NCBI GenBank assembly: GCA_965603515.1
Contig: CBFDDH010000007.1
Location: 1,231-65,230, forward strand
Length of the DNA: 64,000 nt
Source of the DNA: an uncultured bacterium
Lineage (GTDB): Bacteria > Hydrothermota > Tepidihabitantia > SM23-42
Direction: 5' to 3'
In this document: one piece after another, positions 1 through 64,000 of the stretch
How the letters are laid out: each line of letters begins with the position of its first letter
How positions within the stretch are numbered: the stretch's first letter is position 1
Position numbers and translations under genes: made by a program
The notes under the pieces: model-generated
Databases searched by the model: none
The model's input: the letters and a program-made list of their open reading frames with translations, nothing else
Told to the model about the DNA's origin: nothing

Positions 1-104
1 ATACCGCCATCAAAACAGCCTGGCTTATACGGGTCAGTTATGATCCTGACACCAACATCTGATGTGATTAAAAAAGCTGCGTGGCCTAGAAATTTGACCT
101 TCAT
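1..104 (-). CDS. MBL-fold metallo-hydrolase, 5' part only (runs off window start)
   Basis: Manual translation MKVKFLGHAAFLITSDVGVRIITDPYKPGCFDGG is a typical MBL-fold N-terminus; AGAAAGGAG RBS upstream. Confidence 0.8.
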   Translation of the reverse strand, partial: MKVKFLGHAAFLITSDVGVRIITDPYKPGCFDGG

Positions 105-336
105 AATAACTCCTTTCTCACACAAACATAATGTTTTGTAATGCCCTTATGCTTACCCTTATTTCCTGGATTTGAAACTGAGTTATTATATAGAAATCCC
201 ATGAGAAAGCAAGGGAATAATGCTGTTTAAGATAGTTCGTGCCTTGTTTTTGTTCGAACATTGATAATTTGAAACGTCACCACTAAGTAGGGCAGGATTG
301 GCATTGACTTGCAGGGCAATTTAAGTAGAATAGATC

Positions 337-924
337 ATGTCTTTATTGACCGATTTGATCGAGAAACTACAGTGGTTACCTGGTATCGGTAGGAAAACTG
401 CGCAACGGCTTGCATTTTACTTGCAGAAAATGGATAAGGCAAAGGTGCAGGAACTGACTGAAGCAATTGAACGTGCGCGTGATAAACTGAGTGAATGTTC
501 AATCTGCCATAATTGGACAGAGCATAATCCTTGCGCGATTTGCGCCCATCCTGGGCGCAATAAAGACATTATCTGCGTCGTTGAACAACCGTCAGATGTT
601 ATGGTCTTGGAGCGAACGAGTGAATTCAAAGGTCTATATCACGTACTCCACGGCGTAATTTCGCCGATCAACAATGCCGGACCTGATGACTTGCGCATAC
701 AACCGCTCATCAAGCGGATAGAATCACACAATATCACCGAGGTTGTCATGGCGACAAACCCAACTACTGAAGGTGACGTAACGGCGATTTATATTGCCAA
801 GCTTTTGAAACCTTTGGGTATCAAAGTAACGAGGATTGCCCGGGGTCTACCCATGGGCAGCGATCTTGACCTTGCTGATATCACAACTTTGACTAGAGCT
901 TTGGAAGGCAGAATGGAGATTTGA
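337..924 (+). CDS. recR: Recombination mediator RecR
   Basis: HhH LPGIGRKTAQRLA, C4 zinc finger CSICHN..CAIC, Toprim domain, IARGLPMGSDL. Confidence 0.98.
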   Translation: MSLLTDLIEKLQWLPGIGRKTAQRLAFYLQKMDKAKVQELTEAIERARDKLSECSICHNWTEHNPCAICAHPGRNKDIICVVEQPSDVMVLERTSEFKGLYHVLHGVISPINNAGPDDLRIQPLIKRIESHNITEVVMATNPTTEGDVTAIYIAKLLKPLGIKVTRIARGLPMGSDLDLADITTLTRALEGRMEI

Positions 925-1032
925 TCCGCATTATTCATATTTAATTTGTCTAATTTTAAGTAAACGTAGTACCAGCTTGACATTGTAGCATTTTTAGATC
1001 ATAGTCAAATTCAACATTCTGTTTTTTCTTTT

Positions 1033-1179
1033 GTCATTGCGAGGAATCCTGAGCTTGTCGAAGGGGACGAAGCAATCTCATTTGTTATTGGTAAATCTGG
1101 GATTTCCACGCCCGATAAATCCCGCAATTCTATTTATAAAATCATGATACGAAGCGGGATAAATCAAGCTCGCAATGAC
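1033..1179. repeat. Palindromic miniature repeat, copy 1
   Basis: Perfect 11-bp terminal inverted repeats GTCATTGCGAG/CTCGCAATGAC and internal GAAGCAATCTC; related copies at 17807 and 46821. Confidence 0.8.
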
Positions 1180-1253
1180 GATTTGCGTAAATAATCAGGT
1201 TGTTAAGCGAATTGAACCACGAAGGAGTTGCTCAATTTATTGAGCCTAAGAAG

Positions 1254-1278
1254 AAAAGGGCGGCAAAGCCGCCCTTTT
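1254..1278. terminator. Bidirectional intrinsic terminator
   Basis: AAAAGGGCGGC-AAA-GCCGCCCTTTT between convergent genes. Confidence 0.8.
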
Positions 1279-1393
1279 ACTGATTAATTTCCTCCCCCTT
1301 GCTGCAAATCCCGAGTTCCATCGAGGGGAAAGAGAATACTCCCCCAATTTCCTCCCACTTGAAGGGGGAGGACAAAGGTGGGGGTGAAACTAT

Positions 1394-2227
1394 TTACGGT
1401 GAGAAGTGCGGGTAATTCGCAATATTCTGGTAAGCATAGGTGATCGTGACTTCTAGAGCAACCTTGTCAACAGCATCAACATGCAACTTCACATAATGTT
1501 CATCTGCTGTCTTAATAATAACCAGATCTCCCTCCACAATAGCCACCGAGGTCGTATCTGCAGGTTCGGTTGTCACTTCGAATATTTCATCAAAACCATA
1601 CTGACCTAGGTTCAAAAGCATGCTAATATTAGCTCCAGTGCCGTATTCTGTATTGTGTGAAGGTGAAGCAGCCGCAACTGTATCATAGGTTGGTGAATCC
1701 CAGGCATCAATCCACATATCTGCAAGACTATCAGCCATTTCAGAATCAGCCATGAGTGTAGCATCAGAGAAACGGATAGCACAGTCTGGATCGGGTCCTG
1801 TGCCAATCTCAAATTTCACTATCGCCGTGAACTCTGGTCTTGGAGATGCCTCAACAAAAGGAACATTCGTATTGTAGGAACCGACAGCATCATCAACATT
1901 GACCGTACGCACCTGGAAATAGTAAACCGTGTCCTGGTCTAAACCAGTGACTTCGTAAAAGAGATCTGTAATGGCATCAGCATTAAATTTATTCAGGTCT
2001 TCTCCATCTATAACGATTAACTCGCTTGAATCGACTGAAAAATAAACATTATAACCTTGGAAATCATCATGTCCTTCAATCATCGTATCTTCATCCCAGG
2101 TAATGGTTACCGACGTTTCATCCATAACCACCATGCTTATCTCTGGTGAGTCGATCAGACTTGCCCCACCACAACCATTTATCAACATTACAACTATTGC
2201 TCCTAAGACTAGCAAAGCCTTCTTCAT
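1394..2227 (-). CDS. Lipoprotein with fibronectin type III-like domain
   Basis: Lipobox LINGC; FN3-like pattern ITITW..GYNVY..VTGL..YYFQVRTVN. Confidence 0.75.
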   Translation of the reverse strand: MKKALLVLGAIVVMLINGCGGASLIDSPEISMVVMDETSVTITWDEDTMIEGHDDFQGYNVYFSVDSSELIVIDGEDLNKFNADAITDLFYEVTGLDQDTVYYFQVRTVNVDDAVGSYNTNVPFVEASPRPEFTAIVKFEIGTGPDPDCAIRFSDATLMADSEMADSLADMWIDAWDSPTYDTVAAASPSHNTEYGTGANISMLLNLGQYGFDEIFEVTTEPADTTSVAIVEGDLVIIKTADEHYVKLHVDAVDKVALEVTITYAYQNIANYPHFSP

Positions 2228-2604
2228 TTTATTCTCCTTTTTTAGTGCCTTTAAAACTGAATTCTTGGCATTTCCAATCCAAAGGCAATAGACCGAAAAT
2301 GCGTCTTATCACGATTGTAGTTTCCTTACATCACCTCCTTTCATGTTATCTAACTATAACTATTATAGAAAATATTTCTCTTTTGTCAAGGGGCAACATT
2401 TTAATTGCAGATTGTAGATTTTAGATTTAATATCTATTTCGGAATCGCTCAATTCTTCAATTACATTCCCCTCGATATACTCGGGACAGGCAGGACAGAT
2501 TTATCAGGCTGTTTCAGGAGCAAAGCGACATGTCTTCAACGAAGTGTGTCTCCAACCGAAGGCGTGTCTGCAATGAAATGTGTCCTCAGAGAAGCGTGTC
2601 TCCG

Positions 2605-4632
2605 TTATTCTTTAAGGCTATTAATTGCTTTCTGAAAGTCCTTTAAATCAATAGGTACGAGCTTAATCGATGACAAGAATTCAAGAAATCCTTCAATGTC
2701 CAGATTCAAATAGTGATCTTCGATCTGCATATCAATTGGCAGGTCATAAAGGTAGGCGCCGCTGCCCAAGGCGTCTTCAAGTCTGGCGATATTTCTTCTG
2801 ATCACTTTCCTTATCGCTTCCTTTTCAGGTATTGGAAAGGCACTACCAGCCAATATCTGGTGGTTCAGGATCAACATTTTACCCTCAGCATCCAGCGCAT
2901 CCTGACTTTGTTCAGAAAGTGCATCAGCAATGATAAACCCGTACAAGTGCCCAAGCAAATGCAGAATATATGTATTACCACGATCAAAAGTTATCGGGAA
3001 TTCCATCACGCCCATATCTGGACAGATGCGCTGTTTCAATACCGACGCTAGCATATAGCTATAATTTCCCTCACCTTTTCCTTCAAAGACCTTAGCGACA
3101 GCTGGAGAATCGCCAATACATTTTGCGAGAACTCTTTTTTCCTTTTCCAAAATTCGTACGGTCTCCCAGCAACGACCGCTAAGGATAAATTTTTGCTTAA
3201 GATGGAAAATCCGACCTATGAGTTTATTGGACTCAACACTTATGACGTCATATTCGCCAAACGCCACATCCGCGATGTTCGAATGTATCTTTCCCCAACG
3301 TATCTTCTCTTCAAGTTCATAACCGTCGAAATATATACCTGGTCTGTTCTCTTTCACTTTTCCATCATCGATCAATTTCTTAAATGCAGTTCTTATCTGT
3401 GTTTCAGTATAGACCGGTACTAAGATCCTATATATGCTTTGCAGGGTTGTTCCAATGCGCTGGCGTTGATATAAATAAGAGTAGATCTGCTGCGGTATTA
3501 CTGATAATGAAGGTTGATAGCGTTTCTCAAACAATTGCCCCTTGATCGCACAGTCAAAATAGATCTCAAACAGCATTCTTTCCCATGTATTCGTATAGAT
3601 ACCTAGCGCGAACAACTTGTTGGTACGGCGATTCCCCCGACCTATCCTCTGGAGTAACGAAGAGATATCAAACGGCGGTCGGTAAAGAACCACACAATCC
3701 ACATCACCGATATCGATCCCCAGTTCAAGTGTAGAAGTGGCGCATAAAATGCCGATTTCACCCTGATTCATCCTGTGTTCAACTTCTTCACGCCGCTGTT
3801 TTTGAAGACTCGCATGGTGAACAAATACGGCATCATGGAACGGTGGTCTATTAAATTTCCGGGAGAAGAGTTCAGCCAGACTCCGGGCATTAAAAAAAAT
3901 GAGTATCTTCTTAAACCCCCTTTGCTTTGCTAATCGAAAGACTTTTTGAATAAAATCATCTTGTTCAATCAACTCATACTCTATCTCACGCGTCGATTTC
4001 AAAAAACATACTTTTGCATCATCAAAATAGTGTGCTCCGATATCCATATCGTCAATCGTTGCGGAAAGAGCACAATACTGGAGTTTATCATGGAATTTTC
4101 GCAAACGTTTGAGCAGAACCCTCAACTGGTCGCCGCGCGGCGTATTATCAAGCAGATGTATTTCGTCAAGCACTACCGCACTCAGCGTCTGTAAAACACG
4201 TGGTTTGCGAGCAAGCATCGAATCAAAAGACTCGGGTGTGGTGAGCAAAACTGCAGGCAGATGTTTCAAATCAAGTCGTGGTCGATCACCAGTCTTGCGC
4301 CCCAGTTCTACACCAACATAGGTTACTGGATCGACTAACCTACGAAAGAGATCATTGACAAGCGCTCGGGTTGGCGAAACATAGAGTATCTTCAGCGCGT
4401 TTAAAGACTGCCCCTGGGTATCTCCAAGCATATGTTCTACCAGCGGCGCGATCACCGCCTCGGTTTTCCCGCTCGCCGCAGGTGATATCACTACCACGTT
4501 TTCATGATTTAGAATATGGGGAATAGTCAATTCCTGAATCGGCAAAAAATTCCCAAACCGACTGAAAAACGGCATCCAGGTCCTTCGTAGTCGTCGTTTA
4601 ATATCGTTTGCAGATGTAATGGTCATTATCAT
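2605..4632 (-). CDS. Lhr-like DEAD/DEAH-box SF2 helicase (BrxHI-like)
   Basis: Q motif FLPIQ, ASGKTEA, TTPES, DEIH, SAT, TSTLELGIDIG, QRIGRGNR. Confidence 0.9.
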   Translation of the reverse strand: MIMTITSANDIKRRLRRTWMPFFSRFGNFLPIQELTIPHILNHENVVVISPAASGKTEAVIAPLVEHMLGDTQGQSLNALKILYVSPTRALVNDLFRRLVDPVTYVGVELGRKTGDRPRLDLKHLPAVLLTTPESFDSMLARKPRVLQTLSAVVLDEIHLLDNTPRGDQLRVLLKRLRKFHDKLQYCALSATIDDMDIGAHYFDDAKVCFLKSTREIEYELIEQDDFIQKVFRLAKQRGFKKILIFFNARSLAELFSRKFNRPPFHDAVFVHHASLQKQRREEVEHRMNQGEIGILCATSTLELGIDIGDVDCVVLYRPPFDISSLLQRIGRGNRRTNKLFALGIYTNTWERMLFEIYFDCAIKGQLFEKRYQPSLSVIPQQIYSYLYQRQRIGTTLQSIYRILVPVYTETQIRTAFKKLIDDGKVKENRPGIYFDGYELEEKIRWGKIHSNIADVAFGEYDVISVESNKLIGRIFHLKQKFILSGRCWETVRILEKEKRVLAKCIGDSPAVAKVFEGKGEGNYSYMLASVLKQRICPDMGVMEFPITFDRGNTYILHLLGHLYGFIIADALSEQSQDALDAEGKMLILNHQILAGSAFPIPEKEAIRKVIRRNIARLEDALGSGAYLYDLPIDMQIEDHYLNLDIEGFLEFLSSIKLVPIDLKDFQKAINSLKE

Positions 4633-4786
4633 TTATTCTCGACTGGAGGTCGCTTCGATCATATGAGAATACCTGAATCCCCTAAATTCTTAAACCCCGT
4701 TAGATACCTGCTATCTAAACGGGGTAGATAGCTAAAAATAATCTGCGCCTTACCCATTATTTATCGTGTAGAGTGCGAAGCATATT

Positions 4787-6091
4787 CTACTGGGACTCCT
4801 TACGTGGTCTCTGCGTTCCCAGCCTCAGCCAGTCAAACGCTTCTACTGAAAATTTGATGAACTCTCTAAGTTCCCCGCTTCCTCTTTTGAGAGCAGCATT
4901 GAATACATTCCCCCGGCGTGATATTTCGATAGTGAAACTCGGATAGGCGCAATTGTATGCATCAACCAGGTTATCAAATATCACCTCGAGTTCAGATTTG
5001 CTGAATCTACGGAGATAGTATCGGTTTTTGACAAGTTTCACGATATTATCAAGACCTCGGAGCCCGTGAATTGGGGTTATGGCAAAAATGATCATCATAT
5101 GTGATTCTTTATAGATATAAGGTGTCGGTCTAACTTTATTATGCACCAACCTCGTGTCGATCTGTTTAAGTTCATCGCTATCTAGCGCTGCGAGGATCAA
5201 GCCTTCGAGAAAACTCAAACCCCTGCTGTAGAATACATAATCCCATATGCGGGTGACTGTTTCAACCTCATCGAGCACGAGCACCAAACCTCCGAGACCC
5301 GCTTTATGGATCAAATAACTCAACCCCGTAAATATGTAAGAGTAAAAATCACCCGCTGTTGAAAAATCATAGAGCGCCGGTATTTTTTGACCACCGCGTA
5401 CACGAAACGGCGCTCGTGAATCAGTGGCGTATTTCTTTGTAGACTCACCCTCAATCCACTGCCAGAAAACCTCGCTCATCAAATCTGCATTGTCCATATC
5501 CTGCAGTATTTTCAAAACCGGTGTTAAGAAACAATGGTCTTGCATTTTTATATCTGACACTATCTTCAACAAATCACGGAAATGGAATTCGCAGTTGTCT
5601 TTAATATAGCGCAGATTGTAAATCAATTCTCGGTAAACCCGCTTTGGCCTGTGTAATGGCGTCTCTTGTGGACTCAATTCGCAATAGGCTGTAACGAGAC
5701 CGCGTTTTAAAGACAAATGGCGTGTATATTCGAGAAGATGAGTTTTACCTGAACCGTAAGAACCTTCGATAAGATATACGTCTCCTTGTCCTTTTTTCAA
5801 TTTTTGTATGCCTTGTTCCAGGGCACTGATCTCGTAGGCACGACCAAAGGTAAAAGAATCGATATCCTGATGTGGAACAACCCCCATCCTAAATGCCTCG
5901 AGCAATCTCTTCGACGATATCTGATCAAGTTCTGTTTTGTGTGCAGCAATCGACTTCAGCCACCTGGACGGCAACCATAAACACAATCCACTCCTGAACT
6001 TAACCTGTGCTTCCCCCCCATCCCAACGGGTCGCCACAACAACACCTTCACCAAAAACAGAGTGGGCTACGATATCGCTTTGCTGTTTCAT
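4787..6091 (-). CDS. DUF2791/BrxD-like P-loop ATPase with N-terminal Tudor/KOW-like domain
   Basis: Walker A GSYGSGKTH, Walker B LVLVLDEVE, EAFRMGVVP-type opening of the ATPase domain; N-terminal VAHSVFGEGVV. Confidence 0.8.
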   Translation of the reverse strand: MKQQSDIVAHSVFGEGVVVATRWDGGEAQVKFRSGLCLWLPSRWLKSIAAHKTELDQISSKRLLEAFRMGVVPHQDIDSFTFGRAYEISALEQGIQKLKKGQGDVYLIEGSYGSGKTHLLEYTRHLSLKRGLVTAYCELSPQETPLHRPKRVYRELIYNLRYIKDNCEFHFRDLLKIVSDIKMQDHCFLTPVLKILQDMDNADLMSEVFWQWIEGESTKKYATDSRAPFRVRGGQKIPALYDFSTAGDFYSYIFTGLSYLIHKAGLGGLVLVLDEVETVTRIWDYVFYSRGLSFLEGLILAALDSDELKQIDTRLVHNKVRPTPYIYKESHMMIIFAITPIHGLRGLDNIVKLVKNRYYLRRFSKSELEVIFDNLVDAYNCAYPSFTIEISRRGNVFNAALKRGSGELREFIKFSVEAFDWLRLGTQRPRKESQ

Positions 6092-6161
6092 CTGCTGCGG
6101 TATGTATCTATTTAGTCATTTAACTATTCAACCATACGACTATCTGACCATTCAACCAGTA

Positions 6162-7418
6162 TCAGAACTCTTCTCTTTCAACATCTTCTTTTTCCTTATC
6201 ACCAAGCATCTTGATCGTAGAACGTAAGATCTGCTGTACTTCAACCTTGCCCAGCAACTCATTCTTGTCTCTTAGGTGCTGAAATACTTCAATGATCCCG
6301 ATAACAAAAATCCTGCGGTAGCTGATATCAAGCGACTGCAATTCTACAGCAGCATGTATCATATTGTCCATGGATTCATGGAGAACTTCTTTATCAAAAT
6401 CAAAGCGGTAGGCAACCCGGAAGATTTCGGCAAGCTTAACGCCCAACCTGGTCAGGAATTCTTCAGGGGTTACACCGATTTCCTCGAGGTTGATCTTGAC
6501 CCCCATCGGATTGATGCGAGTAAAACTGGAACGCAGGCGTTGTTTTAATGCTTCGTAGACACCACCACTCCCTTCAAGAAGAAGGTTCTCATCGGGTACT
6601 GCATAGAAAAACATTGCCCCGGGCAGCCTTGAATTACCGCACTCATCGACCAATTGACGAAGGTTATCGAGTGCCCGACGCTTGTCCCTGGTCGATGAAA
6701 TACTCATCCCCCGCTCTGCTTCATCAAACAGAAAGATCAGCCCGGTATAGCCTATGGAATCGATAAATTGAACCAGGCTACGCAGCATCCTAAATGCAGT
6801 ACTGCGATCGATGCGCTCGGAAATCCGATGACGCAGTCTCAATTCTCTCGGGATATCTTCACCTTTCAACCATTGAACAAGACCGTTGAATTCATCTTCA
6901 TCATCGCTGGCCAAACTCAGCACCGCTGCTTTAAGTGCATTTGTGTAACTTGAACTCTCAAGGTTCGTGATCTGGGAGATGAAATCCCTTTGTTCGCGGG
7001 CATTCTTGTACCAGTGTCTTAGCAAAGTCTCAATACCTGTCCCTTGGGCTGGTTTAGAAGCAACTAATGTCTGCGGCGATATTATGTTAGCGGCGATTTT
7101 TTTATAGACAAGTTCCAAACGGTCAAACGGGCATTCTGTAGGACTAAGACTCACATAACTCGTCACATAGTTTTGCCGCCAGGCAAGGTTTCTTATCGAA
7201 TACAAAAAATGAGTCTTGCCTCCGCCGTAGTTGCCGGTTATCAATTTGAATGAAGACAAATTAAATTTTAACATATCCTTCAAATATTCGTTCTCAATGA
7301 CTTCGAGATAAGGTTCTAATCCGACTGTAAAATGTTCAGTACCGAATTCCGGTGGTGTACCAAAACTACCGAGTTTATGAATGATTGCTTTTGCTAATTT
7401 CTGGTCTTCCTGTTTCAT
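6162..7418 (-). CDS. DUF2791/BrxD-like P-loop ATPase
   Basis: Walker A GNYGGGKTH, Walker B LIFLFDEAE, FGTPP, DNLRQLVD, YEALKQRL. Confidence 0.85.
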   Translation of the reverse strand: MKQEDQKLAKAIIHKLGSFGTPPEFGTEHFTVGLEPYLEVIENEYLKDMLKFNLSSFKLITGNYGGGKTHFLYSIRNLAWRQNYVTSYVSLSPTECPFDRLELVYKKIAANIISPQTLVASKPAQGTGIETLLRHWYKNAREQRDFISQITNLESSSYTNALKAAVLSLASDDEDEFNGLVQWLKGEDIPRELRLRHRISERIDRSTAFRMLRSLVQFIDSIGYTGLIFLFDEAERGMSISSTRDKRRALDNLRQLVDECGNSRLPGAMFFYAVPDENLLLEGSGGVYEALKQRLRSSFTRINPMGVKINLEEIGVTPEEFLTRLGVKLAEIFRVAYRFDFDKEVLHESMDNMIHAAVELQSLDISYRRIFVIGIIEVFQHLRDKNELLGKVEVQQILRSTIKMLGDKEKEDVEREEF

Positions 7419-7475
7419 TTAGTTAGTTGATTTCTTTATATCCTGACATCCTTTGATCTTTAGGTATTTAGGCAT

Positions 7476-8321
7476 TTAGGTATTTTGGATTTTTTCGAAG
7501 GATATGTGTGAATAATGAGTCCCTTCACCCTCATCATTTTCCAATATCCAGAGGGTGTTAATTTTATCAACTGTCGCATCAAACGTTGCAACGTGTAGCC
7601 TGATATTCTTCTCAAAAAACTCTGATCTTTTCAGGAAGTACATAAGATAACTCAGAGTAACGCGCGAATATCCTCGGAATTTACTTTTCTGGGGATCAAT
7701 CAAGAATTGCTTGGATTGTTGCAACAAAACGAATTCACTGAGTACCTTCATGATCGGTGTTTTTTCACCAAAGGATTGACCAGTCATAATGAGTCGGCGC
7801 TTATAAGCCTCGTGTAAAGTCTCATACATATCAGCCGCTGTCATTTTGAGTGCATGCAAATCATTATCAAACTTTTTCACCGTCTCAAATACAGTTACTG
7901 CCTGGAGCGGGATCTTTGATTTTATTCTCTCAATTTCAGGACCGAAGAACAACTCGACCGAGCCAAACTCGAAATCAATTTTAAGGGTGTATATCCCCAT
8001 CCGAAGAATCGGATACTGACCTCTGATTTTTTTACCCTCTTGAGCAAAAAGCGCGGTTAGCTCTTGACCAAATTTGATCCTGAATTCTTCTTTGAAACCA
8101 TCTATCTTTTTCTTTTCTTTAACCAACCACTCAGTCAGGTCTTTAGCCAATTCCTTTACAGTCAACTCGGACAGGCAGCTTTCAATCATCTGCAGATTCT
8201 TCTCAAGCAAATAGGCATTATCTACTGGTTTAGACCTGATTTTGTCATATTTATTCAATAACTTGGTCAATCTGTTGATACCTTTTACTGCTGTCCTAAG
8301 CCTCTTTAGAATCTCATCCAC
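7476..8321 (-). CDS. Hypothetical protein, helical Lys/Glu-rich N-terminus; first gene of the ATPase/helicase operon
   Basis: 281-aa ORF directly behind a TTGACA-16-TATAAT promoter, co-oriented with the three downstream genes. Confidence 0.75.
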   Translation of the reverse strand: MDEILKRLRTAVKGINRLTKLLNKYDKIRSKPVDNAYLLEKNLQMIESCLSELTVKELAKDLTEWLVKEKKKIDGFKEEFRIKFGQELTALFAQEGKKIRGQYPILRMGIYTLKIDFEFGSVELFFGPEIERIKSKIPLQAVTVFETVKKFDNDLHALKMTAADMYETLHEAYKRRLIMTGQSFGEKTPIMKVLSEFVLLQQSKQFLIDPQKSKFRGYSRVTLSYLMYFLKRSEFFEKNIRLHVATFDATVDKINTLWILENDEGEGTHYSHISFEKIQNT

Positions 8322-8585
8322 GACCCATTATAATCTGGAAAAAGTTAGTGTCAAGGATTGCCAGTACCGTTTCAAATCATAATACTCGATTTTCGAATTC
8401 CGTAGTGGTCGAGCTTGCTCGACTAACAATGCAGACCAAGCCTTGGTCCCGAGTTCAGATCGAGGGGGTCTGCCACTACAGTTTTCTGAGATTCCAGCAA
8501 AAACTTGAAACACACTATTTGAAACGGCACCAGTACTAGATAATATCATATCTTGACTTAAGTATCATAAGTATTATAATAAATT

Positions 8586-11576
8586 ATGAGTTTGACCCTG
8601 AGACAATTCGTTATCCTATTGATTAGTTTGCAGATCCTCGTATTCGCTCAGGAAGGCGCGCGCTATCTTATCATCACGCACGACAATTTTTACGATGCTG
8701 TATTACCTCTTGCCGAGTGGAAATACCTCAAGGGTATGAAATCCAAAGTTACGAAACTATCAGATATCGGTTCAAACCCAAACGCATCTCAAATAAGAAA
8801 CTACATCCTCGATGCCTATACTAACTGGGTTATACAACCTGAATATCTACTCCTGGTCGGTGCGCCCAATTACATCCCTCTGCCCACAGTAAGTGGTACT
8901 TACTCGGACAATTACTATACTAATATGCAGGGTGATATACACAATGAAATACTGTCTGGACGCCTTACTGTGCATAATACCACCGAAGCACTCACAGTGG
9001 TCAACAAGATTCTTGCTTATGAAAGACATCCGTTCCGGGAAGACACGCTCTGGTTCAAGAAAGCATGCCTCATGGTCCGCCAGGACTATGATCCGCCGGA
9101 TGATTCGATATACTGGTCAGACTTGCATTTTGCAGCAGATTTAATGGTCAACAGTGGCTTTGTGAAAATAGATTCGTTTAGTGACATATATGGGAACAAT
9201 GTAAATGACCTCCTTGACGCAGCGTACGACGGACGGGCCTTTTTTATGTACCGAGGCTCCGCAATAAATAATTGGTGGTCGCCCTTCAATGTCAATCCTG
9301 ATGCAACACAAAACGGCACAAAACTACCGATCGTGATGTCGATAACTTGCTGCTGTATGGGTACAGGTTCAACACCAGCAACTGCTGAACGCTGGTTACT
9401 CACCGGCACACCGACAAACCCAAGAGGCGGCGCTGGGTACTTTGCCACAACAACGGTCATTAGCGGCGGTGCGCATTTGAGGAGTGCAGTAGCCAAAGGT
9501 TTTTACAGAACGCTCTTCAGTACAGACGCGGAGACTTTCGGCGAAGCCTGCGAGGGTGCCAGGAGCAACGTCTACGAACTTTATCCTAGTTCAGGAGGAC
9601 TGTATGAATACCTAGGTTTCACAACCCTGGGTGATCCGGAAATGCGTATCTGGACCGACACACCTTGCTCTCTTGCAGTTAACCATCCTGATCTTGTGAC
9701 CTTTGGTTACGCACACGTCACAGTCAGTGTCACTGATGCAGTCAACGGTACCCCAATCCAAAATGGACTTGTTTGCCTGGCTGGTAAACTCGATAGCACT
9801 ATCTATCACCTAGAAACCACCGACATTAATGGTCACGCAGTTTTTGATATCGCACCCCAGGTGGTCGACGATACTGTATTCATAACTGTGACCGGTAAGA
9901 ACCTCCAACCTTATGAAAGTAGCATGCGCGTAATCAGCACTGCCGCTTATGTTATCTACCTCAATTCATACATTAACGATTCGATCAATGGAAACAATGA
10001 CGGTAAAATAAATCCCACCGAAGAAATAGAGCTTCCCCTTTCCGTCGTCAATCTGGGACAGAGCACTGCGGTAAATATTACCGGAATACTGAGGTCTAAT
10101 GACGGCTATATCGTTATTACCGATTCAGTCAAGGACTTCGGTGATATCTTAAGTGGCGACACTGCTTTCACTGGTCCGGATGGATACAACTTTACGGTTC
10201 CGCATTCTACTCCGAATCAGCACTACATTGATTTTACCCTTACCTGTCAGAACATCAATGACTCGGTTTGGATATCTCAGTTCAGCGAAGTTATTTACTC
10301 ACCTGAGTTCACTTTTGAATCGGCAGTAATAAGCGGTGGTAACGGCAATAATATACTGGAACCTGCCGAAACAGTTGATGTTGTAATAACCATACAAAAC
10401 CGAGGAGATGCTGCTGCTGACAGTGTAAGCGCAGTCCTGCGCACTAATTCATACGAGGTCGTCATCACTGACAGTACTGCAGTGTTTGGGCATATCAGTA
10501 CTGATAGCACACAGAGCAACAGTTCCGATCCATTTGTAATTTGGGTTGACCCATTCGTGCCCATAGGTACGGTCATAGAATTCAATCTATCGGTCGTTTC
10601 CAACTACTACAATGCGAGGTTCTATTTTTCACTGATTGTCGGTCAGAAAAACTATTTTGTCTGGAACCTTGACCCTACACCAACCCCTGGCGAGAACATC
10701 GACTCCATACTCAAGGCGCTCAATTATGAGGGTGATTATGGAACAACCTTGCCCTCGCATCTCAATCTGTATCAAGCACTATTTGTCTGCCTCGGTGTCT
10801 ACTCAAATCGCCATGTGATTACTCAGGGTAGTGCAGAAGCGATCGTGATCACCGACTATTTGAATAATGGCGGAAGAGTGTATTTAGAAGGAAGTTCAGC
10901 TTGGTTCATCGATCCCCATTACTTTAACGGACACAACTTTGGAACCTTATTCGGGATTAATAGTACATCCTGGAGTCTTGCCGACTTAGGACCTCTCGCT
11001 GGTCAAACCGGCACGTTCACAAATGGGATGTATTTTGAATACAGTGGCGAGAACTGGTACATGGATAATATTCAACCAACGGGTAATGGCTATGCGATCT
11101 TTCGAGACCAGGATGATAATTACTATTGCGCAGTGGCACATGACGCTGGGACCTATCGGACGGTTGGCACTGATTTTGAATTGGGGTTGCTCAATGATGC
11201 AACACCACCTTCAACACGCGCCACATTGTTGGATTCAATCATGCACTTCTTTGGCAGCGCACCGGGCATCGAGGAAGCTGAAAATGCAAACACCCAAGAA
11301 AACGTATATTTGTCCGTGATACCAAACCCCGCGAATAAATGTGTTAATATATCATTCGGTCTTTCTTCGGCAGCGGAAAATGTAGATCTATCGATCTACG
11401 ACGCAACCGGAAGGCTGGTATTTGTTTTTCCTCGCATTACGCAATACGCGCTACGCCATACGCTGTTCTGGTCAGGTACTGACCAAACCGGTCGCCCGGT
11501 CTCGGCAGGTATCTATTTTGTTCAGTTGAATACAGACCAAAGACGGACAACCAAAAAAATTATTCTGTTACCGTAG
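8586..11576 (+). CDS. Secreted C25 (gingipain-like) peptidase-family protein with Ig-like modules and C-terminal sorting-type domain
   Basis: Signal peptide; YLIIT, YLLLVG, SGRL, KILAYE, LGDPEMRIWT; C-terminal IPNP..IYDATGR..AGIYFV..KKIILL. Confidence 0.85.
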   Translation: MSLTLRQFVILLISLQILVFAQEGARYLIITHDNFYDAVLPLAEWKYLKGMKSKVTKLSDIGSNPNASQIRNYILDAYTNWVIQPEYLLLVGAPNYIPLPTVSGTYSDNYYTNMQGDIHNEILSGRLTVHNTTEALTVVNKILAYERHPFREDTLWFKKACLMVRQDYDPPDDSIYWSDLHFAADLMVNSGFVKIDSFSDIYGNNVNDLLDAAYDGRAFFMYRGSAINNWWSPFNVNPDATQNGTKLPIVMSITCCCMGTGSTPATAERWLLTGTPTNPRGGAGYFATTTVISGGAHLRSAVAKGFYRTLFSTDAETFGEACEGARSNVYELYPSSGGLYEYLGFTTLGDPEMRIWTDTPCSLAVNHPDLVTFGYAHVTVSVTDAVNGTPIQNGLVCLAGKLDSTIYHLETTDINGHAVFDIAPQVVDDTVFITVTGKNLQPYESSMRVISTAAYVIYLNSYINDSINGNNDGKINPTEEIELPLSVVNLGQSTAVNITGILRSNDGYIVITDSVKDFGDILSGDTAFTGPDGYNFTVPHSTPNQHYIDFTLTCQNINDSVWISQFSEVIYSPEFTFESAVISGGNGNNILEPAETVDVVITIQNRGDAAADSVSAVLRTNSYEVVITDSTAVFGHISTDSTQSNSSDPFVIWVDPFVPIGTVIEFNLSVVSNYYNARFYFSLIVGQKNYFVWNLDPTPTPGENIDSILKALNYEGDYGTTLPSHLNLYQALFVCLGVYSNRHVITQGSAEAIVITDYLNNGGRVYLEGSSAWFIDPHYFNGHNFGTLFGINSTSWSLADLGPLAGQTGTFTNGMYFEYSGENWYMDNIQPTGNGYAIFRDQDDNYYCAVAHDAGTYRTVGTDFELGLLNDATPPSTRATLLDSIMHFFGSAPGIEEAENANTQENVYLSVIPNPANKCVNISFGLSSAAENVDLSIYDATGRLVFVFPRITQYALRHTLFWSGTDQTGRPVSAGIYFVQLNTDQRRTTKKIILLP

Positions 11577-11670
11577 TTTACTTCTGTAAAAGCGAAGTGA
11601 CAAAACGCTAAACTGAGTTTGCACCAAAGCATCCAAGAATGATATCTTGTTATTGACTGAGCAGGGACTA

Positions 11671-12387
11671 CTATATCTTGAACTTCTTACCTAAATACAA
11701 TTCCCTGGCTTGTGCATCATTTATTAAGGTCTGGGCATCTCCCGATAAAAGAACCTTGGCATCGTAGATGAGATATGAGCGGTCAGTTATCTCGAGTGTC
11801 TCACGAACATTATGGTCAGAAATAAGTACACCAATACCTTTACTTTTCAAATCGAGTATCAGGCTCTGAAGCTCTGCCCGTGAGATGGGATCAATACCTG
11901 TAAAGGGCTCATCAAGAAGCAGGAATTTAGGCTCGGTTATCAATGCCCGGGCAATCTCCACGCGTCTTCTCTCACCGCCGGAAAGCGTGTAGGCTTTCTG
12001 CTCTTTCACGTGCTCGAGGTTGAAATCTGTCAATGCCTTGGCTGCTTTAATACCGGCTTGTTTGCGCGGTACGCCGAGTATTTCATATACCGCAATAAGA
12101 TTCTCAATAACTTTTAACTTCCTAAAGACACTTGGTTCCTGACACAAAAATGATATGCCCATACGCGCCCGTTTATACATCGGTAAATCGGTTATTGCCA
12201 CATCATCAAGTGTAATATCGCCTTTATTAGGAGCCAACAAACCAACTATCATATTAAAGGTTGTTGTCTTACCAGCACCATTTGGGCCAAGCAGACCGAT
12301 GATTTCTCCTTGATTTATCTTCAGGTTCACGCTGTTCACAACGACTCGACGTCCATATACTTTTGTCAGGTTATTCGTTGCCAGCAT
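11671..12387 (-). CDS. lptB: LPS export ABC transporter ATPase LptB
   Basis: GPNGAGKTT, LSGGERRR, LLLDEPFTGIDP, ISDHNVRETL. Confidence 0.95.
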   Translation of the reverse strand: MLATNNLTKVYGRRVVVNSVNLKINQGEIIGLLGPNGAGKTTTFNMIVGLLAPNKGDITLDDVAITDLPMYKRARMGISFLCQEPSVFRKLKVIENLIAVYEILGVPRKQAGIKAAKALTDFNLEHVKEQKAYTLSGGERRRVEIARALITEPKFLLLDEPFTGIDPISRAELQSLILDLKSKGIGVLISDHNVRETLEITDRSYLIYDAKVLLSGDAQTLINDAQARELYLGKKFKI

Positions 12388-13267
12388 CTTCTTCCTCTCT
12401 CTTTAGACTAAGTATCCCACTGGGCTCTCCGTTAACAATGATCTTAATCGCTTCTCCATCACGGAATATAATGTTTATCTCTTCACCCTCAATAATATTC
12501 TTTGATCCTTCATCCGTGTAATACCTAGACCAACCTCGGCGTACGCCGAATGATTCAATCTGCTTATCCTTCATCTTAAACTGACCGGTTTCTCCTCTAA
12601 GCTCATTGTTTTTTTCCAGAACAACAGGGTTAACCATGGTACCATGGTCTTCCTTAAGATCAAAGGAAAACGTATCACAATAGACTGTTATGCTATCGAA
12701 AACAACCGTCACTGAGTCAAAGCCGAAGAATTCATTGCTATCGGCCAACAACCTAAAGTCCTGAGCATTGACTCGCATCGGGTCCTTATTCTCACGCATT
12801 ATTTCCAACCTTGGTCCCTCCATCAAATAACCTTCATCCTTAGCGAGATCATACCAACCTTGCCCACCGTATGCCATCAAATTGTTTCTCTTGTCTTCAA
12901 TCACCACATCCCCGAACATCTGGACCAGCTCATCTACCCCATCATAGTATAATGAATCCGCCCTGATGATCTCACTACCCGTAAAAAGGACTACGCTGTC
13001 CCTCAAATAACCTTTTTTCTCATCGAAGTAATAGACTGCGAACCCTGCGTGTATTTTGCCGTTTTCATCTACAATACTTACGTCATCTACGAGAACTACG
13101 TAATTTTCAGCTTCGTGCAAACTTGCTTCTGAACATGCGATCTTCAGATATTCGTCTTCAATCTTGACATTACCCAAAAGATGAATCATGCTTGTGCCCT
13201 CTTGTTTGATGATCTCAACCTTATCTGCAGAAAAAGGTGTCACACAAAGTAAAAAAAATAAGATCAT
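12371..13267 (-). CDS. LptA/OstA-like beta-jellyroll protein
   Basis: Repeated beta-jellyroll pattern (LLGNVKIED, ADSLYYDG, MFGDVVIED); lies between lptC and lptB. Confidence 0.75.
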   Translation of the reverse strand: MILFFLLCVTPFSADKVEIIKQEGTSMIHLLGNVKIEDEYLKIACSEASLHEAENYVVLVDDVSIVDENGKIHAGFAVYYFDEKKGYLRDSVVLFTGSEIIRADSLYYDGVDELVQMFGDVVIEDKRNNLMAYGGQGWYDLAKDEGYLMEGPRLEIMRENKDPMRVNAQDFRLLADSNEFFGFDSVTVVFDSITVYCDTFSFDLKEDHGTMVNPVVLEKNNELRGETGQFKMKDKQIESFGVRRGWSRYYTDEGSKNIIEGEEINIIFRDGEAIKIIVNGEPSGILSLKREEEDAGNE

Positions 13268-13338
13268 TCCAAACCCGCTCTATGCATTACGCTCTGTTAC
13301 CATTACACCAATACTCCGTAACACCCCATCTCTGTTCC

Positions 13339-13881
13339 TCAATTCCGGATGTCTGGCAATTCAATGGGTGATACTCCTTTAGCGTCACCCAAAATTTCAA
13401 TTTTCTCCAAATACGGATCAGCTCTCAACCCCCGACCTTCAATGACTGTACCATCTTGTTTAATTATCGTCACGGGACAGTCAGTCAGTATCTTTTGTGA
13501 ATCATTTTGCCAGAACAGAGAATCCGTGTAGAGCTTGGTTGAATCGTTTGTCAACACCACAACACTGTCGCCAACAAGAATATTACGCGTTTTCGTATTG
13601 AGTATACCTGCCGGTGCGTACAGCACGGAAAACTCGACTTCTTCCCTATCATAGAATCGTATCTCAACGGAATCAACCTTGATTATCTCATCATATACCC
13701 TTGCTCGTACAGCATCAAGGGTATAGACTTTTTTCCCTTTGCTCGTTTCTGTAAGTGAGAACGTATCTATTGTTATCTTGGGCTGACCATCATCTAACCG
13801 TTCTTGCAACTTCTCTTCCTGGCAACCGGTCAATAGAACTAACCCGACAATTAGACATATCTGCAGGACTTTATGTTTCAT
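13339..13881 (-). CDS. lptC: LPS export protein LptC
   Basis: N-terminal anchor, TKLYTDSLFW, ILTDCPVTI, IEGRGLRAD; synteny with lptB. Confidence 0.85.
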   Translation of the reverse strand: MKHKVLQICLIVGLVLLTGCQEEKLQERLDDGQPKITIDTFSLTETSKGKKVYTLDAVRARVYDEIIKVDSVEIRFYDREEVEFSVLYAPAGILNTKTRNILVGDSVVVLTNDSTKLYTDSLFWQNDSQKILTDCPVTIIKQDGTVIEGRGLRADPYLEKIEILGDAKGVSPIELPDIRN

Positions 13882-13896
13882 ATATTCAAAATCCTC

Positions 13897-14538
13897 TCAG
13901 TCTGTTCTCGACTTGTAAAACCAGACATAATCAAGCGGTCGCTGAGTAACTATGCGATCTAGATCACACCCGAGATCGAGAACACCGCTACCATTCTTGC
14001 GGTAAGCTGCAAAGGGTACAAGTGGAACGCCGCATAGGCTGCTCAATTTCTTCATCTTACCGTATTTCGCATAGAAACGGTTGCCGTCAATAAGGACACC
14101 CAATATCCCACCGTTTTTAAGGAAACGCACGATTTTCACACTGTCGTGTTTTGAAAAGACCTTCACGTTACCTGACGACCGGAAGCGATCCAGGAGATTA
14201 TCGAAAAATCTACTGATGCGTGAGTGATTATCATCAGCATACCGGTTAACAAGCACACCTAAATCAAAACCCTTTTTCTCAAGTGCCCGGGGCATCAGTT
14301 CCCAAACACCGAAATGGAAAGAATAAAAAATACCACCTTTTTCCAAACTATTACTATTGTCTTGCACGCTGATGTCTCGCCGGCTCAACATAAATCCGAT
14401 ATTACGCGCGACACTATAGACATTTCTTATCGCCAGTCTTCCAATACGCTGCTTCAGGTATTCACGGCGCGCTCTCTGAAACCAGTACAATGTAAACAAC
14501 CCCAAAAGCGCAAACGCTTCTGTGAAAAATCGCATCAA
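13897..14538 (-). CDS. Lysophospholipid acyltransferase family protein (LpxL-like)
   Basis: FHFGVWE motif, GVLIDG, CGVPLVP. Confidence 0.7.
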   Translation of the reverse strand: MMRFFTEAFALLGLFTLYWFQRARREYLKQRIGRLAIRNVYSVARNIGFMLSRRDISVQDNSNSLEKGGIFYSFHFGVWELMPRALEKKGFDLGVLVNRYADDNHSRISRFFDNLLDRFRSSGNVKVFSKHDSVKIVRFLKNGGILGVLIDGNRFYAKYGKMKKLSSLCGVPLVPFAAYRKNGSGVLDLGCDLDRIVTQRPLDYVWFYKSRTD

Positions 14539-16139
14539 AGAGTTTCTAATGATGATTTTATGAAATGATAGAATACCGGATTTGGCGCCAATGGCCTTGA
14601 GGTAAACTCCGGATGAAACTGCGTGCTAATAAAGAACGGGTGTCCGCGCACTTCTGCAATTTCCATCAACTTCCCATTTGGTGATCGACCTGAGAATATC
14701 AGGCCGTTTTCGCTCAGTTTTTTTATGTACTTAGGATTCACCTCATATCGGTGACGATGCCTTTCTTCCACCGTATTCTTGGCATATATCTTACGGGCAA
14801 GTGAATGCGCTTCTAATTTGCACGGGTAATCACCCAACCTCATCGTACCACCCATGTTCTTGATCTTACGCTGTCCTGGTAAAAGATCAATCACTGGATA
14901 GATAGTACTGTCATCGAATTCTGTCGAGTTCGCTCCTTTCATGCCACAGACATGCCGCGCATACTCAATGACCATACACTGCATACCAAGACATATACCT
15001 AGATAAGGCTTCTTCCTTTTCCGTGCGTACGTAACAATCCTTATCTTGCCTTCAACACCCCTTATCCCGAATCCACCGGGAACAAGGATACCATTCACCA
15101 TACCCAGGGCATTTTCTAGCGCGATCTCATCTTCGATCCGATCACTGTCTATCCATTTCAGTTTCAACCTTGCGTCGTTGGCTACTGCTGCATGGTATAA
15201 AGCCTCCATAATGCTCTTGTACGCATCTCTAAGCTCCACGTATTTCCCGCATACGGCGATTTCTACAACCCGGGAAGGAGACTTTGCCTTTTGCACAAAG
15301 AGTTCCCATTCTGCTAAATCAGGTTCATCGCGCTCAATACCTAAACTCGCGAGAATCATCTGGTCAAGTTTTTGCTGGCGGAAAATAAGCGGTATTTCAT
15401 AGATACACTCAACATCGACCGCATCGATCACCGCGTCAATCGGTACATTACAGAATAAGGAAATCTTTTTCCGCTCATCCGCAGTTAACCACGAATCACT
15501 GCGGCAGAGTAGTATGTCAGGCTGAATACCAATAGCGCGTAGTTCCCTCACTGAATGCTGGGTTGGCTTTGTCTTAAATTCCCGCGCCGCTTTGATAAAC
15601 GGCACCAGAGTAAGATGGATGTACATGGTATTCTCTTTACCGTAATCAAGTCTCATCTGCCTGACTGCCTCAAGAAATGGCTGACCTTCGATGTCACCTA
15701 CTGTCCCACCGACTTCTGTGATAATCACATCAACATTACTGCTGTTAGCCAACTGGGAAATCCTTGACTTTATCTCATTCGTTATATGCGGCACGACTTG
15801 TACGGTCTTACCAAGATATTCACCGCGTCGCTCTTTAGATATGACCGAGAAGTAGATTTGACCGGTCGTGATATTATTCTCCTTATTCAACGAACTGTTA
15901 AGGAACCGCTCGTAATGCCCGAGGTCTAAATCGCACTCAGCACCGTCATGAGTAACAAAAACCTCACCATGCTGGTAAGGATTCATAGTACCCGGATCAA
16001 CATTGATGTAAGGATCGATTTTTTGCAGGGTCACATTGAGCCCGTATGATTTGAGAAGTAAACCAATGGAGGATGTAGCAATCCCTTTACCCAACGAAGA
16101 AACAACACCGCCTGTAACAAAGATATATTTGGTATCCAT
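14535..16139 (-). CDS. pyrG: CTP synthase
   Basis: GGVVSSLGKG, DPYINVDPGTM, GGTVGDIE, GICLGMQ, RHRHRYE, QFHPEF. Confidence 0.99.
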   Translation of the reverse strand: MDTKYIFVTGGVVSSLGKGIATSSIGLLLKSYGLNVTLQKIDPYINVDPGTMNPYQHGEVFVTHDGAECDLDLGHYERFLNSSLNKENNITTGQIYFSVISKERRGEYLGKTVQVVPHITNEIKSRISQLANSSNVDVIITEVGGTVGDIEGQPFLEAVRQMRLDYGKENTMYIHLTLVPFIKAAREFKTKPTQHSVRELRAIGIQPDILLCRSDSWLTADERKKISLFCNVPIDAVIDAVDVECIYEIPLIFRQQKLDQMILASLGIERDEPDLAEWELFVQKAKSPSRVVEIAVCGKYVELRDAYKSIMEALYHAAVANDARLKLKWIDSDRIEDEIALENALGMVNGILVPGGFGIRGVEGKIRIVTYARKRKKPYLGICLGMQCMVIEYARHVCGMKGANSTEFDDSTIYPVIDLLPGQRKIKNMGGTMRLGDYPCKLEAHSLARKIYAKNTVEERHRHRYEVNPKYIKKLSENGLIFSGRSPNGKLMEIAEVRGHPFFISTQFHPEFTSRPLAPNPVFYHFIKSSLETL

Positions 16140-16359
16140 ATTTTAAAGTATAGTTAAAAGCACGCTTATGTCAAGCACATCTAAATGTGGGATCGCTCCG
16201 CTCGCAGTAATCTCCCACCCTATTTCAAGGGAACGGGATTCGCAGAATCATTTCATTCGCAGTATCGTTCCGTCATTTTTCAAAAACTCGGAACTCGTAA
16301 TAATAATTTTCTAACGAATCCCGAAGGGATGATTCTGCGTTTTCTGCAAGTCCGCCCTG

Positions 16360-17718
16360 TTAAGTGGCGGACGATCCTGCGTTTCCTGCGTCTTTCTGTA
16401 AATGGTATTCTTTCATCTTCAAACGTAAGGTGTTGCGGTGAATGCCCAGACGCTTGGCAGTCTTGGAAAGGTTCCAATCCATTTTTTCAAGAACCTTTCT
16501 GACATGCATTTTTTCAATTTGTTGCATCGATTCAACACCACCTGCAGATTCGTCCGGTTCTACGCTCAAAGGCAGATCCTCTGCCTCAATAACTGAACCA
16601 CGGCAAAGAACGACTGCCCTTTCTATTACGTTTTCCAGTTCCCTGACATTACCTGGCCAGTCATACCGGAATAATTTATCAAGGGCACCCTTTGATATCG
16701 TGCTGATCCTACTGTTGCAGCGGCAGGCGAATTTGCCTATGAAGAATTCAACGAGCGGTTTGATATTTCTTTTGATCTCTCGCAGGGGCGGTAGGTCTAT
16801 TGAAATGATATTTAGACGATAGTAAAGGTCTTCGCGGAACGTACCGTTTGAAATTTTCTTCTTTAAATCCTGATTCGTCGCTGAGATCAATCTGAAATCT
16901 GATTTTATTGGCGTGTTACTCCCGAGCCGTTCAAATGTTAATTCCTGAAGCACGCGCAAGAGCTTTACCTGGATGCTCAACGATAAATCGCCGATTTCAT
17001 CAAGGAATAAGGTTCCTTTATGGGCAAGCTCGAATTTTCCTATTTTGCGCTTTTCAGCACCGGAAAAAGCACCGCGTTCATAACCAAAAAGTTCGCTTTC
17101 AAGAAGCGTTTCAGGAAGTGCAGCACAGGAGATTGGGATGAAACGGCAATTCTTGCGCCGACTTGCCTTGTGGATCAAACGGGCGACAACTTCTTTACCC
17201 GTACCAGATTCACCATTGATCAACACCGTGGAGTCTGATTTCGCGATGCGCGAAACTAAACTCAGAACCTCTTTCATCTTCTTATCCTGAGCGACAAATG
17301 ATTCAGTCTCCAGATTTTCAGCAACCTCTTCTCTCAACAACTCAAGCTCCTGGTGCACGTGCTGCTCCTCGTGGATACGCTCGATAATAAGTTCCAGTTC
17401 ATCGAGGTTGATCGGCTTACTTAGATAGTCATAGGCGCCAATCTTCATGGCCTTAACTGCGGTTTCAACTGTACCATAACCAGTAAGGATGATGAAATAC
17501 GTTTCCGGGTCAATTTCCTTCATCTTTATCATGGCTTCAATCCCGTCAATCTCCGGCATTTTTAAATCAAGTATTGCAAGATCAAATCCTTTCTCTTGAT
17601 TCTTTTCAATCGCTTCCTGCCCCGAAACCGCAGTTGTTACTGTATAATCTCGCTTCTTTAGATAACCGGCGAGCAGACTGCGCTGCGCCTCATCATCATC
17701 AACAATAAGAATATGCAT
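16360..17718 (-). CDS. NtrC-family sigma-54-dependent response regulator (REC-AAA-HTH)
   Basis: Likely start MHILIVDDD at 17718 behind TTGACA-17-TATACT; GESGTGKE, ESELFG, GAFSGA, FREDLYYRL, WPGNVREL, Fis-type HTH. Confidence 0.93.
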   Translation of the reverse strand: MHILIVDDDEAQRSLLAGYLKKRDYTVTTAVSGQEAIEKNQEKGFDLAILDLKMPEIDGIEAMIKMKEIDPETYFIILTGYGTVETAVKAMKIGAYDYLSKPINLDELELIIERIHEEQHVHQELELLREEVAENLETESFVAQDKKMKEVLSLVSRIAKSDSTVLINGESGTGKEVVARLIHKASRRKNCRFIPISCAALPETLLESELFGYERGAFSGAEKRKIGKFELAHKGTLFLDEIGDLSLSIQVKLLRVLQELTFERLGSNTPIKSDFRLISATNQDLKKKISNGTFREDLYYRLNIISIDLPPLREIKRNIKPLVEFFIGKFACRCNSRISTISKGALDKLFRYDWPGNVRELENVIERAVVLCRGSVIEAEDLPLSVEPDESAGGVESMQQIEKMHVRKVLEKMDWNLSKTAKRLGIHRNTLRLKMKEYHLQKDAGNAGSSAT

Positions 17719-17806
17719 ACGTTGTAGTATAGCAAAATATCGACAAGATGTCAATCGGGAACAAATGTATTGGAGCATCCGTTGAGCGCTGAGAATTCTC
17801 TGTTGT

Positions 17807-17895
17807 GTCTTTGCGAGCGAACGCAGTGAGCGCGGCAATCTCCAGAGATTGCTTCGTCACTCGCTAAAAAAATACAGCGGATTCCTCGCAATGAC
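17807..17895. repeat. Palindromic miniature repeat, copy 2
   Basis: GTCTTTGCGAG...GCAATCTC CA GAGATTGC...CTCGCAATGAC. Confidence 0.8.
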
Positions 17896-17923
17896 ATCCA
17901 ATTTGTAAAAGAAATTATAGATG

Positions 17924-19633
17924 TCAGTGTTTTATGATCTTGAACTTCTTGTCGATCGAAGGAAGAAAATATATACCCGAAGGTAACGACCTGCCATCGA
18001 TCACGATCGATCTTTCCAAATGCTTGTTATCGATAAGCATGCGCCGTCTTCCAGTAATATCGTATATTTCGATATATGATATTGGATCGGTTAACAATAG
18101 CGTAAACACGCTGCCGAAAGGATTAGGATATACCTGCGCGGTATAATCCAGTCTGTTCTGAATAAACTCATTAATGCCAACAGTAAGATAGAAATTGACG
18201 TCTGTTAATGGTTCAAGGGCTTCTAAATAGGAAGTCATTATCGTATCCGGTCCATACCCTCCCATATATGCGCAGATTTCATACTGCCACGGAAGGAGAC
18301 TGTCGAACACATAGCCTCCATCGCTTTGGGAATAGGTCGTGCAACAACTATAGAATGGTGGTTTTTCAACAACATCGATCAATGGCAATTGCTCGTGTAT
18401 TGCAGCGGTTAGTTGTGCTCCGGATAATGGTAATCCAACAGAGTCATACACATACCCACTAACGATACAACCAGGATAGTCATCATTGGATGATCCAAAT
18501 GTCGGTGTGCTGTCTATATACCAATCCTGCCGTTCATAATAACCTCCATACCCCATATTATAATAGAAGATATAGAATACCGATGCTGAATGCCCGGTCG
18601 GCGGTACAGGCATTTGACCTGGATAGAAAACTGTATCGCGGAACGGTATCATGGTCCATTCTGAGTACCCAAAAAACCACTGGATATCCATAAGTAGTTC
18701 CCACAGCGTGGACGTTCCATTTGTTAGCAGACCCAATTCAAAAGAAGTACCGAGCGTCTGATGAGAATCTCGATTGTCTGCAACACCGCAAAAGTAATTG
18801 TCATTACTATCTCTAAGCACTTCGATTCCAGAATCAGATGCAATGATACGATCCATCCAATTGTTCTCTCCACCATATTCAAAGTGCTTTCCATGCATGA
18901 ATGTTCCTGCCTCACCAACGATCGGACCCATATCGTTGTACCCATCCCCTGCAGGAAGGATACTGAAATACGGTCCGAAATCGAATCCACCAACGGTTGG
19001 ATCATGACACCATACATCCCCACCTTCTAAATACATAGTGCCGCCATTTTCAAGGTACTCTTTAAGCAAGAGCGCCTCAGTACTATTGGAATCAATTCTG
19101 TAGTTGTTTGGATATACGCCAAGACAAGCATAGATCGCCTTATAACGGTTTAGATATGGTGAAAGTGTGGCCAGATGATCACCAAAGAACATCATACCCA
19201 GACCAGAATCGATATTTATACCGGATTGGGGTGTTGGATCAGGATTCCAGACCAGGTAATCGAGTAGATTGCTGACTTCAATTGATCCACTGTCAATCGG
19301 TAATTGCCATATCCCCTGTACCATTGAACTACCGATCATGATGCGGCTACTGTCATATATTATAATCGATGTATCAACATAAGCTGTTCCAGATGGGGTA
19401 ATGATCTGAGTTCCGTAGATATCAAAAGGATTATTATATGCTGTATCACCGTGACCGGTCGCTACCCACCTGAATTCGAGATACTGAGAATCAAGTGGTT
19501 CAATTTGATACTCGTTTATAACTTCTGAATTCCACAAAATGGGGTTTCCAGATAACTGAATTATACTGATAAATATTATTAGAATGATGCGCTTCATTAC
19601 AATAAGGCCAATGTCTACGATACATCTATTCAT
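17924..19633 (-). CDS. Secreted multidomain protein with C-terminal sorting-type domain
   Basis: Signal-like MKRIILIIF (probable start near 19597); a ~200-aa module shared with 8586..11576; carboxypeptidase-regulatory-like VSGYVYD; C-terminal YPNPF..IYDITGR..SGIYF. Confidence 0.75.
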   Translation of the reverse strand: MNRCIVDIGLIVMKRIILIIFISIIQLSGNPILWNSEVINEYQIEPLDSQYLEFRWVATGHGDTAYNNPFDIYGTQIITPSGTAYVDTSIIIYDSSRIMIGSSMVQGIWQLPIDSGSIEVSNLLDYLVWNPDPTPQSGINIDSGLGMMFFGDHLATLSPYLNRYKAIYACLGVYPNNYRIDSNSTEALLLKEYLENGGTMYLEGGDVWCHDPTVGGFDFGPYFSILPAGDGYNDMGPIVGEAGTFMHGKHFEYGGENNWMDRIIASDSGIEVLRDSNDNYFCGVADNRDSHQTLGTSFELGLLTNGTSTLWELLMDIQWFFGYSEWTMIPFRDTVFYPGQMPVPPTGHSASVFYIFYYNMGYGGYYERQDWYIDSTPTFGSSNDDYPGCIVSGYVYDSVGLPLSGAQLTAAIHEQLPLIDVVEKPPFYSCCTTYSQSDGGYVFDSLLPWQYEICAYMGGYGPDTIMTSYLEALEPLTDVNFYLTVGINEFIQNRLDYTAQVYPNPFGSVFTLLLTDPISYIEIYDITGRRRMLIDNKHLERSIVIDGRSLPSGIYFLPSIDKKFKIIKH

Positions 19634-19692
19634 TTATACCCCGTCGTTGTTTGTATAATTATACAACTAAATAGGGATTTGTCAAGATTCAA

Positions 19693-21390
19693 CTATTCAT
19701 CGATTTTCACATGCAGGTCTTTCAACTGCTGCGGGGTTACTTGGTCAGGGATATTCTCCATCAAGCCCTGAGCTGTTGTAGTTTTGGGAAAAGCGATCAC
19801 TTCCCTGATCGATTTCAATCCCGCTAAGATCATTATAATACGATCAATGCCTGGTGCGATACCACCGTGAGGCGGCGCACCGTACTCAAGTGCATCGAGC
19901 AGCATTGTATATTTTGCCGGGTCCATCTTAACAATGCCAAATAGTTTCTCCTGGATCTGGCGATTATGATTTCTGATACTGCCTGAGGCAAGCTCATTGC
20001 CATTACACACCAGATCATAGAGCCGGCCGTGCACTTTCAAAGGGTCGGTGTCCAGGTATTTAATATCCTCTTGTTTTGGCTGGGAAAAAATGTGATGACA
20101 GGGAGCATATTTTTCTGTCTCTTTATCAAGTTCAAATAATGGAAAATCATATACCCATAAAAATTCAAAGCCTTGTTTATGTAATTTTAGTTTTGTAGCG
20201 ATGTCATTCCTCAAGGAACCTAGGAATGAAAAAACCTTGTTATCACCTGCTGATATGACTAATAAATCACCCTTTTCTAATTTTAATTCAGCAGCAATAT
20301 CTTCATCCATAAGTTTAGCAATGCTGCCGCTGAATTTCTCATCTCTTTTGCACCAGAAAATTCCAGCAAGACCCAACTCTTTTGCCTGTTCATTCAATGC
20401 ATCAAATTCCTTTCTTGAAATCGCACCACCATCTTTTATAACCAATCCCCTTATCTCTTGTTTATCCTTAAAGGGTGGGAAGTTTTTCTCTTTGAAAATC
20501 TCCTTCACATCTATTATCTCCATTTCAAAACGCAGATCTGGTTTATCAGTACCATATCTTTCTATTACCTGCTTATAGGTTAACCTAAGAAAAGGCGTAT
20601 TCAATTCCTGGTTTAAGACCGTCTTTAATATGTGAGCGAACATACCTTCGGCGATTTTGAATATATCATCTTCATCAACAAAAGACATCTCAATGTCAAT
20701 CTGGGTATGTTCGGGCTGCTTGTCATGTCTCGGGTCCTCGTCGCGCATGCACCGGGCGATTTGGTAGTAGCGTTCAAACCCTGCAACCATGAGAAGCTGC
20801 TTGTACATCTGCGGTGACTGGGCAAGCGCATAAAACTTGCCCTTGTACAACCTCGATGGCACAAGATAATCGCGCGCTCCTTCGGGCATAGACCGGGTCA
20901 ATATCGGTGTTTCGATCTCGATGAAATAATTCTTATTCAAGTACTCCCTCATTGCGGTGATGACCTGGTGCCGGAATATTATAGCTTGTTGCATTGGCTC
21001 TCGGCGCAAATCAAGGTAGCGGTAGCGCAATCTGAGGTCTTCATTGGCTTTGACATCACTTTCCACCACAAAAGGCGGCACCTTTGATTTACCGAGCACC
21101 TCAATCTTGCTAACCTCTAATTCAACATCACCGGTTGTCATCTTGGGGGTTTTCTGTGCATCAGGTCTTTCCCTCACCTTACCAAATACCTGAATACAAT
21201 CCTGTAAGCCTAATTCCTTTACACCAAGTATTACCTTGGGATCAATAACAATCTGGAGCGTCGCGGTGCGGTCTCTTAAATCCACAAAGACCAGGCCACC
21301 GAGATTCCTGATCCGGTCAACCCAACCGAATGCTTCGACTTCTTGACCTAGTTTATCTTTTTGCACCTGTTTCAGGAAAATCTTTTTGAT
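19693..21390 (-). CDS. aspS: Aspartyl-tRNA synthetase (bacterial type); start uncertain, GTG at 21366 or non-canonical near 21390
   Basis: GWVDRIRNLGG, LRYRYLDLRR, PEGARDYLVP, AQSPQMYKQ, PPHGGIAPG. Confidence 0.95.
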   Translation of the reverse strand: MKKIFLKQVQKDKLGQEVEAFGWVDRIRNLGGLVFVDLRDRTATLQIVIDPKVILGVKELGLQDCIQVFGKVRERPDAQKTPKMTTGDVELEVSKIEVLGKSKVPPFVVESDVKANEDLRLRYRYLDLRREPMQQAIIFRHQVITAMREYLNKNYFIEIETPILTRSMPEGARDYLVPSRLYKGKFYALAQSPQMYKQLLMVAGFERYYQIARCMRDEDPRHDKQPEHTQIDIEMSFVDEDDIFKIAEGMFAHILKTVLNQELNTPFLRLTYKQVIERYGTDKPDLRFEMEIIDVKEIFKEKNFPPFKDKQEIRGLVIKDGGAISRKEFDALNEQAKELGLAGIFWCKRDEKFSGSIAKLMDEDIAAELKLEKGDLLVISAGDNKVFSFLGSLRNDIATKLKLHKQGFEFLWVYDFPLFELDKETEKYAPCHHIFSQPKQEDIKYLDTDPLKVHGRLYDLVCNGNELASGSIRNHNRQIQEKLFGIVKMDPAKYTMLLDALEYGAPPHGGIAPGIDRIIMILAGLKSIREVIAFPKTTTAQGLMENIPDQVTPQQLKDLHVKIDE

Positions 21391-21398
21391 ATCATCTC

Positions 21399-23450
21399 CT
21401 AATTTTTCTCGCCCTCGATTACAATCCTTGAGAAATCGCCAAACTGCAGGAATATTCTATTAATCAAATGAACAAGGGCTAACCTATTCTTCTTTATTTT
21501 TTCATCCTCACACATTACCATCACATCATCAAAAAACTTATCAATGTCTGGCCGCATAGCCAGAAGAAAATCAAGTATCTTTGGATAATCACGCGCTTCA
21601 AACAGAGCGCTCAATTGTCCGTCGGTTTCCATGCCCTTTTTAAACAGCTTTTTCTCTGCACTCTGCTTGAATAATTCTGTGTTGACCTTGCCCAGTCCCT
21701 TCACATCTTTCAATATATTTCTAACCCTTTTCTGACCGATAACAAGCTTGGTGAATTCTGCTTTGCCGCTCATTTTCTTCAGTGCTGCGCACCTCATACG
21801 TGCATCAACAATATCGCCTTTCCAGCGCGCAAATACGGCATTGATCTCATCATATCGGTACTTCTTGTCCTGGAGATAACGGTTGCATCGCTCAGTGAAA
21901 AACTCAAACAAAATCTCGTGTTCAATATCCTTTTTATAGAGCTTTAAGAGTGCCTTGACTGCATTGAACAATGTTATGTCGAACGAATTAGTGTTTATTA
22001 AATTCACCACTGCATAACCATTCCTGCGCACTGCCAAGGGATCATATGAGCCGCTTGGACGATTACCACTTAAAAATGCACCGACAATATTATCGATCTT
22101 GTCAATTATCGACAGAACGACACCCTCTTTTGTACTAGGCATCTTGTCACCGGCAAACTTAGGTAAGTAGTGCTGCTTTATTGCAGACACAACTGCCATG
22201 TCTTCACCACTTGCTTTGGCATAATGTCCGCCCATAATACCCTGCAAAGAAGTAAAATCATTTTCCCGTATCATCTCAGACAGCAGATCGACCTTGCATA
22301 ATCGTGCTGCACGTTTCAATACATCTAAATCGAGTTCAGGAACTCCCTTGAAAAAATCCGCAAAATCGCTGAGGCGGATCGCTTTCTCGTAAAGGCTGCC
22401 CAAACCCTTTAGCCACATCATGCGCTTGGTTTGTGCTTCCATACGTACCAATCCCTGTTTCGAATCATTTTTGTAATAGAAAAGAGCATCGTACAGTTTT
22501 GAGCCGACAACAAGCGTATAGCCCTTCCTAACATTTTGTAAAGCCTTCTTCTTAGCGCTGAAAACACAAACAAACCGGTGCGTTGGCTTTAGCCAAATCA
22601 AATTGCCCTGATTTTTAAGCACCGTCGCTAACACTTCCTCTGGAAGATCGAGGTACTGCTCATTAAAGCCTGCGACTACTGCTTCAGGATATTCAGTTGT
22701 GCAGTTTATTTCTTCGATCATTTCATTGGTGTAAAGAGGTTTACCTTCAGTTTTTTCAACTGCCTTCTTAACGCGTTTGACAATGAGCTTCCGGCGCTCA
22801 TTTGGATCGACAACAACGCCACCGTGTCTCAGAAGATTTATGTATTCCCGCGGTTTTTCCAGACGTATTGATTTGAAAGAAAAGTGTTGATTACCAATTG
22901 AATGGCGGTCAGCGCGTACCCCAGCAAAGGTAAATTTAAGGGGTCGGCGGTCGAGTAGCGCAACGATCCACCGGATTGGTCTGGGGAATTTGACTCCCCC
23001 TTTAGTCCAGATCATTGTCCTGGGGAATTCCAGTGTCTTCAGGATTTTCGGTATTTCTTCATAGAGGATATCTTCAGTGTTTGCACCGACAATCTCTTTC
23101 TTTCCACAAACATATTCACCTTTTTTGACCTTCCTAACAACTATCTGGGAACGCTTTAGATCATTGGCTTTCATGAACCCTTTGAGCATTTGCGTTGGCT
23201 GATTCTGTTCATCAAACGCGAGTCTCTTGGGCGGCCCCTGAATTTCCACGACCTTAGGTTTTTGCCTCCTTGTCAAACCAAGAACAAGAACCCCGATGCG
23301 TCGTGGTGTGTAAATCGTACGCACTGAACGATGGAATATCCTCTCTCGGTTGAGAAGACCAACGACCTTGTCAGATAACTCATTGGCGGCTTTACTCAAG
23401 AATGCAGGCGGGAATTCTTCAAATCCGATTTCCAGAAGAAAATCAATCAT
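21399..23450 (-). CDS. glyS: Glycyl-tRNA synthetase beta subunit
   Basis: Start MIDFLLEIGFEEFP overlaps the glyQ stop (ATGA); TPRR, FPRPIRWIV, LQGIMGGHYA, GSYDPLAVRR, C-terminal DALR-type domain. Confidence 0.95.
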   Translation of the reverse strand: MIDFLLEIGFEEFPPAFLSKAANELSDKVVGLLNRERIFHRSVRTIYTPRRIGVLVLGLTRRQKPKVVEIQGPPKRLAFDEQNQPTQMLKGFMKANDLKRSQIVVRKVKKGEYVCGKKEIVGANTEDILYEEIPKILKTLEFPRTMIWTKGGVKFPRPIRWIVALLDRRPLKFTFAGVRADRHSIGNQHFSFKSIRLEKPREYINLLRHGGVVVDPNERRKLIVKRVKKAVEKTEGKPLYTNEMIEEINCTTEYPEAVVAGFNEQYLDLPEEVLATVLKNQGNLIWLKPTHRFVCVFSAKKKALQNVRKGYTLVVGSKLYDALFYYKNDSKQGLVRMEAQTKRMMWLKGLGSLYEKAIRLSDFADFFKGVPELDLDVLKRAARLCKVDLLSEMIRENDFTSLQGIMGGHYAKASGEDMAVVSAIKQHYLPKFAGDKMPSTKEGVVLSIIDKIDNIVGAFLSGNRPSGSYDPLAVRRNGYAVVNLINTNSFDITLFNAVKALLKLYKKDIEHEILFEFFTERCNRYLQDKKYRYDEINAVFARWKGDIVDARMRCAALKKMSGKAEFTKLVIGQKRVRNILKDVKGLGKVNTELFKQSAEKKLFKKGMETDGQLSALFEARDYPKILDFLLAMRPDIDKFFDDVMVMCEDEKIKKNRLALVHLINRIFLQFGDFSRIVIEGEKN

Positions 23451-24334
23451 CGCTTCACGCCTTTTTTGAGAACACTTTGTCCAGATATCTTTTGTCTGCA
23501 CAACTGCGCTACCTGACCAGCAAGCGCACGTACGCGTGCGATCATCTTGACTCGTTCAGAAATACTGATCGCACCCCGCGCCTCAAGAACATTAAAAATG
23601 TGCGAGCACTTAATAGTATAGTCATAACCAGGAAGGGGCAATCCCTTCTCAAAAAGCCGTACTGCTTCTGCTTCATACTGATTAAAAAGTGAAACGAGGA
23701 GTCTGGTATCAGCTGCCGAAAAATTGTATTCTGAAAACTCAATCTCATTTTGACGGTACACATCACCCCAGGTCAGTATATTGTTCCATTTCAAATCAAA
23801 AACAGATTCTACTCCCTGCAAGAGCATGGCGATCCTTTCTAGCCCATAACTGAGTTCAACGGGGATTTCTTCAAGCTCAAGGCCTCCGGCTTGTTGAAAA
23901 TAAGTGAACTGGGTTATTTCTAACCCATCAAGCCACACTTCCCAACCAAGCCCCCAAGCACCCAGAGTTGGCGCATCCCAATCTCCTTCTACGAACCTGA
24001 CTTCATGTTCTTTGAGCTTGAAACCGGTGCATTCAAGTGATTCCAGGAAAAACCGCTGTATGTCATCAGGTGCCGGCTGCATTATCACCTGGAGTTGATA
24101 GAACTGCTGAAAACGCAACGGGTTTTCAGCATACCGACCATCGCGTGGTCGCTTACAGATTTCCACGTAGCAGACATTCCAGGGCTTGTTATCGAGCACC
24201 CGGATAAAGGTCGCAGGGTTAAAAGTACCTGCACCAACTTCAGAGTTGTACGGTTGATAAAGCAGGCAACCCTTTTTTTGCCAGTATTTAGACAAATCAA
24301 GGATGATATTTTCAAAAGTGCGTAGCTTCTTCAT
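23447..24334 (-). CDS. glyQ: Glycyl-tRNA synthetase alpha subunit
   Basis: EVGAGTFNP, RPRDGRYAENP, WGLGWEVWLDGLEITQFTYFQQ, CSHIFNVLEARG. Confidence 0.98.
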   Translation of the reverse strand: MKKLRTFENIILDLSKYWQKKGCLLYQPYNSEVGAGTFNPATFIRVLDNKPWNVCYVEICKRPRDGRYAENPLRFQQFYQLQVIMQPAPDDIQRFFLESLECTGFKLKEHEVRFVEGDWDAPTLGAWGLGWEVWLDGLEITQFTYFQQAGGLELEEIPVELSYGLERIAMLLQGVESVFDLKWNNILTWGDVYRQNEIEFSEYNFSAADTRLLVSLFNQYEAEAVRLFEKGLPLPGYDYTIKCSHIFNVLEARGAISISERVKMIARVRALAGQVAQLCRQKISGQSVLKKGVKR

Positions 24335-24876
24335 AGACCTAAATCATCAGATATTTTCTGCATGCTGTGGAGACATACTTCAACAAAATCACTCAGTTCC
24401 AAGCCCAGATTATGACAGGTTTCAATCTGATCTCGGTTGGCTCCAGCAGCAAAACGTTTTTCCTTAAATCGCCTCAAGACAAAATCAATATCCAGGGATT
24501 TCAAGCTCTTGTCAGGATGCATGAGCGCTGATGCAACGATCAATCCGGTTAAAGGGTCAGTAGCAAACAGAGCCCAATCAAGCTTTGATTCTGGCGTCAG
24601 GTGACCAACATGGACTTTGATAGCATGGATAATATCCTCTTCAAGCCCCAGGGATTCAAGGTATTCAGCTCCAACTATGCCGTGTTTTAGCGGTTCATCC
24701 TTGGTCTCCTCGTAGTCAATATCGTGGAGTAAACCAGTTAAAGCCCATTTTTCGACATCTTCACCGAATTTTGCCGCCAGTTCTGCTAAGCAGGATTCAG
24801 TTGCTAGACAATGCTTGAAAAGGTTGCTATTCTTCAATTTCTCGCGCAGTATACGGATTCCATGGTCTCTAGTCAT
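24331..24876 (-). CDS. HD/HDIG-domain phosphohydrolase
   Basis: KHC..GLLHDID..HG..H..D HD pattern. Confidence 0.85.
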   Translation of the reverse strand: MTRDHGIRILREKLKNSNLFKHCLATESCLAELAAKFGEDVEKWALTGLLHDIDYEETKDEPLKHGIVGAEYLESLGLEEDIIHAIKVHVGHLTPESKLDWALFATDPLTGLIVASALMHPDKSLKSLDIDFVLRRFKEKRFAAGANRDQIETCHNLGLELSDFVEVCLHSMQKISDDLGL

Positions 24877-24966
24877 AGAAATTAATTATGCATATTTTTG
24901 GAAAAATGTCAAGGAAAATCTTCTCCGCAGAAGTAATCGGCAAAGCATTTATTGAGTTATTAAGTT

Positions 24967-25182
24967 ATTGGAACCTTTGAATCCCAAGGGGATTGGAAGT
25001 TAGCACTACGTGCTGGAAAGGAGCTGACGCTGGAAGTTAGCACTACGTGCTGGAACAGTCTTAATTCCCTTCATTTCAGATTATTCCATTCGAAGAATCC
25101 ATTCCAGTGTGAAACACTCATTTCCATACGAAGTATCCCTTCTATGCTCAGCATCATTCATTAGGTAATTGAGTCATTCTCT
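24967..25182. repeat. Composite direct repeat, left copy, upstream of the patatin gene
   Basis: ATTGGAACCTTTGAAT, GTGCTGGAAAGGAGCTGACGCTGGAAG and CTTCTATGCT.AGCATCATTCATTAGGTAA recur in the same order at 26194-26388; internal 25-nt exact repeat at 24994 and 25031. Confidence 0.8.
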
Positions 25183-25374
25183 GGCGAGCTTGTCCTGAGT
25201 TATATGTCGAAGGGACCAGGGAATCCAGTCTCTCCAACAGAGTGTGTTCTCCGTTTCACCGTTTCTCCCAGTCACCGTTTCATGTATTTCACCGAGGCGC
25301 TCTACGCCCTACTCCCTACCTCCTACTGCCAATTATGGCGGTTGATTTCTTATGAAATCCTGCTATAATGAACA

Positions 25375-26178
25375 ATGCTCGCTCTTGTACTCGGTGGTGG
25401 TGCAGCAAAAGGATATGCCCATATCGGAGTTCTTAAAGTCCTGGATGAAATGGGGATAAAACCCGATATCATTATAGGTGCCAGCATGGGTGCTTTAATT
25501 GGAGGTTTTGCTGCTGCTGGTTTCAGTACTCAGGAAATCGAAGATATTTCTGTTCGAGTAGATAAAAAGAAGAAAAAATGGCTATTTAAACTCCACTTGT
25601 CAAAAAAGGGATTTGTTGATGGTAAAAATGTCGTAAAATACCTAAATACCTATTTAGGCGGCAAGAAAATCGAAGAATTACCAGTAAAATTCTGCTGTAT
25701 CGCGACGGATATTGAAGAGAATTGCCAGATTGTCATTGACAAAGGCAATCTCGTCCAAGGCATCAGAGCAGCCATATCAATCCCTGGCGTGTTCATGGCA
25801 TACAAATATGCAGGTCATGTGCTTATTGATGGTGGTTTTGTAAACCCTGTACCTATTGGCGTTGCCCAGGAACTTGGTGCAAAAAAGGTTATTGCGGTCA
25901 ATGTCCTGCGCCGGGTTGACTACAAAACAAATATCCTCACGTCAAAAACGCCATCAAATAAAACATATACTATTAAAAAGGTGCTTGTAGAAACTATTGA
26001 CTATGCAACATCAAAGTTGATTGACCACGAACTTCTGAACATGGGAGATGGCATCTTAATGAATCTTAATACTAGAGGGATTGGATTGAGCCATTTTGAA
26101 AAAGCCCGTGAGGCAATTGACCTGGGTTATAAACAAGCCCAAAAATACTGCAAAGCCCTGGAACGATTTAAGCATTAG
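25375..26178 (+). CDS. Patatin-like phospholipase
   Basis: GGGAAKG oxyanion motif, GASMG nucleophile elbow, DGG. Confidence 0.93.
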   Translation: MLALVLGGGAAKGYAHIGVLKVLDEMGIKPDIIIGASMGALIGGFAAAGFSTQEIEDISVRVDKKKKKWLFKLHLSKKGFVDGKNVVKYLNTYLGGKKIEELPVKFCCIATDIEENCQIVIDKGNLVQGIRAAISIPGVFMAYKYAGHVLIDGGFVNPVPIGVAQELGAKKVIAVNVLRRVDYKTNILTSKTPSNKTYTIKKVLVETIDYATSKLIDHELLNMGDGILMNLNTRGIGLSHFEKAREAIDLGYKQAQKYCKALERFKH

Positions 26179-26193
26179 GCTAAAAAAGAAGTC

Positions 26194-26388
26194 ATTGGAA
26201 CCTTTGAATACTAACGGATTGGAAGAGAGCACTGCGTGCTGGAAAGGAGCTGACGCTGGAAGGGAGCTGCGCTGGAATAATATTTGATCTTTTTTATTTC
26301 CATCATCATAACTTCATATCTTCACAACTTCATTCATTAATCCTCTTCTATGCTTAGCATCATTCATTAGGTAACTAAGTAATTCTCT
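26194..26388. repeat. Composite direct repeat, right copy, downstream of the patatin gene
   Basis: Diverged copy of 24967-25182. Confidence 0.8.
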
Positions 26389-26510
26389 CACCTACGTTCA
26401 TCTCGCTACCCTCGATATCTTCGACGAGATCTTCGATAAGTTATTAAGTTATTTGTAGCTTGGTTCTTGGGATTTGGAGCTTGTTTCCTGGTAGTCACCC
26501 TTTTTTTTGC

Positions 26511-27425
26511 TTAGAATTTAACGACAAAATCTATATAGGGAAAACCCGGCAAAATCATATCCTCGCCAATGGTATTTAGAAGACCAAGGTCTACGCTCAG
26601 TTTTTCACCGAAGAAACGAATTCCCAGTGAAACCAAGGGTTGATCTATACCGGGAGTCATCCAGTTTTCACTCACCAGAGATATTCTCCTTGAGATTCGA
26701 TGTTGTCCGCCAAGCATGAGCAATGGAGTATCATCGAATTCCCAATCAACATACCCAAAACCGATTCCCGCGGTAAGGTTACTATTCGCACTGCCGACCG
26801 TGCCAACTCCATAGCATATTCCCACAGTTGCATTAGATTCGTCATCAAAAGAAGGTATTTTTACTAGTAATGCACCTCCAGCAAGACTAAAATTTTCTAC
26901 TATATTAAAACCCACTTTGGGCATGAAATAGAAAAGATTGTTCTCTATGCCTATCCATGGGAATATTGAAGCACCGCCGGCGATCGTGATATTATCGGTA
27001 ATACCAAAGGCGAGCATCGGGAAAAAAAGATAGTAGTCGGCAAAATAACCTTCACCACCTTTTAGGCAACGTGCTGTCGGCGCAAACAATAATCGCGTAT
27101 CATTTGGGTTTGGGAACCAGTATGTACCGCCGACAAAATGTGAAATTGGCACTTCTTTTATTTCTTCTATTTTAAATATCTCGATAATGATAATCCCAAG
27201 ATCAGTTTCGAATTGTATTTTATCGTCCTCGATCTCGGTAATACGCCCCATGATTATTGAGCCATCGAGTGTCTTGATGTTTTGAACATAACCGGTATCA
27301 GGGATTCTTATCGTACCTTTAATTTCGCTTGATTCTTGTGCATACGCTTTTCCTCTTGGGTATATTATGTTACAAATGCATAAACATATTATAATGGGTA
27401 TTACAATTGATTTGCAATCTCTCAT
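26511..27425 (-). CDS. Hypothetical secreted protein, probable C-terminal beta-barrel
   Basis: GGAGGAGG RBS before ATG at 27425; alternating beta pattern ending in Phe. Confidence 0.65.
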   Translation of the reverse strand: MRDCKSIVIPIIICLCICNIIYPRGKAYAQESSEIKGTIRIPDTGYVQNIKTLDGSIIMGRITEIEDDKIQFETDLGIIIIEIFKIEEIKEVPISHFVGGTYWFPNPNDTRLLFAPTARCLKGGEGYFADYYLFFPMLAFGITDNITIAGGASIFPWIGIENNLFYFMPKVGFNIVENFSLAGGALLVKIPSFDDESNATVGICYGVGTVGSANSNLTAGIGFGYVDWEFDDTPLLMLGGQHRISRRISLVSENWMTPGIDQPLVSLGIRFFGEKLSVDLGLLNTIGEDMILPGFPYIDFVVKF

Positions 27426-27527
27426 TTTTCCTCCTCCAATTATTATATTACGCCTTGGTATGAAGTCAAGAGTACTTGACAAAGTCACAGTTATTCCATA
27501 TATTCATAGCAGAAAGGAGAAAAAGAA

Positions 27528-28169
27528 ATGAAAGTAAAGAGAAATGGACTGATTTCATATTTTGGTTTTGCCTTAGTTATATTGGCGATTTTAATAGGAT
27601 GTAGCAAGAAAGTCATGGTTCCACCCCGGATCGATCTTAGCGATCATGAAATTGTCGGTATTATAGAATTCTCATGCTCAGAAAACGGAAAACTCGCTTC
27701 CCTGACAACGAGCAGGTTTATGGAATCTGCCCGACGGGATCAGGGCATGATCCGTATTATCGATCTCGGTACTGAGGCTGAGGTACTCAAAAAGATCGGC
27801 CACAATAAATTAAACCAGGAAGCATTCATTGAAATCGGTGAAAAATACGAAGTCGCCACTATCTTTACGGGTAAACTTATCATCTCAGATGTCAGACCCG
27901 ATATCATGATAACCCCGGGATTAGGTTATATGGGTTTTGGTGCTGAGGTCGATGCAACCCTCAGTGCACAGATGATAGAAACAGTAACCGGTGCGTCGAT
28001 ATGGAACAATTCCGGGAGTGCAACAAGAAGTGTCGGTCATGTAAGCATTTTTGGAGGTCACGCTTTTGCCTTTGATGCTGAAGATCCTGATAAAGCTTAT
28101 GGCAAGCTCGTTGATGAACTAGTCGATAGAGTTACCAGGGATTTACAAGTCACCTGGGAACGACAGTAG
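27528..28169 (+). CDS. Lipoprotein (CsgG/penicillin-binding-activator-like fold possible)
   Basis: Lipobox LIGC; AGAAAGGAG RBS; ETVTGASIW motif typical of this fold. Confidence 0.6.
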   Translation: MKVKRNGLISYFGFALVILAILIGCSKKVMVPPRIDLSDHEIVGIIEFSCSENGKLASLTTSRFMESARRDQGMIRIIDLGTEAEVLKKIGHNKLNQEAFIEIGEKYEVATIFTGKLIISDVRPDIMITPGLGYMGFGAEVDATLSAQMIETVTGASIWNNSGSATRSVGHVSIFGGHAFAFDAEDPDKAYGKLVDELVDRVTRDLQVTWERQ

Positions 28170-28489
28170 TAAAATCGAACACTTTGGTACCTGCTACGAT
28201 TTTGTACGATTTTATCTTAAGTCATTGTTATTACCCGATTCATCGGGCACTGTCTGATAAACCCCGCTCCTCTACGAGGGACGTGGGGTAAATCACCAGT
28301 CTGCCTCAGGCAGAGACGACTACGCCCCATGTCATTACGCCTGTTCGCCTTCGGCGAACGTGTCGCCGGTTCTCCGACACTCCGTCACTCCCATACTCTG
28401 GCACTTACCAATGGCCGCTGCGCAGCAGCCAATACCGTCGCGAAGCGACCAAAACCGTTGCGGAGCAACTTAAACCGCACAGAGTGCCA

Positions 28490-29272
28490 TCAATCAATTC
28501 CTGCTCTTTTCATAACGTCGATGATCTCCTGGGCGGGCAAAATAATTGGTAGAGCTGGCAAACCACCCATACCCCTGGACAATTCATCACCCATTACATC
28601 TTGAACCTTACTCGTCCTCATTAAGGCTATGCCGACAATCTTACCATCTAGAGTAAATGCTGGTACACCCAAACCACCCAAGAGAGCTTTCATCGGATCA
28701 ATCATGTACATGATTCTTGGTTTCTTGATAATAGCTTGAACTCGACTGACACTTACTACCGGAGCAAAACCACCAGTATTACCTAATCTCGACAACGAAA
28801 CAATTCGGTCTAGAATTTCCGGTTCTGTATTATCACCAATATCAATTGCCGTGAGTTTCTTTTCCACTTTATCAATCGGTTTAATAAATGCAAGATCAAG
28901 GTCCTGATCACGCAATACTATATTGGCCGGTATTTCTTCATTATCAGACAAAATCATCGTGACATCTTTAACCTTTGTTTCATCTACCATTGCACCATAC
29001 ATGTTGGCTGGACTGATACTCGATAGAGACAATACTGCCAACCCAGATTTATCAATGACCGTTACAAGGATTTCGATTTTTCGTTCTGATTCGTACATTT
29101 CTATTATGACCCTTGCGGTGATCACAGCATCCTGCCATTTTTCCAGGACTTTTTGCGAAAGCTCTGCCGTCTCATCAGCCCATACTGGACCTACCCATAG
29201 ACTTGTTACCATTAACAAACACAACACTGACAAGCAGTGTCGGTGAACCCTACTTGTTTTTTTCTTATTCAT
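28490..29272 (-). CDS. Trypsin-like (S1C) fold protein lacking catalytic His and Ser
   Basis: Signal peptide; RDQDLDLAFI and LDGKIVGI retained; GGLGVP replaces GNSGGP. Confidence 0.7.
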   Translation of the reverse strand: MNKKKTSRVHRHCLSVLCLLMVTSLWVGPVWADETAELSQKVLEKWQDAVITARVIIEMYESERKIEILVTVIDKSGLAVLSLSSISPANMYGAMVDETKVKDVTMILSDNEEIPANIVLRDQDLDLAFIKPIDKVEKKLTAIDIGDNTEPEILDRIVSLSRLGNTGGFAPVVSVSRVQAIIKKPRIMYMIDPMKALLGGLGVPAFTLDGKIVGIALMRTSKVQDVMGDELSRGMGGLPALPIILPAQEIIDVMKRAGID

Positions 29273-29324
29273 ATCTTCTCTCCATTTCTCCGGTTCTCCG
29301 TGTCTCCATGTCTCCGTTTCTCAA

Positions 29325-31358
29325 TTATTCCCAGTCCGGTTCCATTTCAACAAAGAGCGTATGAATACCGCGCATCACTTTCATCACCACATTCTTAGGT
29401 GTTTTTTTTGCGATATCCTCCATAGTTTTTTCAAATGCAACAACGTTCTCTATATAGTTATTGTCGACTTCAGTTATCAAATCACCAGTCAATAAATTGG
29501 CAAGCCCCGCCCATGAGCCATTACTGACAATTTCGACCAGTACACCAGTCTGTTCTTGTGTCAACATCTGGTTTACGCGGTCAACGAACGCGATATCCCG
29601 AACCGTAAACTCAAAATTATCATCCCGATACTTTTTCATTTCACGCGGTAGCCGCGGTGACGTTCCAAGTTTGATTGACAAATCAAGCTGCTTGCTATTA
29701 CGGAGCAGCGTGATTTTCACAGTTGAACCAATCGTATAGCGTCTTATCATAGTTGGTAGAATGTCTATGTCTGACTGTTCTGAAGCTTCAATCGGTTTAT
29801 CATTAATAGCGATGAGAATATCACCGACTTCTATGCCCGCTTTCTGCGCAGGACTGTCTTCAAAAACCTGGACTGCGCGTACGCCTTGCTGACCTTTCAT
29901 ACCGAGTTCCTCAGCAATATTCCGGGTCAGTACTTGGATACCAATACCCAGCCAAGCCTTTTGCATTTCTTGGCCTTGTTCGATCATCCCTTTTTTGCCT
30001 ATCTTGACAACCGTTATGTACCGACTTTTGCCTCTCTCAAAGGTCACTAACACTGGAACCACTTCGTCTTTGTCTTTGATAAGATCCCTGGTTAGATCTT
30101 TCAAATCTTCAATGCTCTTCACTACCGAATTACCGACTGATACAATAATAGCATTATAGTTAATTGCTGGCTTTGCCTCGCCGCACGGACCGCCAGGACG
30201 AACTGAGGTCACGAGCACTCCATCCTGATTATCACGCTTCATTTCTTTAGCGGCAAGCAAAGAAATATTACGTACAGTAATACCCCATTCTTTGAGTTCA
30301 ACTGTTTTGGGACGGAGATATTCACGCTTCTGGGGTGCTATATATACGGATATTTCTCGGTTGTCGCGCATGATAACGACTAGTACTTTCTGACCAACAG
30401 TCTGCTCATTCACGACTTCATTGAACAGTGGTAGCTCTTCATTGAACTGCACAGTCACATCATAACCTGCCAATTTCACGATGATATCACCCGCTAAAAG
30501 ACCCGCCTTATCAGCTGGAGAACCCTCGATCACCCCGCTAATCAGAGCACCGGTTTTGCCCTGGTATGATTTGAGCAAAGGTTGAACCTCAAAACCAAAC
30601 CAGGAACGGATTATTTCCCCCCGATTTATCAGTTCGAGAGCAACCTTCTTGGCCATGTTACCAGGAATCGCACCGGCAATTCCAAAACTGATTTCATTTA
30701 TGCCGACGATTTCGCCCTTGAGATTAACTAATGGACCACCAGAATTACCCGGGTAAATCGCCGCATCATGCCCTATCCAGCGCACGACTGACCCTACATC
30801 CTCACCTTCCAAAGTGAATTTGAATGGCATAAAGACATCAGGTATCACCATTTCAGTATTACTAACAATACCCAGGGTTACTGACTGGGATAATGCTAAA
30901 GGACTACCCATTGCAAGAATTCGGTCACCGACCTGCAAATCGTCAGAATTCCCAAATTCGACAAAGGGATATTTCTGTTTGATGGGATTTCGCAACTTAA
31001 TTACTGAAATATCGGAAACTGGATCAGTACCTATCAAATCAGCTTCTACTTCTTCTTTATTCGACAGTGTACATACCAGACGTTTGGCTCGACCGGCAAC
31101 ATGATGATTCGTAACCACGTGCCCTTCCGCTGTGATTATCACACCGCTACCCGATGATTCCTCCTTCACTTCCCTGCCTTGATTGTCCCATACTGAAACA
31201 ACGTGTATTCTAATCAGTGCTGGTTTGACCTTGGCAATAGCATTGTCGACTGCTTGTTGAGTATCCCCAGCATCTTCGTTAAGAGCTTGCCCATGAACAA
31301 TAGACAGTGATAAAAATATACTCAGTATTATCACATATAAAATTCCCCTATATTTCAT
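29325..31358 (-). CDS. HtrA/DegP-like serine protease with four PDZ-like domains
   Basis: TNHHV, DISVIK, GNSGGP; PDZ-like segments starting WFGF, WGIT, WLGI and EFTVR. Confidence 0.88.
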   Translation of the reverse strand: MKYRGILYVIILSIFLSLSIVHGQALNEDAGDTQQAVDNAIAKVKPALIRIHVVSVWDNQGREVKEESSGSGVIITAEGHVVTNHHVAGRAKRLVCTLSNKEEVEADLIGTDPVSDISVIKLRNPIKQKYPFVEFGNSDDLQVGDRILAMGSPLALSQSVTLGIVSNTEMVIPDVFMPFKFTLEGEDVGSVVRWIGHDAAIYPGNSGGPLVNLKGEIVGINEISFGIAGAIPGNMAKKVALELINRGEIIRSWFGFEVQPLLKSYQGKTGALISGVIEGSPADKAGLLAGDIIVKLAGYDVTVQFNEELPLFNEVVNEQTVGQKVLVVIMRDNREISVYIAPQKREYLRPKTVELKEWGITVRNISLLAAKEMKRDNQDGVLVTSVRPGGPCGEAKPAINYNAIIVSVGNSVVKSIEDLKDLTRDLIKDKDEVVPVLVTFERGKSRYITVVKIGKKGMIEQGQEMQKAWLGIGIQVLTRNIAEELGMKGQQGVRAVQVFEDSPAQKAGIEVGDILIAINDKPIEASEQSDIDILPTMIRRYTIGSTVKITLLRNSKQLDLSIKLGTSPRLPREMKKYRDDNFEFTVRDIAFVDRVNQMLTQEQTGVLVEIVSNGSWAGLANLLTGDLITEVDNNYIENVVAFEKTMEDIAKKTPKNVVMKVMRGIHTLFVEMEPDWE

Positions 31359-31612
31359 TCGTTTCTCCTTTTCTTTTTTCAGCTATCTCTTCACACTTTT
31401 CTGTAATCTGTTATGAGTATAGCGAAATATAACAATAATGTCAATTGGGGATGAATATTGTATCGGTGTAATGGAGTGACGGAGTATCGGAGATAAAAAG
31501 AAAAAATATTGAACTATTTGGGATTTGGTTCTTGGAACTTGCTTCTTGATAGTCATCCGAAAAACAACACTCCATCATATTGACATTACGTCCAAAACGA
31601 CTAAAATATCCC

Positions 31613-32224
31613 ATGAAAAATATCGCAGTATTAGCTTCAGGCAGAGGTACAAATCTGCAGGCGATCATTGAAAACGTTGAAAACGGCACACTCAAGGCAA
31701 ACCTTGCATGCGTAATCAGTGACCGTGAAGACGCCAAAGCTCTGGACAGGGCGCGTCAGCACAATGCAAAAGCGATCTATCTTGATCCTGGTCCAAAAAA
31801 GACCTGGCTTATCCCGGAGGTCGAACAAAAATACGTGCAGACCCTGAAAGACCATAATGTTGACCTGGTGTGTCTTGCCGGATTCATGAGGATTTTGAAA
31901 AAGCCGCTACTCGATGCATTTGCTGGAAGGATAATTAATATTCACCCTTCGCTTTTGCCATCATTCCCTGGTTTGAATGTACAGAAAAAAGCGCTTGATT
32001 GGGGTGTGAAATTCTCCGGATGCACAGTTCATTTTGTCGATGACACGGTTGATGGCGGTCCGATCATTATTCAGGCAGCAGTACCCATACTTGATGATGA
32101 TGCACCTGAAAAACTTGCCGAGCGGATATTAAAAGAAGAGTGGCGTATCTATACCGAGGCAATAAACCTCATCCTCTCTGGCAAATACAGGATTGAAGGA
32201 AGAAGAGTCATACAAACTGAATAG
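31613..32224 (+). CDS. purN: Phosphoribosylglycinamide formyltransferase
   Basis: IAVLASGRGTNL, LAGFMRIL, INIHPSLLP, GCTVHFV, DGGPII. Confidence 0.97.
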   Translation: MKNIAVLASGRGTNLQAIIENVENGTLKANLACVISDREDAKALDRARQHNAKAIYLDPGPKKTWLIPEVEQKYVQTLKDHNVDLVCLAGFMRILKKPLLDAFAGRIINIHPSLLPSFPGLNVQKKALDWGVKFSGCTVHFVDDTVDGGPIIIQAAVPILDDDAPEKLAERILKEEWRIYTEAINLILSGKYRIEGRRVIQTE

Positions 32225-32505
32225 AAGTTGGGATTGGGTTAGGAAGCTGGATGACTGAATTATTTCGACTTGCTTTGGAGTTTATTTCTTGACGTTTGTT
32301 CCAGCATCCACAGCAAATAACCATTCAGGACGGTGTAATAACATTCTACTTTTGGATAAGATAGTGTCATACCTTTTGGGGTTAAAGCGATTCTTGCCAT
32401 GCAAGCTCGCATGTGTTTTGACGACCCCGGGGGGATTTGAGGTCTCCGTTTGGTTTTTGTGGTTTTTCAAAAAGCAAATGGAGAGAAGGGGGGTGTCCCC
32501 CCTTC

Positions 32506-32579
32506 GGGCGGTTAGCTCAGTTGGTTAGAGCGTCGGTCTCACATACCGAAGGTCATGCGTTCAAGTCGCATACCGCCCA
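32506..32579 (+). tRNA. tRNA-Val(CAC), CCA not encoded
   Basis: Cloverleaf: acceptor GGGCGGT/ACCGCCC, D stem GCTC/GAGC, anticodon stem TCGGT/ACCGA with loop CTCACAT, T stem ATGCG/CGCAT. Confidence 0.97.
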
Positions 32580-32586
32580 TTGATTC

Positions 32587-32685
32587 TCAACGCTTTGCGG
32601 GCACCCCTGTTTTTCGCAGAGGCTCTTGTGCCAGATCTGTGCCAACTTCCAACCTCTTCAGTGCTTCCCTAAGATGAGCATCCAT
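32587..32685 (-). pseudogene. Probable C-terminal remnant of a tyrosine integrase
   Basis: Reads DAHLREALKRLEVGTDLAQ...*, resembling post-catalytic tails of tyrosine integrases; ends beside the tRNA and overlaps the TGTGCCA repeat. Confidence 0.5.
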
Positions 32686-33003
32686 AACCAGAGATTTGTC
32701 AAGGATAAAGTGCAATGGAGTAGCGTTAACAATTAAAAAAAACCAGCTATTGAAAGTTGATCTACCAATGATAAACTTATGAACTATTGTGATGAAAATG
32801 GTAAGACGCGTCTATGACGGAAAAGACTGTAGATTCGGTCCTGACCCCGCCTCCATCATTTCGATAGTGAGGCTCGTGGAAAAGTGGGTCCTTGAGAAAA
32901 GTGTAATGCTCGAACGCCTGAGGAAAAATATAGGAAAAAGGAAATTACAGAAATAGAAAAATATGAGCGGGCAATATGTGATTTCTAACAAAAAGGAGGA
33001 AAC

Positions 33004-33330
33004 ATGAAAGGAATATACAAAGCCCTAACTCTTGTAGCGATTTTTGCTATTACCACAATGCTATTTGCAGATTGGTCCGGCTTTGTGGGTTATGTTTATG
33101 AAGACATTGGAAATCCTGCATATCCAGCAAATGTAAGGGCCTGGAGAGATGGTTTTGACAAAACAGTTGACACAGAGGAAAACGGCTGGTACGAACTAAG
33201 TTGCCCTGGAGCTACTTACACGATGAGAGCCTGGGATGCAGATCAGGAGGTGTACAAGTACCTTGTAGAATGTAAAGGTTGGAGTACCAGGGTTGATTTT
33301 TATCTACCTCTAAATGAACCTGATAAATGA
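33004..33330 (+). CDS. Small secreted protein, carboxypeptidase-regulatory-like domain
   Basis: AAGGAGG RBS, signal peptide, GYVYE..TDTEENGWYEL..GATYTMRA. Confidence 0.7.
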   Translation: MKGIYKALTLVAIFAITTMLFADWSGFVGYVYEDIGNPAYPANVRAWRDGFDKTVDTEENGWYELSCPGATYTMRAWDADQEVYKYLVECKGWSTRVDFYLPLNEPDK

Positions 33331-33426
33331 ACCTGATCAGGGAGATGAATAGTTCAACTAATCAGTTCTTTATAACTGATTGATAAGACGATTGTTGCCC
33401 GCTCACTTATCATCAAAAAAACGTTC

Positions 33427-35373
33427 TTGACAAAAGACACTTATACTAATATAATGAACAAAAGAGGAGTCATGAACTTAGCGTTATTATTTTATCTTAT
33501 GGTGGCCATGAACTGCCAGAAATCTCATGTGCAATTAAACGATTCACTTCCCCAGATGCCGGGCTGGCCCAAGGAGCTCGATTGTCAAAGCTCAGTCGGC
33601 GTAACTTTAGCAGATATAAATCAAGATGGTTTTCTGGAAATCTTAGTAGGAACCTATGATGCTACCTATGATACATGTGAGTTTCACGTATGGGATTACC
33701 AGGGCAATGAACTGCCGGGCTGGCCCAAAGTTATTAGGTTGTACGATATACTGGGAAAACCAGCCGTCGCAGATCTTGATCCATCATACCCTGGGCTGGA
33801 AATCATCGTGTCAGATTTCAATTGCAGAATCTATGCCTGGCACAGCGATGGCACAGACGTAACTGGGTGGCCTTATAACGCAGGCATGACCAGTGCTTAT
33901 TGTTCTCCCGCAATATCAGACATTGATCACGATGGAGATCTTGAAGTAGTATATAATTCGCAGAATGGCGTGCATGTCATCAGTCATGACGGCACACCAT
34001 ACCCAGGATGGCCAGTATGGACGAGCAGTGGATATCGTACGCCGTCAATTGCCGATGTTGATCAAGACGGAATCGTGGATATTTGCATACAGGTATTCCA
34101 TGCTCTATATCTTTATGACATTTATGGTAATGTTAAGCCAGGATGGCCCATAATCTTTGAAGAATGGAATTCTGGCAGTTCTTGTCAGCCTGTTTTAGCT
34201 GATCTTGACAATGATAATGACCTGGAAATAATGATGGCATATTACATTCCTGATCCCCCTAATTCTAAAATCTATGTTGCAATTTATCATCATGATGCCA
34301 CGTCTTTTGAGAACTGGCCGCAGGAATTTCCCGGTCCCATGACTTTTGTGACTCCAGTTGTGGGTGACATAGATAATGACGGTGATCTTGAAATATGCGG
34401 CGGCGGTAATGTTGCAGAACCCTGGCCAGGTTTTATGTTCAGACATCACACTGGCGATACAGTTCAGGGCTGGCCACAAGCTGTAGATGCTGCTAGCTGC
34501 ACGCCTATTATATTTGATCTTGATCTGAGCAACAATGGTAAAAGAGAGATCGTTATCAATACTAACAGCAATATGACTAACCAATTCCTCGCCTTTCATG
34601 ACGACGGAACTAATGTTGATGGCTGGCCGCAAACTACTGGCTGTGCTCATCCAAACGCTGCAGCGGTTGGTGATGTTGACAAGGATGGCGACATCGAAAT
34701 CGCGATCGCAGCTGGTGATGGTACGAAAAGATACCCCGTACGTGTGTATCTTTTTACTGTCGAGGGTGTAGAATACCGTCCGTACATGACCGAATGGGGC
34801 TCATGGTTTCATGATAACTGGAACACCGGCTGGTTTCATCCAAAAGCACCGCAAGATGTCAATGCGGTAAGCTCACCAGCTTTCATACGTCTTACCTGGA
34901 CACAAAACACAGAACCCGATATTGCGGGTTACAACATCTACAGAAGCGACAGCAGTGGAGGTCCGTATTCTAAGATCAATAGCTCTATTATCAACGACAC
35001 GGAATACGTCGATATACCACCAGATTCCAATGACTACTTCTATTGCATCACTGCAGAAATCCTGGCACGTACAGAATCTCGTTTGAGCGATGAAGTATCT
35101 GGGCACCTGGGTATAGCTAACAGAAATGTGGATGTGTTTCCGTTCATATCGGCAGGACCTACCCCCTTCACTCAAGCAATAACATTTCATGTCCCTGAAG
35201 GTGAATCAGCGACTATCACAATTTATAAAAGTGATGGGTCTATTGTTGATAAACTGAAGGGGCAAGGAGCAATTCGATGGCATCCTTCACAAGACATATC
35301 CGCTGGTATCTATTTTGTCAAGCTAAAAACAGATAAAGATCTTCTTGAATATAAGATTGTAAAAATTCACTAG
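33427..35373 (+). CDS. Secreted FG-GAP/VCBS-repeat protein with FN3 and C-terminal sorting-type domain (start probably 33454 or 33472)
   Basis: Repeated GWP...DIDxDGxLEI; LTWTQNTEPDIAGYNIYR FN3; AGIYFVKL terminus. Confidence 0.85.
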   Translation: MTKDTYTNIMNKRGVMNLALLFYLMVAMNCQKSHVQLNDSLPQMPGWPKELDCQSSVGVTLADINQDGFLEILVGTYDATYDTCEFHVWDYQGNELPGWPKVIRLYDILGKPAVADLDPSYPGLEIIVSDFNCRIYAWHSDGTDVTGWPYNAGMTSAYCSPAISDIDHDGDLEVVYNSQNGVHVISHDGTPYPGWPVWTSSGYRTPSIADVDQDGIVDICIQVFHALYLYDIYGNVKPGWPIIFEEWNSGSSCQPVLADLDNDNDLEIMMAYYIPDPPNSKIYVAIYHHDATSFENWPQEFPGPMTFVTPVVGDIDNDGDLEICGGGNVAEPWPGFMFRHHTGDTVQGWPQAVDAASCTPIIFDLDLSNNGKREIVINTNSNMTNQFLAFHDDGTNVDGWPQTTGCAHPNAAAVGDVDKDGDIEIAIAAGDGTKRYPVRVYLFTVEGVEYRPYMTEWGSWFHDNWNTGWFHPKAPQDVNAVSSPAFIRLTWTQNTEPDIAGYNIYRSDSSGGPYSKINSSIINDTEYVDIPPDSNDYFYCITAEILARTESRLSDEVSGHLGIANRNVDVFPFISAGPTPFTQAITFHVPEGESATITIYKSDGSIVDKLKGQGAIRWHPSQDISAGIYFVKLKTDKDLLEYKIVKIH

Positions 35374-35770
35374 GTATCATACGTATACATCTGATACCTC
35401 CCCCCCGAGCAGCTCTTATTAGCATACTTCCTGTATCCCACAATACAGTCAGTTGAGTAGCCTGTTAACCACCTCAAACAGCACTCTCAGTACTTTCCCT
35501 GTTTCTTGTCTATAACCTCTCGGTTTACGCGAGATCTTGGACATCCTGGGGAGTTAGCGGTAGAAACAGTTTTTAGAAAACAAAGGGGCGGCAGTTATTC
35601 ACCACCGACCCTCCATTTACCTTGTGCCATATCTGTGCCATTTTATCACCAAAACACGTGGTAACAGACAGAATTCCCAGTAATAGGCAGAATTGTGCAA
35701 ATGCTTGTCTTTATTGACTTTGGGCGATTTTGAACGTAATCTCGAAGGTTATGAAAAAGGCTCAAAACGC

Positions 35771-35813
35771 TCTCACATACCGAAGGTGACTGGTTCAAAT
35801 CCAGTACCGCCCA
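35771..35813 (+). repeat. att-like 3' half of tRNA-Val with a different T stem
   Basis: TCTCACATACCGAAGGT matches the tRNA, then ACTGG-TTCAAAT-CCAGT-ACCGCCCA. Confidence 0.9.
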
Positions 35814-35894
35814 GTGTTTCCCGTTTTTATCATATTAGAAAATAGATAATAATATTAAGGAAACGGGATCCTCGTTCCGCAAAGCGGAACGGGA

Positions 35895-35913
35895 CAAGTC
35901 GCATACCGCCCAT
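35895..35913 (+). repeat. Second att-like duplication of the tRNA-Val 3' end (19 bp exact)
   Basis: CAAGTCGCATACCGCCCAT identical to 32562-32580. Confidence 0.88.
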
Positions 35914-36136
35914 GCGAAATTTACCCAAAATATGTTTTGGCTGTAAATTTCATCATCCCGAGTTTATCGAGGGATACAAACTCATACTTCTTTAATTGAT
36001 TTCAGCACCCTGAACCCATGTGGGGGATTCCGATTGGTTTCGAATTCACTTGACAAATCAGAAACTGTGTATACAATATTGTATATTTCTATATAGGTTT
36101 AAGTGTATTATGTTAAAAGTATAGAAGGGAGGTAGA

Positions 36137-38254
36137 ATGAAATACATCATAGTCATGACTGTTGTGGTCGCCAGCTTCATTTTTGCCGATAATCTCGTAA
36201 CCAACGGCGATTTTGAGCAGGAGCTGACCACCGGATGGTTAGAGTATTCTGGCGGGATTACTGATTCAATTACACGTGCCGCAACCTATGATCCTGACCC
36301 GGATTACGAGGCGTTCGTGTATCGCGCATCAGAGGGTGGTTACAGCAAATTATATCAGATAATTGATATCCCCTCTACGGATCTTGATTTCTCAGTGAAT
36401 GCGAAACTATATGCATATGATAATCACACCAGTGCGTGGACTGGCGCAAGCGTAATGATATCATATCTTAATAACAGTGGTTCTGTGTTGGGAGCTACCA
36501 GGATCTGTGCTCGCTCCACTCAGTGCCCATGGAATAATTCATCTACAATGCATATCATAGCGGCTGTTGACTCATTCTGGCACAACTACTCATTCAATAT
36601 CGAAACAGAACTCGCAAACCTCTCTGCTGTGAATCCGACAGATGTGAAGAAAATAGAAATAGCTCTGTTCGATTCAACTTATCATTGCTGAGGGGCGACA
36701 GAAACGGCAAAGGTCTTTGCCGATGATGTCGATCTTGATTTTACTGTAACGGGTGTATATCTTGCTTATCGCGATGATACAATAGATGATCAAAGTGGTA
36801 ACAATAATGGCGTGCTTGATCCGGGTGAAACGGCTGACATAAGTGTCCGTATCAAGAATTTTGGTGACCAGACCGCCACAAATGTATCAGGGACGCTCAG
36901 GACTTCATCTCCAGATATTACCATCAATGATGACTACGGTTACTGGGGGACAATTGCGCCAAGCGATAGCGTTGAGAATACAGCAAATCCATTCAATGTA
37001 ACAGCTAATGGCTCAAGCTCTGCTGGAACAGTTGTCGATTTTGAACTGGAAGTGACTGATACTGACAGATACACAGATACCCTGTACTTCAGTATCATCA
37101 TAGGTGGTGAAGGATTCGATTATGTTACCCATAACTGCGGTAATGTAAAACTCACGGTGACAAGGTATGGCACGTTTGGATACATGTCTGCTTTTGCACC
37201 CAATCCTGGAGACGGTTTCTGTTATCCCATAACAAGTAATAGCCACTTGTTCATAGGAACGTTCGCCGCCGGCAATAGTGCGGCGTACTGTGTTGACCGT
37301 TTCTTTAAAGGTGGTACAGATGACGACGACTGGCATACCACAGGTGTTCCTGACGGTATGGTAAGGATGTTTGAACCTGGTCCTGATGATTGGGATGAAT
37401 ATGCAACGGCACATTTTGATGACGCCGGACACGCTTCTCCACAGGATTTAGTAGTTGAACATCACTCCTGGGCATGGGATGATGCAAATGCAAATGATTT
37501 TGTAATTGTCAAATTCATATTACGTAATGAAGGGAGCACAACACTGAGTAATCTCTATGCGGCCACGTTCATGGATTGGGATGTCGGAACTGCAACAAGC
37601 AATCAGGGTTCATCTGATGCGGCGCGAAATTTAACCTGGCTATACCAAAATACACCGTATGTAGGCGTAGCTATCCTCGATCCGCCACGAACCACAACTG
37701 CGGCAAATCTTTCATTGGTTAGCCATAAAGACTATGTTTATCCGCTTAATGGCTTACCAGATAGCGTGATGATCCAGTTTATGGATGGAACAATTCAACA
37801 AGCGACCACAGATACTATTTATGATTGGTCAGCATGCAACTCATCAGGTCCATTTACACTTGCGCCTACAGACACATTTACTGCTGCCTTTGCAATCCTG
37901 GGCGGGGATAATCTCAGCGACCTTCAGGAAAATGCTGATACTGCTTACAATCGTTACTGGGGTAATATCGGAACCGAAGAGTGGAGTACTCCATCCCCTG
38001 CAAATATCAGTCTATATCCAGCGATCTCTCATGGTAAAGCCTACACAATTGTGTACAGCATGTCAGTTGAAACACCTGTACATGTGAAAGTGTATAATAC
38101 AGTTGGTCAACTATTAAAAGAACAGGACTTTGGTAGAATATCAGGTGCAGGCGAATTAAAACTGGATATCTCTCATTTTGCTCAGGGTGTGTACTTTGCT
38201 CAAATCGAATATGGGAATACGAAACAGACTTCAAAAATCATCTGGTTAAAATAA
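36137..38254 (+). CDS. Secreted jelly-roll/Ig-like protein with C-terminal sorting-type domain; one 705-aa ORF if TGA 36689-36691 is decoded (putative selenoprotein, motif HC-U-G)
   Basis: Track ORFs 36137..36691 and 36812..38254 share a frame; the 40 intervening codons are open; SECIS-like hairpin follows. Confidence 0.8.
36696..36731 (+). promoter_or_regulatory. SECIS-like stem-loop
   Basis: CGACA/TGTCG lower stem, CGGCAAA/TTTGCCG upper stem, GGTC loop 20 nt after TGA. Confidence 0.75.
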
Positions 38255-38276
38255 AAATTGATTAGGCGAATCATAT

Positions 38277-38308
38277 AGTGGGGGTGAATTATCACCCCCA
38301 CTTTTTTT
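38277..38308 (+). terminator. Intrinsic terminator
   Basis: AGTGGGGGTGA-ATTA-TCACCCCCACT followed by a T run. Confidence 0.85.
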
Positions 38309-38384
38309 GTACCACTTGCTCATTAAAAATAATAAACAGCTTCTATTCGTAAAAAAGGATACTAACGATTCTTCTCCTTTGTGA

Positions 38385-38801
38385 CTACTCACCGATTATC
38401 TTTACTAAAACCCGTTTGTCCCTCTTACCGTCAAATTCACCATAAAAGATCTGCTCCCAGGGGCCAAAGTCTAATTTGCCATCAGTCACCGCGACGACCA
38501 CTTCTCTCCCCATTAACTGTCTTTTTATATGGGCATCCGCATTGGTTTCACCGGTGAGGTTATGTGCATAGAGTTCTGGATTGTGCGGGATATTCTCTTC
38601 CAGCCATTTTTTATAATCTGCATGCAGTCCATTTTCATCGTCATTAATGAAAACGCTCGCCGTTATGTGCATTGCATTTACCAGACAAAAACCCTCTTTT
38701 ATCCCACTTTCTTTTAATGTTTTCTCAACCTTCGGAGTAATGTTTATAAACTCCATCCGGTTTTTTGTATGAAACCAAAGTTCTTTTTTAACACTCTTCA
38801 T
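38385..38801 (-). CDS. yjbQ: YjbQ/UPF0047 family protein
   Basis: [30 protein letters not shown]. Confidence 0.9.
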
Positions 38802-38825
38802 GTCTTGATCTCCTGCAACTAGATT

Positions 38826-39200
38826 CTATCTTCTCAAAAAAATATTACAGAACTGGATGATAAACCAAATAGCGACTGGTATGCCTAACATTAGAAACCA
38901 GAACAACCAGAGTTTCCTTCTGCGCCGGGGGTCTTTACTCTTAGTCCACTTGACATTTAACAACTCCTTATCTATTGGAAGGCTATCTACGATTATTTTT
39001 ACCTCATCAAGTTTTTCTTCCGGGGCGAAAACCACATACTCAACGCCTGGCCCGGCAACTGGAGTCACTGGAGAAAGCAGTATTCCGGTGATTGAACCCT
39101 GCTGCAAGTAGCAGGGTACATTATTCTTACGCAGCGTTTCGATCACCATCTCAGCAACATACGGCTGCTGATGTCTAAAAACCTCAATGAATTTACTCAT
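38826..39200 (-). CDS. Hypothetical membrane protein (DUF2007-like N-terminus, C-terminal TM)
   Basis: AEMVIETLRKNNVPC pattern plus one hydrophobic C-terminal helix. Confidence 0.55.
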   Translation of the reverse strand: MSKFIEVFRHQQPYVAEMVIETLRKNNVPCYLQQGSITGILLSPVTPVAGPGVEYVVFAPEEKLDEVKIIVDSLPIDKELLNVKWTKSKDPRRRRKLWLFWFLMLGIPVAIWFIIQFCNIFLRR

Positions 39201-39235
39201 ATCTTTTGAGCACTCTCCGGGATACCGTCACTCCT

Positions 39236-39916
39236 TCACTTGCTATTTTTTCTCTTGAACGACCAATAATTTCCAAAAAGATAACCGCACGTAAGAAAAA
39301 ACAAGTATAGCAAAAGTATGAGCGGCATCGATGGCATACGCATATATAATTCACTATCAGTGATACTATTGAGCAATGCGATGTATAAACAAAAAGGACC
39401 GATAAGCGCAAACAGAAACGCGAAAAAATTCTTGATATTGGTTAAACGAATGACTGATTTACTAGAATCTTTCTTACCAAAATTCCGCCAAAAAGAAAAG
39501 AATCCCTGTGCTCGGTCAGGCAATAAAGTCTCTCGCTGAATAAGATAATAGGCGAAAAATTCAAAACTTATAATTGCCAGCAGCACCTTACCTGTAAACC
39601 CGTACCACCGTGCCAAAGAAAGTCCCATCTTTTCAACAACAACACACCAGATAGGATTTGCTTCAAATGAGAGATCTGGGCATACTTTCAAAGTGCCAAA
39701 AAAATCAATAAGATGTGCCGCAAGTGATACACTGCCAACAATGAGCGAAGCCTGCCATTTACCGCGCAAAGAGTGTTTGCGAAGTACAAATATCATGGCG
39801 ATCGCCGCTAAGAACACCATAAACCATGCCAGTACAATCATAGGTAATCCAAATTGCGCAAAAAATTTCAGTACTTTCTCAAGGAAATCATAGGTCAAAT
39901 TATTTAAATCAACCAT
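39236..39916 (-). CDS. Hypothetical multi-pass membrane protein
   Basis: About five hydrophobic segments; EANP motif. Confidence 0.6.
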   Translation of the reverse strand: MVDLNNLTYDFLEKVLKFFAQFGLPMIVLAWFMVFLAAIAMIFVLRKHSLRGKWQASLIVGSVSLAAHLIDFFGTLKVCPDLSFEANPIWCVVVEKMGLSLARWYGFTGKVLLAIISFEFFAYYLIQRETLLPDRAQGFFSFWRNFGKKDSSKSVIRLTNIKNFFAFLFALIGPFCLYIALLNSITDSELYMRMPSMPLILLLYLFFLTCGYLFGNYWSFKRKNSK

Positions 39917-40089
39917 CTGATTATTATTATCCAGATTCTATTATCAAAGTCAATCCCAATTTTACATGTATTTGTTTATTAATACATTCGTAAAATCGAG
40001 GACCCCGTATCTTAATGACAAGAAGATAATCTCCCGCATATAGCATATCTCTACGTTGACTATTCTTTTTCTTTCACTATGATTAACAT

Positions 40090-41187
40090 ATGAAAAAACA
40101 CAAAGAAACCATTCCATGTATTTTTGCACTCATTGTTTTTTTACTACCATTGTTTGCTTTTGCCCGACAGATCCAGCTCTCTGAAAACTTTTATAAGAAG
40201 TTTCAGGGATTTATCCGGACACCTAAAACCGAATTGCCTGTAACACTAGACATATATGCATTAGGGGACTCGATATGTGAGGGAACTTACTATTATCATA
40301 AAATAAAAAAACCGATCTACATATCAGGCAAAGTTGATACCTGGGGTAACCTTCAATTAACCGAATATATAAATGGTAAGGCAACTGGGATTTTTTCGGG
40401 GAAATTCAATGACCAATGGAATATCTCCGGCATCTGGATGACCCCGGATTCAAATACTCAATACGAATTCGAACTAAGAGAAAACTACCCTCCAGGCAGC
40501 GCTCATTTTGAGGTCTTTAACATACATGAGCAGATAGGTGATTGCGAAATAGAAAACTGCTTTACGATCAACATCACTTTTCCATCGATAGTGGATTATC
40601 CAGATGAATCTGTTCAGGATATGATAAATCACGGGATTGGCGCGGACTGGGCAAAACAGCAAAAGATCGTCCAGGAGGAAATCGACTTTTTCAATGAGGA
40701 ATCCGAAATGTATAATGACATCGGTTATACAATGAATTGGTATGAGTATTATGAAGAGAAAATCATCTTGAATTTAAATTATATTCTTTCTTTTGAGCGA
40801 TGCTTAGGCAGCTATACAGGCGGCGCTCACGGCAGCCATATCTATGATTTGATAAACTTCGATCTACACACTGGCGATACAATTTTCCTGGATGACATCC
40901 TCATCGGTGACTATGAAGCCGATCTTAACGATATCGCTGATATTATCTTCAGGAAAGATAATGATATCGCTGCTGATGAAAATCTGTCAGAGATCGGTTA
41001 TTGGGGTCTTGATGACGGGTTTCATGTCAATAATAACTTCCTGCTAACTATGAATGGTCTGCGCTTTGTCTTTAATGAATACGAGATTGCACCGTATGCT
41101 GCAGGTGCGATCGAACTTTTCATCCCCTATAAGAAGATCAAGAATCTGATAAGATCGGGAAGCTTGGTCGAATCACTGGTTCAATAA
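40090..41187 (+). CDS. Secreted DUF4163/DUF3298 (RsiV-like) protein
   Basis: YTGGAHG, NFDLHTG..LDDIL, FVFNEYEIAPYAAG. Confidence 0.85.
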   Translation: MKKHKETIPCIFALIVFLLPLFAFARQIQLSENFYKKFQGFIRTPKTELPVTLDIYALGDSICEGTYYYHKIKKPIYISGKVDTWGNLQLTEYINGKATGIFSGKFNDQWNISGIWMTPDSNTQYEFELRENYPPGSAHFEVFNIHEQIGDCEIENCFTINITFPSIVDYPDESVQDMINHGIGADWAKQQKIVQEEIDFFNEESEMYNDIGYTMNWYEYYEEKIILNLNYILSFERCLGSYTGGAHGSHIYDLINFDLHTGDTIFLDDILIGDYEADLNDIADIIFRKDNDIAADENLSEIGYWGLDDGFHVNNNFLLTMNGLRFVFNEYEIAPYAAGAIELFIPYKKIKNLIRSGSLVESLVQ

Positions 41188-41267
41188 TCATTGAATCTGC
41201 TAATCCATAAATTTGCATGAAATAAGGGGAGCCATTATAGTTCCCCTTATAAGAAAAAGCGAGACCT

Positions 41268-42467
41268 TTACAGAATTATTAGTTTCTTTGTCATTGTTGT
41301 CGTATTTACTCTGAGTCTGACAAAATAAATACCTGAAGTAACGCGCCCCTTTTCCCAGACGTGTTCATGCATACCTACATCTTCAGATTGACTGACCACA
41401 ACATCAATCAGCCTGCCATCTGCAGAATAAATTTCTACACTAACCGGGGTGATTTCTGTCAGTGAATATCTTATGTGCACGATTTCTTTTGTCACATTAG
41501 GAGTAACCGCGAAGTTAGAGATTATAGTCTGCTCTGTTTCTTCCACACCCGGATTAAACGCGTTCTGGTAGTATCTAATATAGCCATCAAAATCACTCGT
41601 TAGGATATCGACCGCACCATCTCCATTGTAATCTATAAAGAAAGGTCTATTGGCTTGATTCCCACCAATGTAGGAACCGCCTGATACCTTTAATGTATCA
41701 CGAACATTGAATATTGGACTGGCATTTGTCCCGACATTCTTGTAGAAGTAAATGTATGTATATTGATCGCCCAAGATAAGATCTTTTAGCCCATCGCCAT
41801 CAAGATCGCAGATCCTCGGGGTAGCTCGATAATGATAGATCGGACTACCACCGCAGTTAATATAACTGAACGTAGTGAAGACAGGGTTCGCATTGGTGCC
41901 TTGGTTAAGATAAAGCCTAACTGTTCCCGTACCAGATTCTGATCCTATTATCAGATCTTTTTTACCATCTTCATTCCAGTCTACCACATCGGGATTAGCA
42001 TTGTTACCCACATCGATCTTTATACCATTTGCCCGCACTGTATCCAACAATGTTAAACCACGAGCTTCCTCTAGATACAACATGGTATAACCGTTTCTGT
42101 CACCGACAAGAATATCTCTTTGTCCATCTTCGTTCCAATCGCACACGGCGATCGCTGAGCCCTGACATCAGGACGCATAGACGGAAATGGGAGATCCGTC
42201 GGCCTGCAAATACTGAAATGAGATGTATGAAGGATCCTCATTTGTCCCGTAATTTTTATAGACACGGACATAGCCAGAAGAATACTGGCCTGTGACCAAA
42301 TCCTTTACATTATCACCATCCCAGTCATAGTAAAATGGAGAGCCGTACCAGGTTACATCGATTATACTCCCATTTGCCAATACATACTCGCCAGTTTCAA
42401 AAACCGGCGTCTGTGCGTGTACTGCAAAGAGAAAACCGATGATTAGTATTGCACATGCAAGTCTCAT
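41268..42467 (-). CDS. Secreted FG-GAP repeat protein with C-terminal sorting-type domain; one 399-aa ORF if TGA 42168-42170 is decoded (putative selenoprotein, motif AS-U-C)
   Basis: Two track ORFs in the same frame; sequence reads ISVYAS*CQGSAIAVCDWNEDG, placing the TGA inside an FG-GAP repeat; GGAGGAG RBS before ATG 42467. Confidence 0.8.
42136..42154 (-). promoter_or_regulatory. SECIS-like stem-loop
   Basis: CGATCGC-CGTGT-GCGATTG; loop 20 nt after TGA. Confidence 0.65.
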
Positions 42468-42676
42468 ATGTTCTCCTCCTTTCTCTACTATAATCATATA
42501 TAAATAGAGTAATTTGTCAAGAGACTTAAGTGCATATCGGCAAAAGCAAGCAGGACTTAACAATCCGGCGTCAAGAGATTGACAATGAATTTAATACATA
42601 AAGAAACCCCTTTGTGAACCTTGACTTTTTACTGAATATTACTATAATACACACTTAACATAAAAGGAGGTATTAT

Positions 42677-44278
42677 ATGTTACTATTGCTTATTATTTTT
42701 GCATTTCCCTCGACATTCGGTAGCAAAGGGATTCTTCGTGCAAAGAGCGGCGATGTAGAGTGGCTATCTGAGGCGCGCTCCATACTGACCATCAGTGTCG
42801 ATGGTGAAGGATACAGATACGATTATGATGATACTCTTTTCGATTATGGAAGTGGAAGGGTCATCATAGGTTACACACCGATCAAACGCTTTGAAGCATA
42901 TACACTGTGGCGTGGTCATGGGGATGGGACCGTGCGTCAACCCTTTGCTGACAGTGATTTCGAGGGTGACCTCGGTGACCTGGATATTGGGGCAAAGGTC
43001 GTGCTCAAGAAGTTCAGAAACTCATACCTGAGCAGTGACCTGGCTCTCACTATACCTATTGGTAGAGAGCAATATTCAAATGATGGCTTCATCATATATC
43101 CAAAAGCTATCTTGACTTTTGACTGCGGCGACTACTGGCGCTTATTTCCAATTCGCATACATCTCAACGCAGGTTTCCCTATTGGCAGAAACGATCTATC
43201 GGACAATTTCCCTGTTACCTTTGTAACTGCGTTTGAACTACCCTCAAAACTATTCACATACTTTATCGAGATAAGCAAAATGCACGAACGCGACTGGAAT
43301 TGGCGTTTTACGCCCGGCTTGAAGCTCCATCCATTCAACAGAATCTGTCTAACCATTGGTGCTGATCTAGGAGCTACTGAAGATTACTGGCTAGTAGGTG
43401 CTAGCGCAGGTCTAGCAGTGAGTTCAGTGCTTGTAAAAGAACGAGAAACACGGCCAACCGGTAATATCGCTGGAGAAATAAGAGATCGTACAACTGATGC
43501 ACCAGTAGCTGCTAATGTTATGCTCCTTGAGCTCGATGAAACCGCATTTGCGAGCGAGAATTTCGGTGTTTACAAGCTTATTGGTGTACCGAGAGGAGTG
43601 TATACGCTGCTGGTACAGGCACCAGGTTACGCTGCTGAAAGCAGAATGGTAATTGTGGAGCGGAATGAAACAAGTGTGCTCAATTTTGATCTAGTACGGG
43701 CTATGGTGACCTATCAGGGTATTGTTCTGAACGCAAGTACCGACCAACCAATAAACAATGCCGCGATATATCTGGAAGGTGAAGCAGGAACCACAGCACT
43801 CACTGATATTGATGGAACATTCGAGGAAGTCCTGAAACCAGGAGCCTATGAACTAAAAGTAAACAAAAAAGAATTTGCCCAATACATCAGCACATTCTCG
43901 ATATATGATGACCGCCAAGATACAATCTGGCTAAAACCTATTGCAGCGATTGATGAAACCCCAGAAGCCATCGTATACTTTAATATTGACGATGCAAACA
44001 TACGCGATGATCAGAAATCAACGCTCAATGATATCGCTGAATTTCTAAAGAGCCATCCAAGTGTGAGATGTGAACTTCGAGGTCATACAGATCCATCTGG
44101 CAATATCGACTATAATGAAATTCTTTCACTCGCACGTGCCAATAGTGTAAAAGACTACCTTGTCAAGGTCTACGGAATTGAAAAACAACGGATTTCAACC
44201 CTGGCATATTCCAGGACAAAGCTCGTTAGAGAAAATCCTGAAAAGAGTAGAAGAGTCGAAATATTCTTAATTAAATAG
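42677..44278 (+). CDS. OmpA-family protein: probable N-terminal beta-barrel, two carboxypeptidase-regulatory-like domains, C-terminal peptidoglycan-binding domain
   Basis: VYFNID..GHTDPSGNIDYNEILSLARA..V..YL..SRRVE. Confidence 0.85.
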   Translation: MLLLLIIFAFPSTFGSKGILRAKSGDVEWLSEARSILTISVDGEGYRYDYDDTLFDYGSGRVIIGYTPIKRFEAYTLWRGHGDGTVRQPFADSDFEGDLGDLDIGAKVVLKKFRNSYLSSDLALTIPIGREQYSNDGFIIYPKAILTFDCGDYWRLFPIRIHLNAGFPIGRNDLSDNFPVTFVTAFELPSKLFTYFIEISKMHERDWNWRFTPGLKLHPFNRICLTIGADLGATEDYWLVGASAGLAVSSVLVKERETRPTGNIAGEIRDRTTDAPVAANVMLLELDETAFASENFGVYKLIGVPRGVYTLLVQAPGYAAESRMVIVERNETSVLNFDLVRAMVTYQGIVLNASTDQPINNAAIYLEGEAGTTALTDIDGTFEEVLKPGAYELKVNKKEFAQYISTFSIYDDRQDTIWLKPIAAIDETPEAIVYFNIDDANIRDDQKSTLNDIAEFLKSHPSVRCELRGHTDPSGNIDYNEILSLARANSVKDYLVKVYGIEKQRISTLAYSRTKLVRENPEKSRRVEIFLIK

Positions 44279-44315
44279 AATATTTGTAACCTCGACAAAC
44301 GCAGTATAGAAAGCA

Positions 44316-44352
44316 ACAACCCCGTACCTTTCTTTGAAAGGTACGGGGTTGT
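44316..44352. terminator. Bidirectional intrinsic terminator
   Basis: 17-bp perfect stem ACAACCCCGTACCTTTC/GAAAGGTACGGGGTTGT between convergent genes. Confidence 0.85.
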
Positions 44353-44369
44353 GTTTAAAAAACAAAACT

Positions 44370-46631
44370 CTATTTTACGAGTATCAGTTTTTCCAGGTAG
44401 TCTGTATTTTCAGTTTTGAGTTTGCAGAAATAGATACCAGCCGAGACTCTATTATCTTTCCCATCAAAACCATCCCATGAGATTTTGTGCGTTCCAGCCT
44501 GTTTGATATCATTAATGAGATTCTTAACCAATCTGCCCTGAATATCATAGATAGACAGTTCGACTGCTGTTTGTCTGGTCAATTGAAAATTCAGTACTGT
44601 CTGCCCTTTTGCCGGATTGGGTTTTGCGAAGAAAACAAACCTACCGATAGATTCTTCTTTGCTTTCTTCAGCGCCAACCAGAAGTGACCAACGGTATGTA
44701 CTACTACCATTTGTACCGGCAAAAATGTAGTTATTAGGATTAACATCAAGGCAATTGATATTCATTACGTCAAGCCCATCGTTCATCGACTCCCACGAAC
44801 TGCCATTATTCGTACTGCGGTACACGCCGTTGCTATAGGTTCCAGCATATATCATCGTGGCATCTGTAGATGTATTATCAATAAGGATTGTATTGGTTCG
44901 GCCACCGCTGAATCCAGTAGTCGCCCATGTCGATCCACTGTCTGTTGATTTATACAGGTTGATCGATGTTCCCGTATACATAATATTTGTATTGTCAGGA
45001 TCAACTACCAGGGCATAGACATAACCAGACAGACCAGTAGTCGGTAATTTTGTCCAGTTACTTCCACTATCAGTCGTTCGGTATATCGCTGAACCGCTTT
45101 CATAACCACCTGCGTACACGATATTCGAATTGCCAGGATCCATAGCCATGGCGTATAAATATCCAGTGCTCGAGCCAATCGTGTACCGCGTCCAACTGTC
45201 TCCTGTATTGGTAGTCTTTGAGACTGACATCTTATACAATGAATCACCGGGGTCGTAATAGCGTCCACCACACCAGAATATCGAATTGTTGCTGTGGTCA
45301 CAAATAAAATCTCCACCATCCGCATAGTAAAGGTCTTTGACGTTCCAGACGGACCCGCCGTCTGTGCTCAAGTAGAGCTCTGAATTGCCTCAGCCCGAGC
45401 CCTCAAAACCAAAAACAAGATCCGGGTCAGTATTGTGTACGCCAAAAGCACACAGCGCGCCGCAGGTTGAAGGCGTCGGCAGCAGGTCCCAGGCAGAACC
45501 GTTATCAGTTGTCTTATAGACACCAACATTTTCAAACTCTGTATACAAGGTTGCTGGTGATGACGGAGCAAGACCGATATCATTTATTTCTCCAAGGTAC
45601 ATTCCGTTTATCGCAGCAGCCCATGTCGTACCCATGGTTGTGGACTTGTAACATCCCGCGTTATTACCAACATACACATTTGAAGTACTAACCGGGCTGA
45701 TCGCTAAGCCCCAAAAGTAGCTACCATCAAGCCCTGAACTAAAAGAAGTCCAGGTAAGCCCAGCATCGGTGCTCCGGTACACTGAAGAATATGCAGTTGA
45801 AAACACAAGATCCGGATCGAGTGATGAGGTTGCCATACGGTAATTATAGAAGTATGTGGAAACCTTCGTCCATGAACCTCCATTGTCAGTCGAACGATAG
45901 ATACCATCAGTGTAAGTACCTGCGTACACGATATTCGAGTTGGTCGGATGAACGGCCATTGAATAAGTATAGTAGCCTGACGTAGCTGCCCAGGTAACAT
46001 CAGTGAAGTTCGAACCGCCGTCAGTTGATTTGAAAACTCTGGGATAGTATGTCGTAGTGACATACTCAGACCCGCCCACGAATATGGTATTCGGTGATGA
46101 CGGATCTATTGCCACACACCAGCCATAGCAATAACTGCCATTACTGAGAACAGTGGTCGTGGTCCATGTCGAACCGCTGTCTGTGCTCTTTATGAATACC
46201 ATATCGTAAACACCAGAGGCAATATATTTCCGACCTGCGCCCACGATAATAGATGGGTCAGCCGGATGCACGGCAAGACCATAAACATAGACGCTTGTTA
46301 CAGTCCCAGATGTCCACGTCGCACCATTGTCAGTCGATTTCCAGACGCGACCATAGTAACCTGAGTATAGATTATCCGATGGGTCAATAGCCATACAATA
46401 GTTGTAACCATTATATGAACCGGTCCTTGTCCATGAGGCACCGGCGTCGATTGATCTAAAAATCTTGCAGGGATACGAATACGAAGCGGCATAGAGAATA
46501 TTCTCATTACTCGGTGAAACCACGACTGAACGGATATTCCCACCTGCAGGTCCAATCGCTTCCCAAGCTCCATATGAGAGGGCACATAAACAAATGAGTG
46601 TTACTACAACTAATACTTTTTGCATAAGCAT
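44370..46631 (-). CDS. Secreted BNR/Asp-box beta-propeller protein with FlgD-Ig/sorting-type C-terminus; one 753-aa ORF if TGA 45390-45392 is decoded (putative selenoprotein, motif SG-U-G)
   Basis: Two track ORFs in the same frame; reads FGFEGSG*GNSELYLSTDGGSVW, so the TGA is inside a blade; many S-T-D-x-G-x-x-W repeats. Confidence 0.8.
45346..45364 (-). promoter_or_regulatory. SECIS-like stem-loop
   Basis: Perfect 7-bp CAGACGG-CGGGT-CCGTCTG; loop 32 nt after TGA. Confidence 0.7.
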
Positions 46632-46820
46632 TCCTCCTCTTGATACTTAAGTATAGTAACAACAGATTATTTGTCAAGTATTAAATTAAGATATACATAT
46701 ATAAGAAAGATGGGATCAAATCCCTAGGGCGTAAACGCCCTACTCCCTATTCTCAATCAGCCTGTCGATATTTAACCCGAACTGCCCCATGTCGAGGATG
46801 TGTTACCCAAATCCCTTTTT

Positions 46821-46920
46821 GTCATTGCGAGCCCTGACCATTAATAATTGCAATGGTTGGGGTGTGGCAATCTCGTTATATTTCATGAGATTACTTCGTC
46901 GCTGCGCTCCTCGTAATGAC
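46821..46920. repeat. Palindromic miniature repeat, copy 3
   Basis: GTCATTGCGAG...GGCAATCTC...GAGATTACTTCG...CTCGTAATGAC. Confidence 0.8.
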
Positions 46921-46990
46921 ATTTTAGAATTCCACATACCTGAATTCGATTTGGGCAACGCGCACTCGAGATTTAACCCCAATTGCCCCC

Positions 46991-47039
46991 TTGACAATTT
47001 CCATTTTTCCAGTATTATGACTGACTAGTCAGTCATAAT
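46991..47039 (+). promoter_or_regulatory. Sigma70-type promoter overlapped by a probable TetR operator
   Basis: TTGACA at 46991, TATTAT at 47013; perfect 26-bp palindrome ATTATGACTGACTAGTCAGTCATAAT at 47014-47039. Confidence 0.85.
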
Positions 47040-47072
47040 TAACTTTTCCAGGAATAAGGAGTCAAAATACAT

Positions 47073-47663
47073 ATGCGAACAAAAGAACAACATACCCGGG
47101 AGAAAATCATAAACTGCGCCCTGAGGATATTCGCCAAAGAAGGTTTTTTCAAAACAACTGTCGATGATATCGCCCAGGCCGCAGGTCTTGCCAAGGGTAC
47201 TCTCTATCTATATTTTAAGGATAAGGCTTCCTTATATGTCAGTGTCATTGAAGAACATTTTAAAACAGGTATCGATTATTTACGTGGAGTTGAAAAAGAA
47301 TCAATAACATCCACAAGAAAACTAAAAAAAATAGCGGATGAGTGGATCGATACCATGATCCGTCTGAAAAGTTCTTTCTTTATGTTCTCCATGGAAAACA
47401 TAAATCTTTCCAGCAAGATCATGAAGGCGGTTAAACCGATAATGAATTTCCGCCTGAAAGAGATGATCGATATTATCGCAAAGATCATTGAACAAGGTAT
47501 CGCAAAAAAAGAATTCAGAAAAATTGAACCGCAGGTCGCAGCCTTGCATTATCTCAACACAATACGTACTGGATTCTTTGTTAATTTCATTGTACCAAAG
47601 AAACAAATAGACAAAAATGAAATACTTGAACTATTTTTTAATGGTTTGAAAAGAAGGAGGTGA
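47073..47663 (+). CDS. TetR/AcrR family transcriptional regulator
   Basis: IFAKEGF..TTVDDIAQAAGLAKGTLYLYFKDK HTH. Confidence 0.95.
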   Translation: MRTKEQHTREKIINCALRIFAKEGFFKTTVDDIAQAAGLAKGTLYLYFKDKASLYVSVIEEHFKTGIDYLRGVEKESITSTRKLKKIADEWIDTMIRLKSSFFMFSMENINLSSKIMKAVKPIMNFRLKEMIDIIAKIIEQGIAKKEFRKIEPQVAALHYLNTIRTGFFVNFIVPKKQIDKNEILELFFNGLKRRR

Positions 47664-47664
47664 T

Positions 47665-48255
47665 ATGAAGAAACTTTGCTTATTGAGTTTACCCCTATTT
47701 GTCGCGGCAGCTAATGGAAACAACGGAATCATGCTTTCCTTTAGTCCCCATTACTCTTATAATTACTTGTATCAAGATGATAAAGATCCAAGAGGTAAGT
47801 GGGGGTTTGGTGGCGAGCTGGAGATAAGGAATTTCATACCACATATAGGTTTGAAACTCAGAGGCAACATGGCAACCTATCCGGCAGTAGCCAGCACAGA
47901 TACTTATGAATATGGATTTATCCCGCTGACGCTATGCACGAGCTTCGACCTTCTCCCCTTTATTGAGCCCACCTGGTTCAGCCTTACGCTTGAAACAGGT
48001 TTTGGACTTTATCTATGGCGTGCTCAAGACAACGGTTCAGTCGTTGTCCTGCCTGATAATACAGAAATGTCAGAAAGGGACGTCGGTTTTGTCGGCGGTT
48101 TATCTCTGCAGGTCAGGCCTTACAAATTGATCGCCTTAGAAATAGCAAGCCGCTTTAATTATATTGCGAGCTCAGACCTTGAGAAATACGGATATTCTGA
48201 CAAAGATGAAAAACTATGGGAAAACGGGGTTGGATTGAAAATAATCATGCCTTGA
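47665..48255 (+). CDS. Outer-membrane beta-barrel protein (8-strand type probable)
   Basis: Signal peptide, alternating aromatic beta strands, terminal GVGLKIIMP. Confidence 0.65.
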   Translation: MKKLCLLSLPLFVAAANGNNGIMLSFSPHYSYNYLYQDDKDPRGKWGFGGELEIRNFIPHIGLKLRGNMATYPAVASTDTYEYGFIPLTLCTSFDLLPFIEPTWFSLTLETGFGLYLWRAQDNGSVVVLPDNTEMSERDVGFVGGLSLQVRPYKLIALEIASRFNYIASSDLEKYGYSDKDEKLWENGVGLKIIMP

Positions 48256-48274
48256 TAAATGTATTGGAGGTAAA

Positions 48275-49546
48275 ATGCTAATAGTGTTAATTTTTTTCAT
48301 GAACATAAGCCTTGGTGATACGCTCAACATCACCATTGAATATGCCATCGAATATGCTCTTGAGAACAACCCGGAGATAGTACAATCAACTCTGGATTTC
48401 AAGACCTCACAAGCGAAAGTTGATGAAGCGCGATCCGTGTTCTACCCCAATATATCAGCCAGTGGATATTATGCTTATCTGAGTGATGTCGCTGTCTTTG
48501 AGTTAGACAGCATGCTCATACCCATGGGACAGCATGAAAACTACAACTACCAGATCTCTCTACAACAGGTTCTTTTCACGTGGGGTAAGATATACAATGC
48601 ATATAGGATTGCTGGTCTTGGTAAAGATGTTGCGCAACTCAATATTATACGAAAGAAACAGGAAGTACGTAATTCAGTAACTGATGCATTTTATGGTCTT
48701 CTCGTACTAAAAGAAATGGTAACGCTCTCGCACGAAAGCTTGCTTCAACTTGAGAGACATGCAAACACAGTTGGAAAAAGGTATAAGGCTGGTCTGGTAC
48801 CTCAATTTGATTTGCTCCGCGCCCAGGTACAGGTGGCAAACCTTAAACCGCAATTGATCGAGGCCGAGAATGGCTTAAAACTGGCTCAGGAGGGGTTTAA
48901 AATGCTTCTGGGGTTACCCCTGCAACAGGAATTCAAACTCACCGGTGAACTGCAAATGGTCGATGAGGAATTCGATATCGATGACCTGATCACAACAGCA
49001 CTTGAAAATCGCATTGAATTGAAGAACCTTAACAAACTCACTGACATTGCAAAATACAGCAAGGCGATTGCGCGTCGCGCAAACCTGCCGACCTTAGTTG
49101 CAGGTGCAACGTATGTACGCACAAAGCCTTTCGGTTTTGGTGGAAATGATTGGGGGACAAATATCACCTTTAATGTCGGTTTTGAATTTCCCATATTCAC
49201 TGGTTTCAAGAATCTTGCTCAATACAAACAAGCAACCCTGCAACTGACAGGAGCAAGGCTTGCATTCGAGAATTTGGAAAAAGGCATTACGTTTGAAGTA
49301 AAACAGGCCTATTACAATCTCCAGGCCGCAAAACAATCCATTGCCGCAGCCCAGGATAATGTTACTCAGGCGGAAAAAACATACAAGATCATCGATATCA
49401 GATACCGCAATGGTTTGGCGACAAACCTGGAATTCATGGACGTTCAACTTGCTGCAATGCAAGCAAGAACAAATTATCTCTCGGCACTGAAGAATTACTA
49501 TACGGCAAAAGCCGAGATCAAAAAAGCAATTGGTAAGGAGGAATAG
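48275..49546 (+). CDS. TolC-family outer-membrane efflux protein
   Basis: ALENNP, FYPNIS, RYKAGL...DLLRAQ, RYRNGLATNLEFMDVQ. Confidence 0.93.
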   Translation: MLIVLIFFMNISLGDTLNITIEYAIEYALENNPEIVQSTLDFKTSQAKVDEARSVFYPNISASGYYAYLSDVAVFELDSMLIPMGQHENYNYQISLQQVLFTWGKIYNAYRIAGLGKDVAQLNIIRKKQEVRNSVTDAFYGLLVLKEMVTLSHESLLQLERHANTVGKRYKAGLVPQFDLLRAQVQVANLKPQLIEAENGLKLAQEGFKMLLGLPLQQEFKLTGELQMVDEEFDIDDLITTALENRIELKNLNKLTDIAKYSKAIARRANLPTLVAGATYVRTKPFGFGGNDWGTNITFNVGFEFPIFTGFKNLAQYKQATLQLTGARLAFENLEKGITFEVKQAYYNLQAAKQSIAAAQDNVTQAEKTYKIIDIRYRNGLATNLEFMDVQLAAMQARTNYLSALKNYYTAKAEIKKAIGKEE

Positions 49547-50431
49547 ATGCGCAAGTTCATAATTATTTCAGTTATAGTAATTGTCTTAGCTGTCGCCGTC
49601 ATAATCAGAGTCGGTGTTCTTAGGAAACCTACCGAACAGGAAGAAGCTGAGAAGATAGTCCCGGTTGAGATCTTTCCGGCACTGACCGGAAATGTACAAA
49701 GTACATGCGAGATCATCGGCACAATAAAGGCAAATAAAACTGCATATGTCTTCCCCGAGACAATGGGTCGAATCACACGTATCCTGGTTAAAGAAGGCAC
49801 TTACGTTAGCAAAGGCAGTAAACTCATGGCTCTGCGTAACGAGACAATAGGTTTTGAATACGAAGAAGGTTACATCACTGCCCCGATCAGCGGCAATATC
49901 GCGAATATCGTAGTCGACAATGGCTCGATGGTCACTCCGCAGTCGTCAGTAGCCATGGTCGTTGAATTTTCAAGGGTCAAGGTTTCCTTCAATGTATCTG
50001 AGAATGCAATGGATTGTATAAACAAAGGCGGCAAAGTTCGCGTTATGGTCGATGCCGCACCTGAGATTCAATTCAACGGCACAGTATCAGAGGTAAGCCC
50101 GATCATTGATCCGTTGACCCGAACTGTGGCCGCCAAGGCAGTCGTTAGTAATCCAAAAAAGATACTGAAACCAGGTATGACCGCTCGCGTAACACTGAAT
50201 TTAGGTTCCAAGGAAAATGTACTGGTGATACCACGCGACGCTTTGCTCGACGGTTATCTATTCATCGTCAAGGACAGTACATCAGAACGCCGCGATGTCA
50301 TTGTTGGTTTAATCGGTGATGAATTCGTGGAGATCCTCGATGGGATAGAAGAAGGCGAGCAGGTCGTGGTAGTCGGACAGCAAAGACTCGCCGGTGGAGA
50401 GAAGATCAATCCGATTCCAAGGAGTGAATAA
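49547..50431 (+). CDS. RND efflux periplasmic adaptor (MFP)
   Basis: ITAPISG, LKPGMTARV, VEILDGIEEGEQVVV. Confidence 0.9.
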   Translation: MRKFIIISVIVIVLAVAVIIRVGVLRKPTEQEEAEKIVPVEIFPALTGNVQSTCEIIGTIKANKTAYVFPETMGRITRILVKEGTYVSKGSKLMALRNETIGFEYEEGYITAPISGNIANIVVDNGSMVTPQSSVAMVVEFSRVKVSFNVSENAMDCINKGGKVRVMVDAAPEIQFNGTVSEVSPIIDPLTRTVAAKAVVSNPKKILKPGMTARVTLNLGSKENVLVIPRDALLDGYLFIVKDSTSERRDVIVGLIGDEFVEILDGIEEGEQVVVVGQQRLAGGEKINPIPRSE

Positions 50432-53400
50432 TGAACCTTACTGAGATATCGATAAAAAGACCTCTTACCGTGCTAATGGTTTTTCTCGGCGTTATACTCT
50501 TCGGCTTTATCTCGGTCACTAACCTGCCGGTCAACCTTTTCCCGGATGTCACCTTTCCCATGATGTTCATTATGACAAGTTATCCCGGTGCAGGTCCGGA
50601 AGAAATAGAAACGCAGATAACTGACCCGCTTGAAAAAAGCCTCGGTACGGTGAATAACCTCGATAAAATGACATCAACGACATCAGAGAACCTTTCTCTG
50701 ATCTTTATGCAATTCGATTGGGGAGCAGATATCGACGCGGCATCAAATGACGTACGCGATGTATTGGGCTTTATAACCCCGTATTTGCCGGAAGACGCAG
50801 ACTACCCGCTCATCTTTAAATTCGATATTTCACAACAACCGGTTGTCATGTATACGGTAGGCGGTGATATCAACCCGCTTGAGCTGGATGAGATCGCTGA
50901 GGGTGTTGCAGATCAGCTCCAGCGTGTGGGCGGTGTTGCCGCATCGTATGCTATGAGCGAAGCCATGAAAGAAGTACAGATAGTACTCGACCCGCTCAGA
51001 CTGAAAGGAACCGGGATAACTTCGGAACAAATCATCAATGCGCTTCGGGCCCAGAACATTAATTATCCACTCGGTAATATAGAAACCGGGAACAAAATTT
51101 ATATCGCAAGAACGATCGGTGAATATGACAACCTCGAGGAGATCAGAAATACGGTTGTTGGTAGTAACAACGGCATACCGATACTGCTCTCCCAGATCGC
51201 TGATGTCCGTTCATCACCATCTGAACAGACCTCTGTCTCGCGAACCAATGGCGTTCGTTCATTATGGGGTTTTGTACAGAAGCGAACTGATGCCAATACG
51301 GTGACGGTCGCGACCGCGGTCGTTAAAGAACTTGAAAAAATAAAAGAAGACCTGCCGCCAGGTGTCCAGGTCGACCTTATTTTTGACCAGGCAGACTTTA
51401 TCAACCGTTCTGTACGCAGTACTGCAGAAACCCTGATCTTCGGTGCGATCCTCGCTATTGTCGTCCTATTTCTTTTCCTTGGCAGTTTCCGCTCAACCCT
51501 GTATATGGCAGTCGCAATACCCATCACCGTCTTTTTCTCTCTCTTTTTCATGTATCTCTCCAATCTCAGTCTCAATATCATCTCACTTGGTGGTCTAACG
51601 ATCGCAATAGGTATGGTCCTCGATTCAGCGATCGTTGTCTTTGAGGCAATATTCCGCCACAAAGAAAAAGGAGAAGATGCCAAAAAAGCTGCGTGCGCTG
51701 GCGCTGAAGAAGTAACCGCCGCGATCACGGCATCGACCATGACCACGGTCGCGGTCTTTTTACCGCTCCTTTTGGTCAGCGGTCTAGCTTCGGTATTCTT
51801 TAAGCCATTAGCACTTACCGTTACCTTTGCTCTTGTCTCGTCTCTTTTAGTGGCCTTAACGATCATCCCGATGCTTTCGGTGCGCTTCAAAACCATGAAA
51901 CGCCGGGCATTTGGTCAACGACTGGCAAATTTCTATGTGCGCGTTGAAAATGTATACACGCGTATCATTAAGTGGGCACTGCAACATAGATTGATGGTAA
52001 TACTCGTCACCCTTGGTGTCTTCGTTGTCAGTCTGGGAGGTCTGGTACCTTTGATAGGCACCGAGTTAACTCCCCAGGTAGACCAGGGCGAGATCATTAT
52101 CAACGCTGAAATGCCAGTCGGTACAAATATGTGGGTAACTGATTCGGCAGTCAAAAAACTTGAAAAGATCGTCGCCGAGGAAGTACCTGAGATCGACATC
52201 ATGTCGACATCAATAGGTGCTGGTTCCGGTGGTATGATGAGTCTATTCATGTCCACCGCGGGTCCTCACTCTGCTCAAATATGGATCGAACTTCCTCATC
52301 GTGAAAAACGTGCGCGTTCAGTCTTCGATATTCAGCGTGACCTGCGACCCAAGATAGAGAATATCATTCCAGGATTAAAAGTAACATACGGTCAGGATGA
52401 TTTCTCCATGTTCGGCGGAGGCGCCGCTATCGAGATCAAAATTTTCGGATATAGCCGCGAAAAAGCAAAGAATATATCTGATGAATTAATAGATACGCTT
52501 CAAACCATTGAAGGACTCGTTGGTCTTGAATCGAGCTTTGGCGAAGGAAAACCAGAATACCAACTGCTCATTGACCGCCGCAAAGCCGCGAACTTTGGAC
52601 TCACACCTTATCAGATCGGCAGCGTCCTGCGTTCACGTCTGGAAGGCACGGTAGCCAGTCAATTCCGAGAACAAGGTAATGAGTATGACATTAAGCTCAT
52701 GATCGACAAAAAATACAGGAATGACCTTAAGAAAGTGATATCGATGACGATAACGACCCCGGTCGGCGAGGTACCATTACAAAATTTTATCAAGGACACA
52801 ATCGCAATAGGACCTGTTTCAATTGACCATGAGGATAATAAACGTATTGTTACGATCACCGGCAGTGTTGAAGGACGCGATATGGGCAGCGTTGCAGCCG
52901 AAGTTCAGAAGATAGTCGATGAAATGCAAAAACCCGCCGATTTCATCGTTGAGATGGGCGGCGGTTATGAAGAACAGATGAACACGTTCAGGGATCTTGG
53001 TTTTGTTATATTACTCGCGCTTGCACTTGTTTACATGATCATGGTCGGGCAGTTTGAATCGTTCAAAGAACCTTTCATTATCATGTTCACAATTCCGCTT
53101 GCTCTCATCGGTGTCGTATGGATGCTCTTTTTTACCGGCACGACGATCAATATGCAAAGCCTGATGGGTGTACTATTGCTCGGCGGTATCGTGGTCAACA
53201 ATGCGATCGTTTATATTACCTATACTAATCAGCTGCGCCGCGAGCAAGGTATGTCGCTTTTTGATTCTGTAGTCGAGGCCGGAAGAGTCCGTCTTAGACC
53301 TATCCTTATGACCGCACTGACCACCAGCTTTGGGTTGATCCCCATGGCACTCGGTATCGGAGCTGGCAGTGAGATGCGTGCGCCCATGGCAAGATCAGTC

Positions 53401-53514
53401 ATCGGTGGATTGTTAATTTCAACATTCCTGACCCTCGTGTTCATCCCCGTAATATACACGCTTTTCGAGCGGAAGAAAAGACCGAAGGAAAACCTGAGAA
53501 AGCAAAGATCATAA
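50431..53514 (+). CDS. RND efflux permease (AcrB/AcrD/AcrF family)
   Basis: SIKRP, GMVLDSAIVVFE, GIVVNNAI, RLRPILMTALTT. Confidence 0.95.
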   Translation: MNLTEISIKRPLTVLMVFLGVILFGFISVTNLPVNLFPDVTFPMMFIMTSYPGAGPEEIETQITDPLEKSLGTVNNLDKMTSTTSENLSLIFMQFDWGADIDAASNDVRDVLGFITPYLPEDADYPLIFKFDISQQPVVMYTVGGDINPLELDEIAEGVADQLQRVGGVAASYAMSEAMKEVQIVLDPLRLKGTGITSEQIINALRAQNINYPLGNIETGNKIYIARTIGEYDNLEEIRNTVVGSNNGIPILLSQIADVRSSPSEQTSVSRTNGVRSLWGFVQKRTDANTVTVATAVVKELEKIKEDLPPGVQVDLIFDQADFINRSVRSTAETLIFGAILAIVVLFLFLGSFRSTLYMAVAIPITVFFSLFFMYLSNLSLNIISLGGLTIAIGMVLDSAIVVFEAIFRHKEKGEDAKKAACAGAEEVTAAITASTMTTVAVFLPLLLVSGLASVFFKPLALTVTFALVSSLLVALTIIPMLSVRFKTMKRRAFGQRLANFYVRVENVYTRIIKWALQHRLMVILVTLGVFVVSLGGLVPLIGTELTPQVDQGEIIINAEMPVGTNMWVTDSAVKKLEKIVAEEVPEIDIMSTSIGAGSGGMMSLFMSTAGPHSAQIWIELPHREKRARSVFDIQRDLRPKIENIIPGLKVTYGQDDFSMFGGGAAIEIKIFGYSREKAKNISDELIDTLQTIEGLVGLESSFGEGKPEYQLLIDRRKAANFGLTPYQIGSVLRSRLEGTVASQFREQGNEYDIKLMIDKKYRNDLKKVISMTITTPVGEVPLQNFIKDTIAIGPVSIDHEDNKRIVTITGSVEGRDMGSVAAEVQKIVDEMQKPADFIVEMGGGYEEQMNTFRDLGFVILLALALVYMIMVGQFESFKEPFIIMFTIPLALIGVVWMLFFTGTTINMQSLMGVLLLGGIVVNNAIVYITYTNQLRREQGMSLFDSVVEAGRVRLRPILMTALTTSFGLIPMALGIGAGSEMRAPMARSVIGGLLISTFLTLVFIPVIYTLFERKKRPKENLRKQRS

Positions 53515-53546
53515 AAGAGCAGAAACCAAAAGATAAAGTCCATAAA

Positions 53547-53573
53547 AAAAGGTCGGGCCCCGCCCGACCTTTT
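53547..53573. terminator. Bidirectional intrinsic terminator
   Basis: AAAAGGTCGGGC-CCC-GCCCGACCTTTT. Confidence 0.85.
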
Positions 53574-53671
53574 CATTCAAAAACAGATCATGTTATCTCA
53601 ACCTCAGAGGATAAGATGATAGTACGGCTAAATCTTACATATCTATAACAAAAAAAGCATGCTGCTTTTCA

Positions 53672-55546
53672 TTACTGAGAGCTATCAGCTGCGGTAAGCG
53701 CAGCTTTGAAATATAAAGCACCTATTCTTTTTTCCCCTATCCTAACACTGAATCCACCCTCATAATAACCATCTTTCTGCCTAACTACGCTTTCGTCATT
53801 TTCAAGGATGTCACCGAGAAATTCACGACCTAAAAACGCATAATCGCTCGAGGCAACTATGACACCATGTCCATCAGTAAAATGCACCAATGATATATCA
53901 GTTACCGCAGCACGTAATTCGCTAATGATCTCTTCAAGCGTGCCTATCTCGTCCATTACCAGCACGTCTTCAACATATGAAGAGTGAGCAATGACCTTAC
54001 CGATACTTTTATACCTTTCAGCACGTAACTCATTCTGGGATCGTGCTTGTTCTTGTTCACTCGTTAGCGCACCAAAATACAGTGCACCGAATTTTTTCTC
54101 TTCGAGTTCGATACTGAAAGCGCACTCATAGAACCGGTCGCGCTGCCGGACTGCATAAGTATCTGGATCAAGGATCTTTGAATTGTACACCGCGCCCATT
54201 GTCCCTGGATCGCTCGAGGCGATCACGGTATTTTGGTCATCAGTAAAATGAACATACGTGATATCTGGTTCATCTTGTCTGAGTTGGTCGATAATCTCAC
54301 TCAATTTTGCCTCGTTACACAAAACGAAAGCATTTTTAACATATGATGAGCCAACGATCAGATTGCCAATCATAGAATACTTACGGGCTGGTGATTCAAT
54401 CGCTATTTGATCATCGGTTGGAGTGCTGACACCGGGGAGTAGAGATTTAATTCGTTCTTTGTGGCGCGGATAGTGAATGGTGAAGTAGTATAACAAAGCC
54501 AGGATCGCGCACGTGATAAACACACCCAAACCGGTATAAAAAATAGCCTGCAGCTTTTTCGTTTTCTTTTTGCCAGTCGTTTTCCCTTCTGGTTTCTGGC
54601 TGAGCTTTGCCTGTTTTGTATCATGAACAGGTTGCGCTTTAATGTTGGCCGGCGGTTCAGGCACATCATCAACGATGTTCATCTTCAGAATATGCGATAT
54701 TTCCCGGCAGCTCTGTGGTCGCTGATGAGGATCTTTAGACAAACACCTCAGGATGAGATGATCCCAGACTTCCGTAATATGCGGGTTTATATCCCCGGGC
54801 GATGGAGGTATTTCCTCCTCTTGCTTGCGCATTATTTCGTAATCAGTGTCACCCTGAAAAGGTACTTGTCCGGTAAGAGCTTCGTAGATAGTTATACCGA
54901 GTGAATAGATATCACTCGGCGTATCGAGTTCCTTACCTCTCACCTGCTCGGGTGACATGTATTTTGGCGTCCCAACAGCAGTCCCGGTCCTCGTAATTTT
55001 TTGATCGCCGACCATCTGGGCGATACCGAAATCAACGAGTTTAGCAATAGATTTTTTAGAAAACATAATATTCGAAGGCTTAATATCACGGTGCACGATG
55101 GAGTGGTCATGAGCAAAACCCAGACCCGACAAAAGCCCCCCAAGAACCGGTGAAAAACTATCGATATCAAAAGCGCCGAATTTCTTGATGTGCTGGGCAA
55201 GCGTCCGGATCTTTTCATCATTAACGCCGATACCTTCGATATATTCCATGACGAAAATATACATACCATTATCTTCAAAAAAATTGTGGATAGTGACGAT
55301 ATTTGGATGGCCGGTCAGTTGCGCGGTCGCCTGTGCTTCGCGCAGAAACCGCTCACAGAACTGAGGGTCAGAAGTAAGCGCCGGTTTCATTATTTTAATG
55401 GCAACAACCTGGTTTATCAAAGTGTGGCGTGCCTTGTAAACGGTCGCCATGCCACCGCTCCCGATCTTACCAATGATCTCGTATTCACGAATCCGTTCAC
55501 CGGGAGCAGGTGTCAATGACGGCAGGGTACTGTCATCATAGTACAT
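53672..55546 (-). CDS. Hanks-type Ser/Thr kinase, one TM, two tandem extracytoplasmic repeats
   Basis: GSGGMATV, VAIK, HRDIKPSN, DFG, GTPKYMSPE, SDIYSLG; two ~105-aa C-terminal repeats. Confidence 0.92.
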   Translation of the reverse strand: MYYDDSTLPSLTPAPGERIREYEIIGKIGSGGMATVYKARHTLINQVVAIKIMKPALTSDPQFCERFLREAQATAQLTGHPNIVTIHNFFEDNGMYIFVMEYIEGIGVNDEKIRTLAQHIKKFGAFDIDSFSPVLGGLLSGLGFAHDHSIVHRDIKPSNIMFSKKSIAKLVDFGIAQMVGDQKITRTGTAVGTPKYMSPEQVRGKELDTPSDIYSLGITIYEALTGQVPFQGDTDYEIMRKQEEEIPPSPGDINPHITEVWDHLILRCLSKDPHQRPQSCREISHILKMNIVDDVPEPPANIKAQPVHDTKQAKLSQKPEGKTTGKKKTKKLQAIFYTGLGVFITCAILALLYYFTIHYPRHKERIKSLLPGVSTPTDDQIAIESPARKYSMIGNLIVGSSYVKNAFVLCNEAKLSEIIDQLRQDEPDITYVHFTDDQNTVIASSDPGTMGAVYNSKILDPDTYAVRQRDRFYECAFSIELEEKKFGALYFGALTSEQEQARSQNELRAERYKSIGKVIAHSSYVEDVLVMDEIGTLEEIISELRAAVTDISLVHFTDGHGVIVASSDYAFLGREFLGDILENDESVVRQKDGYYEGGFSVRIGEKRIGALYFKAALTAADSSQ

Positions 55547-55733
55547 GGCCAATTATAGCAAAATCAATAAACTTGTAAAGATAATATTAAATTGGTCGGG
55601 AATGCTAAGTCTCATAAAAACAAACAGGAATTAAACAAATAGCTCAATTTTTCAGTACACCGTACCAGGTAAAACACCCATGTTTTCTTGACATTGCTGA
55701 GCAGATTACTATACTGTAATAGGAGGTTTTATC

Positions 55734-56735
55734 ATGCGCAAAATATCGTGTATTTTATTGGCTTTGAATGTAATAATCATTAGCATGAGCGGCTGTAAGG
55801 GTGAAAAGGCTACTTTTGTAACGATCGGCACCGGCGGTGTAACCGGTCTCTACTATCCGACCGGTGGTGCACTGAGCCGTATGCTCAATAAACGGGTCAA
55901 AGAATTCAAAATAAAAGCGACCGTCGAATCAACGAGTGGGTCTGTATTCAATATCAATGCCGTACTAACCGGTGATATGGAATTCGGCATCGCCCAGTCT
56001 GACCGGCAGTACCAAGCTTATGAAGGTATGGCTGAATGGTCGAAAGCCGGTCCCCAGATCAGTTTGCGATCGATCTTTGCCATTCACCCCGAACCCATAA
56101 CTCTTGTTGTATCAGAAGATAGCAAGATCGAAACGATCGAAGATCTGAAGGAAAAAAGGATAAATATGGGGAATCCAGGGTCAGGTCAATTGCAGAATTC
56201 AAAAGACGTTTTGTTGGCGGCCAATTTGGATGAAAATGATATATCGACAGAATATGTAAAAGCAGTAGAAGCACCGGGTTTACTCCAGGACGAAAGGCTC
56301 GATGGTTTCTTCTATACTGTGGGGCATCCTAATGGAAATATAAAAGAGGCAACCTCTGGTCGCATTAAAGTCCGCATCATACCGATCACGGGCAAGACCA
56401 GAGATAAGATGTTGGCGAAATATTCATACTATGCAAAGGCGATGATACCTTATTCATTCTATCCCCGCGCTTTGAATAATGAAAATATTCAAACGATCGG
56501 TGTTAAGGCAACTTTTATTACATCAAAGAACGTAAGTGAAGACATTGTTTATGCGATCACTAAAGTTGTCTTTGAAAACTTCGAAGAATTTAAAACCCTT
56601 CATCCAGCATATGAGGTACTAACTAAAGAAAGTATGCTCCAGGGTCTCTCTGCACCACTACATAAAGGAGCTCTGAAATATTACCGGGAAGCCGGTCTCG
56701 ACAAGTACATCGATCCAGCACTGATAATCGACTAG
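55734..56735 (+). CDS. TAXI-family TRAP transporter solute-binding protein
   Basis: IGTGGVTGLYYPTGG, STSGSVFNI, PLHKGALKYYRE. Confidence 0.93.
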   Translation: MRKISCILLALNVIIISMSGCKGEKATFVTIGTGGVTGLYYPTGGALSRMLNKRVKEFKIKATVESTSGSVFNINAVLTGDMEFGIAQSDRQYQAYEGMAEWSKAGPQISLRSIFAIHPEPITLVVSEDSKIETIEDLKEKRINMGNPGSGQLQNSKDVLLAANLDENDISTEYVKAVEAPGLLQDERLDGFFYTVGHPNGNIKEATSGRIKVRIIPITGKTRDKMLAKYSYYAKAMIPYSFYPRALNNENIQTIGVKATFITSKNVSEDIVYAITKVVFENFEEFKTLHPAYEVLTKESMLQGLSAPLHKGALKYYREAGLDKYIDPALIID

Positions 56736-58742
56736 TTGATGGGGGCAATCGGCAGCACAAGGGATAAGCGACGCCTTGACAGAATTATCATAGGTGCTGT
56801 TTCTGTCAGCTGGGCGCTGTTCCAGCTTGCCCTACCCCGTTTTATTATACTCGACAGTATCACGGTCAGGGCGATACACCTTTGCTTTGCTATCAGCCTG
56901 GTCTTTCTGAACCTACCTTTTGCCAAACGGCTGCGCTCATTCAAGTTTTTCAATACAAAGTCTCATATTCCGCTGCTCGATTTTATTCTTGCTGGTGTAG
57001 CATGTCTCGCCGTGTTGTATATAGTATTTGATTGGACCGGGATATCAATGCGCGCCGGCATCCCAAACACACGTGATATCATAATGAGTATAATCCTGAT
57101 TCTTGTCGTGTTTGAGGCTTCACGACGGGTCATTGGCCTGCCTCTGGTCATCATCGCTGTCCTATTCACGCTGTATGCTTTCCTGGCACCTCACATGCCT
57201 AGTTTGTTTGCATTGCGCGGCGTATCCCTGGAAAAATATTTGAGTCAGGTTGCACTGTCAACCGAAGGCATCTATGGCATACCTTTGGACGTTTCAGCAA
57301 ATACGGTTTTTCTATTTGTTTTGCTTGGCGCCATGCTCGAACGAGCTGGTGCGGTTCATTTTTTCAACGACCTTGCGATATCACTGCTTGGCAAATTCAA
57401 AGGTGGTCCAGCTAAAGCTGCGGTCGTAGCAAGTGGACTTACCGGACTTGTTTCAGGATCAAGCATCGCCAATGTTGTCACAACCGGAACTTTTACCATA
57501 CCCTTGATGAAAAAAGTTGGTTATCCTGGAAAGATCGCTGCGGCGACTGAAGTTGCGGCGAGTACAAACGGACAGCTCATGCCGCCAATCATGGGTGCGG
57601 CCGCATTCATTATTGCCGAGTATCTAAGCATACCATACCTTGATGTTGTAAAAGCCGCTGCAATACCTGCCTTTGTTTCCTATTTCGCCCTCTTCTACAT
57701 CACACATCTGGAAGCATCAAAACTCGGCATGCGAGGACTCGACAAGGTAGACATCCCAAGGTTCTGGCAAGTCATGAAAAGAGGTTTCTATTACCTAATC
57801 CCCCTTTTCATGCTGATTTACGAGTTGATGGTTATCCGCCACACGCCAAAATTAGCTGCGTTCAACGCGATCATCGTGCTCATGGTCATCATCGTGTTGC
57901 GTGAAATAATCGCTTCGCTCAAACATGGAACCGGGATTGTACAACCCCTATTCAATAGTCTTAAATTGATCGGTCGCGGTCTTATCTCAGGTTCTCGCAA
58001 TATGCTATCGGTTGCACTGGCAACTGCTTGTGCCGGCATTGTCGTAGGTATTGTCACCATGGGTATCGGCAGCATGATCGTTCAAATCGTTGAGATTCTA
58101 TCGGCTGGTAACATCTTCCTTCTATTATTAATTACCGCGATCGCAAGTTTAATAATCGGTATGGGCTTACCAACAACTGCTACCTATATTGTCATGGCAT
58201 CAATAACTGTCCCTATCATTATCACTCTGAGCGCGCGCAGCGGCATCAGCTATATCCCGGCCATTGCAGCTCATCTGTTTTGTTTCTACTTCGGTATCCT
58301 CGCTGACGACACACCACCAGTCGGCCTTGCTGCTTATAGCGCCGCAGCAATTGCCAAGTCTAACCCCATAGCAACTGGCGTGAAAGGATTTATGTATGAT
58401 CTAAGGACTGCGGTTATCCCATTTATGTTTGTCTTTAACACAGAACTTATTCTCTTTGGCATTCATAACCTCGCTCAAGCACTGCTCATATTTACCATGG
58501 CCGTATTCGGCGCATTTGCTTTTTCAAATGCAGTCCAGGGCTGGTTCATAATCAAGAACGAGTGGTATGAATTCCCCTTATTCCTTATTGCATCGGTCAT
58601 CTTCTTTTTTCCTGCAATCGTGACCAAGCTCTTCAATCTTGACCATAGCCTGCGTTACTACATGTATTTTTTTGGCTTTGCAGTATATGCATTCGCGTAT
58701 CTAATCCAGAAAATTCGAAGTCGAAAAAAGATTCGTCGTTAA
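56736..58742 (+). CDS. TRAP transporter fused 4TM/12TM permease
   Basis: SGSSIANV, EVAASTNGQLMPPIMGAAAF, GMGLPTTA, DDTPPVGLAA. Confidence 0.93.
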   Translation: MMGAIGSTRDKRRLDRIIIGAVSVSWALFQLALPRFIILDSITVRAIHLCFAISLVFLNLPFAKRLRSFKFFNTKSHIPLLDFILAGVACLAVLYIVFDWTGISMRAGIPNTRDIIMSIILILVVFEASRRVIGLPLVIIAVLFTLYAFLAPHMPSLFALRGVSLEKYLSQVALSTEGIYGIPLDVSANTVFLFVLLGAMLERAGAVHFFNDLAISLLGKFKGGPAKAAVVASGLTGLVSGSSIANVVTTGTFTIPLMKKVGYPGKIAAATEVAASTNGQLMPPIMGAAAFIIAEYLSIPYLDVVKAAAIPAFVSYFALFYITHLEASKLGMRGLDKVDIPRFWQVMKRGFYYLIPLFMLIYELMVIRHTPKLAAFNAIIVLMVIIVLREIIASLKHGTGIVQPLFNSLKLIGRGLISGSRNMLSVALATACAGIVVGIVTMGIGSMIVQIVEILSAGNIFLLLLITAIASLIIGMGLPTTATYIVMASITVPIIITLSARSGISYIPAIAAHLFCFYFGILADDTPPVGLAAYSAAAIAKSNPIATGVKGFMYDLRTAVIPFMFVFNTELILFGIHNLAQALLIFTMAVFGAFAFSNAVQGWFIIKNEWYEFPLFLIASVIFFFPAIVTKLFNLDHSLRYYMYFFGFAVYAFAYLIQKIRSRKKIRR

Positions 58743-58784
58743 ATCAATGATTAACTGGTCTTCGTGTTGGCAAAGTCTCGGAGA

Positions 58785-60077
58785 CTAACGAACTTTGACT
58801 ATCTTTTGCATTATTTTGCCGTCTATCTCAATAAAATAAATGCCGGGCTGTACGTGCAAAACATCGATCTGTCGCCCGGTGATATCGTAGACATCACACT
58901 TCTTACCGGCAGGTAAGTACAACGGTCCGCTGATTATTGTAGCATGGAAGAATTCGTTATCTTGCCAAAAACCTGGTGTCTGTTCTACACCGAGTTGAAT
59001 ATCCAAATTACCAAATATATCATAGTTACCCCCGCAGAATTGTTGCCAGGCCACCAAAGACTCAGCATTACCGATCGCCAAAGACGGGAAATCGCGGGTG
59101 CAACTTACTGTATCTGAAATCCGGAAGTTGCTGCCAACAAGTTCCCCTGACATTGATACGCGCTGGCCAAAAATGGCGCAGTCCTGGCTCCACACCACAA
59201 GATAAAAACTATCACCAGCGCAGACGCGTGCTCCGTATTGATAGGGAGAATCATCTGCAATGGCGATAGCAGCGCCGATCAGATCGCCATCTACTGAAAC
59301 GAGCTGTCCATACACATCATCATCATAGTATGGTGACGGCTCGTTCCAAACAACCAGATAACTACTATCACCAAAAGCAATATCCGGGTCTAATAGGGCA
59401 TCCTCTGACAATACTCTGATGACAAACTCATGATCTTCAGGCTGACATTCAGAGTTTATGAATCGACCGAAAAGACCAGCTGGGTTATGGTTATAGTTAT
59501 ACCAAACCGCAAAATACCGCTCACCATCAAAAGCTACGGCTGGTCGGTATTCACAATAAGCCCCCATGCCAAAAACCACACCAGAATCAAGAACTGCGCC
59601 GTCAGGGGTCACACGCGCTGCCTGAACCTTGTATTCACCGCCAAAAGTACCGTCTGACCAGACTACCAGGTAATTATCACCACCAAAAACGATATCTGGT
59701 TCGCGCGAGACTTCGCTATCAGCTTTCACAAGTATCGTGTTTAGCATCTGAAGCTCTGGAGTGACCCGCACCCCGATTATATTTCCGATATTTCAACAAC
59801 CGTAGCGGAAAACAAATAGAAGGTTCTGTCCATCATAGGCAGTACGGATACCGTATGTTGAATACCCTTGATAAAAGAATACGCCGGTCGAGTCAATCAC
59901 CGTGCCGTCTGGTTTCACGCGTGCACCATAAATTGACATTGACTGCCGGAAATCTGACCAGAACACATAATATAAACTGTCAACAAAGATAACACTTGGC
60001 TGAAATTGAGATTCCGAGTGTCCACATATAGTGAAATCAGCATTTATAAAAACTAAACATAAGCTAAGTAGAAACAT
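58785..60077 (-). CDS. Secreted beta-propeller-like repeat protein with C-terminal sorting-type domain; one 430-aa ORF if TGA 59793-59795 is decoded (putative selenoprotein, motif GC-U-N)
   Basis: Two track ORFs in the same frame; reads FRYGC*NIGNIIGVRVTPE; the repeat unit YLVVW..I.G.RV..DG occurs on both sides; the only signal peptide is upstream of the TGA. Confidence 0.8.
59758..59774 (-). promoter_or_regulatory. SECIS-like stem-loop
   Basis: GGGGTG-CGGGT-CACTCC (one G-U pair); loop 24 nt after TGA and identical to the loop at 45353-45357. Confidence 0.62.
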
Positions 60078-60157
60078 ATTATCCTCGGTTCACTAAATTG
60101 TAACTGCACTAGGAGTCAAGTCAAGAGGGTATGTTTCCTGTTTGATGCTCGAAGAAA

Positions 60158-60901
60158 TTATCTCCTACCTTTATGTACGAGAATATATTCCTTTGCCAGT
60201 TTACCAATGTCCTTGGCAATATCTTCAGAGAGATGAACCTTTTTCAGATATTCTTCATTTGCATCATTGCTGTCCCTAAGAGTCGCCTCAATAATAGCAA
60301 GGTCTGCATCTTTGACCAGATCATATAACGGCGCACCGGATCCGGTATCACCGCTTATCGCAATGATTTCTCCCTTAAAGGTAATTCTATAACACAAAGC
60401 AGGCAGGTGATTTGTTATACCTACCCCCTTGATACTACCAAAATGAACCGCAGCATAGGCTTTAATATTCATCGCCGCAAGATCCGCGCTTTGTCCCGGC
60501 TGCAGATCCGTCACCTTGATGTGAAACGGTAAAGTTGTCGAGTATTTCTGAAGGAAACAGTTGACCATGCATTTCACTTCATCACAACCTTTTGGTACGA
60601 ATATCTTGAGCATTTGTTCACGACCGATCATGCGCAAAAAGCCAAGCAATGAGTAGAGACCGCCGATATGGTCAAAATGACCGTGGGTGAAGATCAGACC
60701 TTTTAATTGCCCCCATTTAAAATCGCAAGACTGCAAGTCACGCAGTACGCCATCGCCGGCATCAACCAGAATTGCATCCCTATCATGACTCACCATTATT
60801 TGCTGAGCCACACCTGCTTTCGAATACAGAATATTGACTGCTAAATACTTGCCACACCACGATTTCATCTTTACCGAGTGATCGCTATTTTTTCTCGTCA
60901 T
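60158..60901 (-). CDS. RNase Z/BN-like MBL-fold hydrolase
   Basis: DAGDG, THGHFDH, H(FG), SGDT, IEAT, terminal LVH. Confidence 0.75.
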   Translation of the reverse strand: MTRKNSDHSVKMKSWCGKYLAVNILYSKAGVAQQIMVSHDRDAILVDAGDGVLRDLQSCDFKWGQLKGLIFTHGHFDHIGGLYSLLGFLRMIGREQMLKIFVPKGCDEVKCMVNCFLQKYSTTLPFHIKVTDLQPGQSADLAAMNIKAYAAVHFGSIKGVGITNHLPALCYRITFKGEIIAISGDTGSGAPLYDLVKDADLAIIEATLRDSNDANEEYLKKVHLSEDIAKDIGKLAKEYILVHKGRR

Positions 60902-61271
60902 TGGCTCCGATTATCGCGTTCGCAAGCTCTCTCATACGATTAATATCAGCACCGTATTTCTTACCGTAATCACGAAGAACATTTCCTTCAAGGATCAGCG
61001 TTTTGACTTCTTTTTGCAGTGGCACAACAGAAAGATCCATGATATCCAACAAATACGTGAAGTACACATCTGCCTCTTTAGGCTTCAGTTTTTTACTCTC
61101 AAGCTGCGCGCAAAGATCCAGCGAAATATAAGCGATTTCTTTACCTGCTTTTTTGTACTCATTCTGTTTCAGGAGTTCGATCAATGGCACCATCTTCTTT
61201 TCTACATGTCTCGGCCAGCGTCTGAGCATGCGACCAAAAGATTTGAAGAATACTCTAAAGTAACTAAACAT
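60885..61271 (-). CDS. Hypothetical protein
   Basis: 128-aa ORF overlapping the downstream MBL gene start. Confidence 0.5.
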   Translation of the reverse strand: MFSYFRVFFKSFGRMLRRWPRHVEKKMVPLIELLKQNEYKKAGKEIAYISLDLCAQLESKKLKPKEADVYFTYLLDIMDLSVVPLQKEVKTLILEGNVLRDYGKKYGADINRMRELANAIIGANDEKK

Positions 61272-61399
61272 ATTCCAACTGGAGATAGTCTAGGTATAAT
61301 TATCGACTTGTCAAGTTAAACATGAAAGCTTTTTCTAACCTATTGACAGGTTTCATATTTTTATTAGAATCTTAGGCTGATGAATGAAGGAGGATTACA

Positions 61400-61576
61400 A
61401 TGAACATGTGGCAGTGCACTGTCTGCAATTATGTGTATGAACCACAACTCGGCGATCCTGATAATGGCATCATAGCGGGTACCTCTTTTGAGGATCTGCC
61501 AGACGAATGGATCTGTCCAGTTTGCAGTGCGGCGAGTGACCTCTTCGCGCCCTATGTGAACGAAGAAGAGATGTAG
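61400..61576 (+). CDS. Rubredoxin (58 aa, not in ORF track)
   Basis: [21 protein letters not shown]...[13 protein letters not shown]; AAGGAGG RBS. Confidence 0.95.
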
Positions 61577-61603
61577 TATTACCATAATCCGCACGAGGAA
61601 TAA

Positions 61604-62221
61604 ATGGATAAATTTACGTTAATAATAGGTTTGGTCGGCATTATCTTGCTGGTCGTCGCCATTGTTGTAATTATTACTGCTATTATAAGTTTAATAAAAA
61701 AGAAAACAACCTTTAGAAAATTCTTATCTTCAATCATTGTCTTTCTAATATTATTTGCTTTTGCAACATCATTCATTTACCTTTCGTTATTCCTCCAGAC
61801 TTTTTCACGGTATACCAGCGAACATCAACTGGGCTGGGTCTATGTTGAAGAAAAAACTGATACAATGGGAATAACCTACTATGACGGAGTGAATAACCGC
61901 TATCACTGGTTCGAAATTCCTGGCGAACAATGGATGATCGACGGTTATTTTCTGAGATGGAATCTTGCTTTGCGTTGGTTAGGCGCTGGTGCTTATTATC
62001 GCGTGACGAGGTTTACCGGACGCTGGTCAAACCCTGAAAAACAAATAGCTTCAGTCTATCAAATACAGCCGGAAACAAAGTTGTGGAGATTTTTACTGAA
62101 GCATGGGAATAAAATACCGTTCATCGATGCAGCTTATGGTATCGGGGCATTCCAGTACCCGAACAAAGATACTGTCGATATCTACATCAATGATACAGGA
62201 TTTATTTTAAGAATCCGTTAG
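61604..62221 (+). CDS. Conserved hypothetical membrane protein
   Basis: Two N-terminal TMs; GEQWMIDG..LRW..YRVTRFTGR pattern. Confidence 0.6.
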   Translation: MDKFTLIIGLVGIILLVVAIVVIITAIISLIKKKTTFRKFLSSIIVFLILFAFATSFIYLSLFLQTFSRYTSEHQLGWVYVEEKTDTMGITYYDGVNNRYHWFEIPGEQWMIDGYFLRWNLALRWLGAGAYYRVTRFTGRWSNPEKQIASVYQIQPETKLWRFLLKHGNKIPFIDAAYGIGAFQYPNKDTVDIYINDTGFILRIR

Positions 62222-62342
62222 ATCGCAACATATTCATACATCACCTTGTGGTTCTTAATCTTACCAAGGATGCACTTGCATATTTTCAATAAATAACTAT
62301 ACTCTTTGAATATAAATAGTGACCTAGAAAAAGGGAGGTTAT

Positions 62343-63461
62343 ATGCCTGACGTTTACACTGAGGTCAAAAAGACTGGTTGGGGACAGAATATCGTGAAGT
62401 CGATAATAGGTGTACTTGTCGGCACTATTATGTTCATCGTTTCATTTGTGGTTTTATGGAACAGTGAAGGTCGGATCAATCTCGGTACGGTCGCTGAAAA
62501 AGCTATTGTCGTTGACCATGGCTCACTTCAATCATCCGCACAAGGTGAACTGGTAGCCTTAACCGGACCCATTAAAACGAGCGAATTGCTCGGTGACCCC
62601 AAATACCTGAAACCGGGAAAATACATCATGCTTGACCGTATAGTGGAGATGTATGCATGGATTGAAGAAACCGAAACTGAAACAAAGAAAAAAACCGGTG
62701 GTGGTACTGAAGAAAAAACAACTTATCGTTATAAAAAAGACTGGATATCAAATCCGCAGGAATCGAGTGAATTTAAAATACCAGAGGGCCATGAAAATCC
62801 ATTGATGTCAGTAAAACCGAAAACCTTTTACGTAGATGAAGCTAAAATCGGTATATATTCTTTTGATAATAAAACAGCCACATTACCCAAATCGGAAAAC
62901 ATTGAACTAAACAGAAGTATCGCCATCGCACATTGGGATGTAAGGCTGATCGGCAGTGACTATGTGTTCAAGGGATCGGGGTCATACGGAAATCCAAGGG
63001 TCGGTGACCTCCGGATAAGTTTTAAAGGAGTTCATGCAGGAATAAAGGTAACCCTTTTTGGTAAACTGGACGGTAAAGAAATCGTTACCTACTACCATAA
63101 AGGTAAAACACGACTTTACCGGGCTTTTACCGGAACAAAAGATGAAGCGATAATTCAATTGAAGACCGAGCACAAAGTGATGGGTTGGATATTGAGGATC
63201 ATTGGCTTCGTACTGATGTGGATCGGCCTTTCTCTTATACTCGGACCGATAAGTGCATTCCTTGATGTCCTGCCATTTTTAGGCAAGGTTGGTCGGGGGG
63301 TAATCGGTGTAATCACCTTTGTTATCGCCCTTGTTCTCTCTTTAATCACCATTCTTGTTTCGATGATCTTTCACAACACGATTGCGCTTATTCTTCTCAT
63401 TATCACAGTAATTGTGGTAATCTACCTGTTTGTCGGTCGGAAGAAAAAAACCGTTAAGTAA
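62343..63461 (+). CDS. TMEM43-family membrane protein
   Basis: VLWNSEGR, LDRIVEMYAWIE, PRVGDLRISF, C-terminal three TMs. Confidence 0.85.
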   Translation: MPDVYTEVKKTGWGQNIVKSIIGVLVGTIMFIVSFVVLWNSEGRINLGTVAEKAIVVDHGSLQSSAQGELVALTGPIKTSELLGDPKYLKPGKYIMLDRIVEMYAWIEETETETKKKTGGGTEEKTTYRYKKDWISNPQESSEFKIPEGHENPLMSVKPKTFYVDEAKIGIYSFDNKTATLPKSENIELNRSIAIAHWDVRLIGSDYVFKGSGSYGNPRVGDLRISFKGVHAGIKVTLFGKLDGKEIVTYYHKGKTRLYRAFTGTKDEAIIQLKTEHKVMGWILRIIGFVLMWIGLSLILGPISAFLDVLPFLGKVGRGVIGVITFVIALVLSLITILVSMIFHNTIALILLIITVIVVIYLFVGRKKKTVK

Positions 63462-63500
63462 TGAAAAACTCAACGGTGAATAATTTCTGCCTTACAATCA

Positions 63501-63524
63501 AAAAGCCCCCATTCGGGGGCTTTT
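63501..63524. terminator. Bidirectional intrinsic terminator
   Basis: AAAAGCCCCC-ATTC-GGGGGCTTTT. Confidence 0.85.
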
Positions 63525-63537
63525 GATTTGTTTGTTT

Positions 63538-63753
63538 TTATTCGCGTTCAACACGCTCAATCTGTGTGGCTTTTTCCCCTTTTGGGGAATCGGTAATTTC
63601 GAACTTAACTCTCTCGCCTTCTCTAAGGGTCCTGTACCCATCACCTGCAATATCTGCATAATGGGCAAAAACATCACCTGACCCATCTTCTTTCTCAATA
63701 AAACCGTATCCCTTCTTACCATCAAACCACTTCACATTTCCGTAGGTTGGCAT
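63538..63753 (-). CDS. Cold-shock protein (CspA family)
   Basis: VKWFDGKKGYGFI, DVFAHY, YRTLREGE. Confidence 0.95.
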   Translation of the reverse strand: MPTYGNVKWFDGKKGYGFIEKEDGSGDVFAHYADIAGDGYRTLREGERVKFEITDSPKGEKATQIERVERE

Positions 63754-63898
63754 TTATTTCTCCTTTCAAGCTTTACTCATTTTGTTGAAAAAGGACATGT
63801 AAAGTGCACATCCTCCAACTTACGGTATAGCTTGATTTTATTTTACACAAATCAAATAATTTGTCAAGAGGTTTTTTCTCGAAACTACGAATCCTGGT

Positions 63899-64000
63899 CT
63901 ACTCGATCACAACAACTTTCTTGCAGAGCACCTCATTATTATTATCGTAAACGACAAAATATATGCCAGAATTGAGACCGCTGAACGGCCCGCAACCTGA
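63899..64000 (-). CDS. 3' end of another secreted protein with a sorting-type C-terminus (runs off window end)
   Basis: Manual translation ...LNSGIYFVVYDNNNEVLCKKVVVIE*. Confidence 0.75.
   Translation of the reverse strand, partial: SGCGPFSGLNSGIYFVVYDNNNEVLCKKVVVIE

Follow-up and report, generated by a model that had tools for sequence, protein, structure and literature searches.

The window, by which we mean the whole 64-kb stretch of DNA that was analysed, carries four co-oriented open reading frames on its minus strand between positions 2605 and 8321, exactly as an earlier note on this DNA had stated, and these encode a lead protein, two ATPases and a helicase (Table 1). The claim that they share one promoter also proved correct, with promoter scanning revealing a single 12/12 site ahead of the lead gene, no promoter-like site in the gap before the helicase, and the next 12/12 site (2389..2362) belonging to the following gene. 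From lead gene to helicase, the genes are separated by 57, 70 and 154 nt. The -10 hexamer stops 6 nt short of the lead gene's GTG, so the module mRNA is probably leaderless. Metatranscriptome fragments from marine sediment and cold seeps cover the lead, ATPase-1 and ATPase-2 genes, and one contig spans the junction of the two ATPase genes, though such contigs may include carried-over DNA.

Table 1. Features of the four-gene module, in positions of the window.
Feature	Position	Strand	Description
Promoter of module	8327..8354	-	TTGACA-16 nt-TATAAT, 12/12 sigma-70 consensus, directly upstream of lead gene (promoter scan)
Lead gene	7476..8321	-	281 aa, GTG start, function unknown
ATPase-1	6162..7418	-	418 aa, BrxD-like ORC/Cdc6-type AAA+ ATPase
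ATPase-2	4787..6091	-	434 aa, diverged paralogue of ATPase-1
Tudor domain, ATPase-2 N-terminus (residues ~5-52)	5936..6079	-	UvrD/PcrA C-terminal type
Helicase	2605..4632	-	675 aa, SF2 DExH, Ski2/Lhr/BrxHI-like

Both ATPases match the BrxC_BrxD family PF10923 (154.6 bits, 5e-45 for ATPase-1; 107.5 bits, 1e-30 for ATPase-2; cut-off 22.2), and they align with each other at 25% identity over 253 aa (E 6e-14). Walker A and B motifs are present in each (GNYGGGKT at residues 62-69 and FLFDEAE at 229-235 in ATPase-1; GSYGSGKT at 110-117 and LVLDEVE at 271-277 in ATPase-2) and are invariant in 82 orthologues of ATPase-1 and 78-80 of ATPase-2, which supports their earlier description as diverged paralogues with intact Walker motifs. 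The duplication is ancient, with the catalytic motifs retained by both copies, a pattern that fits the hetero-oligomer suggested before. BrxD was the top PADLOC and NCBIfam model for both proteins, with PADLOC matches of ATPase-1 to BrxD (1e-36) and SngB (3e-23) and of ATPase-2 to BrxD (8.7e-27), while the NCBIfam BrxD score of ATPase-1 (127.6 bits) lies far under the equivalog cut-off of 350. BrxD itself belongs to the ORC/Cdc6-type AAA+ proteins; it is paired in a tightly linked dyad with the Ski2-like, wHTH-containing helicase BrxHI, and has been suggested to act as a helicase loader (PMC12839542).

The helicase has motifs I (GKT, residues 55-57), II (DEIH, 156-159), III (SAT, 190-192) and VI (QRIGRGNRR, 328-336), all invariant in 57 orthologues, and matches the Pfam families DEAD and Helicase_C. 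Its top PADLOC model was SngC (5.6e-63), with BrxHI at 3.5e-61; these alignments reach only residue 504, and the C-terminal 170 aa (residues 505-675) lie outside both models. The label 'Lhr-like' that the helicase had been given holds for the motor domains and not beyond them, such that Ski2/Lhr/BrxHI-like is the better description. With Lhr/Lhr-core it shares the DExH SF2 motor: its PDB relatives are SLH1, Hel308 and Lhr, M. smegmatis Lhr (5v9x, 1.8e-26; 7lhl) ranks with the best solved relatives, and the ligase-associated DEXH helicase is its best NCBIfam model. However, it scores far under the equivalog cut-offs (186.8 vs 850 and 96 vs 1496), and the module has no ligase or MPE-nuclease partner.

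The lead protein is composed of a helical N-terminus (residues 2-93), a five-strand beta meander (99-138), helices and C-terminal strands, with the conserved motifs GQYPxLRxGxYT, FGPEIE, VATFDATxDK and EGEGTHY. It had been called unrecognised, and it stayed so in every library: there was no match in Pfam, NCBIfam or PADLOC, the sole PHROGs match was a phrog of unknown function (E 0.0098), and Foldseek with an AF2 model (pLDDT 91.3) found nothing at E<=1e-3 in PDB or BFVD. Its homologues numbered 136, with 676 clusters at 50% identity, and it had no match on any of the 72,556 plasmids searched.

At its N-terminus, ATPase-2 bears a Tudor domain that went unnoticed in the earlier note and that was found in all 79 ATPase-2 orthologues, with the signature V-x-H-P-x-F-G-E-G...V-x-F-x-S-G-L-x-L-W-L-P. 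Its profile (A3) matched the UvrD C-terminal domain in PDB (7egs_B 2.7e-6, 6yi2_A 3.2e-6, 7egt_B 1.2e-3, 4c2t_A 3.3e-3), of which 7egs_B and 7egt_B come from crystals of UvrD with the polymerase beta lobe, and the top Pfam match of the region, sub-threshold, was the UvrD/PcrA C-terminal Tudor family PF21196. The homology covers only about 40 residues, including V-x-H-x-x-[FW]-G-x-G-x-V, and the profile matches no BrxD, SngB or sister-family ATPase (see below). The Tudor of PcrA/UvrD binds RNA polymerase and UvrB and has a link with suppression of R-loops (PMC8318588, PMC5397179). Of the four residues through which PcrA makes contact, ATPase-2 retains three (His, aromatic and Leu), but the lysine essential for polymerase binding by PcrA/UvrD (K712/K708) is not conserved, so the partner of this Tudor may differ. 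The window itself contains neither the RpoB nor the UvrB gene. The setting differs too, as the domain is C-terminal on an SF1 helicase in UvrD/PcrA and N-terminal on an AAA+ ATPase here, where docking to polymerase or UvrB is a prediction. Its presence lends support to the 'DNA-stress module' that the earlier note had offered as an alternative to anti-phage defence.

The gene order is conserved: 62 of 82 independent genome and metagenome loci, nearly all of them WOR-3/Stahliibacteriota by the labels of metagenome-assembled genomes, carry lead, ATPase-1, ATPase-2 and helicase in this order on one strand, a recurrence far beyond chance, and the triad of lead protein and two ATPases is present in every locus that extends far enough. 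Pairwise identities among the four proteins correlate at 0.86-0.96, indicating co-evolution, and lead-protein identity drops to about 30% across the phylum-level spread. The synteny CTP synthase-x-LptC-OstA-LptB-(C25 peptidase)-module-fn3 protein-CutA-MgtE is common to the window and some 12 related genomes, while in two further sub-lineages the module has different, likewise conserved housekeeping flanks; across WOR-3/Stahliibacteriota the flanks hold Lpt genes, CTP synthase, CutA, MgtE or envelope glycosyltransferases. ATPase-1 divergence tracks that of CTP synthase (r 0.88), MgtE (0.95) and OstA (0.91). The module is vertically inherited in this lineage, and we infer a 'core' status for it, the grounds being synteny and co-divergence. 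Defence genes are few around it: there is no defence island in the 64-kb window, only a handful of defence matches were seen among the 135 non-recurrent flanking open reading frames scanned (of 618 collected), and RM, Ssp or DRT genes lie nearby in a few WOR-3 loci. Sporadic copies occur in metagenome-assembled genomes whose labels read Gemmatimonadota, Ignavibacteria, Poribacteria, Syntrophaceae and Caldisericota. The placement in defence was not borne out at the window's locus, given the co-divergence, the few flanking defence genes and the conserved core synteny, a context that the earlier note had itself named as telling against its proposal.

A rare sister family (19 proteins in 5.8 billion) has the same four genes in the same order and of similar sizes (275-292, ~420, ~395 and ~700 aa), its named members being Desulfomonile tiedjei pDESTI.01 DESTI_RS28080-28095 and Aulosira laxa NIES-50 plasmid3 NIES50_70940-70970, alongside the metagenomic loci L089-L091. 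The lead proteins of the two families are homologous (reciprocal HMM per-sequence P 2e-9 to 1e-5), with hhalign alignments collinear over 158-226 columns and secondary-structure elements in the same order; the helicases are 34-40% identical, and the closest outside relatives of ATPase-1 are the gene 2 products of the sister family. Unlike the module, the sister family has a second ATPase without a Tudor domain, and its loci are found on plasmids or within defence islands, in two cases directly adjoining BREX genes. All five intact sister loci adjoin defence genes (BREX-2 PglZ-BrxD-BrxHI, AbiE, Vsr+Dcm+HerA-like, SNF2+DUF4391+GmrSD, and BrxC-Fic-PglX), and in L091 the module begins 24 nt past a PglX-like methyltransferase. 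The proximity to defence islands that the earlier note had proposed to survey is seen in the sister family and not in the WOR-3/Stahliibacteriota module.

Comparison with named systems bore out the proposal of a distinct stand-alone module. Like Shango (SngA TerB protein, SngB DUF2791/PF10923 ATPase, SngC helicase), it is an operon running from a lead gene through a PF10923 ATPase to an SF2 DExH helicase, and SngB matches both ATPases. Unlike Shango, its lead protein is not TerB and has a different predicted fold, it has two ATPase paralogues rather than one, SngB has no counterpart of the Tudor domain, its helicase and ATPase-1 are nearer the sister family, and it is chromosomal in conserved synteny rather than mobile. 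A canonical Shango example is present in L087. From type 2/6 BREX, whose BrxD-BrxHI dyad it resembles, it differs in having no PglX, PglZ, BrxC/PglY or PglW, a duplicated ATPase, an extra lead protein, a helicase C-terminus beyond the BrxHI model, and a Tudor domain where BrxD is described as without accessory domains. As the earlier note had held, the 47 other open reading frames of the window (Pfam on flanks) yielded no pglX, pglZ, brxC or TerB-like gene; we rejected identity with Shango for want of TerB and with BREX for want of PglX, PglZ and BrxC. The module belongs to an undescribed four-component family, related to SngB-SngC and type 2/6 BrxD-BrxHI yet distinct.

We tentatively favour, at somewhat under even chances, a lineage-fixed module in which an ATPase pair tethered to polymerase loads the helicase, serving transcription-coupled surveillance more probably than mobile defence. 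The four genes would encode one machine in which the two ATPases and the lead protein may form a hetero-oligomer, the triad being its invariant core. The ATPase-2 Tudor would tether this complex to RNA polymerase, or to another docking-hairpin protein such as UvrB, and the trigger may be an abnormal nucleic-acid structure at the transcription complex (a stalled or colliding polymerase, an R-loop or transcribed foreign DNA). ATP-driven remodelling by the ATPases would then load or activate the helicase, which would unwind or strip the structure. Counting against this reading, the Tudor match is short and lacks the key lysine, three of the four proteins have their nearest named relatives among defence proteins, the intact sister loci all adjoin defence genes, and the helicase swap in L008/L006 described below would suit a modular defence system.

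These same observations could reflect an ordinary defence system against phages or plasmids, one that stands alone as a Shango-like variant and became fixed in this lineage by chance, a reading that we consider rather unlikely. Here the ATPase pair and lead protein would sense infection, the helicase would be the effector on phage DNA, and the Tudor might monitor a phage-hijacked or phage-modified polymerase. The PADLOC matches to SngC, BrxHI, BrxD and SngB, the defence-island home of the sister family, the sporadic distribution and the occasional RM, Ssp or DRT neighbours all favour it. Against it stand the housekeeping synteny with co-divergence with flanking core genes, the phylum-level spread and depth of lead-protein divergence, the scarcity of defence genes in window and flanks, and the absence of the lead protein from the plasmids searched; the acquired Tudor domain also points to interaction with host machinery.

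It is also conceivable, albeit improbable, that the triad is the functional unit, a sensor/loader platform with exchangeable partners of which the helicase is merely the commonest; RM-type modules could take its place, by analogy with BREX-like systems that pair an ORC/Cdc6-type ATPase with methyltransferases. In 13-14 loci the triad is intact, with conserved Walker motifs, and no helicase or remnant lies within 10 kb. The two closest helicase-less relatives, L008 and L006, which are 83-96% identical to the window at the nucleotide level, lose similarity exactly after ATPase-2, and the helicase's place is taken by a Type III methyltransferase with a radical-SAM/PDC-M30A protein, or by a PLD-helicase; the methyltransferase just upstream of the sister module in L091 points the same way. 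However, the genes that replace it in L006 are preceded by a promoter-like site and hairpins of their own, suggesting independent insertion, a stable helicase-less clade has ordinary downstream genes (OmpA-like, HD domain) and no alternative effector, and the helicase may be encoded elsewhere in these genomes. Least credible by far is that the module is what is left of a decayed BREX type 2/6 or Shango locus, without independent function, which would explain BrxD-like and BrxHI-like proteins occurring together as in type 2 BREX (PMC12839542) but is contradicted by the conservation data, with four intact genes, catalytic motifs invariant across 57-82 orthologues, neither BREX nor TerB genes across the 64 kb, the low BrxD score, and a helicase and ATPase-1 nearer the sister family than BrxHI, BrxD or Shango.

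Returning to polymerase-tethered surveillance, the module originates from a family whose home is in defence islands. Because it is chromosome-fixed and vertically inherited in WOR-3/Stahliibacteriota, its role there is more likely constitutive transcription-coupled surveillance or maintenance than that of a mobile anti-phage island.

The four minus-strand genes at 2605-8321 form a real, conserved unit whose ATPases and helicase are, judging by their motifs, catalytically intact. This module is a third, unnamed relative of the BrxD-BrxHI dyad of BREX type 2/6 and of the SngB-SngC pair of Shango, distinguished by an extra conserved lead protein and a duplicated ATPase. Besides the four open reading frames (ORFs), no competing long ORF occurs in the span, and a full-consensus promoter lies upstream, which confirms the earlier note's description of four co-oriented genes behind one promoter. 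Its -10 hexamer stops at 8327, which is 6 nt ahead of the GTG at 8321 and makes a leaderless module transcript probable. The next 12-of-12 promoter (2389..2362) is that of the fn3-domain gene downstream, and a promoter scan detected no promoter-like site in the 154-nt gap ahead of the helicase. Across 8322-8585, the lead gene diverges from a plus-strand C25/T9SS peptidase gene whose ATG (8586) lies 6 nt beyond the end of an 11-of-12 promoter (8553-8580), and both genes appear leaderless. Metatranscriptome contigs cover the lead, ATPase-1, and ATPase-2 genes, with one crossing the junction between ATPase-1 and ATPase-2; being short and lacking strand information, these contigs provide weak evidence that the module is transcribed in situ and do not serve for mapping the transcription start.

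Genes of the module and their promoter, with positions in the window
Feature	Position	Strand	Description
Lead gene	7476-8321	-	281 aa, GTG start
ATPase-1	6162-7418	-	418 aa, PF10923 match
ATPase-2	4787-6091	-	434 aa, PF10923 match
Helicase	2605-4632	-	675 aa, DEAD and Helicase_C domains
Module promoter	8354..8327	-	sigma-70 consensus TTGACA, 16 nt, TATAAT (12 of 12)

Both ATPases satisfy PF10923, an ORC/Cdc6-type AAA+ family, by domain score (154.6 and 107.5 bits for BrxC_BrxD in Pfam, gathering cut-off 22.2) and by canonical Walker A and Walker B motifs, which are invariant across 82 ATPase-1 and 78-80 ATPase-2 sequences. At 25% mutual identity (E 6e-14), they are diverged paralogues with intact Walker motifs, just as had been proposed. 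The helicase carries motifs I, II (DEIH), III, and VI, invariant in 57 full-length orthologues. Its previous description as 'Lhr-like' holds for the motor, with similarity limited to residues 15-340, but not at the equivalog level across motor, WH, and domain 4, where scores fall far below the cut-offs (TIGR04121, 186.8 versus 850; NF007284, 96 versus 1496). At its C-terminus, ~170 residues (505-675; nucleotides 2605-3117) are conserved in orthologues and lie outside the BrxHI and SngC models.

The lead protein remains as unrecognised as it had first appeared, with zero matches in Pfam, NCBIfam, or PADLOC even at E<=10 and a sole PHROGs match to a phrog of unknown function (E 0.0098). Its AlphaFold2 model, built on a 31-sequence alignment (pLDDT 91.3, pTM 0.80), predicts a helical N-terminal region of ~90 residues, followed by a meander of five strands, several helices, and a small C-terminal sheet. 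Foldseek returned nothing at E<=1e-3 for this model against PDB and BFVD, and the lead-protein profile found nothing meaningful among PDB sequences. A TerB-like identity was ruled out by the lack of any match at E<=10 and by the differing predicted fold, while candidate nuclease motifs (PD-(D/E)xK-like 'GPEIEK' and 'FDATxDK') were dropped for wrong spacing and missing structural support. A word-indexed search yielded 136 homologues, and an exhaustive search gave 676 clusters at 50% identity.

An ATPase is paired with a helicase both in BREX (BrxD-BrxHI) and in Shango (SngB-SngC), and anti-phage activity has been shown for Shango; the literature consulted gives no established mechanism for either pair. 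Shango begins with SngA, which has a TerB domain, and has a single PF10923/DUF2791 ATPase (SngB), whereas the module's lead protein lacks TerB and its ATPases are two; the counterpart of the SngC helicase is present (PADLOC match at 5.6e-63 over residues 27-504). Both ATPases match the PADLOC SngB model (3.3e-23 and 8e-18) and score better with the BrxD model, though at 127.6 and 92.3 bits they stay under the BrxD equivalog cut-off of 350 (NCBIfam NF033438). None of PglX, PglZ, BrxC/PglY, or TerB was found among the 52 ORFs of the 64-kb window, in agreement with the earlier note, so that the module differs from BREX type 2/6 as well. PADLOC, one of the checks suggested at that stage, recovered component matches (SngC, BrxHI, SngB, and BrxD models), with no model for the lead, and our literature search found no account of a system with two BrxD-like ATPases and a helicase.

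Outside WOR-3, a sister family of four-gene sets combines a lead gene, two PF10923 ATPases, and a BrxHI-like helicase in the same order as the module. The window helicase is by BLAST nearer to the sister family (231 and 219 bits) than to BrxHI/SngC (152 and 139 bits, the latter with real SngC), as is ATPase-1 (102 and 87 bits versus 67 and 64 for BrxD/SngB). Sister-family helicases align with BrxHI over their full length. Because reciprocal HMM searches (per-sequence P 2e-9 to 1e-5 for every member), hhalign (collinear over 158-226 columns, E 2-4e-4, at low probability), and the secondary-structure order of AlphaFold2 models agree, we regard the first genes of the module and the sister family as homologous on sequence and model grounds. 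The model used for the latter comparison is of the Desulfomonile tiedjei lead (pLDDT 90.1), which itself had no PDB match by Foldseek at E<=1e-3, and PADLOC contains no model for either lead family. The module thus belongs to an unnamed four-gene family (lead, ATPase, ATPase, helicase) related to Shango and the BrxD-BrxHI dyad.

Members of the sister clade live among defence genes. On plasmid pDESTI.01 of D. tiedjei, the set adjoins AbiEi/AbiEii, RNase HI, and a PD-(D/E)XK nuclease; on plasmid3 of Aulosira laxa NIES-50, four genes of 279, 420, 398, and 697 aa directly follow PglZ-BrxD-BrxHI; and three intact metagenomic loci lie beside Vsr, Dcm, and a HerA-like gene, beside SNF2, DUF4391, and GmrSD, and 24 nt after BrxC-Fic-PglX, respectively. 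The Aulosira plasmid, which is conjugative, carries the BREX type 2 dyad and the sister module in tandem (record 15287-24287). A tblastn search of plasmids with ATPase-1 yielded only distant relatives (<30% identity), among them genes annotated as BrxD and, flanked by transposases, a canonical Shango of TerB-N, ATPase, and helicase. The WOR-3-type lead protein had no match among 72,556 plasmids.

The closest public sequences to the window (93% protein and 94-96% nucleotide identity) carry the labels Candidatus Stahlbacteria or candidate division WOR-3, labels that rest on metagenome-assembled genomes (MAGs), and the window's DNA is present in marine-sediment and cold-seep metagenomes. Scanning one genome per species gave 82 confirmed loci, 80 of which were kept: 45 labelled WOR-3 or Stahlbacteria, 28 unlabelled ('bacterium'), and 7 with other phylum names (Caldisericota (3), Gemmatimonadota, Ignavibacteria, Syntrophaceae, and Poribacteria). 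After ORFs had been called in all loci and classified using the four window proteins, lead, ATPase-1, ATPase-2, and helicase were found in this order on one strand in 62 of the 82 loci, and the order was cut by a contig end in 7; conservation of the gene order, which the earlier note had asked about, is therefore clear. The four proteins evolve as a unit, since their pairwise identities are correlated (r = 0.86-0.96). One MAG labelled Caldisericota (MAG_4091) holds two copies of the lead-ATPase-ATPase triad on two contigs (L017 and L018), which may be a true duplication, a strain mixture, or mis-binning.

The genomic setting of these loci is a housekeeping one. In the window, the module is flanked by RecR and an fn3 lipoprotein-like gene on one side and by C25/T9SS peptidase, LptB, OstA-like protein, LptC, CTP synthase, sigma-54 response regulator, AspRS, and GlyRS on the other; across loci, clustering placed 344 of 618 flank ORFs in housekeeping families that adjoin the module in at least 3 loci. 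The conserved setting differs among three sub-lineages. For the window and about 12 genomes this is CTP synthase, an unknown protein, LptC, OstA, LptB, (C25 peptidase), module, fn3 protein, CutA, MgtE, and SNF transporter, an order that persists despite lead-protein identity down to ~44%. The unknown protein is in the window a 213-aa ORF without Pfam match (13897-14538, minus strand). In the second setting (21 loci), the helicase is followed by a GT4 glycosyltransferase and an envelope-sugar cluster, and in the third, that of a helicase-less clade, the upstream neighbour is a class V FBPase. The GT4 gene starts -9 to +31 nt from the helicase stop codon in most of the 21 loci (L038-L073 group; for example, 9125-10318 in L046) and is succeeded by GT2 and NAD-epimerase genes. 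We rejected it as a fifth module gene and judged its position to be synteny, as it heads a conserved envelope-polysaccharide cluster.

Divergence of ATPase-1 tracks that of CTP synthase (r 0.88), MgtE (0.95), and OstA (0.91), and these three correlate among themselves no better than with ATPase-1. Of 215 non-recurrent flank ORFs, 135 lie within ~4 kb of the module (loci L006 and L008, two close relatives of the window, left out), and PADLOC found few defence-type proteins among these 135: two SspH hits, a type II RM pair, a UG29 reverse transcriptase, and MzaA. Together, the housekeeping synteny, co-divergence with the flanks, scarcity of flank defence genes, and absence of a plasmid match for the lead show that the module in WOR-3/Stahliibacteriota is vertically inherited and chromosomal, unlike a mobile defence island. 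A recurrent defence-island or mobile-element location was found for the sister family only, not for the WOR-3-type module. Within the window itself, PADLOC run on the remaining 47 ORFs gave isolated generic hits (sigma-54 activator, Hanks-type kinase, mad6- and MkoA-like proteins), and a defence island there was rejected. The Hanks-type Ser/Thr kinase (626 aa, 53672-55552, minus strand, with HRDxKxxN and DFG motifs) is separated from the module by 45 kb, and no further defence genes were seen around it; it is probably the ORF that matched the PADLOC PD-T4-6 models (1e-85).

The candidate defence module of the earlier note therefore stands as a distinct system related to Shango and BrxD-BrxHI, but not as a defence island, given its handful of flank defence hits and its conserved core synteny among recurrent housekeeping genes in WOR-3 loci, a setting that the earlier note had itself listed as speaking against its view. 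That the module is a conventional defence system which became fixed in the lineage is an explanation we consider rather unlikely. The module is a variant of the BrxD/SngB-type ATPase-helicase theme and not a new defence island.

The helicase slot varies among loci. The triad lacks a following helicase in 13 loci and in L006, and tblastn at E<=1 found no helicase remnants in the helicase-less loci. In both L006 and L008, similarity to the window ends exactly after ATPase-2. There, L008 has a split Type III methyltransferase, a radical-SAM/PDC-M30A protein, and a Schlafen-like (HATPase_c_4) ATPase, L006 has a PLD-helicase with its own promoter-like site, and the stable helicase-less clade has ordinary genes. 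The L008 methyltransferase (13892-16596) consists of 196-aa and 665-aa ORFs matching consecutive parts of one PADLOC profile, a split that could reflect a frameshift, phase variation, or an assembly error. In L006 (94-96% identical), the DNA following ATPase-2 (3822-5994) is unrelated to the window and contains several GC-rich hairpins besides the promoter-like site, with the PLD-helicase ORF extending off the contig; the 3' end of the triad there looks like an insertion or replacement hotspot. Because the helicase slot varies in these ways, the invariant core is the triad of lead and two ATPases. That this triad works with exchangeable partners is a reading we regard as improbable.

One feature that separates the WOR-3 clade from its sister is the N-terminus of ATPase-2, which extends ~55 residues ahead of the BrxD and SngB profile start and keeps the pattern V-x-H-P-x-F-G-E-G-x-V ... 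V-x-F-x-S-G-L-x-L-W-L-P in 79 of 79 orthologues. Against PDB, the profile of this extension (A3) matched UvrD C-terminal Tudor domains (7egs_B, 2.7e-6; 6yi2_A, 3.2e-6; 7egt_B, 1.2e-3) and residues 699-731 of D. radiodurans UvrD (4c2t_A, 3.3e-3); its top Pfam match was PF21196 (PcrA_UvrD_tudor), for which single sequences are sub-threshold (14 versus 23.9 bits). Profile similarity thus argues that the ATPase-2 N-terminus is homologous to the UvrD/PcrA C-terminal Tudor domain, by a match that is short and lacks the key lysine. The Tudor profile had no match in BrxD, SngB, or sister-family ATPases; the second ATPase of the sister family is without this domain, whereas the WOR-3 clade has gained it.

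In PcrA/UvrD, the Tudor domain binds RNA polymerase and UvrB via a beta-hairpin docking motif, and loss of the interaction leads to higher R-loop levels (PMC8318588, PMC5397179). PcrA residues required for polymerase binding are H681, W684, K712, and L714 (PMC5397179). At these positions in ATPase-2, the His is invariant, an aromatic residue (F/Y) is nearly invariant, and the Leu is kept; the Lys is not, being replaced by Leu or (one residue earlier) by a variable residue. The docking motif [VIL]-D-x-x-T-G-E-[VIL]-[VILT] is absent from the four module proteins and from all six frames of the window, so a Tudor partner recognised by that motif would lie outside the module; rpoB and uvrB are absent from the 64-kb window.

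We propose that the two ATPases and the lead protein would form a hetero-oligomer; the parallel with ORC/Cdc6-type loaders and with the helicase-loader role proposed for BrxD (PMC12839542) suggests that it would load or activate the helicase. The Tudor domain may tether this complex to RNA polymerase or UvrB, in which case the substrate would be a nucleic-acid structure at transcription complexes. As a whole, this mechanism of hetero-oligomer, Tudor tethering, and helicase loading at transcription complexes is one we hold tentatively, at slightly under an even chance; it is testable because a polymerase-binding-type domain is present. A broader and more doubtful scenario is that an ATPase-helicase system from defence islands was domesticated early in WOR-3/Stahliibacteriota, where gain of the UvrD-type Tudor domain coupled it to RNA polymerase and created a new pathway of transcription-coupled surveillance, R-loop removal, or conflict resolution, or else an immune sensor of polymerase state. 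If true, the Tudor tag would show what BrxD/SngB-type ATPases and their helicases act on.

The family exists in two natural forms, one mobile in defence islands and the other fixed in the chromosome with a polymerase-binding-type domain as in UvrD/PcrA. Contrasting the two gives a testable handle on what such machines recognise, with the plasmid copy of Desulfomonile tiedjei DSM 6799 as a cultured source, and the module may represent a case of a defence module exapted to a cellular function, in a phylum that is uncultured and little known.

Follow-up and report, generated by a model that had tools for sequence, protein, structure and literature searches.

Probable selenoprotein genes encoding four families of predicted type IX-secreted proteins in Candidatus Stahlbacteria (WOR-3)

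Four genes with a single in-frame TGA

The DNA analysed here is a 64 kb stretch (the window) from an uncultured marine-sediment bacterium of Candidatus Stahlbacteria (WOR-3). Four genes, called A, B, C and D, lie within one 24 kb part of it, and translation across each locus reveals one internal stop per gene, which is always TGA. Families of this kind recur as neighbours on other contigs. An initial annotation of the window had described these four in-frame TGAs as each having a signal peptide upstream only and a sorting-type end downstream, a layout that is confirmed by translation and by searches of Pfam and NCBIfam. Specifically, a hydrophobic N-terminal signal precedes the TGA in all four genes and is found nowhere else in them, and the sorting domain typical of type IX secretion system (T9SS) cargo (PF18962, Por_Secre_tail; TIGR04183) scores above cut-offs in genes A, B and C only downstream of the TGA. 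Gene D has no Pfam match, and its C-terminal end aligns with paralogues that bear the sorting domain.

Gene A (36137..38254, plus strand) was delineated from translation, Pfam, NCBIfam, homologues and a structure model. It encodes a signal peptide, a 184-amino-acid CBM-like jelly roll ending in Cys184, the proposed selenocysteine (Sec, U) at position 185, a domain of roughly 450 amino acids that is common to WOR-3 S8 and C25 peptidases, and a T9SS sorting domain. The TGA (36689..36691, plus strand; context HC-U-G) falls in a short Gly/Cys-rich loop, in the linker just past the final jelly-roll strand. The model of the N-terminal domain has a pLDDT of 93.8, and its Foldseek matches are CBM16, CBM11 and the Fbs1 sugar-binding domain. 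Among 100 library representatives of this domain that are 150–210 amino acids long, the last residue is Cys in 66 and Gly in 22.

Gene B (41268..42467, minus strand) comprises a signal peptide, an FG-GAP beta-propeller and a T9SS sorting domain. Its TGA (42168..42170, minus strand; context AS-U-CQG) would place Sec100 directly before Cys101 in an insertion within one FG-GAP propeller repeat. Gene C (44370..46631, minus strand) has a similar plan, with a signal peptide, BNR/sortilin-type beta-propellers and a T9SS sorting domain. The proposed Sec codon (45390..45392, minus strand; context G-U-G) corresponds to residue 414, which is located in a Gly-rich insertion (GSG-U-G) of one BNR propeller repeat, about 24 residues past the conserved Cys of an SCG motif.

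Gene D (58785..60077, minus strand) carries a short signal peptide, repeats of about 52 amino acids and a C-terminal end resembling a sorting domain. Its TGA (59793..59795, minus strand; context GC-U-N) would give Cys94 followed by Sec95. Structure models cover two proteins, namely the N-terminal domain of A and a long paralogue of D (P0204) whose aligned turn is Cys-Cys in one repeat register. This paralogue models as beta-propellers, in which the Sec loop would correspond to the hairpin turn of a blade. Earlier guesses at the folds were roughly right: a CBM-like jelly roll for A, an FG-GAP propeller for B, a BNR/sortilin propeller for C and propeller-type repeats for D. In all four proteins the proposed Sec occupies a short Gly/Cys-rich loop, and in three it adjoins a Cys, as C-U in A and D and as U-C in B.

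A six-frame scan of the window for two long same-frame ORFs split by one stop returned genes A–D and otherwise only ordinary adjacent gene pairs. With three further sorting-domain cargo genes that are intact, an in-frame TGA splits 4 of the 7 T9SS cargo genes in the window versus 0 of about 38 other genes, in keeping with the earlier remark that no such split was seen in the cytoplasmic genes. Genome-wide reassignment of UGA (genetic codes 4 or 25) was considered and rejected, because TGA is the terminal stop of 12 of the 42 other ORFs in the window and is internal in only four genes.

Conservation of the TGA codons

In-frame stops at homologous columns were counted over the window and related loci, among relatives down to about 30% identity and including two closed WOR-3 chromosomes. 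All 81 such stops are TGA (61 in family B, 10 in D, 6 in C and 4 in A), with no TAA and no TAG. For family B, which is represented by 80 related metagenome loci, the 61 TGAs in the window and these loci are followed by a Cys codon in nearly all cases. The TGA of gene D is kept after Cys in nine of nine full-length orthologues from GTDB genomes, which share 45–95% identity and include the closed WOR-3 chromosomes CP070686.1 and CP070834.1. In family C, TGA in the G-U-G context is also present once each in related loci L001, L004 and L071 and twice in L074, and the gene A column is TGA once in L001 and twice in L002.

Homologues had been expected to retain either TGA or Cys at these columns. The first part of this expectation stands, since TGA is kept at 81 sites, but clean Cys counterparts did not emerge: Cys-Cys is found only in the gene D paralogue and in one register, and no Cys counterpart was found at the Sec column of family C. 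Nor was Trp or Arg, which the initial annotation had named as residues that would speak against Sec, seen at Sec columns of homologues without TGA. Instead, these relatives lack the short loop, or they carry other residues in a loop that aligns poorly. In family B, L082 and L083 have Gly-Cys and others have no loop, and in family A the homologues P0400, P0416 and P0414 carry Ala, Asp or Pro at the Sec column, with other Cys residues nearby.

Single internal stops are the commonest sign of gene decay or of sequencing and assembly error, and genes A–D could on that basis be pseudogenes or carry spurious TGAs. However, the same TGA appears in dozens of independent assemblies as well as in the two closed chromosomes. 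Logan contigs from marine-sediment metagenomes independently span the TGAs of B and C. The two spanning contigs of run X1 show zero differences from the window. For contigs carrying paralogues in four metagenomes, the match to the window is limited to positions 45343–45406, around the TGA and hairpin of gene C. Furthermore, pN values of 0.07–0.35 against pS values of 0.43–0.90 on both sides of the TGA in genes A–D indicate purifying selection, synonymous sites being near saturation even as the TGA and the two halves stay conserved. The closed chromosomes, the TGA counts and the pN/pS values effectively refute both decay and assembly error, to which we assign a negligible probability.

The same comparisons bear on whether the genes are truly split, such that UGA terminates translation, the N-terminal fragment is secreted alone and the downstream ORF is separate, or such that termination at UGA is regulatory. 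Gene callers annotate the loci as split in every database. For example, the best 120 database matches of gene D are mostly C-terminal ORFs of about 320–331 amino acids that start just past the TGA point. Alternative start codons are also available from a few to 41 codons past the TGA. Nevertheless, the stretch from the TGA to the first potential start codon is under no weaker constraint than the remaining codons; the first 40 codons past the TGA are equally conserved, and no conserved start codon lies there. The downstream parts lack a signal peptide yet bear a sorting domain that works only after export. The break interrupts the propeller repeat region in B and C and a repeat unit in D, so truncation would break the fold. 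Moreover, a plain stop would drift among TAA, TAG and TGA, which none of the 81 did. We consider it very unlikely that these genes are genuinely split.

Hairpins as candidate SECIS elements

A hairpin with a G-containing loop is present behind each TGA, as the initial annotation had described. The stems comprise 6–7 bp, the loops are GGUC, CGUGU, CGGGU and CGGGU in genes A, B, C and D, respectively, and the loops start 23, 23, 35 and 27 nt from the U of UGA in the same order. By the same loose hairpin rule, only 3.2% of the 2873 TGA trinucleotides in the window qualify, as does one of the 12 terminal TGA stops. The occurrence of such hairpins behind four of four in-frame TGAs is thus far beyond chance.

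The core hairpin of gene A (36705..36722, plus strand) has a 7 bp stem and an invariant GGUC loop, and an outer stem reaches to about 36691–36736. Its minimum free energy is −18.1 kcal/mol (z-score −3.3), and 96% of cells in an alignment of four sequences are paired. Two compensatory pairs occur in it, and by our reading these probably lie at synonymous sites. The gene B hairpin (42136..42154, minus strand; 7 bp stem, loop CGUGU) is paired in 97.5% of cells among 29 distinct sequences, against 17–37% for slid controls. One of its pairs covaries, being AU in 14 sequences, GC in 11, GU in 4 and unpaired in 0. A second subgroup of family B forms the hairpin in its own register, with 88% pairing and one pair that is AU in 12 sequences and GC in 6.

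In gene C, the hairpin (45346..45364, minus strand; 7 bp stem, loop CGGGU) has a z-score of −2.3. Among the six genes of this family, RNAfold finds a hairpin in several, most clearly in the window and in L071, and the rest were paired by eye in shifted registers. The gene D hairpin (59758..59774, minus strand; 6 bp stem, loop CGGGU) is paired in 100% of cells among ten sequences, with one compensatory change from A-U to C-G in L009. Its folding energy (z-score 0.05) has no significance by itself, and the value for B is +1.1, such that by folding energy alone the B and D hairpins are no stabler than shuffled sequence.

Compensatory changes are present in the alignments of A, of both subgroups of B and of D, and many of them appear, by our reading, to fall at synonymous third positions. 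The conservation of the B and D hairpins is in part due to conserved amino acids. We regard the four structures as candidate SECIS elements that would be bound by SelB, and their geometry fits the bacterial rule of 16–37 nt.

Selenocysteine machinery near homologous genes

The 64 kb window contains no selA, selB, selC or selD gene, and none was found in roughly 200 kb of flanking sequence from Stahlbacteria/WOR-3. Searches by tblastn of all the DNA collected for this analysis, with approximate Escherichia coli SelD, SelA and EF-Tu probes, matched two Thermoanaerobaculia loci and L074 only, with none in the Stahlbacteria/WOR-3 flanks. On the metagenome contig L074, selD comes first, then a tRNA-Sec gene, and then three TGA genes that are, in turn, C-like, B-like and again C-like. 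Its tRNA-Sec was found by both ARAGORN and the Rfam model RF01852 (69 bits). Likewise, L071 has a tRNA-Sec gene (66 bits) about 3.5 kb upstream of C-like and B-like TGA genes. Both tRNAs have the anticodon UCA, and the proteins encoded on these two contigs are 36–46% identical to those of the window.

The selD gene of L074 resembles one named Caldithrix sp., other named matches come from Bacteroidetes, and L071 and L074 may belong to another FCB-group lineage than the window host. Relatives of this selD adjoin selA and selB and carry the known UxxK Sec codon. Five neighbourhoods of SelD relatives were inspected, of which L120 and L124 contain selA-selB-selD clusters, and the arrangement of selD, tRNA-Sec and selenoprotein genes seen in L074 is not repeated in the five. 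An apparent split BNR gene in L124 was rejected because it consists of two genes in different frames.

The absence of Sec machinery from the window and from the Stahlbacteria/WOR-3 flanks would be compatible with a read-through route other than Sec, in which a suppressor or near-cognate tRNA inserts Trp, Cys or Gly at UGA with stimulation by the hairpin. Gly-rich contexts would tolerate Gly, as in the G-U-G site of C and in the 22 of 100 A-family representatives of 150–210 amino acids that end in this residue, and Cys counterparts at the exact column are scarce. What makes such a route improbable is that, on two contigs, homologous TGA genes have a tRNA-Sec gene with the anticodon UCA as a direct neighbour, together with selD in one case. 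In addition, the hairpin geometry and G-containing loops match the 16–37 nt rule for bacterial SECIS elements, the codon is exclusively TGA (81 of 81), and the neighbouring Cys recurs as in the CU/UC selenoproteins of a recent review (PMC13188914).

The reading of the TGAs as Sec codons that was proposed at the outset is supported by the uniform use of TGA, by coding conservation on both flanks, by covarying hairpins and by tRNA-Sec near homologues (once with selD). This reading came through most of the checks suggested for it in the initial annotation, and no outcome listed there as refuting it was observed. We put at roughly 88% the probability that A, B, C and D are genuine selenoprotein genes in which the internal UGA is translated as Sec through SelB and a downstream bacterial SECIS element. 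This insertion probably takes place in the window organism itself.

Discussion

The great majority of bacterial selenoproteins known so far are redox enzymes that reside inside the cell or in the periplasm, and most of them have a thioredoxin-like fold. Unlike the proteins described here, most known selenoprotein families combine a redox fold, thioredoxin-like or other, with clear Cys homologues. In other respects, genes A–D resemble SelB/SECIS-dependent genes such as fdhF, selD and the predicted families in Table 1 of PMC13188914, with which they share a single in-frame UGA and an in-CDS hairpin whose G-containing loop lies within about 16–37 nt. Also alike are the presence of tRNA-Sec and selD on contigs related to the window and the use of UGA as a normal stop otherwise. 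The differences are the folds (a jelly roll, FG-GAP and BNR/sortilin propellers and a propeller of a new repeat) and the T9SS sorting domain, which are unlisted among the families of PMC13188914. Indeed, the four folds are absent from the 119 families of this 2026 review and from NCBIfam, which bears out the earlier proposal that they lie outside the classical selenoprotein families. The four families, all predicted to be exported by T9SS, would almost certainly join the known selenoproteins.

Thioredoxin reductase ends in GCUG at its C terminus. Among the selenoproteins tabulated in the review, CU or UC motifs are found in SaoL, HgcA, MbdU and the KCU-star family (PMC13188914). The likeness to A and D (vicinal Cys-Sec) and to B (Sec-Cys) extends to a Gly-flanked exposed segment. 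In contrast, there is no kinship in sequence or fold, and the pairs of A, B and D lie in loops of extracellular binding-type domains, whereas those of the known proteins are at a flexible C terminus or in a metal-handling operon. Known pairs form a selenenylsulfide or bind metals, and for A, B and D the chemistry is conjecture.

Extracytoplasmic bacterial selenoproteins include an FCYXU-type TonB-dependent receptor, DUF1573 (UGC), UshA-like proteins, the outer-membrane protein GSU2204 and the multiheme protein MccSep (PMC13510729). They likewise place Sec in proteins that exit the cytoplasm, and the UGC of DUF1573 in the review resembles the UC of family B, but none is listed as T9SS cargo and none has the folds of A–D. 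Typical T9SS type A cargo of the FCB group (PF18962/TIGR04183) matches A–D in its signal peptide and C-terminal sorting domain, and FG-GAP, BNR, CBM-like and C25/S8 peptidase C-terminal domains belong to its usual repertoire. No report of Sec-containing T9SS cargo was found in the literature, and searches on WOR-3, Stahlbacteria, T9SS, FG-GAP and secreted selenoproteins returned nothing relevant.

If the preferred reading as selenoprotein genes is correct, Sec-tRNA(Sec) delivered by SelB would decode each internal UGA as selenocysteine, with SelB recruited by the small in-CDS hairpin 23–35 nt downstream. Provided that the UGA is read through, A–D would be T9SS type A cargo, with signal peptide and sorting end in one polypeptide (in D, as judged by paralogue alignment). 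Because such a full-length product has both a signal peptide and a type IX sorting domain, it is expected to cross the inner membrane and to be placed on the surface or released. The crossing would use the Sec translocon, after which T9SS would complete the export. We would guess that the Sec residue then belongs to an exposed pair, either selenol/thiol or selenenylsulfide. On the cell surface, in sulfidic, anoxic sediment, this pair could be a redox-active site or could bind thiophilic ligands (metal or sulfur species).

A broader possibility is that these proteins constitute a coherent extracellular selenoproteome. In this model, T9SS-exported propellers and a lectin-like jelly roll, each with one exposed Sec or Sec-Cys, would be inherited as gene neighbours, in some lineages beside selD and tRNA-Sec, and would share a surface chemistry in sulfidic sediment that Cys cannot provide. 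We hold this model tentatively, at somewhat below even odds. The shared chemistry might be an exchange reaction of selenenylsulfides with polysulfide or sulfur, the trapping of thiophilic metals or covalent tethering.

Split representatives number about 100 in family A and about 100 in family D, and family B has more than 50 loci. The findings would mean that four surface-protein families, large and widespread, have been wrongly annotated in a systematic way, each gene appearing as two hypothetical ORFs, and gene models in many metagenome-assembled genomes would be corrected. The prokaryotic selenoproteome would be extended to new folds and to a new compartment, the cell exterior reached via T9SS, and natural SECIS variants of a new kind, set within conserved coding sequence, would become available. 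WOR-3/Stahlbacteria and related lineages of the sediment would turn out to require selenium, which has not been recorded for them before, and this raises the chemical question of what an exposed Sec-Cys can do in sulfidic sediment that Cys-Cys cannot. Should the coherent extracellular selenoproteome also prove true, it would mean that selenocysteine serves a new biological purpose outside the cell.

Four secreted-protein genes each carry one in-frame TGA

Four genes of the window, which define families A to D, each contain one in-frame TGA proposed to encode selenocysteine (Sec, U). Translation bears out the single internal stop, always TGA, and its context as described in the initial annotation at all four loci: gene A (36137–38254, + strand; TGA at 36689, HC*G), gene B (41268–42467, − strand; TGA at 42170–42168, AS*C), gene C (44370–46631, − strand; TGA at 45392–45390, SG*G) and gene D (58785–60077, − strand; TGA at 59795–59793, GC*N). 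Apart from ordinary adjacent genes, a six-frame scan of the window finds no other same-frame pairs of long ORFs with one stop between them.

Pfam and NCBIfam assign a C-terminal type IX secretion system (T9SS) sorting domain to A, B and C, and identify B as an FG-GAP protein and C as a BNR/sortilin-type protein. Gene D has no family match in either collection. Three further T9SS cargo genes of the window are intact and no other gene is split, so that, as first noted, four of seven cargo genes are affected versus none of about 38 others. A reassigned genetic code is rejected as the cause, because TGA is the terminal stop of 12 of the 42 other ORFs. Elsewhere in the window, a DEAD/DEAH helicase gene followed by two BrxC/BrxD-like ATPase genes (PF10923; 2605–7418, − strand) may represent a BREX-related defence island.

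The TGA is conserved and both gene halves are under selection

The best protein matches of the window belong to candidate division WOR-3, and a family D scan of GTDB species genomes leads to Candidatus Stahlbacteria MAGs. A Ca. Stahlbacteria contig (locus L004, JAUWGT010000002.1) is syntenic with window positions 48344–63868 at 87–94% nucleotide identity. This closest genome, CSMAG_2249, carries an extra C-family TGA gene (L004 11990–13800) where the window has TRAP transporter genes (55734–58742); selenoprotein gene content differs among close relatives. Public runs containing the window are marine-sediment, sediment, cold-seep, subsurface and seawater metagenomes.

All 81 homologous in-frame stops found across the families are TGA. 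In family D, the codon directly follows Cys in nine of nine full-length orthologues (45–95% identity), including those of closed chromosomes CP070686.1 and CP070834.1. Among the 120 best protein-database matches to D, most are ORFs of roughly 320–331 amino acids that start just past the TGA, which is a signature of the same split. A metagenome scan for family B yielded 80 loci. An in-frame stop occupies the Sec column in at least 50 of them; with second copies included, the sites number 61, all TGA and nearly all followed by Cys (G-U-CQG, S-U-CQG and G-U-CMG). Family C retains TGA in a G-U-G context in the window, in related loci L001, L004 and L071, and twice in L074, and family A retains it after Cys in the window, in L001 and twice in L002. 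Used as query in an exhaustive search, the 184-residue N-terminal ORF of A retrieved 183 representatives (E up to 0.001). Among the best 150, 100 are 150–210 residues long; the last residue is Cys in 66 of these and Gly in 22. Same-family TGA genes also occur in pairs on single contigs, about 0.9–4 kb apart (L002 2956 and 5162; L048 10250 and 11752; L079 9394 and 10289; L074 2519 and 6516), and thus these families have expanded locally.

Internal stops could instead mark pseudogenes or assembly errors. However, both flanks of the TGA, the initial 40 codons 3′ of it included, show far fewer nonsynonymous differences (0.07–0.35 per site) than synonymous ones (0.43–0.90), and the TGA is kept. The stretch with the B and C TGAs is covered by Logan contigs of four metagenome runs; in one of these, X1, the two contigs over the codons show zero differences from the window. 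Constraint on both halves and agreement of independent assemblies therefore exclude both explanations.

Hairpins follow the TGAs

A stem of 6–7 bp, a candidate SECIS, lies 3′ of each of the four TGAs, and the G-containing loops described at the outset are present in all (A, GGUC; B, CGUGU; C and D, CGGGU), starting 23, 23, 35 and 27 nt from the U of UGA for A to D, respectively. By the same rule, hairpins follow 3.2% of the 2,873 TGA trinucleotides in the window and one of the 12 terminal TGA stops. That one, found under this loose rule, is the stop of a CTP synthase gene (14535–14537, − strand), and 26 open codons beyond it overlap the start of the next gene; we judge the hairpin a chance occurrence. 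Among the selenoproteins listed in a 2026 review (PMC13188914) is a relative of the CTP synthase C-terminal region.

Judged by folding energy, the hairpins of A (z = −3.3) and C (z = −2.3) reach significance and those of B (z = +1.1) and D (z = +0.05) do not, and thus the case for the hairpins rests on comparison between sequences. In one group of B (29 distinct sequences), 97.5% of cells are paired versus 17–37% with a slid partner, and one pair covaries (AU 14, GC 11, GU 4, unpaired 0), by our reading joining an Ile/Val codon, at its first base, to the third, synonymous position of an Asp codon. The second group (18 sequences) has a shifted register and one pair that is AU in 12 and GC in 6, which appears to join the synonymous third position of a Pro codon to the second position of a Val/Ala codon. 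The D hairpin is paired in 100% of cells with one compensation (A-U to C-G), and that of A keeps an invariant GGUC loop with two pairs altered on both sides, probably at synonymous sites. For C, RNAfold predicts a hairpin in this region in several of six genes, most clearly in the window and L071; in the others, pairing was assigned by eye in varying registers. In four sediment metagenomes, contigs of paralogous genes agree with the window over 45343–45406 alone, the roughly 60 nt that hold the gene C TGA and its hairpin, and diverge on either side, which points to a recoding signal conserved among paralogues at the nucleotide level.

Homologous genes are linked to selenocysteine machinery

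No tRNA-Sec or sel gene lies in the 64-kb window, and ARAGORN and protein probes detect no Sec machinery in about 200 kb of Stahlbacteria/WOR-3 flanks. Across all fetched DNA (1.2 Mb), however, the same scan reveals two relevant loci. In L074, a partial selD and then a tRNA-Sec (839–933; Rfam RF01852, 69 bits) precede three TGA genes, of which the middle one is B-like and the outer two are C-like. The tRNA-Sec of L071 (999–1097, 66 bits) has a C-like and a B-like TGA gene after it, at a distance of no more than about 3.5 kb. The nearest named relative of the L074 SelD is from Caldithrix, and L071 and L074 may stem from a different lineage of the FCB group. Relatives of this SelD adjoin selA and selB (L120, L124). 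With the linkage to selC and selD, this places homologous TGA genes in Sec-decoding genomes. The selD relatives themselves have an in-frame TGA (L120 9989–9991, and the same place in L121 and L123; KCAG-U-ASK, the known UxxK Sec site) with a hairpin about 20 nt downstream, and database ORFs for them are only truncated (about 329 residues).

Members of families A to D tend to be gene neighbours (window, L001, L004, L071 and L074). A UPF0047 gene lies between A and B in the window (38385–38801, − strand) and past the C-like and B-like genes in L071 (7693–8394, − strand), and may be a conserved neighbour of B and C selenoprotein genes. In two Thermoanaerobaculia MAGs, selD (L033 3884–4939; L034 647–1693) lies less than 10 kb from distant D-like propeller repeat proteins, which may be coincidence.

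Probable new selenoprotein families and their putative role

Invariant TGA use, selection, hairpins and linkage to tRNA-Sec and selD strongly support the selenocysteine reading, to which we assign a probability of about 0.88. In mechanism, the recoding matches that of bacterial selenoproteins in general. As initially claimed, the folds lie outside classical families: a 2026 compilation of 119 prokaryotic selenoprotein families (PMC13188914) contains none of the four and no T9SS cargo. NCBIfam holds no selenoprotein model matching A to D, and full-text literature searches on secreted bacterial selenoproteins, FG-GAP, T9SS, Stahlbacteria and WOR-3 yielded nothing relevant. PMC13188914 also cites a survey of groundwater MAGs (Deng et al. 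2026) as reporting novel candidates, unspecified in that account. Export of Sec proteins has precedent in known extracytoplasmic selenoproteins: a TonB-dependent receptor type, DUF1573, UshA-like proteins and MccSep (PMC13510729).

The initial fold assignments also hold broadly. The N-terminal domain of A is modelled with confidence (pLDDT 93.8) as a jelly roll, with Cys184 and Sec185 directly past its last strand; carbohydrate-binding modules and the Fbs1 sugar-binding domain are among its Foldseek matches (TM about 0.45). B (FG-GAP) and C (BNR) are propeller families by Pfam, and a D paralogue is modelled as beta-propellers with Cys-Cys 222–223 between strands 213–221 and 224–232. Replacement of Sec by Cys in relatives is only weakly seen: in one repeat register of the long D paralogue P0204, the aligned turn carries Cys-Cys. 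At the Sec column, full-length A relatives have Ala, Asp or Pro, sometimes with C-x4-C nearby. Relatives of B lacking TGA have Gly-Cys instead or miss a 4–5-residue loop. Compared with the remaining repeats of their proteins, the Sec loops of B and C appear to be inserted. In all families, a Cys adjoins Sec or one is conserved at another position (Cys130 in A, an SCG motif about 24 residues upstream in C and Cys18 in D).

On the selenocysteine reading, families A to D are four new, widespread selenoprotein families with a common, unusual predicted destination. These features suggest a putative exposed selenol/thiol or selenenylsulfide site on surface binding proteins, for which redox exchange, binding of sulfur species or metals, and cross-linking are candidate chemistries.

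Follow-up and report, generated by a model that had tools for sequence, protein, structure and literature searches.

A UGA codon in the frame of a gene for a predicted secreted FG-GAP propeller very probably encodes selenocysteine (Sec) beside a cysteine, at codon 100, in a member of a widespread protein family; we assign this reading a probability of roughly 0.87. The gene is located on the minus strand of the window, the whole 64-kb stretch of DNA that was analysed (Table 1). Two open reading frames, 42168..42563 and 41268..42146, lie in the same minus-strand frame and are joined by the lone TGA at 42168-42170. In the Pfam profile search, PF13517 matched the protein with 82 bits against a cut-off of 26.9, which places it among the FG-GAP/VCBS repeat propellers, a class taken here as Pfam PF13517, PF01839 and the propeller fold. 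The C-terminal tail scored 38.7 bits with TIGR04183 (cut-off 23) and 33.3 bits with PF18962 (cut-off 27). A type A sorting domain and a leader visible in the sequence are the features of T9SS cargo, thus the protein would be exported by Sec/T9SS; a comparable hydrophobic leader was present at the N-terminus of all 42 UGA-family members. The preliminary description had placed a UGA-Cys in the longer loop of an FG-GAP repeat, and this was borne out. The peptides quoted there agree with the sequence, with ISVYAS*CQGSAIAVCDWNEDG at codon 100 and IIDVTWYGSPFYYDWDGD and IKIDVGNNANPDVVDWNEDG in the sister repeats; the distance from I-x-V to DW is 13 residues in the UGA repeat versus 9 in the sister repeats, hence a loop four residues longer. 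With Sec inserted, the peptide spanning position 100 would be ...ISVYAS-U-CQGSAIAVCDWNEDGQR.

Table 1. Features of the predicted selenoprotein gene and positions of the other in-frame TGA codons in the 64-kb window
Feature	Position	Strand	Remarks
Gene of 399 residues, predicted secreted FG-GAP propeller selenoprotein	41268..42467	minus	ATG 42465-42467, Sec-UGA 42168-42170, TAA stop 41268-41270
Shine-Dalgarno sequence GGAGGAG	42473..42479	minus	5' of ATG 42465-42467; seen directly in the sequence
Predicted N-terminal signal peptide MRLACAILIIGFLFAVHAQ	42411..42467	minus	Sequence features; hydrophobic leader
Five FG-GAP/VCBS repeats, DxDxDGxxD loop in each	41553..42389	minus	Pfam PF13517, E 4.5e-23, 5 stretches
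C-terminal T9SS type A sorting domain, residues 321-398	41274..41507	minus	TIGR04183 and PF18962
In-frame UGA, taken as selenocysteine 100	42168..42170	minus	TGA at 42/42 homologous sites, TAA/TAG at none
UGU codon for Cys101, vicinal partner of the putative Sec100	42165..42167	minus	Cys in 100 % of 42 Sec-type sequences
SECIS-type hairpin CGAUCGC-CGUGU-GCGAUUG	42136..42154	minus	7 bp, dG -8.5 kcal/mol, loop start 20 nt after UGA
In-frame TGA, YHC-U-GAT	36689-36691		Hairpin loop GGUC, 20 nt after UGA
In-frame TGA, GSG-U-GNSEL	45390-45392		Hairpin loop CGGGU, 32 nt after UGA
In-frame TGA, YGC-U-NIG	59793-59795		Hairpin loop CGGGU, 24 nt after UGA

Eighty related loci, found by tblastn in GTDB species genomes, served as comparison set and were searched in six frames for the pattern [any stop]-C-x-G...D-W-N-x-D-G, which is open to all three stop codons. 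Forty-two sites matched, and every one of them carried TGA. UGA-bearing sites occurred in 34 of the 80 loci, the other 46 were non-UGA loci. The taxa with UGA sites belong to about ten phyla: Stahlbacteria/WOR-3, Aegiribacteria, Fermentibacteria, KSB1, Chitinivibrionales, Phycisphaerae, Planctomycetia, a MAG labelled Kuenenia, Verrucomicrobiota, Gemmatimonadota and unclassified MAGs. One locus (L008) held six paralogues of the UGA family. The similarity runs through the TGA: tblastn aligned residues 1-399 with 75 % identity in the closest genome among the loci, a Candidatus Stahlbacteria MAG (L001), and alignments in other loci also crossed the codon. A protein search yielded dozens of homologues with identities from 96 % to about 40 %, nearly all of them spanning only the last ~73 % of the query, with assorted starts just past the UGA position. 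Database gene calls of about 292, 290, 284 or 271 aa, all beginning just 3' of the UGA, would suit a true stop at this codon, either in a pseudogene or between two genes, one for a 99-residue peptide and a separate one for a 292-residue protein from GTG 42146. The called starts are, however, not homologous (MCDW.., MRDIL.., MIFVE.., VEEGRG..), no Shine-Dalgarno sequence precedes GTG 42146, and the 3' product would have a T9SS tail but neither a signal peptide nor blade 1, and its blade 2 would lack the first strand. Decay of a pseudogene is at odds with TGA at all sites across phyla and with the conservation of both halves at the protein level. Both forms of termination at this codon are considered very improbable; the headless homologues with assorted starts are explained by a conserved in-frame UGA that gene callers read as stop. 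A reassigned code, in which UGA stands for Trp or Gly (tables 4 or 25), would agree with the Gly common at this position in non-UGA homologues and with the W in the JGI call P0023, a TGA translated with code 4 by that pipeline. But TGA is the ordinary stop of 12 long ORFs in the window and of 9 of the 42 family genes themselves, and only four of the roughly 45 long ORFs in the window have a single TGA in their frame. We know of no reassigned codes in Planctomycetota, Verrucomicrobiota, WOR-3 and the other taxa involved, and the chance of such a code is close to nil. The conservation of TGA only, the normal use of TGA as stop and the small number of interrupted frames let us regard sequencing error, pseudogene and reassigned code as excluded.

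Downstream of the codon, the hairpin with loop CGUGU named in the preliminary description was found exactly where it had been placed, with 20 nt to the UGA. It falls within the A-I-A-V-C-D-W codons, where blade 2 has its innermost strand, and the local MFE at this element is -11.9. The bSECIS model requires a loop of 3-9 nt, a stem of 4-16 bp, a G in the first two loop positions, a distance of 16-37 nt after the UGA and an MFE <= -7.5 (Zhang and Gladyshev, summarised in PMC13188914 Fig. 2A). The window hairpin lies within all of these limits. A contiguous hairpin with dG <= -7.5 and the bSECIS spacing and loop rules follows 2.4 % of the 2,873 TGA triplets on both strands of the window, and -8.5 is reached behind 1.7 %. 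Compared with synonymous recodings of the same peptide, 12 % of the recodings were equally good. Since the window hairpin taken alone beats its own recodings only modestly, its significance rests on the comparison within the family. There, a hairpin of 5-9 bp with a loop start 19-23 nt past the UGA was detected at at least 39 of the 42 sites (mean dG -7.8), in agreement with the conservation among UGA-containing homologues that the preliminary description had called for.

The hairpin might be a mere by-product of the FG-GAP peptide x-P-x-V-V-D-W, without a role in decoding. Other blades with similar peptides often fold, and the hairpin is retained in the two closest non-UGA relatives, a Cys-Cys variant (P0038) and an E-T tandem paralogue in L004. 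Recoding that preserves the same peptides with each gene's own codon usage, however, mostly removed the hairpin: 34 of the 42 native sites were in the lowest 5 %, with a mean z of -2.46. At the equivalent position of ten distant non-UGA homologues (G/S/T-C, e.g., SGCMGCFPRVVYWDAD), which encode very similar peptides such as FPRVVYWDAD, the hairpin is missing (mean dG -1.45 versus -7.84 at the UGA sites). The expectation of the preliminary description that the hairpin is lost together with the UGA thus held for these ten, and failed for the Cys-Cys variant and the E-T paralogue. The stem bases differ by clade. Sequences with AIAVCDW, the motif of the window, form AUCGC/GCGAU, and those of the main clade with PQVVDW form UCCAC/GUGGA or UCCGC/GCGGA, one nucleotide out of register; two peptide motifs therefore place a stem equally far from the UGA. 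Between the window and its closest orthologue in L001, the stem shows a double change from A-U to G-C. RNAalifold found no consensus structure in a MAFFT codon alignment, owing to the one-nucleotide shift between the two clades; the stem was named on the codon alignment and pairs were counted instead. In this count, 80 % of the cells pair, versus 31-45 % with the partner slid by 1-3 columns, and the covariation score of 0.284 compares with at most 0.126 for a slid partner and was reached by none of 500 shuffles. By the plain MFE of 36-nt windows, UGA sites and controls could not be told apart. Hairpins of this kind form readily in FG-GAP repeats as a whole, and 51 % of the 36-nt windows in the non-UGA blades fold at <= -7 kcal/mol. 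This measure is uninformative because GC-rich planctomycete sequences fold anyway, and the position-restricted hairpin and the recoding were used in its place. A permissive Rfam scan of 42050-42220 gave no match, no curated bacterial SECIS family fitting this region, and a scan of the whole window at the gathering threshold identified a tRNA-Val only. A by-product of the peptide has very little probability. Judged from the alignments, the hairpin is conserved, covaries, fits the SECIS model and does not simply follow from the peptide.

Genes of the Sec machinery adjoin the family in several genomes. Of the 34 UGA-bearing loci, three (L011, L023 and L036) contain a tRNA-SeC with the anticodon UCA according to ARAGORN; of the 46 non-UGA loci, none does. 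The ORF just upstream of the tRNA encodes SelD in all three, with 347, 377 and 250 bits to TIGR00476 (cut-off 125), and an FG-GAP gene is situated a few kb or less, within 6 kb, from selD and the tRNA gene. In L023, two FG-GAP Sec genes stand in tandem, and the start of the first is 40 nt past the tRNA-Sec; in L011, a KSB1 genome, selD is followed by tRNA-Sec, then by a BNR/Sortilin-type gene that also has an in-frame UGA, and then by the FG-GAP gene. A single-copy tRNA gene within 6 kb of an FG-GAP gene in each of three genomes is far more than chance would give, and the linkage points to these proteins as a major application of the Sec trait in the organisms concerned. The genes selA, selB and selD have been reported in KSB1 MAGs (PMC9012183). 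The 64-kb window itself contains none of selA, selB, selC and selD, therefore we infer Sec decoding in the source genome from the relatives and from three other UGA genes in the window. These encode further secreted repeat proteins with one in-frame TGA each (Table 1), all followed by a qualifying hairpin, versus 2.4 % of the window TGAs; the UGA of the BNR type is conserved in L001 and L011. The source organism thus appears to decode Sec at other genes too. The loops of three of the four window hairpins, including the one in the FG-GAP gene, have the form C-G-N-G-U. The UGA could also be recoded without selenium, by near-cognate read-through with Trp, Cys or Arg stimulated by the hairpin, or by a tRNA-Sec-like tRNA charged with Cys. 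Such Cys-charged tRNAs have been described in some bacteria, the inserted amino acid is not readable from the sequence alone, and the Cys-Cys variant P0038 indicates that Cys is tolerated at the position. In opposition to this, the gene for SelD, the enzyme that makes selenophosphate, directly neighbours those for the tRNA(UCA) and the FG-GAP protein in three loci, and the hairpin matches the geometry of SelB-type SECIS elements. Recoding without selenium is regarded as improbable, and Sec at codon 100 is kept as the preferred reading.

The residues at and around the Sec position were compared among the homologues. U-C stands at the 42 sites of the UGA family; single variants were U-C-C (L012), G-C-U-G (L058), U-M (L020) and U-G (L056). 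A natural C-C variant, encoded by TGT-TGT in P0038, was the sole Cys variant found, and the tandem paralogue in L004 has E-T. The CC, UC and CU forms that the preliminary description had proposed to look for at this loop thus all occur, the last one as GCUG. Beyond the structural FG-GAP motif, only U100, C101 and G103 are conserved in the 42 Sec-type proteins. Distant non-Sec homologues carry Gly ahead of the nearly invariant Cys in 26 of 31 cases, counted in a representative search whose best matches were mostly giant multi-repeat proteins; about a third of these read GCxGC, a CxxC motif. Gly rather than Cys in most non-Sec homologues is atypical for selenoproteins. According to the preliminary description, non-Cys residues at this place in homologues would speak against the proposal. 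Formally this is the case, with mostly Gly at the Sec position, but the rule was judged too strict. Since the non-Sec homologues share the long loop and the Cys, both are taken to be ancestral in blade 2, with Sec in place of Gly. A single base change from GGA to UGA would offer a route from Gly to Sec. The conserved Cys has a putative partner in either arrangement, Sec at -1 or Cys at +3. The vicinal Sec-Cys pair in the loop of an integrin-like propeller, as first proposed, is supported by the invariant TGA, the SECIS-type hairpin, the linkage to selD and tRNA-Sec and the C-C and C-U variants; the loop itself, however, is no Sec-specific graft, as non-Sec homologues have the same long loop and the almost invariant Cys.

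A structure was modelled for the natural Cys-Cys homologue P0038. The AlphaFold2 model of this homologue (pLDDT 87, pTM 0.82) has five four-stranded blades, and a Foldseek search with it retrieved the propellers of integrin alpha, CRTAC1, BBSome and KICSTOR with a TM-score of about 0.4. The Sec100-Cys101 pair would be located in the long connection from the last strand of blade 1 to the innermost strand of blade 2. Connections of this kind are found, in integrin-type propellers, on the side away from the calcium loops, and from this topology a position of the pair on the propeller surface is plausible. During translation, the ribosome would arrive at the UGA while the hairpin, 20 nt further on, recruits SelB-GTP-Sec-tRNA(Sec), and Sec would be inserted at codon 100 in a SelB-dependent manner in place of termination. 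With too little selenium or Sec machinery, translation would end after a fragment of 99 residues. The pair may act as a selenenylsulfide with redox activity, or else bind a soft ligand (metal, sulfur or selenium), at the cell surface or in the medium, a tentative assignment that we hold at somewhat less than even odds; this chemistry is proposed because of the GCUG variant, the CxxC of non-Sec relatives and the E-T paralogue, which has lost U and C together. The family could further be the founding case of a broad, unrecognised 'secreted selenoproteome' of exported repeat propellers with one Sec each in a single loop, the pair being an extracellular catalytic or capture site; we give this idea nearly, not quite, an even chance. 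With the same reservation, close to evens, this selenoproteome would take in the FG-GAP type, the BNR/Sortilin type and two more repeat proteins of the window. If true, these would be the first beta-propeller selenoenzymes, with the capture of sulfur, selenium or soft metals as examples of their function.

Among the 119 prokaryotic selenoprotein families inventoried in 2026, none is of FG-GAP, VCBS, BNR or propeller type (PMC13188914 Table 1). NCBIfam models matched the T9SS tail of the window protein only and no selenoprotein family, and nothing relevant was found in the full-text literature on selenoproteins with FG-GAP, VCBS, T9SS or propeller. The Gly/Sec relationship may explain why searches for Cys/Sec pairs missed the family; such discovery methods are blind to families with Gly at the Sec position in non-Sec relatives. 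The consequence for annotation concerns a family of dozens of clusters in about ten phyla: gene callers split its members at the UGA, leaving hundreds of database proteins without a signal peptide. The majority of the selenoproteins characterized in bacteria combine a thioredoxin-like fold and a redox motif (2026 review PMC13188914). A secreted, T9SS-exported Sec-Cys propeller would broaden where Sec works, namely outside the cell, and in which fold.

Selenoprotein genes of the E. coli fdhF type have, like the window gene, an in-frame UGA and a stem-loop in the coding region, and the linkage of the family to selD and selC in some genomes adds to this likeness. In contrast to their products, the window protein is a secreted repeat propeller and not a thioredoxin-fold or molybdopterin enzyme, and its non-Sec homologues have mostly Gly. 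Integrin alpha, CRTAC1 and other FG-GAP/VCBS propellers have in common with it the FG-GAP repeats, the DxDxDG calcium-type loops and the propeller fold. The window protein is not a member of the integrin alpha group, as it has five repeats instead of seven, lacks the thigh and calf domains and is related by a TM-score of about 0.4 only. To our knowledge, none of these FG-GAP propellers contains Sec. Other prokaryotic selenoproteins of the envelope or the medium are TonB-dependent receptors of the FCYXU type, the DUF1573 'UGC' protein and multiheme cytochromes (PMC13188914). These resemble the window protein in the Sec outside the cytoplasm and in a short motif with a nearby Cys, but they have an unrelated fold and no sequence similarity, and the window protein is, by prediction, exported by T9SS. 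The Gly-Cys-Sec-Gly end of thioredoxin reductase is also a Gly-flanked vicinal Cys/Sec pair, for which an eight-membered selenenylsulfide ring is possible, and L058 reads G-C-U-G. In the window family, however, the order is usually U-C, and the putative pair is situated in an internal propeller loop, by prediction outside the cell, and not in a flexible C-terminal tail. The Pfam search detected no FAD/NADPH (pyridine nucleotide-disulfide) oxidoreductase domain in the window protein, which sets it apart from the thioredoxin reductases; the resemblance is, as an analogy, one of chemistry only. Compared with these known systems, the recoding mechanism is classical, and what is unusual is the fold, the location, the breadth and the Gly/Sec relationship.

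A BNR/Sortilin-type repeat protein encoded in the window (see the table) probably represents a second secreted selenoprotein family, so far uncatalogued. The peptide at its single in-frame TGA reads GFEGSG-U-GNSELYLSTDGGSVW, with U for selenocysteine (Sec), and the codon is followed by a hairpin with the loop CGGGU (dG -10.9). This UGA motif is conserved in the closest related locus, L001 of a Stahlbacteria MAG (nt 3077), and in the KSB1 locus L011 (nt 3389), where the gene is flanked by selD-tRNA-Sec and an FG-GAP gene. One or two FG-GAP Sec genes with selD and tRNA-Sec immediately upstream were found in L011 (488-5969), L023 (4850-9295) and L036 (633-9102). An ArsR-rhodanese fusion gene separates the tRNA from the FG-GAP genes in L036, and the SelD match there begins only at model position 91, thus the N-terminal part is absent from the called ORF.

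Two further genes of the window carry an in-frame TGA directly after a Cys codon. The T9SS-tailed protein, without a Pfam match to its N-terminal part, reads DSTYHC-U-GATETAKVF; the 7-bp hairpin 3' of the TGA, its loop GGUC beginning 20 nt on, resembles a textbook bacterial SECIS. The other protein (FRYGC-U-NIGNIIGV) consists of repeats of the type DGxNYLVVW...DIYGARVxxxGxVLD, and a hairpin loop CGGGU begins 24 nt after the TGA. L001 has no UGA at the matching spot, only paralogous repeats. The second FG-GAP protein of the window belongs to a different repeat subtype, and its gene is free of in-frame TGA.

Genes in the window and variants of the Sec loop in related FG-GAP loci
Locus	Position	Strand	Feature	In-frame TGA or loop
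Window	33427-35373	+	second FG-GAP/T9SS protein, 648 aa; GWP...D[IL]D.DG	
Window	36137-38254	+	T9SS-tailed protein	36689-36691
Window	44370-46631	-	BNR/Sortilin-type repeat protein, T9SS tail; split by TGA	45390-45392
Window	58785-60092	-	repeat protein	59793-59795
L012	6297		hairpin after	U-C-C
L020	6258		hairpin after	U-M
L056	2975		hairpin after	U-G
L058	6240		hairpin after	G-C-U-G

Tandem paralogues in L004, an Aegiribacteria MAG locus, read PYG-U-C-TGATN at 6295, but PYG-E-T-TGATN at 7719, with a near-identical downstream hairpin in both. The E-T paralogue is a joint loss of Sec and Cys which the hairpin has outlasted. Throughout the loci, similar hairpins are common in non-UGA FG-GAP blades encoding x-P-x-V-V-D-W, since base pairing is possible between CCA/CCG and GUG/UGG. 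Perhaps the FG-GAP repeat is pre-adapted for evolving a SECIS, which would be one possible reason for the origin or spread of Sec in the family. In L082 (158-1393, homologue P0023) the JGI gene call rendered the TGA as Trp (code 4), so that the protein in the database is full-length but wrongly shows W where Sec belongs.

For the natural Cys-Cys homologue P0038, the AlphaFold2 model predicts five FG-GAP blades, whereas integrins have seven; this difference in blade number probably explains the low TM-scores (~0.4) of the model against all solved FG-GAP propellers. The loop variant of L058 is identical to the G-C-U-G motif of thioredoxin reductase.

Follow-up and report, generated by a model that had tools for sequence, protein, structure and literature searches.

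Hairpins with CGKGU loops behind in-frame UGAs in Candidatus Stahlbacteria are probably ordinary bacterial SECIS elements

Three minus-strand hairpins in a 64,000-nucleotide stretch of DNA (hereafter the window) from an uncultured member of Candidatus Stahlbacteria (WOR-3) are very probably ordinary bacterial SECIS elements, in which the shared apical loop CGKGU (K being G or U) represents one spelling of a general motif and not a code of the lineage. On comparative sequence evidence, the UGAs upstream of these hairpins are predicted to be read as selenocysteine (Sec) in three unrelated families of secreted proteins, here called families A, B and C.

Three hairpins behind in-frame UGAs

The original prediction had described 5-nt loops reading CGUGU or CGGGU in these hairpins, in different peptide contexts and, for the copies in families A and B, in different codon phases; on refolding, all of them were recovered at their positions (Table 1). 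The hairpins begin 13-25 nt 3' of an in-frame TGA within long coding frames, with positive coding scores on both sides of the TGA, and the TGAs are placed within C-U, U-C or UxxC motifs. The peptides encoded over the hairpins are AIAVCDW in family C, TDGGSVW (an Asp-box) in family A and GVRVTP in family B, and the loop C is the third base of its codon in families A and C and the first in family B.

Table 1 Features of the four Sec genes of the window
Feature	Positions	Strand	Details
Family E in-frame UGA	36689..36691	+	HC-U-G
Family E SECIS hairpin (fourth Sec gene of the window)	36705..36722	+	Loop GGUC 36712-36715; A-U closing pair as in E. coli fdhF
Family C read-through ORF	41268..42563	-	FG-GAP_3 repeats and Por_Secre_tail (type IX secretion sorting domain)
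Family C SECIS hairpin	42136..42154	-	Stem CGAUCGC/GCGAUUG 42154-42136; loop CGUGU 42147-42143
Family C in-frame UGA (U132)	42168..42170	-	Followed by Cys (UC motif)
Family A read-through ORF	44370..46631	-	Sortilin-Vps10/BNR-type propeller and Por_Secre_tail
Family A SECIS hairpin	45346..45364	-	Stem CAGACGG/CCGUCUG 45364-45346; loop CGGGU 45357-45353
Family A spacer hairpin	45366..45378	-	Predicted fold GCUC-UACUU-GAGC, between the UGA and the SECIS proper
Family A in-frame UGA (U414)	45390..45392	-	Context GSG-U-G
Family B read-through ORF	58785..60077	-	Without Pfam match; C-terminal tail type IX-like by eye
Family B SECIS hairpin	59758..59774	-	Stem GGGGUG/CACUCC 59774-59758; loop CGGGU 59768-59764
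Family B in-frame UGA (U95)	59793..59795	-	C-U motif

With stems of 7, 7 and 6 bp in families C, A and B and a 5-nt loop in each, the hairpins lie within the limits set for SECIS elements (stem of 4-16 bp, loop of 3-9 nt), as do the distances from the UGA to the start of the loop, which are 21, 33 and 25 nt in the same families (range 16-37 nt). In RNAfold all three are part of the minimum-free-energy (MFE) structure, with values of -8.7, -17.5 and -7.5 kcal/mol, and the family B copy is borderline, standing exactly at the limit of -7.5 kcal/mol. The single-sequence folding z-scores were unremarkable and not significant (+0.86, -1.6 and -0.16), and such scores are uninformative for hairpins this short and G+C-rich, so it is comparative evidence, not thermodynamic stability, that carries the case. 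An Rfam scan of positions 36000-61000 of the window, with E up to 10, gave no match to a SECIS family and only weak terminator-like matches.

The genome carries the machinery for Sec insertion (tRNA-Sec, SelB and SelD), and selD is a UGA gene itself. Its one tRNA-Sec adjoins selB on contig C13, and its one canonical SelB aligns over the full length with E. coli SelB (5lzb, E 9e-74) and has C-terminal winged-helix domains. Since a single canonical SelB is encoded beside a single tRNA-Sec, one reader presumably serves all these hairpins.

CGKGU loops and other loops across the genome

When both strands of the whole genome were scanned, 24 hairpins with a CGKGT loop and a stem of 5 bp or more were found. 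By a strict scan, nine of these were 3' of an in-frame TGA that is preceded by 98-419 open codons and followed by 299-348, and these nine matches represent three paralog families only. A coding-potential threshold of 0.25 bits per codon lost all true sites and was relaxed by calibration on the window. Two candidate Sec sites were rejected, one (C8:39361) where the downstream glycerate-kinase-like gene has its own start, and one (C11:36347) in a low-complexity Gly/Ser/Ala stretch.

CGKGT hairpins were present at 9 of 28 Sec-UGAs versus none of 644 terminal TGA stops, and none was found at +8 to +60 of 818 TAA or 511 TAG stops either; hairpins of any kind with at least 6 bp were seen at 26 of 28 Sec-UGAs versus ~19% of the terminal TGA stops. 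Against 12 dinucleotide shuffles the total CGKGT count was ordinary (24 observed, 19.4 +/- 3.3 in the shuffles), and those with a TGA 9-30 nt upstream were in excess (16 observed, 6.3 +/- 2.7 in the shuffles). Terminal TGA stops and shuffled sequence were the null sets proposed with the original prediction, and an equal frequency of such hairpins behind a TGA in these sets is ruled out. The same prediction had offered CGKGU as a search pattern for cryptic selenoproteins; in practice the nine matches did fall at Sec-type TGAs, but all were paralogs of families A, B and C and no new family emerged.

By eye, the CGKGU loop occurs at 11 of the 30 Sec sites of the genome and is missing at the other 19, which include selD, both HdrA genes and families D, E and F. 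Among the known selenoprotein genes, selD has the loop AGUUA and the two HdrA genes have GGUC, neither being CGKGU. Four further secreted families likewise depart from CGKGU; the loop is A[GGUC]U in family E and C[GGC]G in family F, and family D has GGGAC, GGUAC and CGGGA.

Evolution of the loop among relatives

The comparison among relatives covered 286 non-identical SECIS elements of 8 families from 41 genomes of the order, whose sequences share descent. K3 was found in 285 of the 286 and G2 in all of them, a figure that is slightly circular, since loops were taken from fixed offsets and retained where the flanking stem paired, and two family B rows lacking G2 were dropped as spurious ORF contexts. 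N1 was complementary to N4 in 234 elements and to N5 in 46, one had a G:U pair between positions 1 and 4, and five were unpaired (98% paired). The structure is maintained by compensating changes, and in hundreds of homologs from the 41 genomes exactly one TGA is kept, with the coding frame open on both sides.

In family C (24 relatives) the N1:N4 pair was AU in 13, GC in 6, CG in 4 and another combination in 1, that is 95.8% paired; a triloop model with 1:5 pairing was rejected, as 79% of cells paired under it versus 96% under 1:4 pairing. None of 500 shuffles reached the covariation score. On the protein tree the N1:N4 state changes at least five times, with C:G confined to the genus-level clade of the window, and homologs in 19 of the 41 genomes have one TGA at the U132 position. 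The CGUGU of the window appears to be a recent flip of N1:N4 from GGUCU.

In all the family A variants, AGGUU (four cases), UGGAA, CGGAG, CGGCG and AGGAU, position 1 can still pair with position 4 or 5, and the relatives show compensations in both stem and loop. C1 and G4 are strongly preferred at synonymous sites (39 of 47), and there may be a mild preference for the C:G version in this family. The spacer hairpin, whose role is putative, is also kept with compensating changes (for example GCUCU-ACA-AGAGC and GCUU-AUA-AAGC). Only one of the 12 Asp-boxes of the gene folds strongly (-10.9 versus -0.9 to -6.5 kcal/mol); because the other 11 do not fold, among them STDGGSNF with its different codons, the hairpin is unlikely to be a by-product of the peptide.

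Among 92 relatives of family B the Arg codon is nearly always CGU or CGG, compensating changes are found in the stem, and GGUCU occurs twice; two synonymous Val changes reverse its stem-closing pair in another family of the phylum. In family X1, where two hairpins follow one another, conservation was weaker in the first (loop GCUAA), and the second, with the loop C[GGU]G or C[GUC]G, was taken as the SECIS proper.

The layouts of the 286 elements comprise 190 N1-G-K-N1'-N5 loops, 44 tetraloops and 46 triloops. The prevalence of the first layout, together with its stability within families A, B, C and selD, could mean that loops with one unpaired 3' base (CGKGU and the AGUUR of selD) form a functionally distinct class of SECIS favoured in the expanded secreted families, where the unpaired base might mimic the bulged U17 of E. 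coli or tune efficiency. We regard this as improbable, as N5 shows no conservation (all four bases are found) and in families B and C is dictated by the encoded amino acid, and as changes from one to the other of the 1:4 and 1:5 layouts are seen in families A, D and F.

Appreciably less probable again is the reading put forward in the original prediction, that CGKGU is a lineage-specific consensus required or strongly preferred by the SelB of Stahlbacteria and thus the right pattern for finding hidden selenoproteins. The loop accounts for 123 of the 286 elements of the order (43%), is found in three unrelated families and two codon phases, never follows true stops, and has C1 and G4 held at the synonymous sites of family A, all of which would agree with such a consensus. 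However, the 123 elements belong to families A, B and C only, with none in families D, E, F, selD or HdrA across the 41 genomes, so that housekeeping selD and HdrA are among the sites without it. Within families A, B and C, isosteric variants (AGGUU, UGGAA, GGUCU, AGUUU, CGGGA and CGGCG) replace CGKGU in orthologs, with positions 1, 4 and 5 varying and G2 and K3 invariant. The invariant part is that of the general bacterial model, and we therefore do not retain the consensus.

Least probable of all, and very much so, is that the hairpins are by-products of peptide motifs and paralogy without selection on RNA, or that the TGAs are true stops, lesions in pseudogenes or a codon that has been reassigned: the loops do overlap conserved peptides (the Asp-box, GVRVTP and AVCDW), the matches are paralogs and the folding z-scores carry no significance, but covarying synonymous positions preserve pairing, identical peptides elsewhere in the gene are encoded by other codons and do not fold, 645 well-supported, high-scoring ORFs terminate in TGA, and the single conserved TGA between open frames, within its Cys-containing motif, does not fit a stop or a lesion. 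Synonymous covariation, the non-folding Asp-boxes and the single SelB, whose part as reader is presumed, together bear out the earlier proposal that unrelated genes are under selection at the RNA level by one SelB-like reader.

The apical motif and known SECIS systems

The general model is that of bSECISearch (Zhang and Gladyshev 2005), which, as summarised in the Fig. 2 legend of PMC13188914, calls for a G within the first two positions of the loop, in most cases with G or U as the next base, and for pairing of the flanking N1:N2, at 16-37 nt from the UGA; a conserved G ~20 nt 3' of the UGA on a stem of 6-8 bp has also been described (PMC4605307). The elements analysed here show no essential difference from this model. 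They consist of an in-frame UGA followed by a coding-region hairpin with a stem of 6-8 bp and a loop of 3-5 nt, have the G in the first two loop positions (as in the CGUGU, CGGGU and CGGGU of the window), then G or U and paired flanks, and reach MFE values at or below the limit of the model. The distance between this G and the U of the UGA is 25-37 nt in the eight main families and ~46 nt in family X1, where the G lies behind an extra hairpin and outside the range of the model.

In E. coli fdhF, where U17, G23 and U24 are essential (PMC8659212), the upper stem-loop is GGUUGCA-GGUC-UGCACC with U17 bulged, and its loop G22-G23-U24-C25 was checked in 5419 genomes. As in fdhF, the apical G-K here is placed between complementary bases (G22:C25 there, C1:G4 in CGKGU), the identical GGUC loop occurs in family E and HdrA, and SelB is encoded once, with winged-helix domains at its C terminus. 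The CGKGU hairpins differ in that the framing pair is reversed (C:G versus G:C) with one extra unpaired 3' base, in that the 5' arm is without a bulged U, and in a spacing that exceeds the 11 nt found before the stem in E. coli. A structural precedent, cited in PMC4605307, is the complex of Moorella thermoacetica SelB WH3/4 with SECIS RNA (PDB 1WSU, 2UWM), in which winged helices grip the apex of a short coding-region hairpin.

Under the preferred reading, that of ordinary bacterial SECIS elements, CGKGU would be one version of a general apical motif N1-G-K-N1'-(N5), in which G2 and K3 may be the bases read by SelB, by analogy to G23/U24 of E. coli fdhF. N1 would pair either with position 5 or with position 4, in which case position 5 stays unpaired, and the C:G, G:C, A:U and U:A versions interchange in evolution. 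In family B the coding of Arg-Val fixes G4 and U5, by which C1 would be forced and the Arg codon limited to CGU or CGG; in family A N1 and N4 both fall on Gly wobble positions and are free to covary. The likeness of the three genes would thus reflect a universal requirement of SelB combined with codon constraints, and not a lineage consensus.

A Watson-Crick pair enclosing only two nucleotides is sterically unusual, so the 1:4 covariation may reflect the SelB-bound state or another constraint and not a pair in the free RNA. We tentatively raise the possibility, on balance doubtful, that the element read by the SelB of Stahlbacteria is a two-base G-K platform clamped by a covarying 1:4 Watson-Crick pair, usually with one unpaired base. 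If true, this clamped layout would cover CGKGU, the AGUUR of selD, GGUCU and AGUUU and would provide comparative evidence on how the SECIS apex is shaped in the bound state; it might also set apart a SECIS subclass adapted to the SelB of the lineage, and a covariance model of it might reveal large secreted selenoproteomes split at UGA by annotation pipelines.

For the scanning of WOR-3 genomes CGKGU alone is unfit, as about two thirds of the Sec sites would be missed, selD included. A generalised rule, N1-G-K-N1'(-N) carried by a stem of 5 bp or more that is placed 12-40 nt after a TGA, recovers 27 of the 30 Sec sites versus 1.4% of true TGA stops, and the generalised motif exposed two further candidates. 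Moreover, the 286 coding-region hairpins represent a natural experiment in which G-K is fixed and the framing bases covary at synonymous codon positions, providing independent support for the general bacterial SECIS model and for a geometry of the E. coli type. In the literature searched we found nothing relevant that links WOR-3/Stahlbacteria, selenoproteins and type IX secretion. Many selenoprotein genes of these genomes appear to be unannotated, and the products of most of them are secreted proteins that carry a type IX secretion tail.

Sec-UGA genes of the genome and three hairpins in the window

The 2.47-Mb assembly holding the window (81 contigs, 41.7% G+C; the window is contig C7, positions 1231-65230), whose close relatives carry Candidatus Stahlbacteria MAG labels, has a single tRNA-Sec gene adjoining a selB gene that scores over the TIGR00475 cut-off, and its SelB aligns end to end with those of E. 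coli (5lzb, E 9e-74) and Aquifex. A whole-genome codon-usage scan for TGAs flanked on both sides by coding sequence gave 28 credible Sec-TGA sites: six, five and three in families A, B and C, the unrelated secreted-protein families carrying the window hairpins, four each in families D (UGSC motif) and E (HC-U-G), two in family F, two in HdrA-type genes, and one each in X1 and selD. Two UxxC candidates from a later motif scan bring the total to 30. At least 30 genes of this 2.47-Mb genome are probable Sec-UGA genes, about 27 of them encoding proteins with a signal peptide, mostly with a type IX secretion tail; these secreted Sec families are multi-copy and keep the TGA throughout the whole order.

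Positions of the Sec-UGA sites, hairpins and candidates discussed
Feature	Position	Strand	Sequence or context
Family E Sec-UGA	window 36689	plus	HC-U-G
Family C hairpin	window TGA 42170-42168, loop 42147-42143	minus	CGAUCGC-CGUGU-GCGAUUG
Family A hairpin	window TGA 45392-45390, loop 45357-45353	minus	CAGACGG-CGGGU-CCGUCUG
Family A spacer hairpin	window 45366-45378	minus	between UGA and loop
Family B gene	window 58785-60077	minus	
Family B hairpin	window TGA 59795-59793, loop 59768-59764	minus	GGGGUG-CGGGU-CACUCC
Hairpin with Rfam matches	window 53496-53732		between two convergent ORFs
Family X1	G000 (this genome), C1:32882	minus	spacer hairpin
UxxC candidate	G000, C3:77439 (outside window)	minus	FTEDN-U-GFC, loop C[GGA]G, signal peptide
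UxxC candidate	G000, C14:8095 (outside window)	minus	TRVGG-U-PYC, loop A[GG]U, signal peptide
Small ORF	G000, C10:27810 (outside window)	minus	MPKDKVMSA-U-SSVINASV...

Reading of the sequence located all three minus-strand hairpins as originally described, and the MFE structure includes each of them (RNAfold; -8.7, -17.5 and -7.5 kcal/mol for families C, A and B), with unremarkable folding z-scores against shuffles. Once the TGA is read through, single ORFs of 431 (C), 753 (A) and 430 (B) codons result. Pfam searches found FG-GAP_3 repeats in the family C protein and a Sortilin-Vps10/BNR propeller in that of family A, each with a Por_Secre_tail, and no match for the family B protein. Family B belongs to the most expanded families, relatives carrying up to dozens of copies in one genome, including TGA-free tandem repeats within proteins of ~900 aa. 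The loops do lie in different peptide contexts (AIAVCDW in C, TDGGSVW in A, GVRVTP in B), and the noted difference in codon phase between the family A and B elements holds, the loop C being the third base of its codon in families A and C but the first in family B.

A second small conserved hairpin lies in the spacer of family A, and another fills that of X1, the two families with the longest UGA-to-loop distances (G at +37 and about +46). Both show compensating changes among relatives, and such a hairpin may bring the SECIS apex physically nearer. Elsewhere in the window, weak Rfam matches to MicC, SorX, rliG and Atu_C9 coincide on a single G+C-rich hairpin with a U-run after its stem. This hairpin is most likely an intrinsic terminator serving both directions rather than an sRNA.

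Specificity for recoded UGAs and selection on the RNA

Hairpins that combine a CGKGT loop (K = G/T) with a stem of >=5 bp occur 24 times genome-wide, nine of them behind Sec-type TGAs, and none follows a terminal stop (0/644 TGA, 0/818 TAA, 0/511 TAG). Sixteen have an upstream TGA, above the 6.3 ± 2.7 of dinucleotide shuffles, and hairpins of at least 6 bp follow 26 of the 28 scanned Sec sites versus ~19% of terminal TGA stops. By these counts the hairpins are specific to recoded UGAs, and their proposed connection with SelB-dependent recoding holds up.

The hairpin could be a side effect of the encoded peptide, a reading rejected by the family A gene itself: among its 12 Asp-boxes a strong fold occurs only after the UGA (-10.9 versus -0.9 to -6.5 kcal/mol for the other 11), and STDGGSNF in the same gene shares the TDGGS core but uses different codons.

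Covariation points to selection on the RNA. Loop positions 1 and 4 of family C are the wobble bases of an Ala codon and the following Val codon, and the pairs GCA GUU, GCG GUC and GCC GUG give A:U 13 times, G:C 6 and C:G 4, with one mismatch; 1:5 pairing fits more poorly. This suggests that positions 1 and 4 pair, although it is unusual for a pair to close over just two bases, and this one may form only when bound. On the protein tree the loop state changed at least five times and C:G is limited to the window's own genus-level clade, therefore its CGUGU is a recent flip of the loop-framing pair. In family A, all the rare variants (AGGUU in four sequences, UGGAA, CGGAG, CGGCG, AGGAU) retain complementarity between position 1 and either position 4 or position 5, and in the stem an Asp to Asn change (GAC to AAC) is matched by GUC to GUU. 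Arg-Val coding fixes G4 and U5 in family B, with CGU or CGG as the Arg codon in ~90 of 92 sequences; two sequences switched to Gly-Leu, giving GGUCU, and in another family of the phylum two synonymous Val changes flip the stem-closing pair without altering the CGUGU loop. In a divergent subfamily of family C (L082, L083, L282; U-C-T-G-A-T-N-P-Q...) the AVCDW hairpin is lost and another, AAUCCRCA-GGN-UGUGGAUU, stands at a similar distance. The SECIS of this subfamily was thus rebuilt from new coding sequence.

Apical loops and the search for further selenoproteins

A lineage-specific CGKGU consensus is not supported. The pattern occurs at 11 of the 30 Sec sites: family A has CGGGU five times and CGGGA once, family B CGUGU four times and CGGGU once, and family C CGUGU only in the window copy (A-GUU-U in the other two). 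Other loops are used by families D (G-GGA-C, G-GUA-C, CGGGA), E (A[GGUC]U) and F (C[GGC]G), and by the known selenoprotein genes selD (AGUUA), one of those proposed for comparison, and HdrA (C[GGUC]G).

These eight families were collected from 40 genomes of the same order; of the 286 non-identical elements, 123 have CGKGU, exclusively in families A, B and C. Position 2 is G in all 286, two family B rows having been removed as spurious ORF contexts, and position 3 is G/U in 285. The base at position 1 has its complement at position 4 in 234 elements and at position 5 in 46, the remainder being one G:U 1:4 pair and five unpaired. The selD loop is AGUUR in every relative, HdrA and family E have GGUC, and family F varies (CGGCG, CGGGA, AGGCU, AGUUG, AGUCU, CGUUG).

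Nor does CGKGU serve to find more cryptic selenoproteins, as it returned only paralogs of families A-C. A generalised motif (N1-G-K-N1', optionally followed by N5, or N1-G-K-N-N1', N1' being complementary to N1; stem of >=5 bp, 12-40 nt past the TGA) matches 27 of the 30 Sec sites, 1.2% of all TGA triplets and 1.4%, 1.0% and 1.2% of terminal TGA, TAA and TAG stops. It revealed the two UxxC candidates, which are probable selenoprotein genes; the C14 protein has 608 aa and a type IX-like tail. The small ORF on C10 has a 6-bp hairpin with the selD loop AGUUG 14 nt past its TGA, and may either encode a small selenoprotein or resemble one by chance.

Relation to the bacterial SECIS

The published bacterial model has a stem of 4-16 bp capped by a loop of 3-9 nt, with a G within the first two loop positions, mostly N1-G-[G/U]-N-N2 with N1:N2 paired, a UGA-to-loop distance of 16-37 nt, outside which X1 falls, and MFE <= -7.5 kcal/mol (PMC13188914); also described is a conserved G in the loop, ~20 nt past the UGA, on a stem of 6-8 bp (PMC4605307). 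The E. coli fdhF element, matched at >=95% identity in 5,419 of 5,426 genomes, has the loop G22-G23-U24-C25, in which G23 and U24, like the bulged U17, are essential (PMC8659212). CGKGU has the same apex, but its framing pair is reversed and it has one extra unpaired 3' base; by analogy, G2 and K3 would be the SelB contacts in this genome. The three hairpins are new members of the already known bacterial SECIS kind, and the pooled loop covariation modestly refines the established model.
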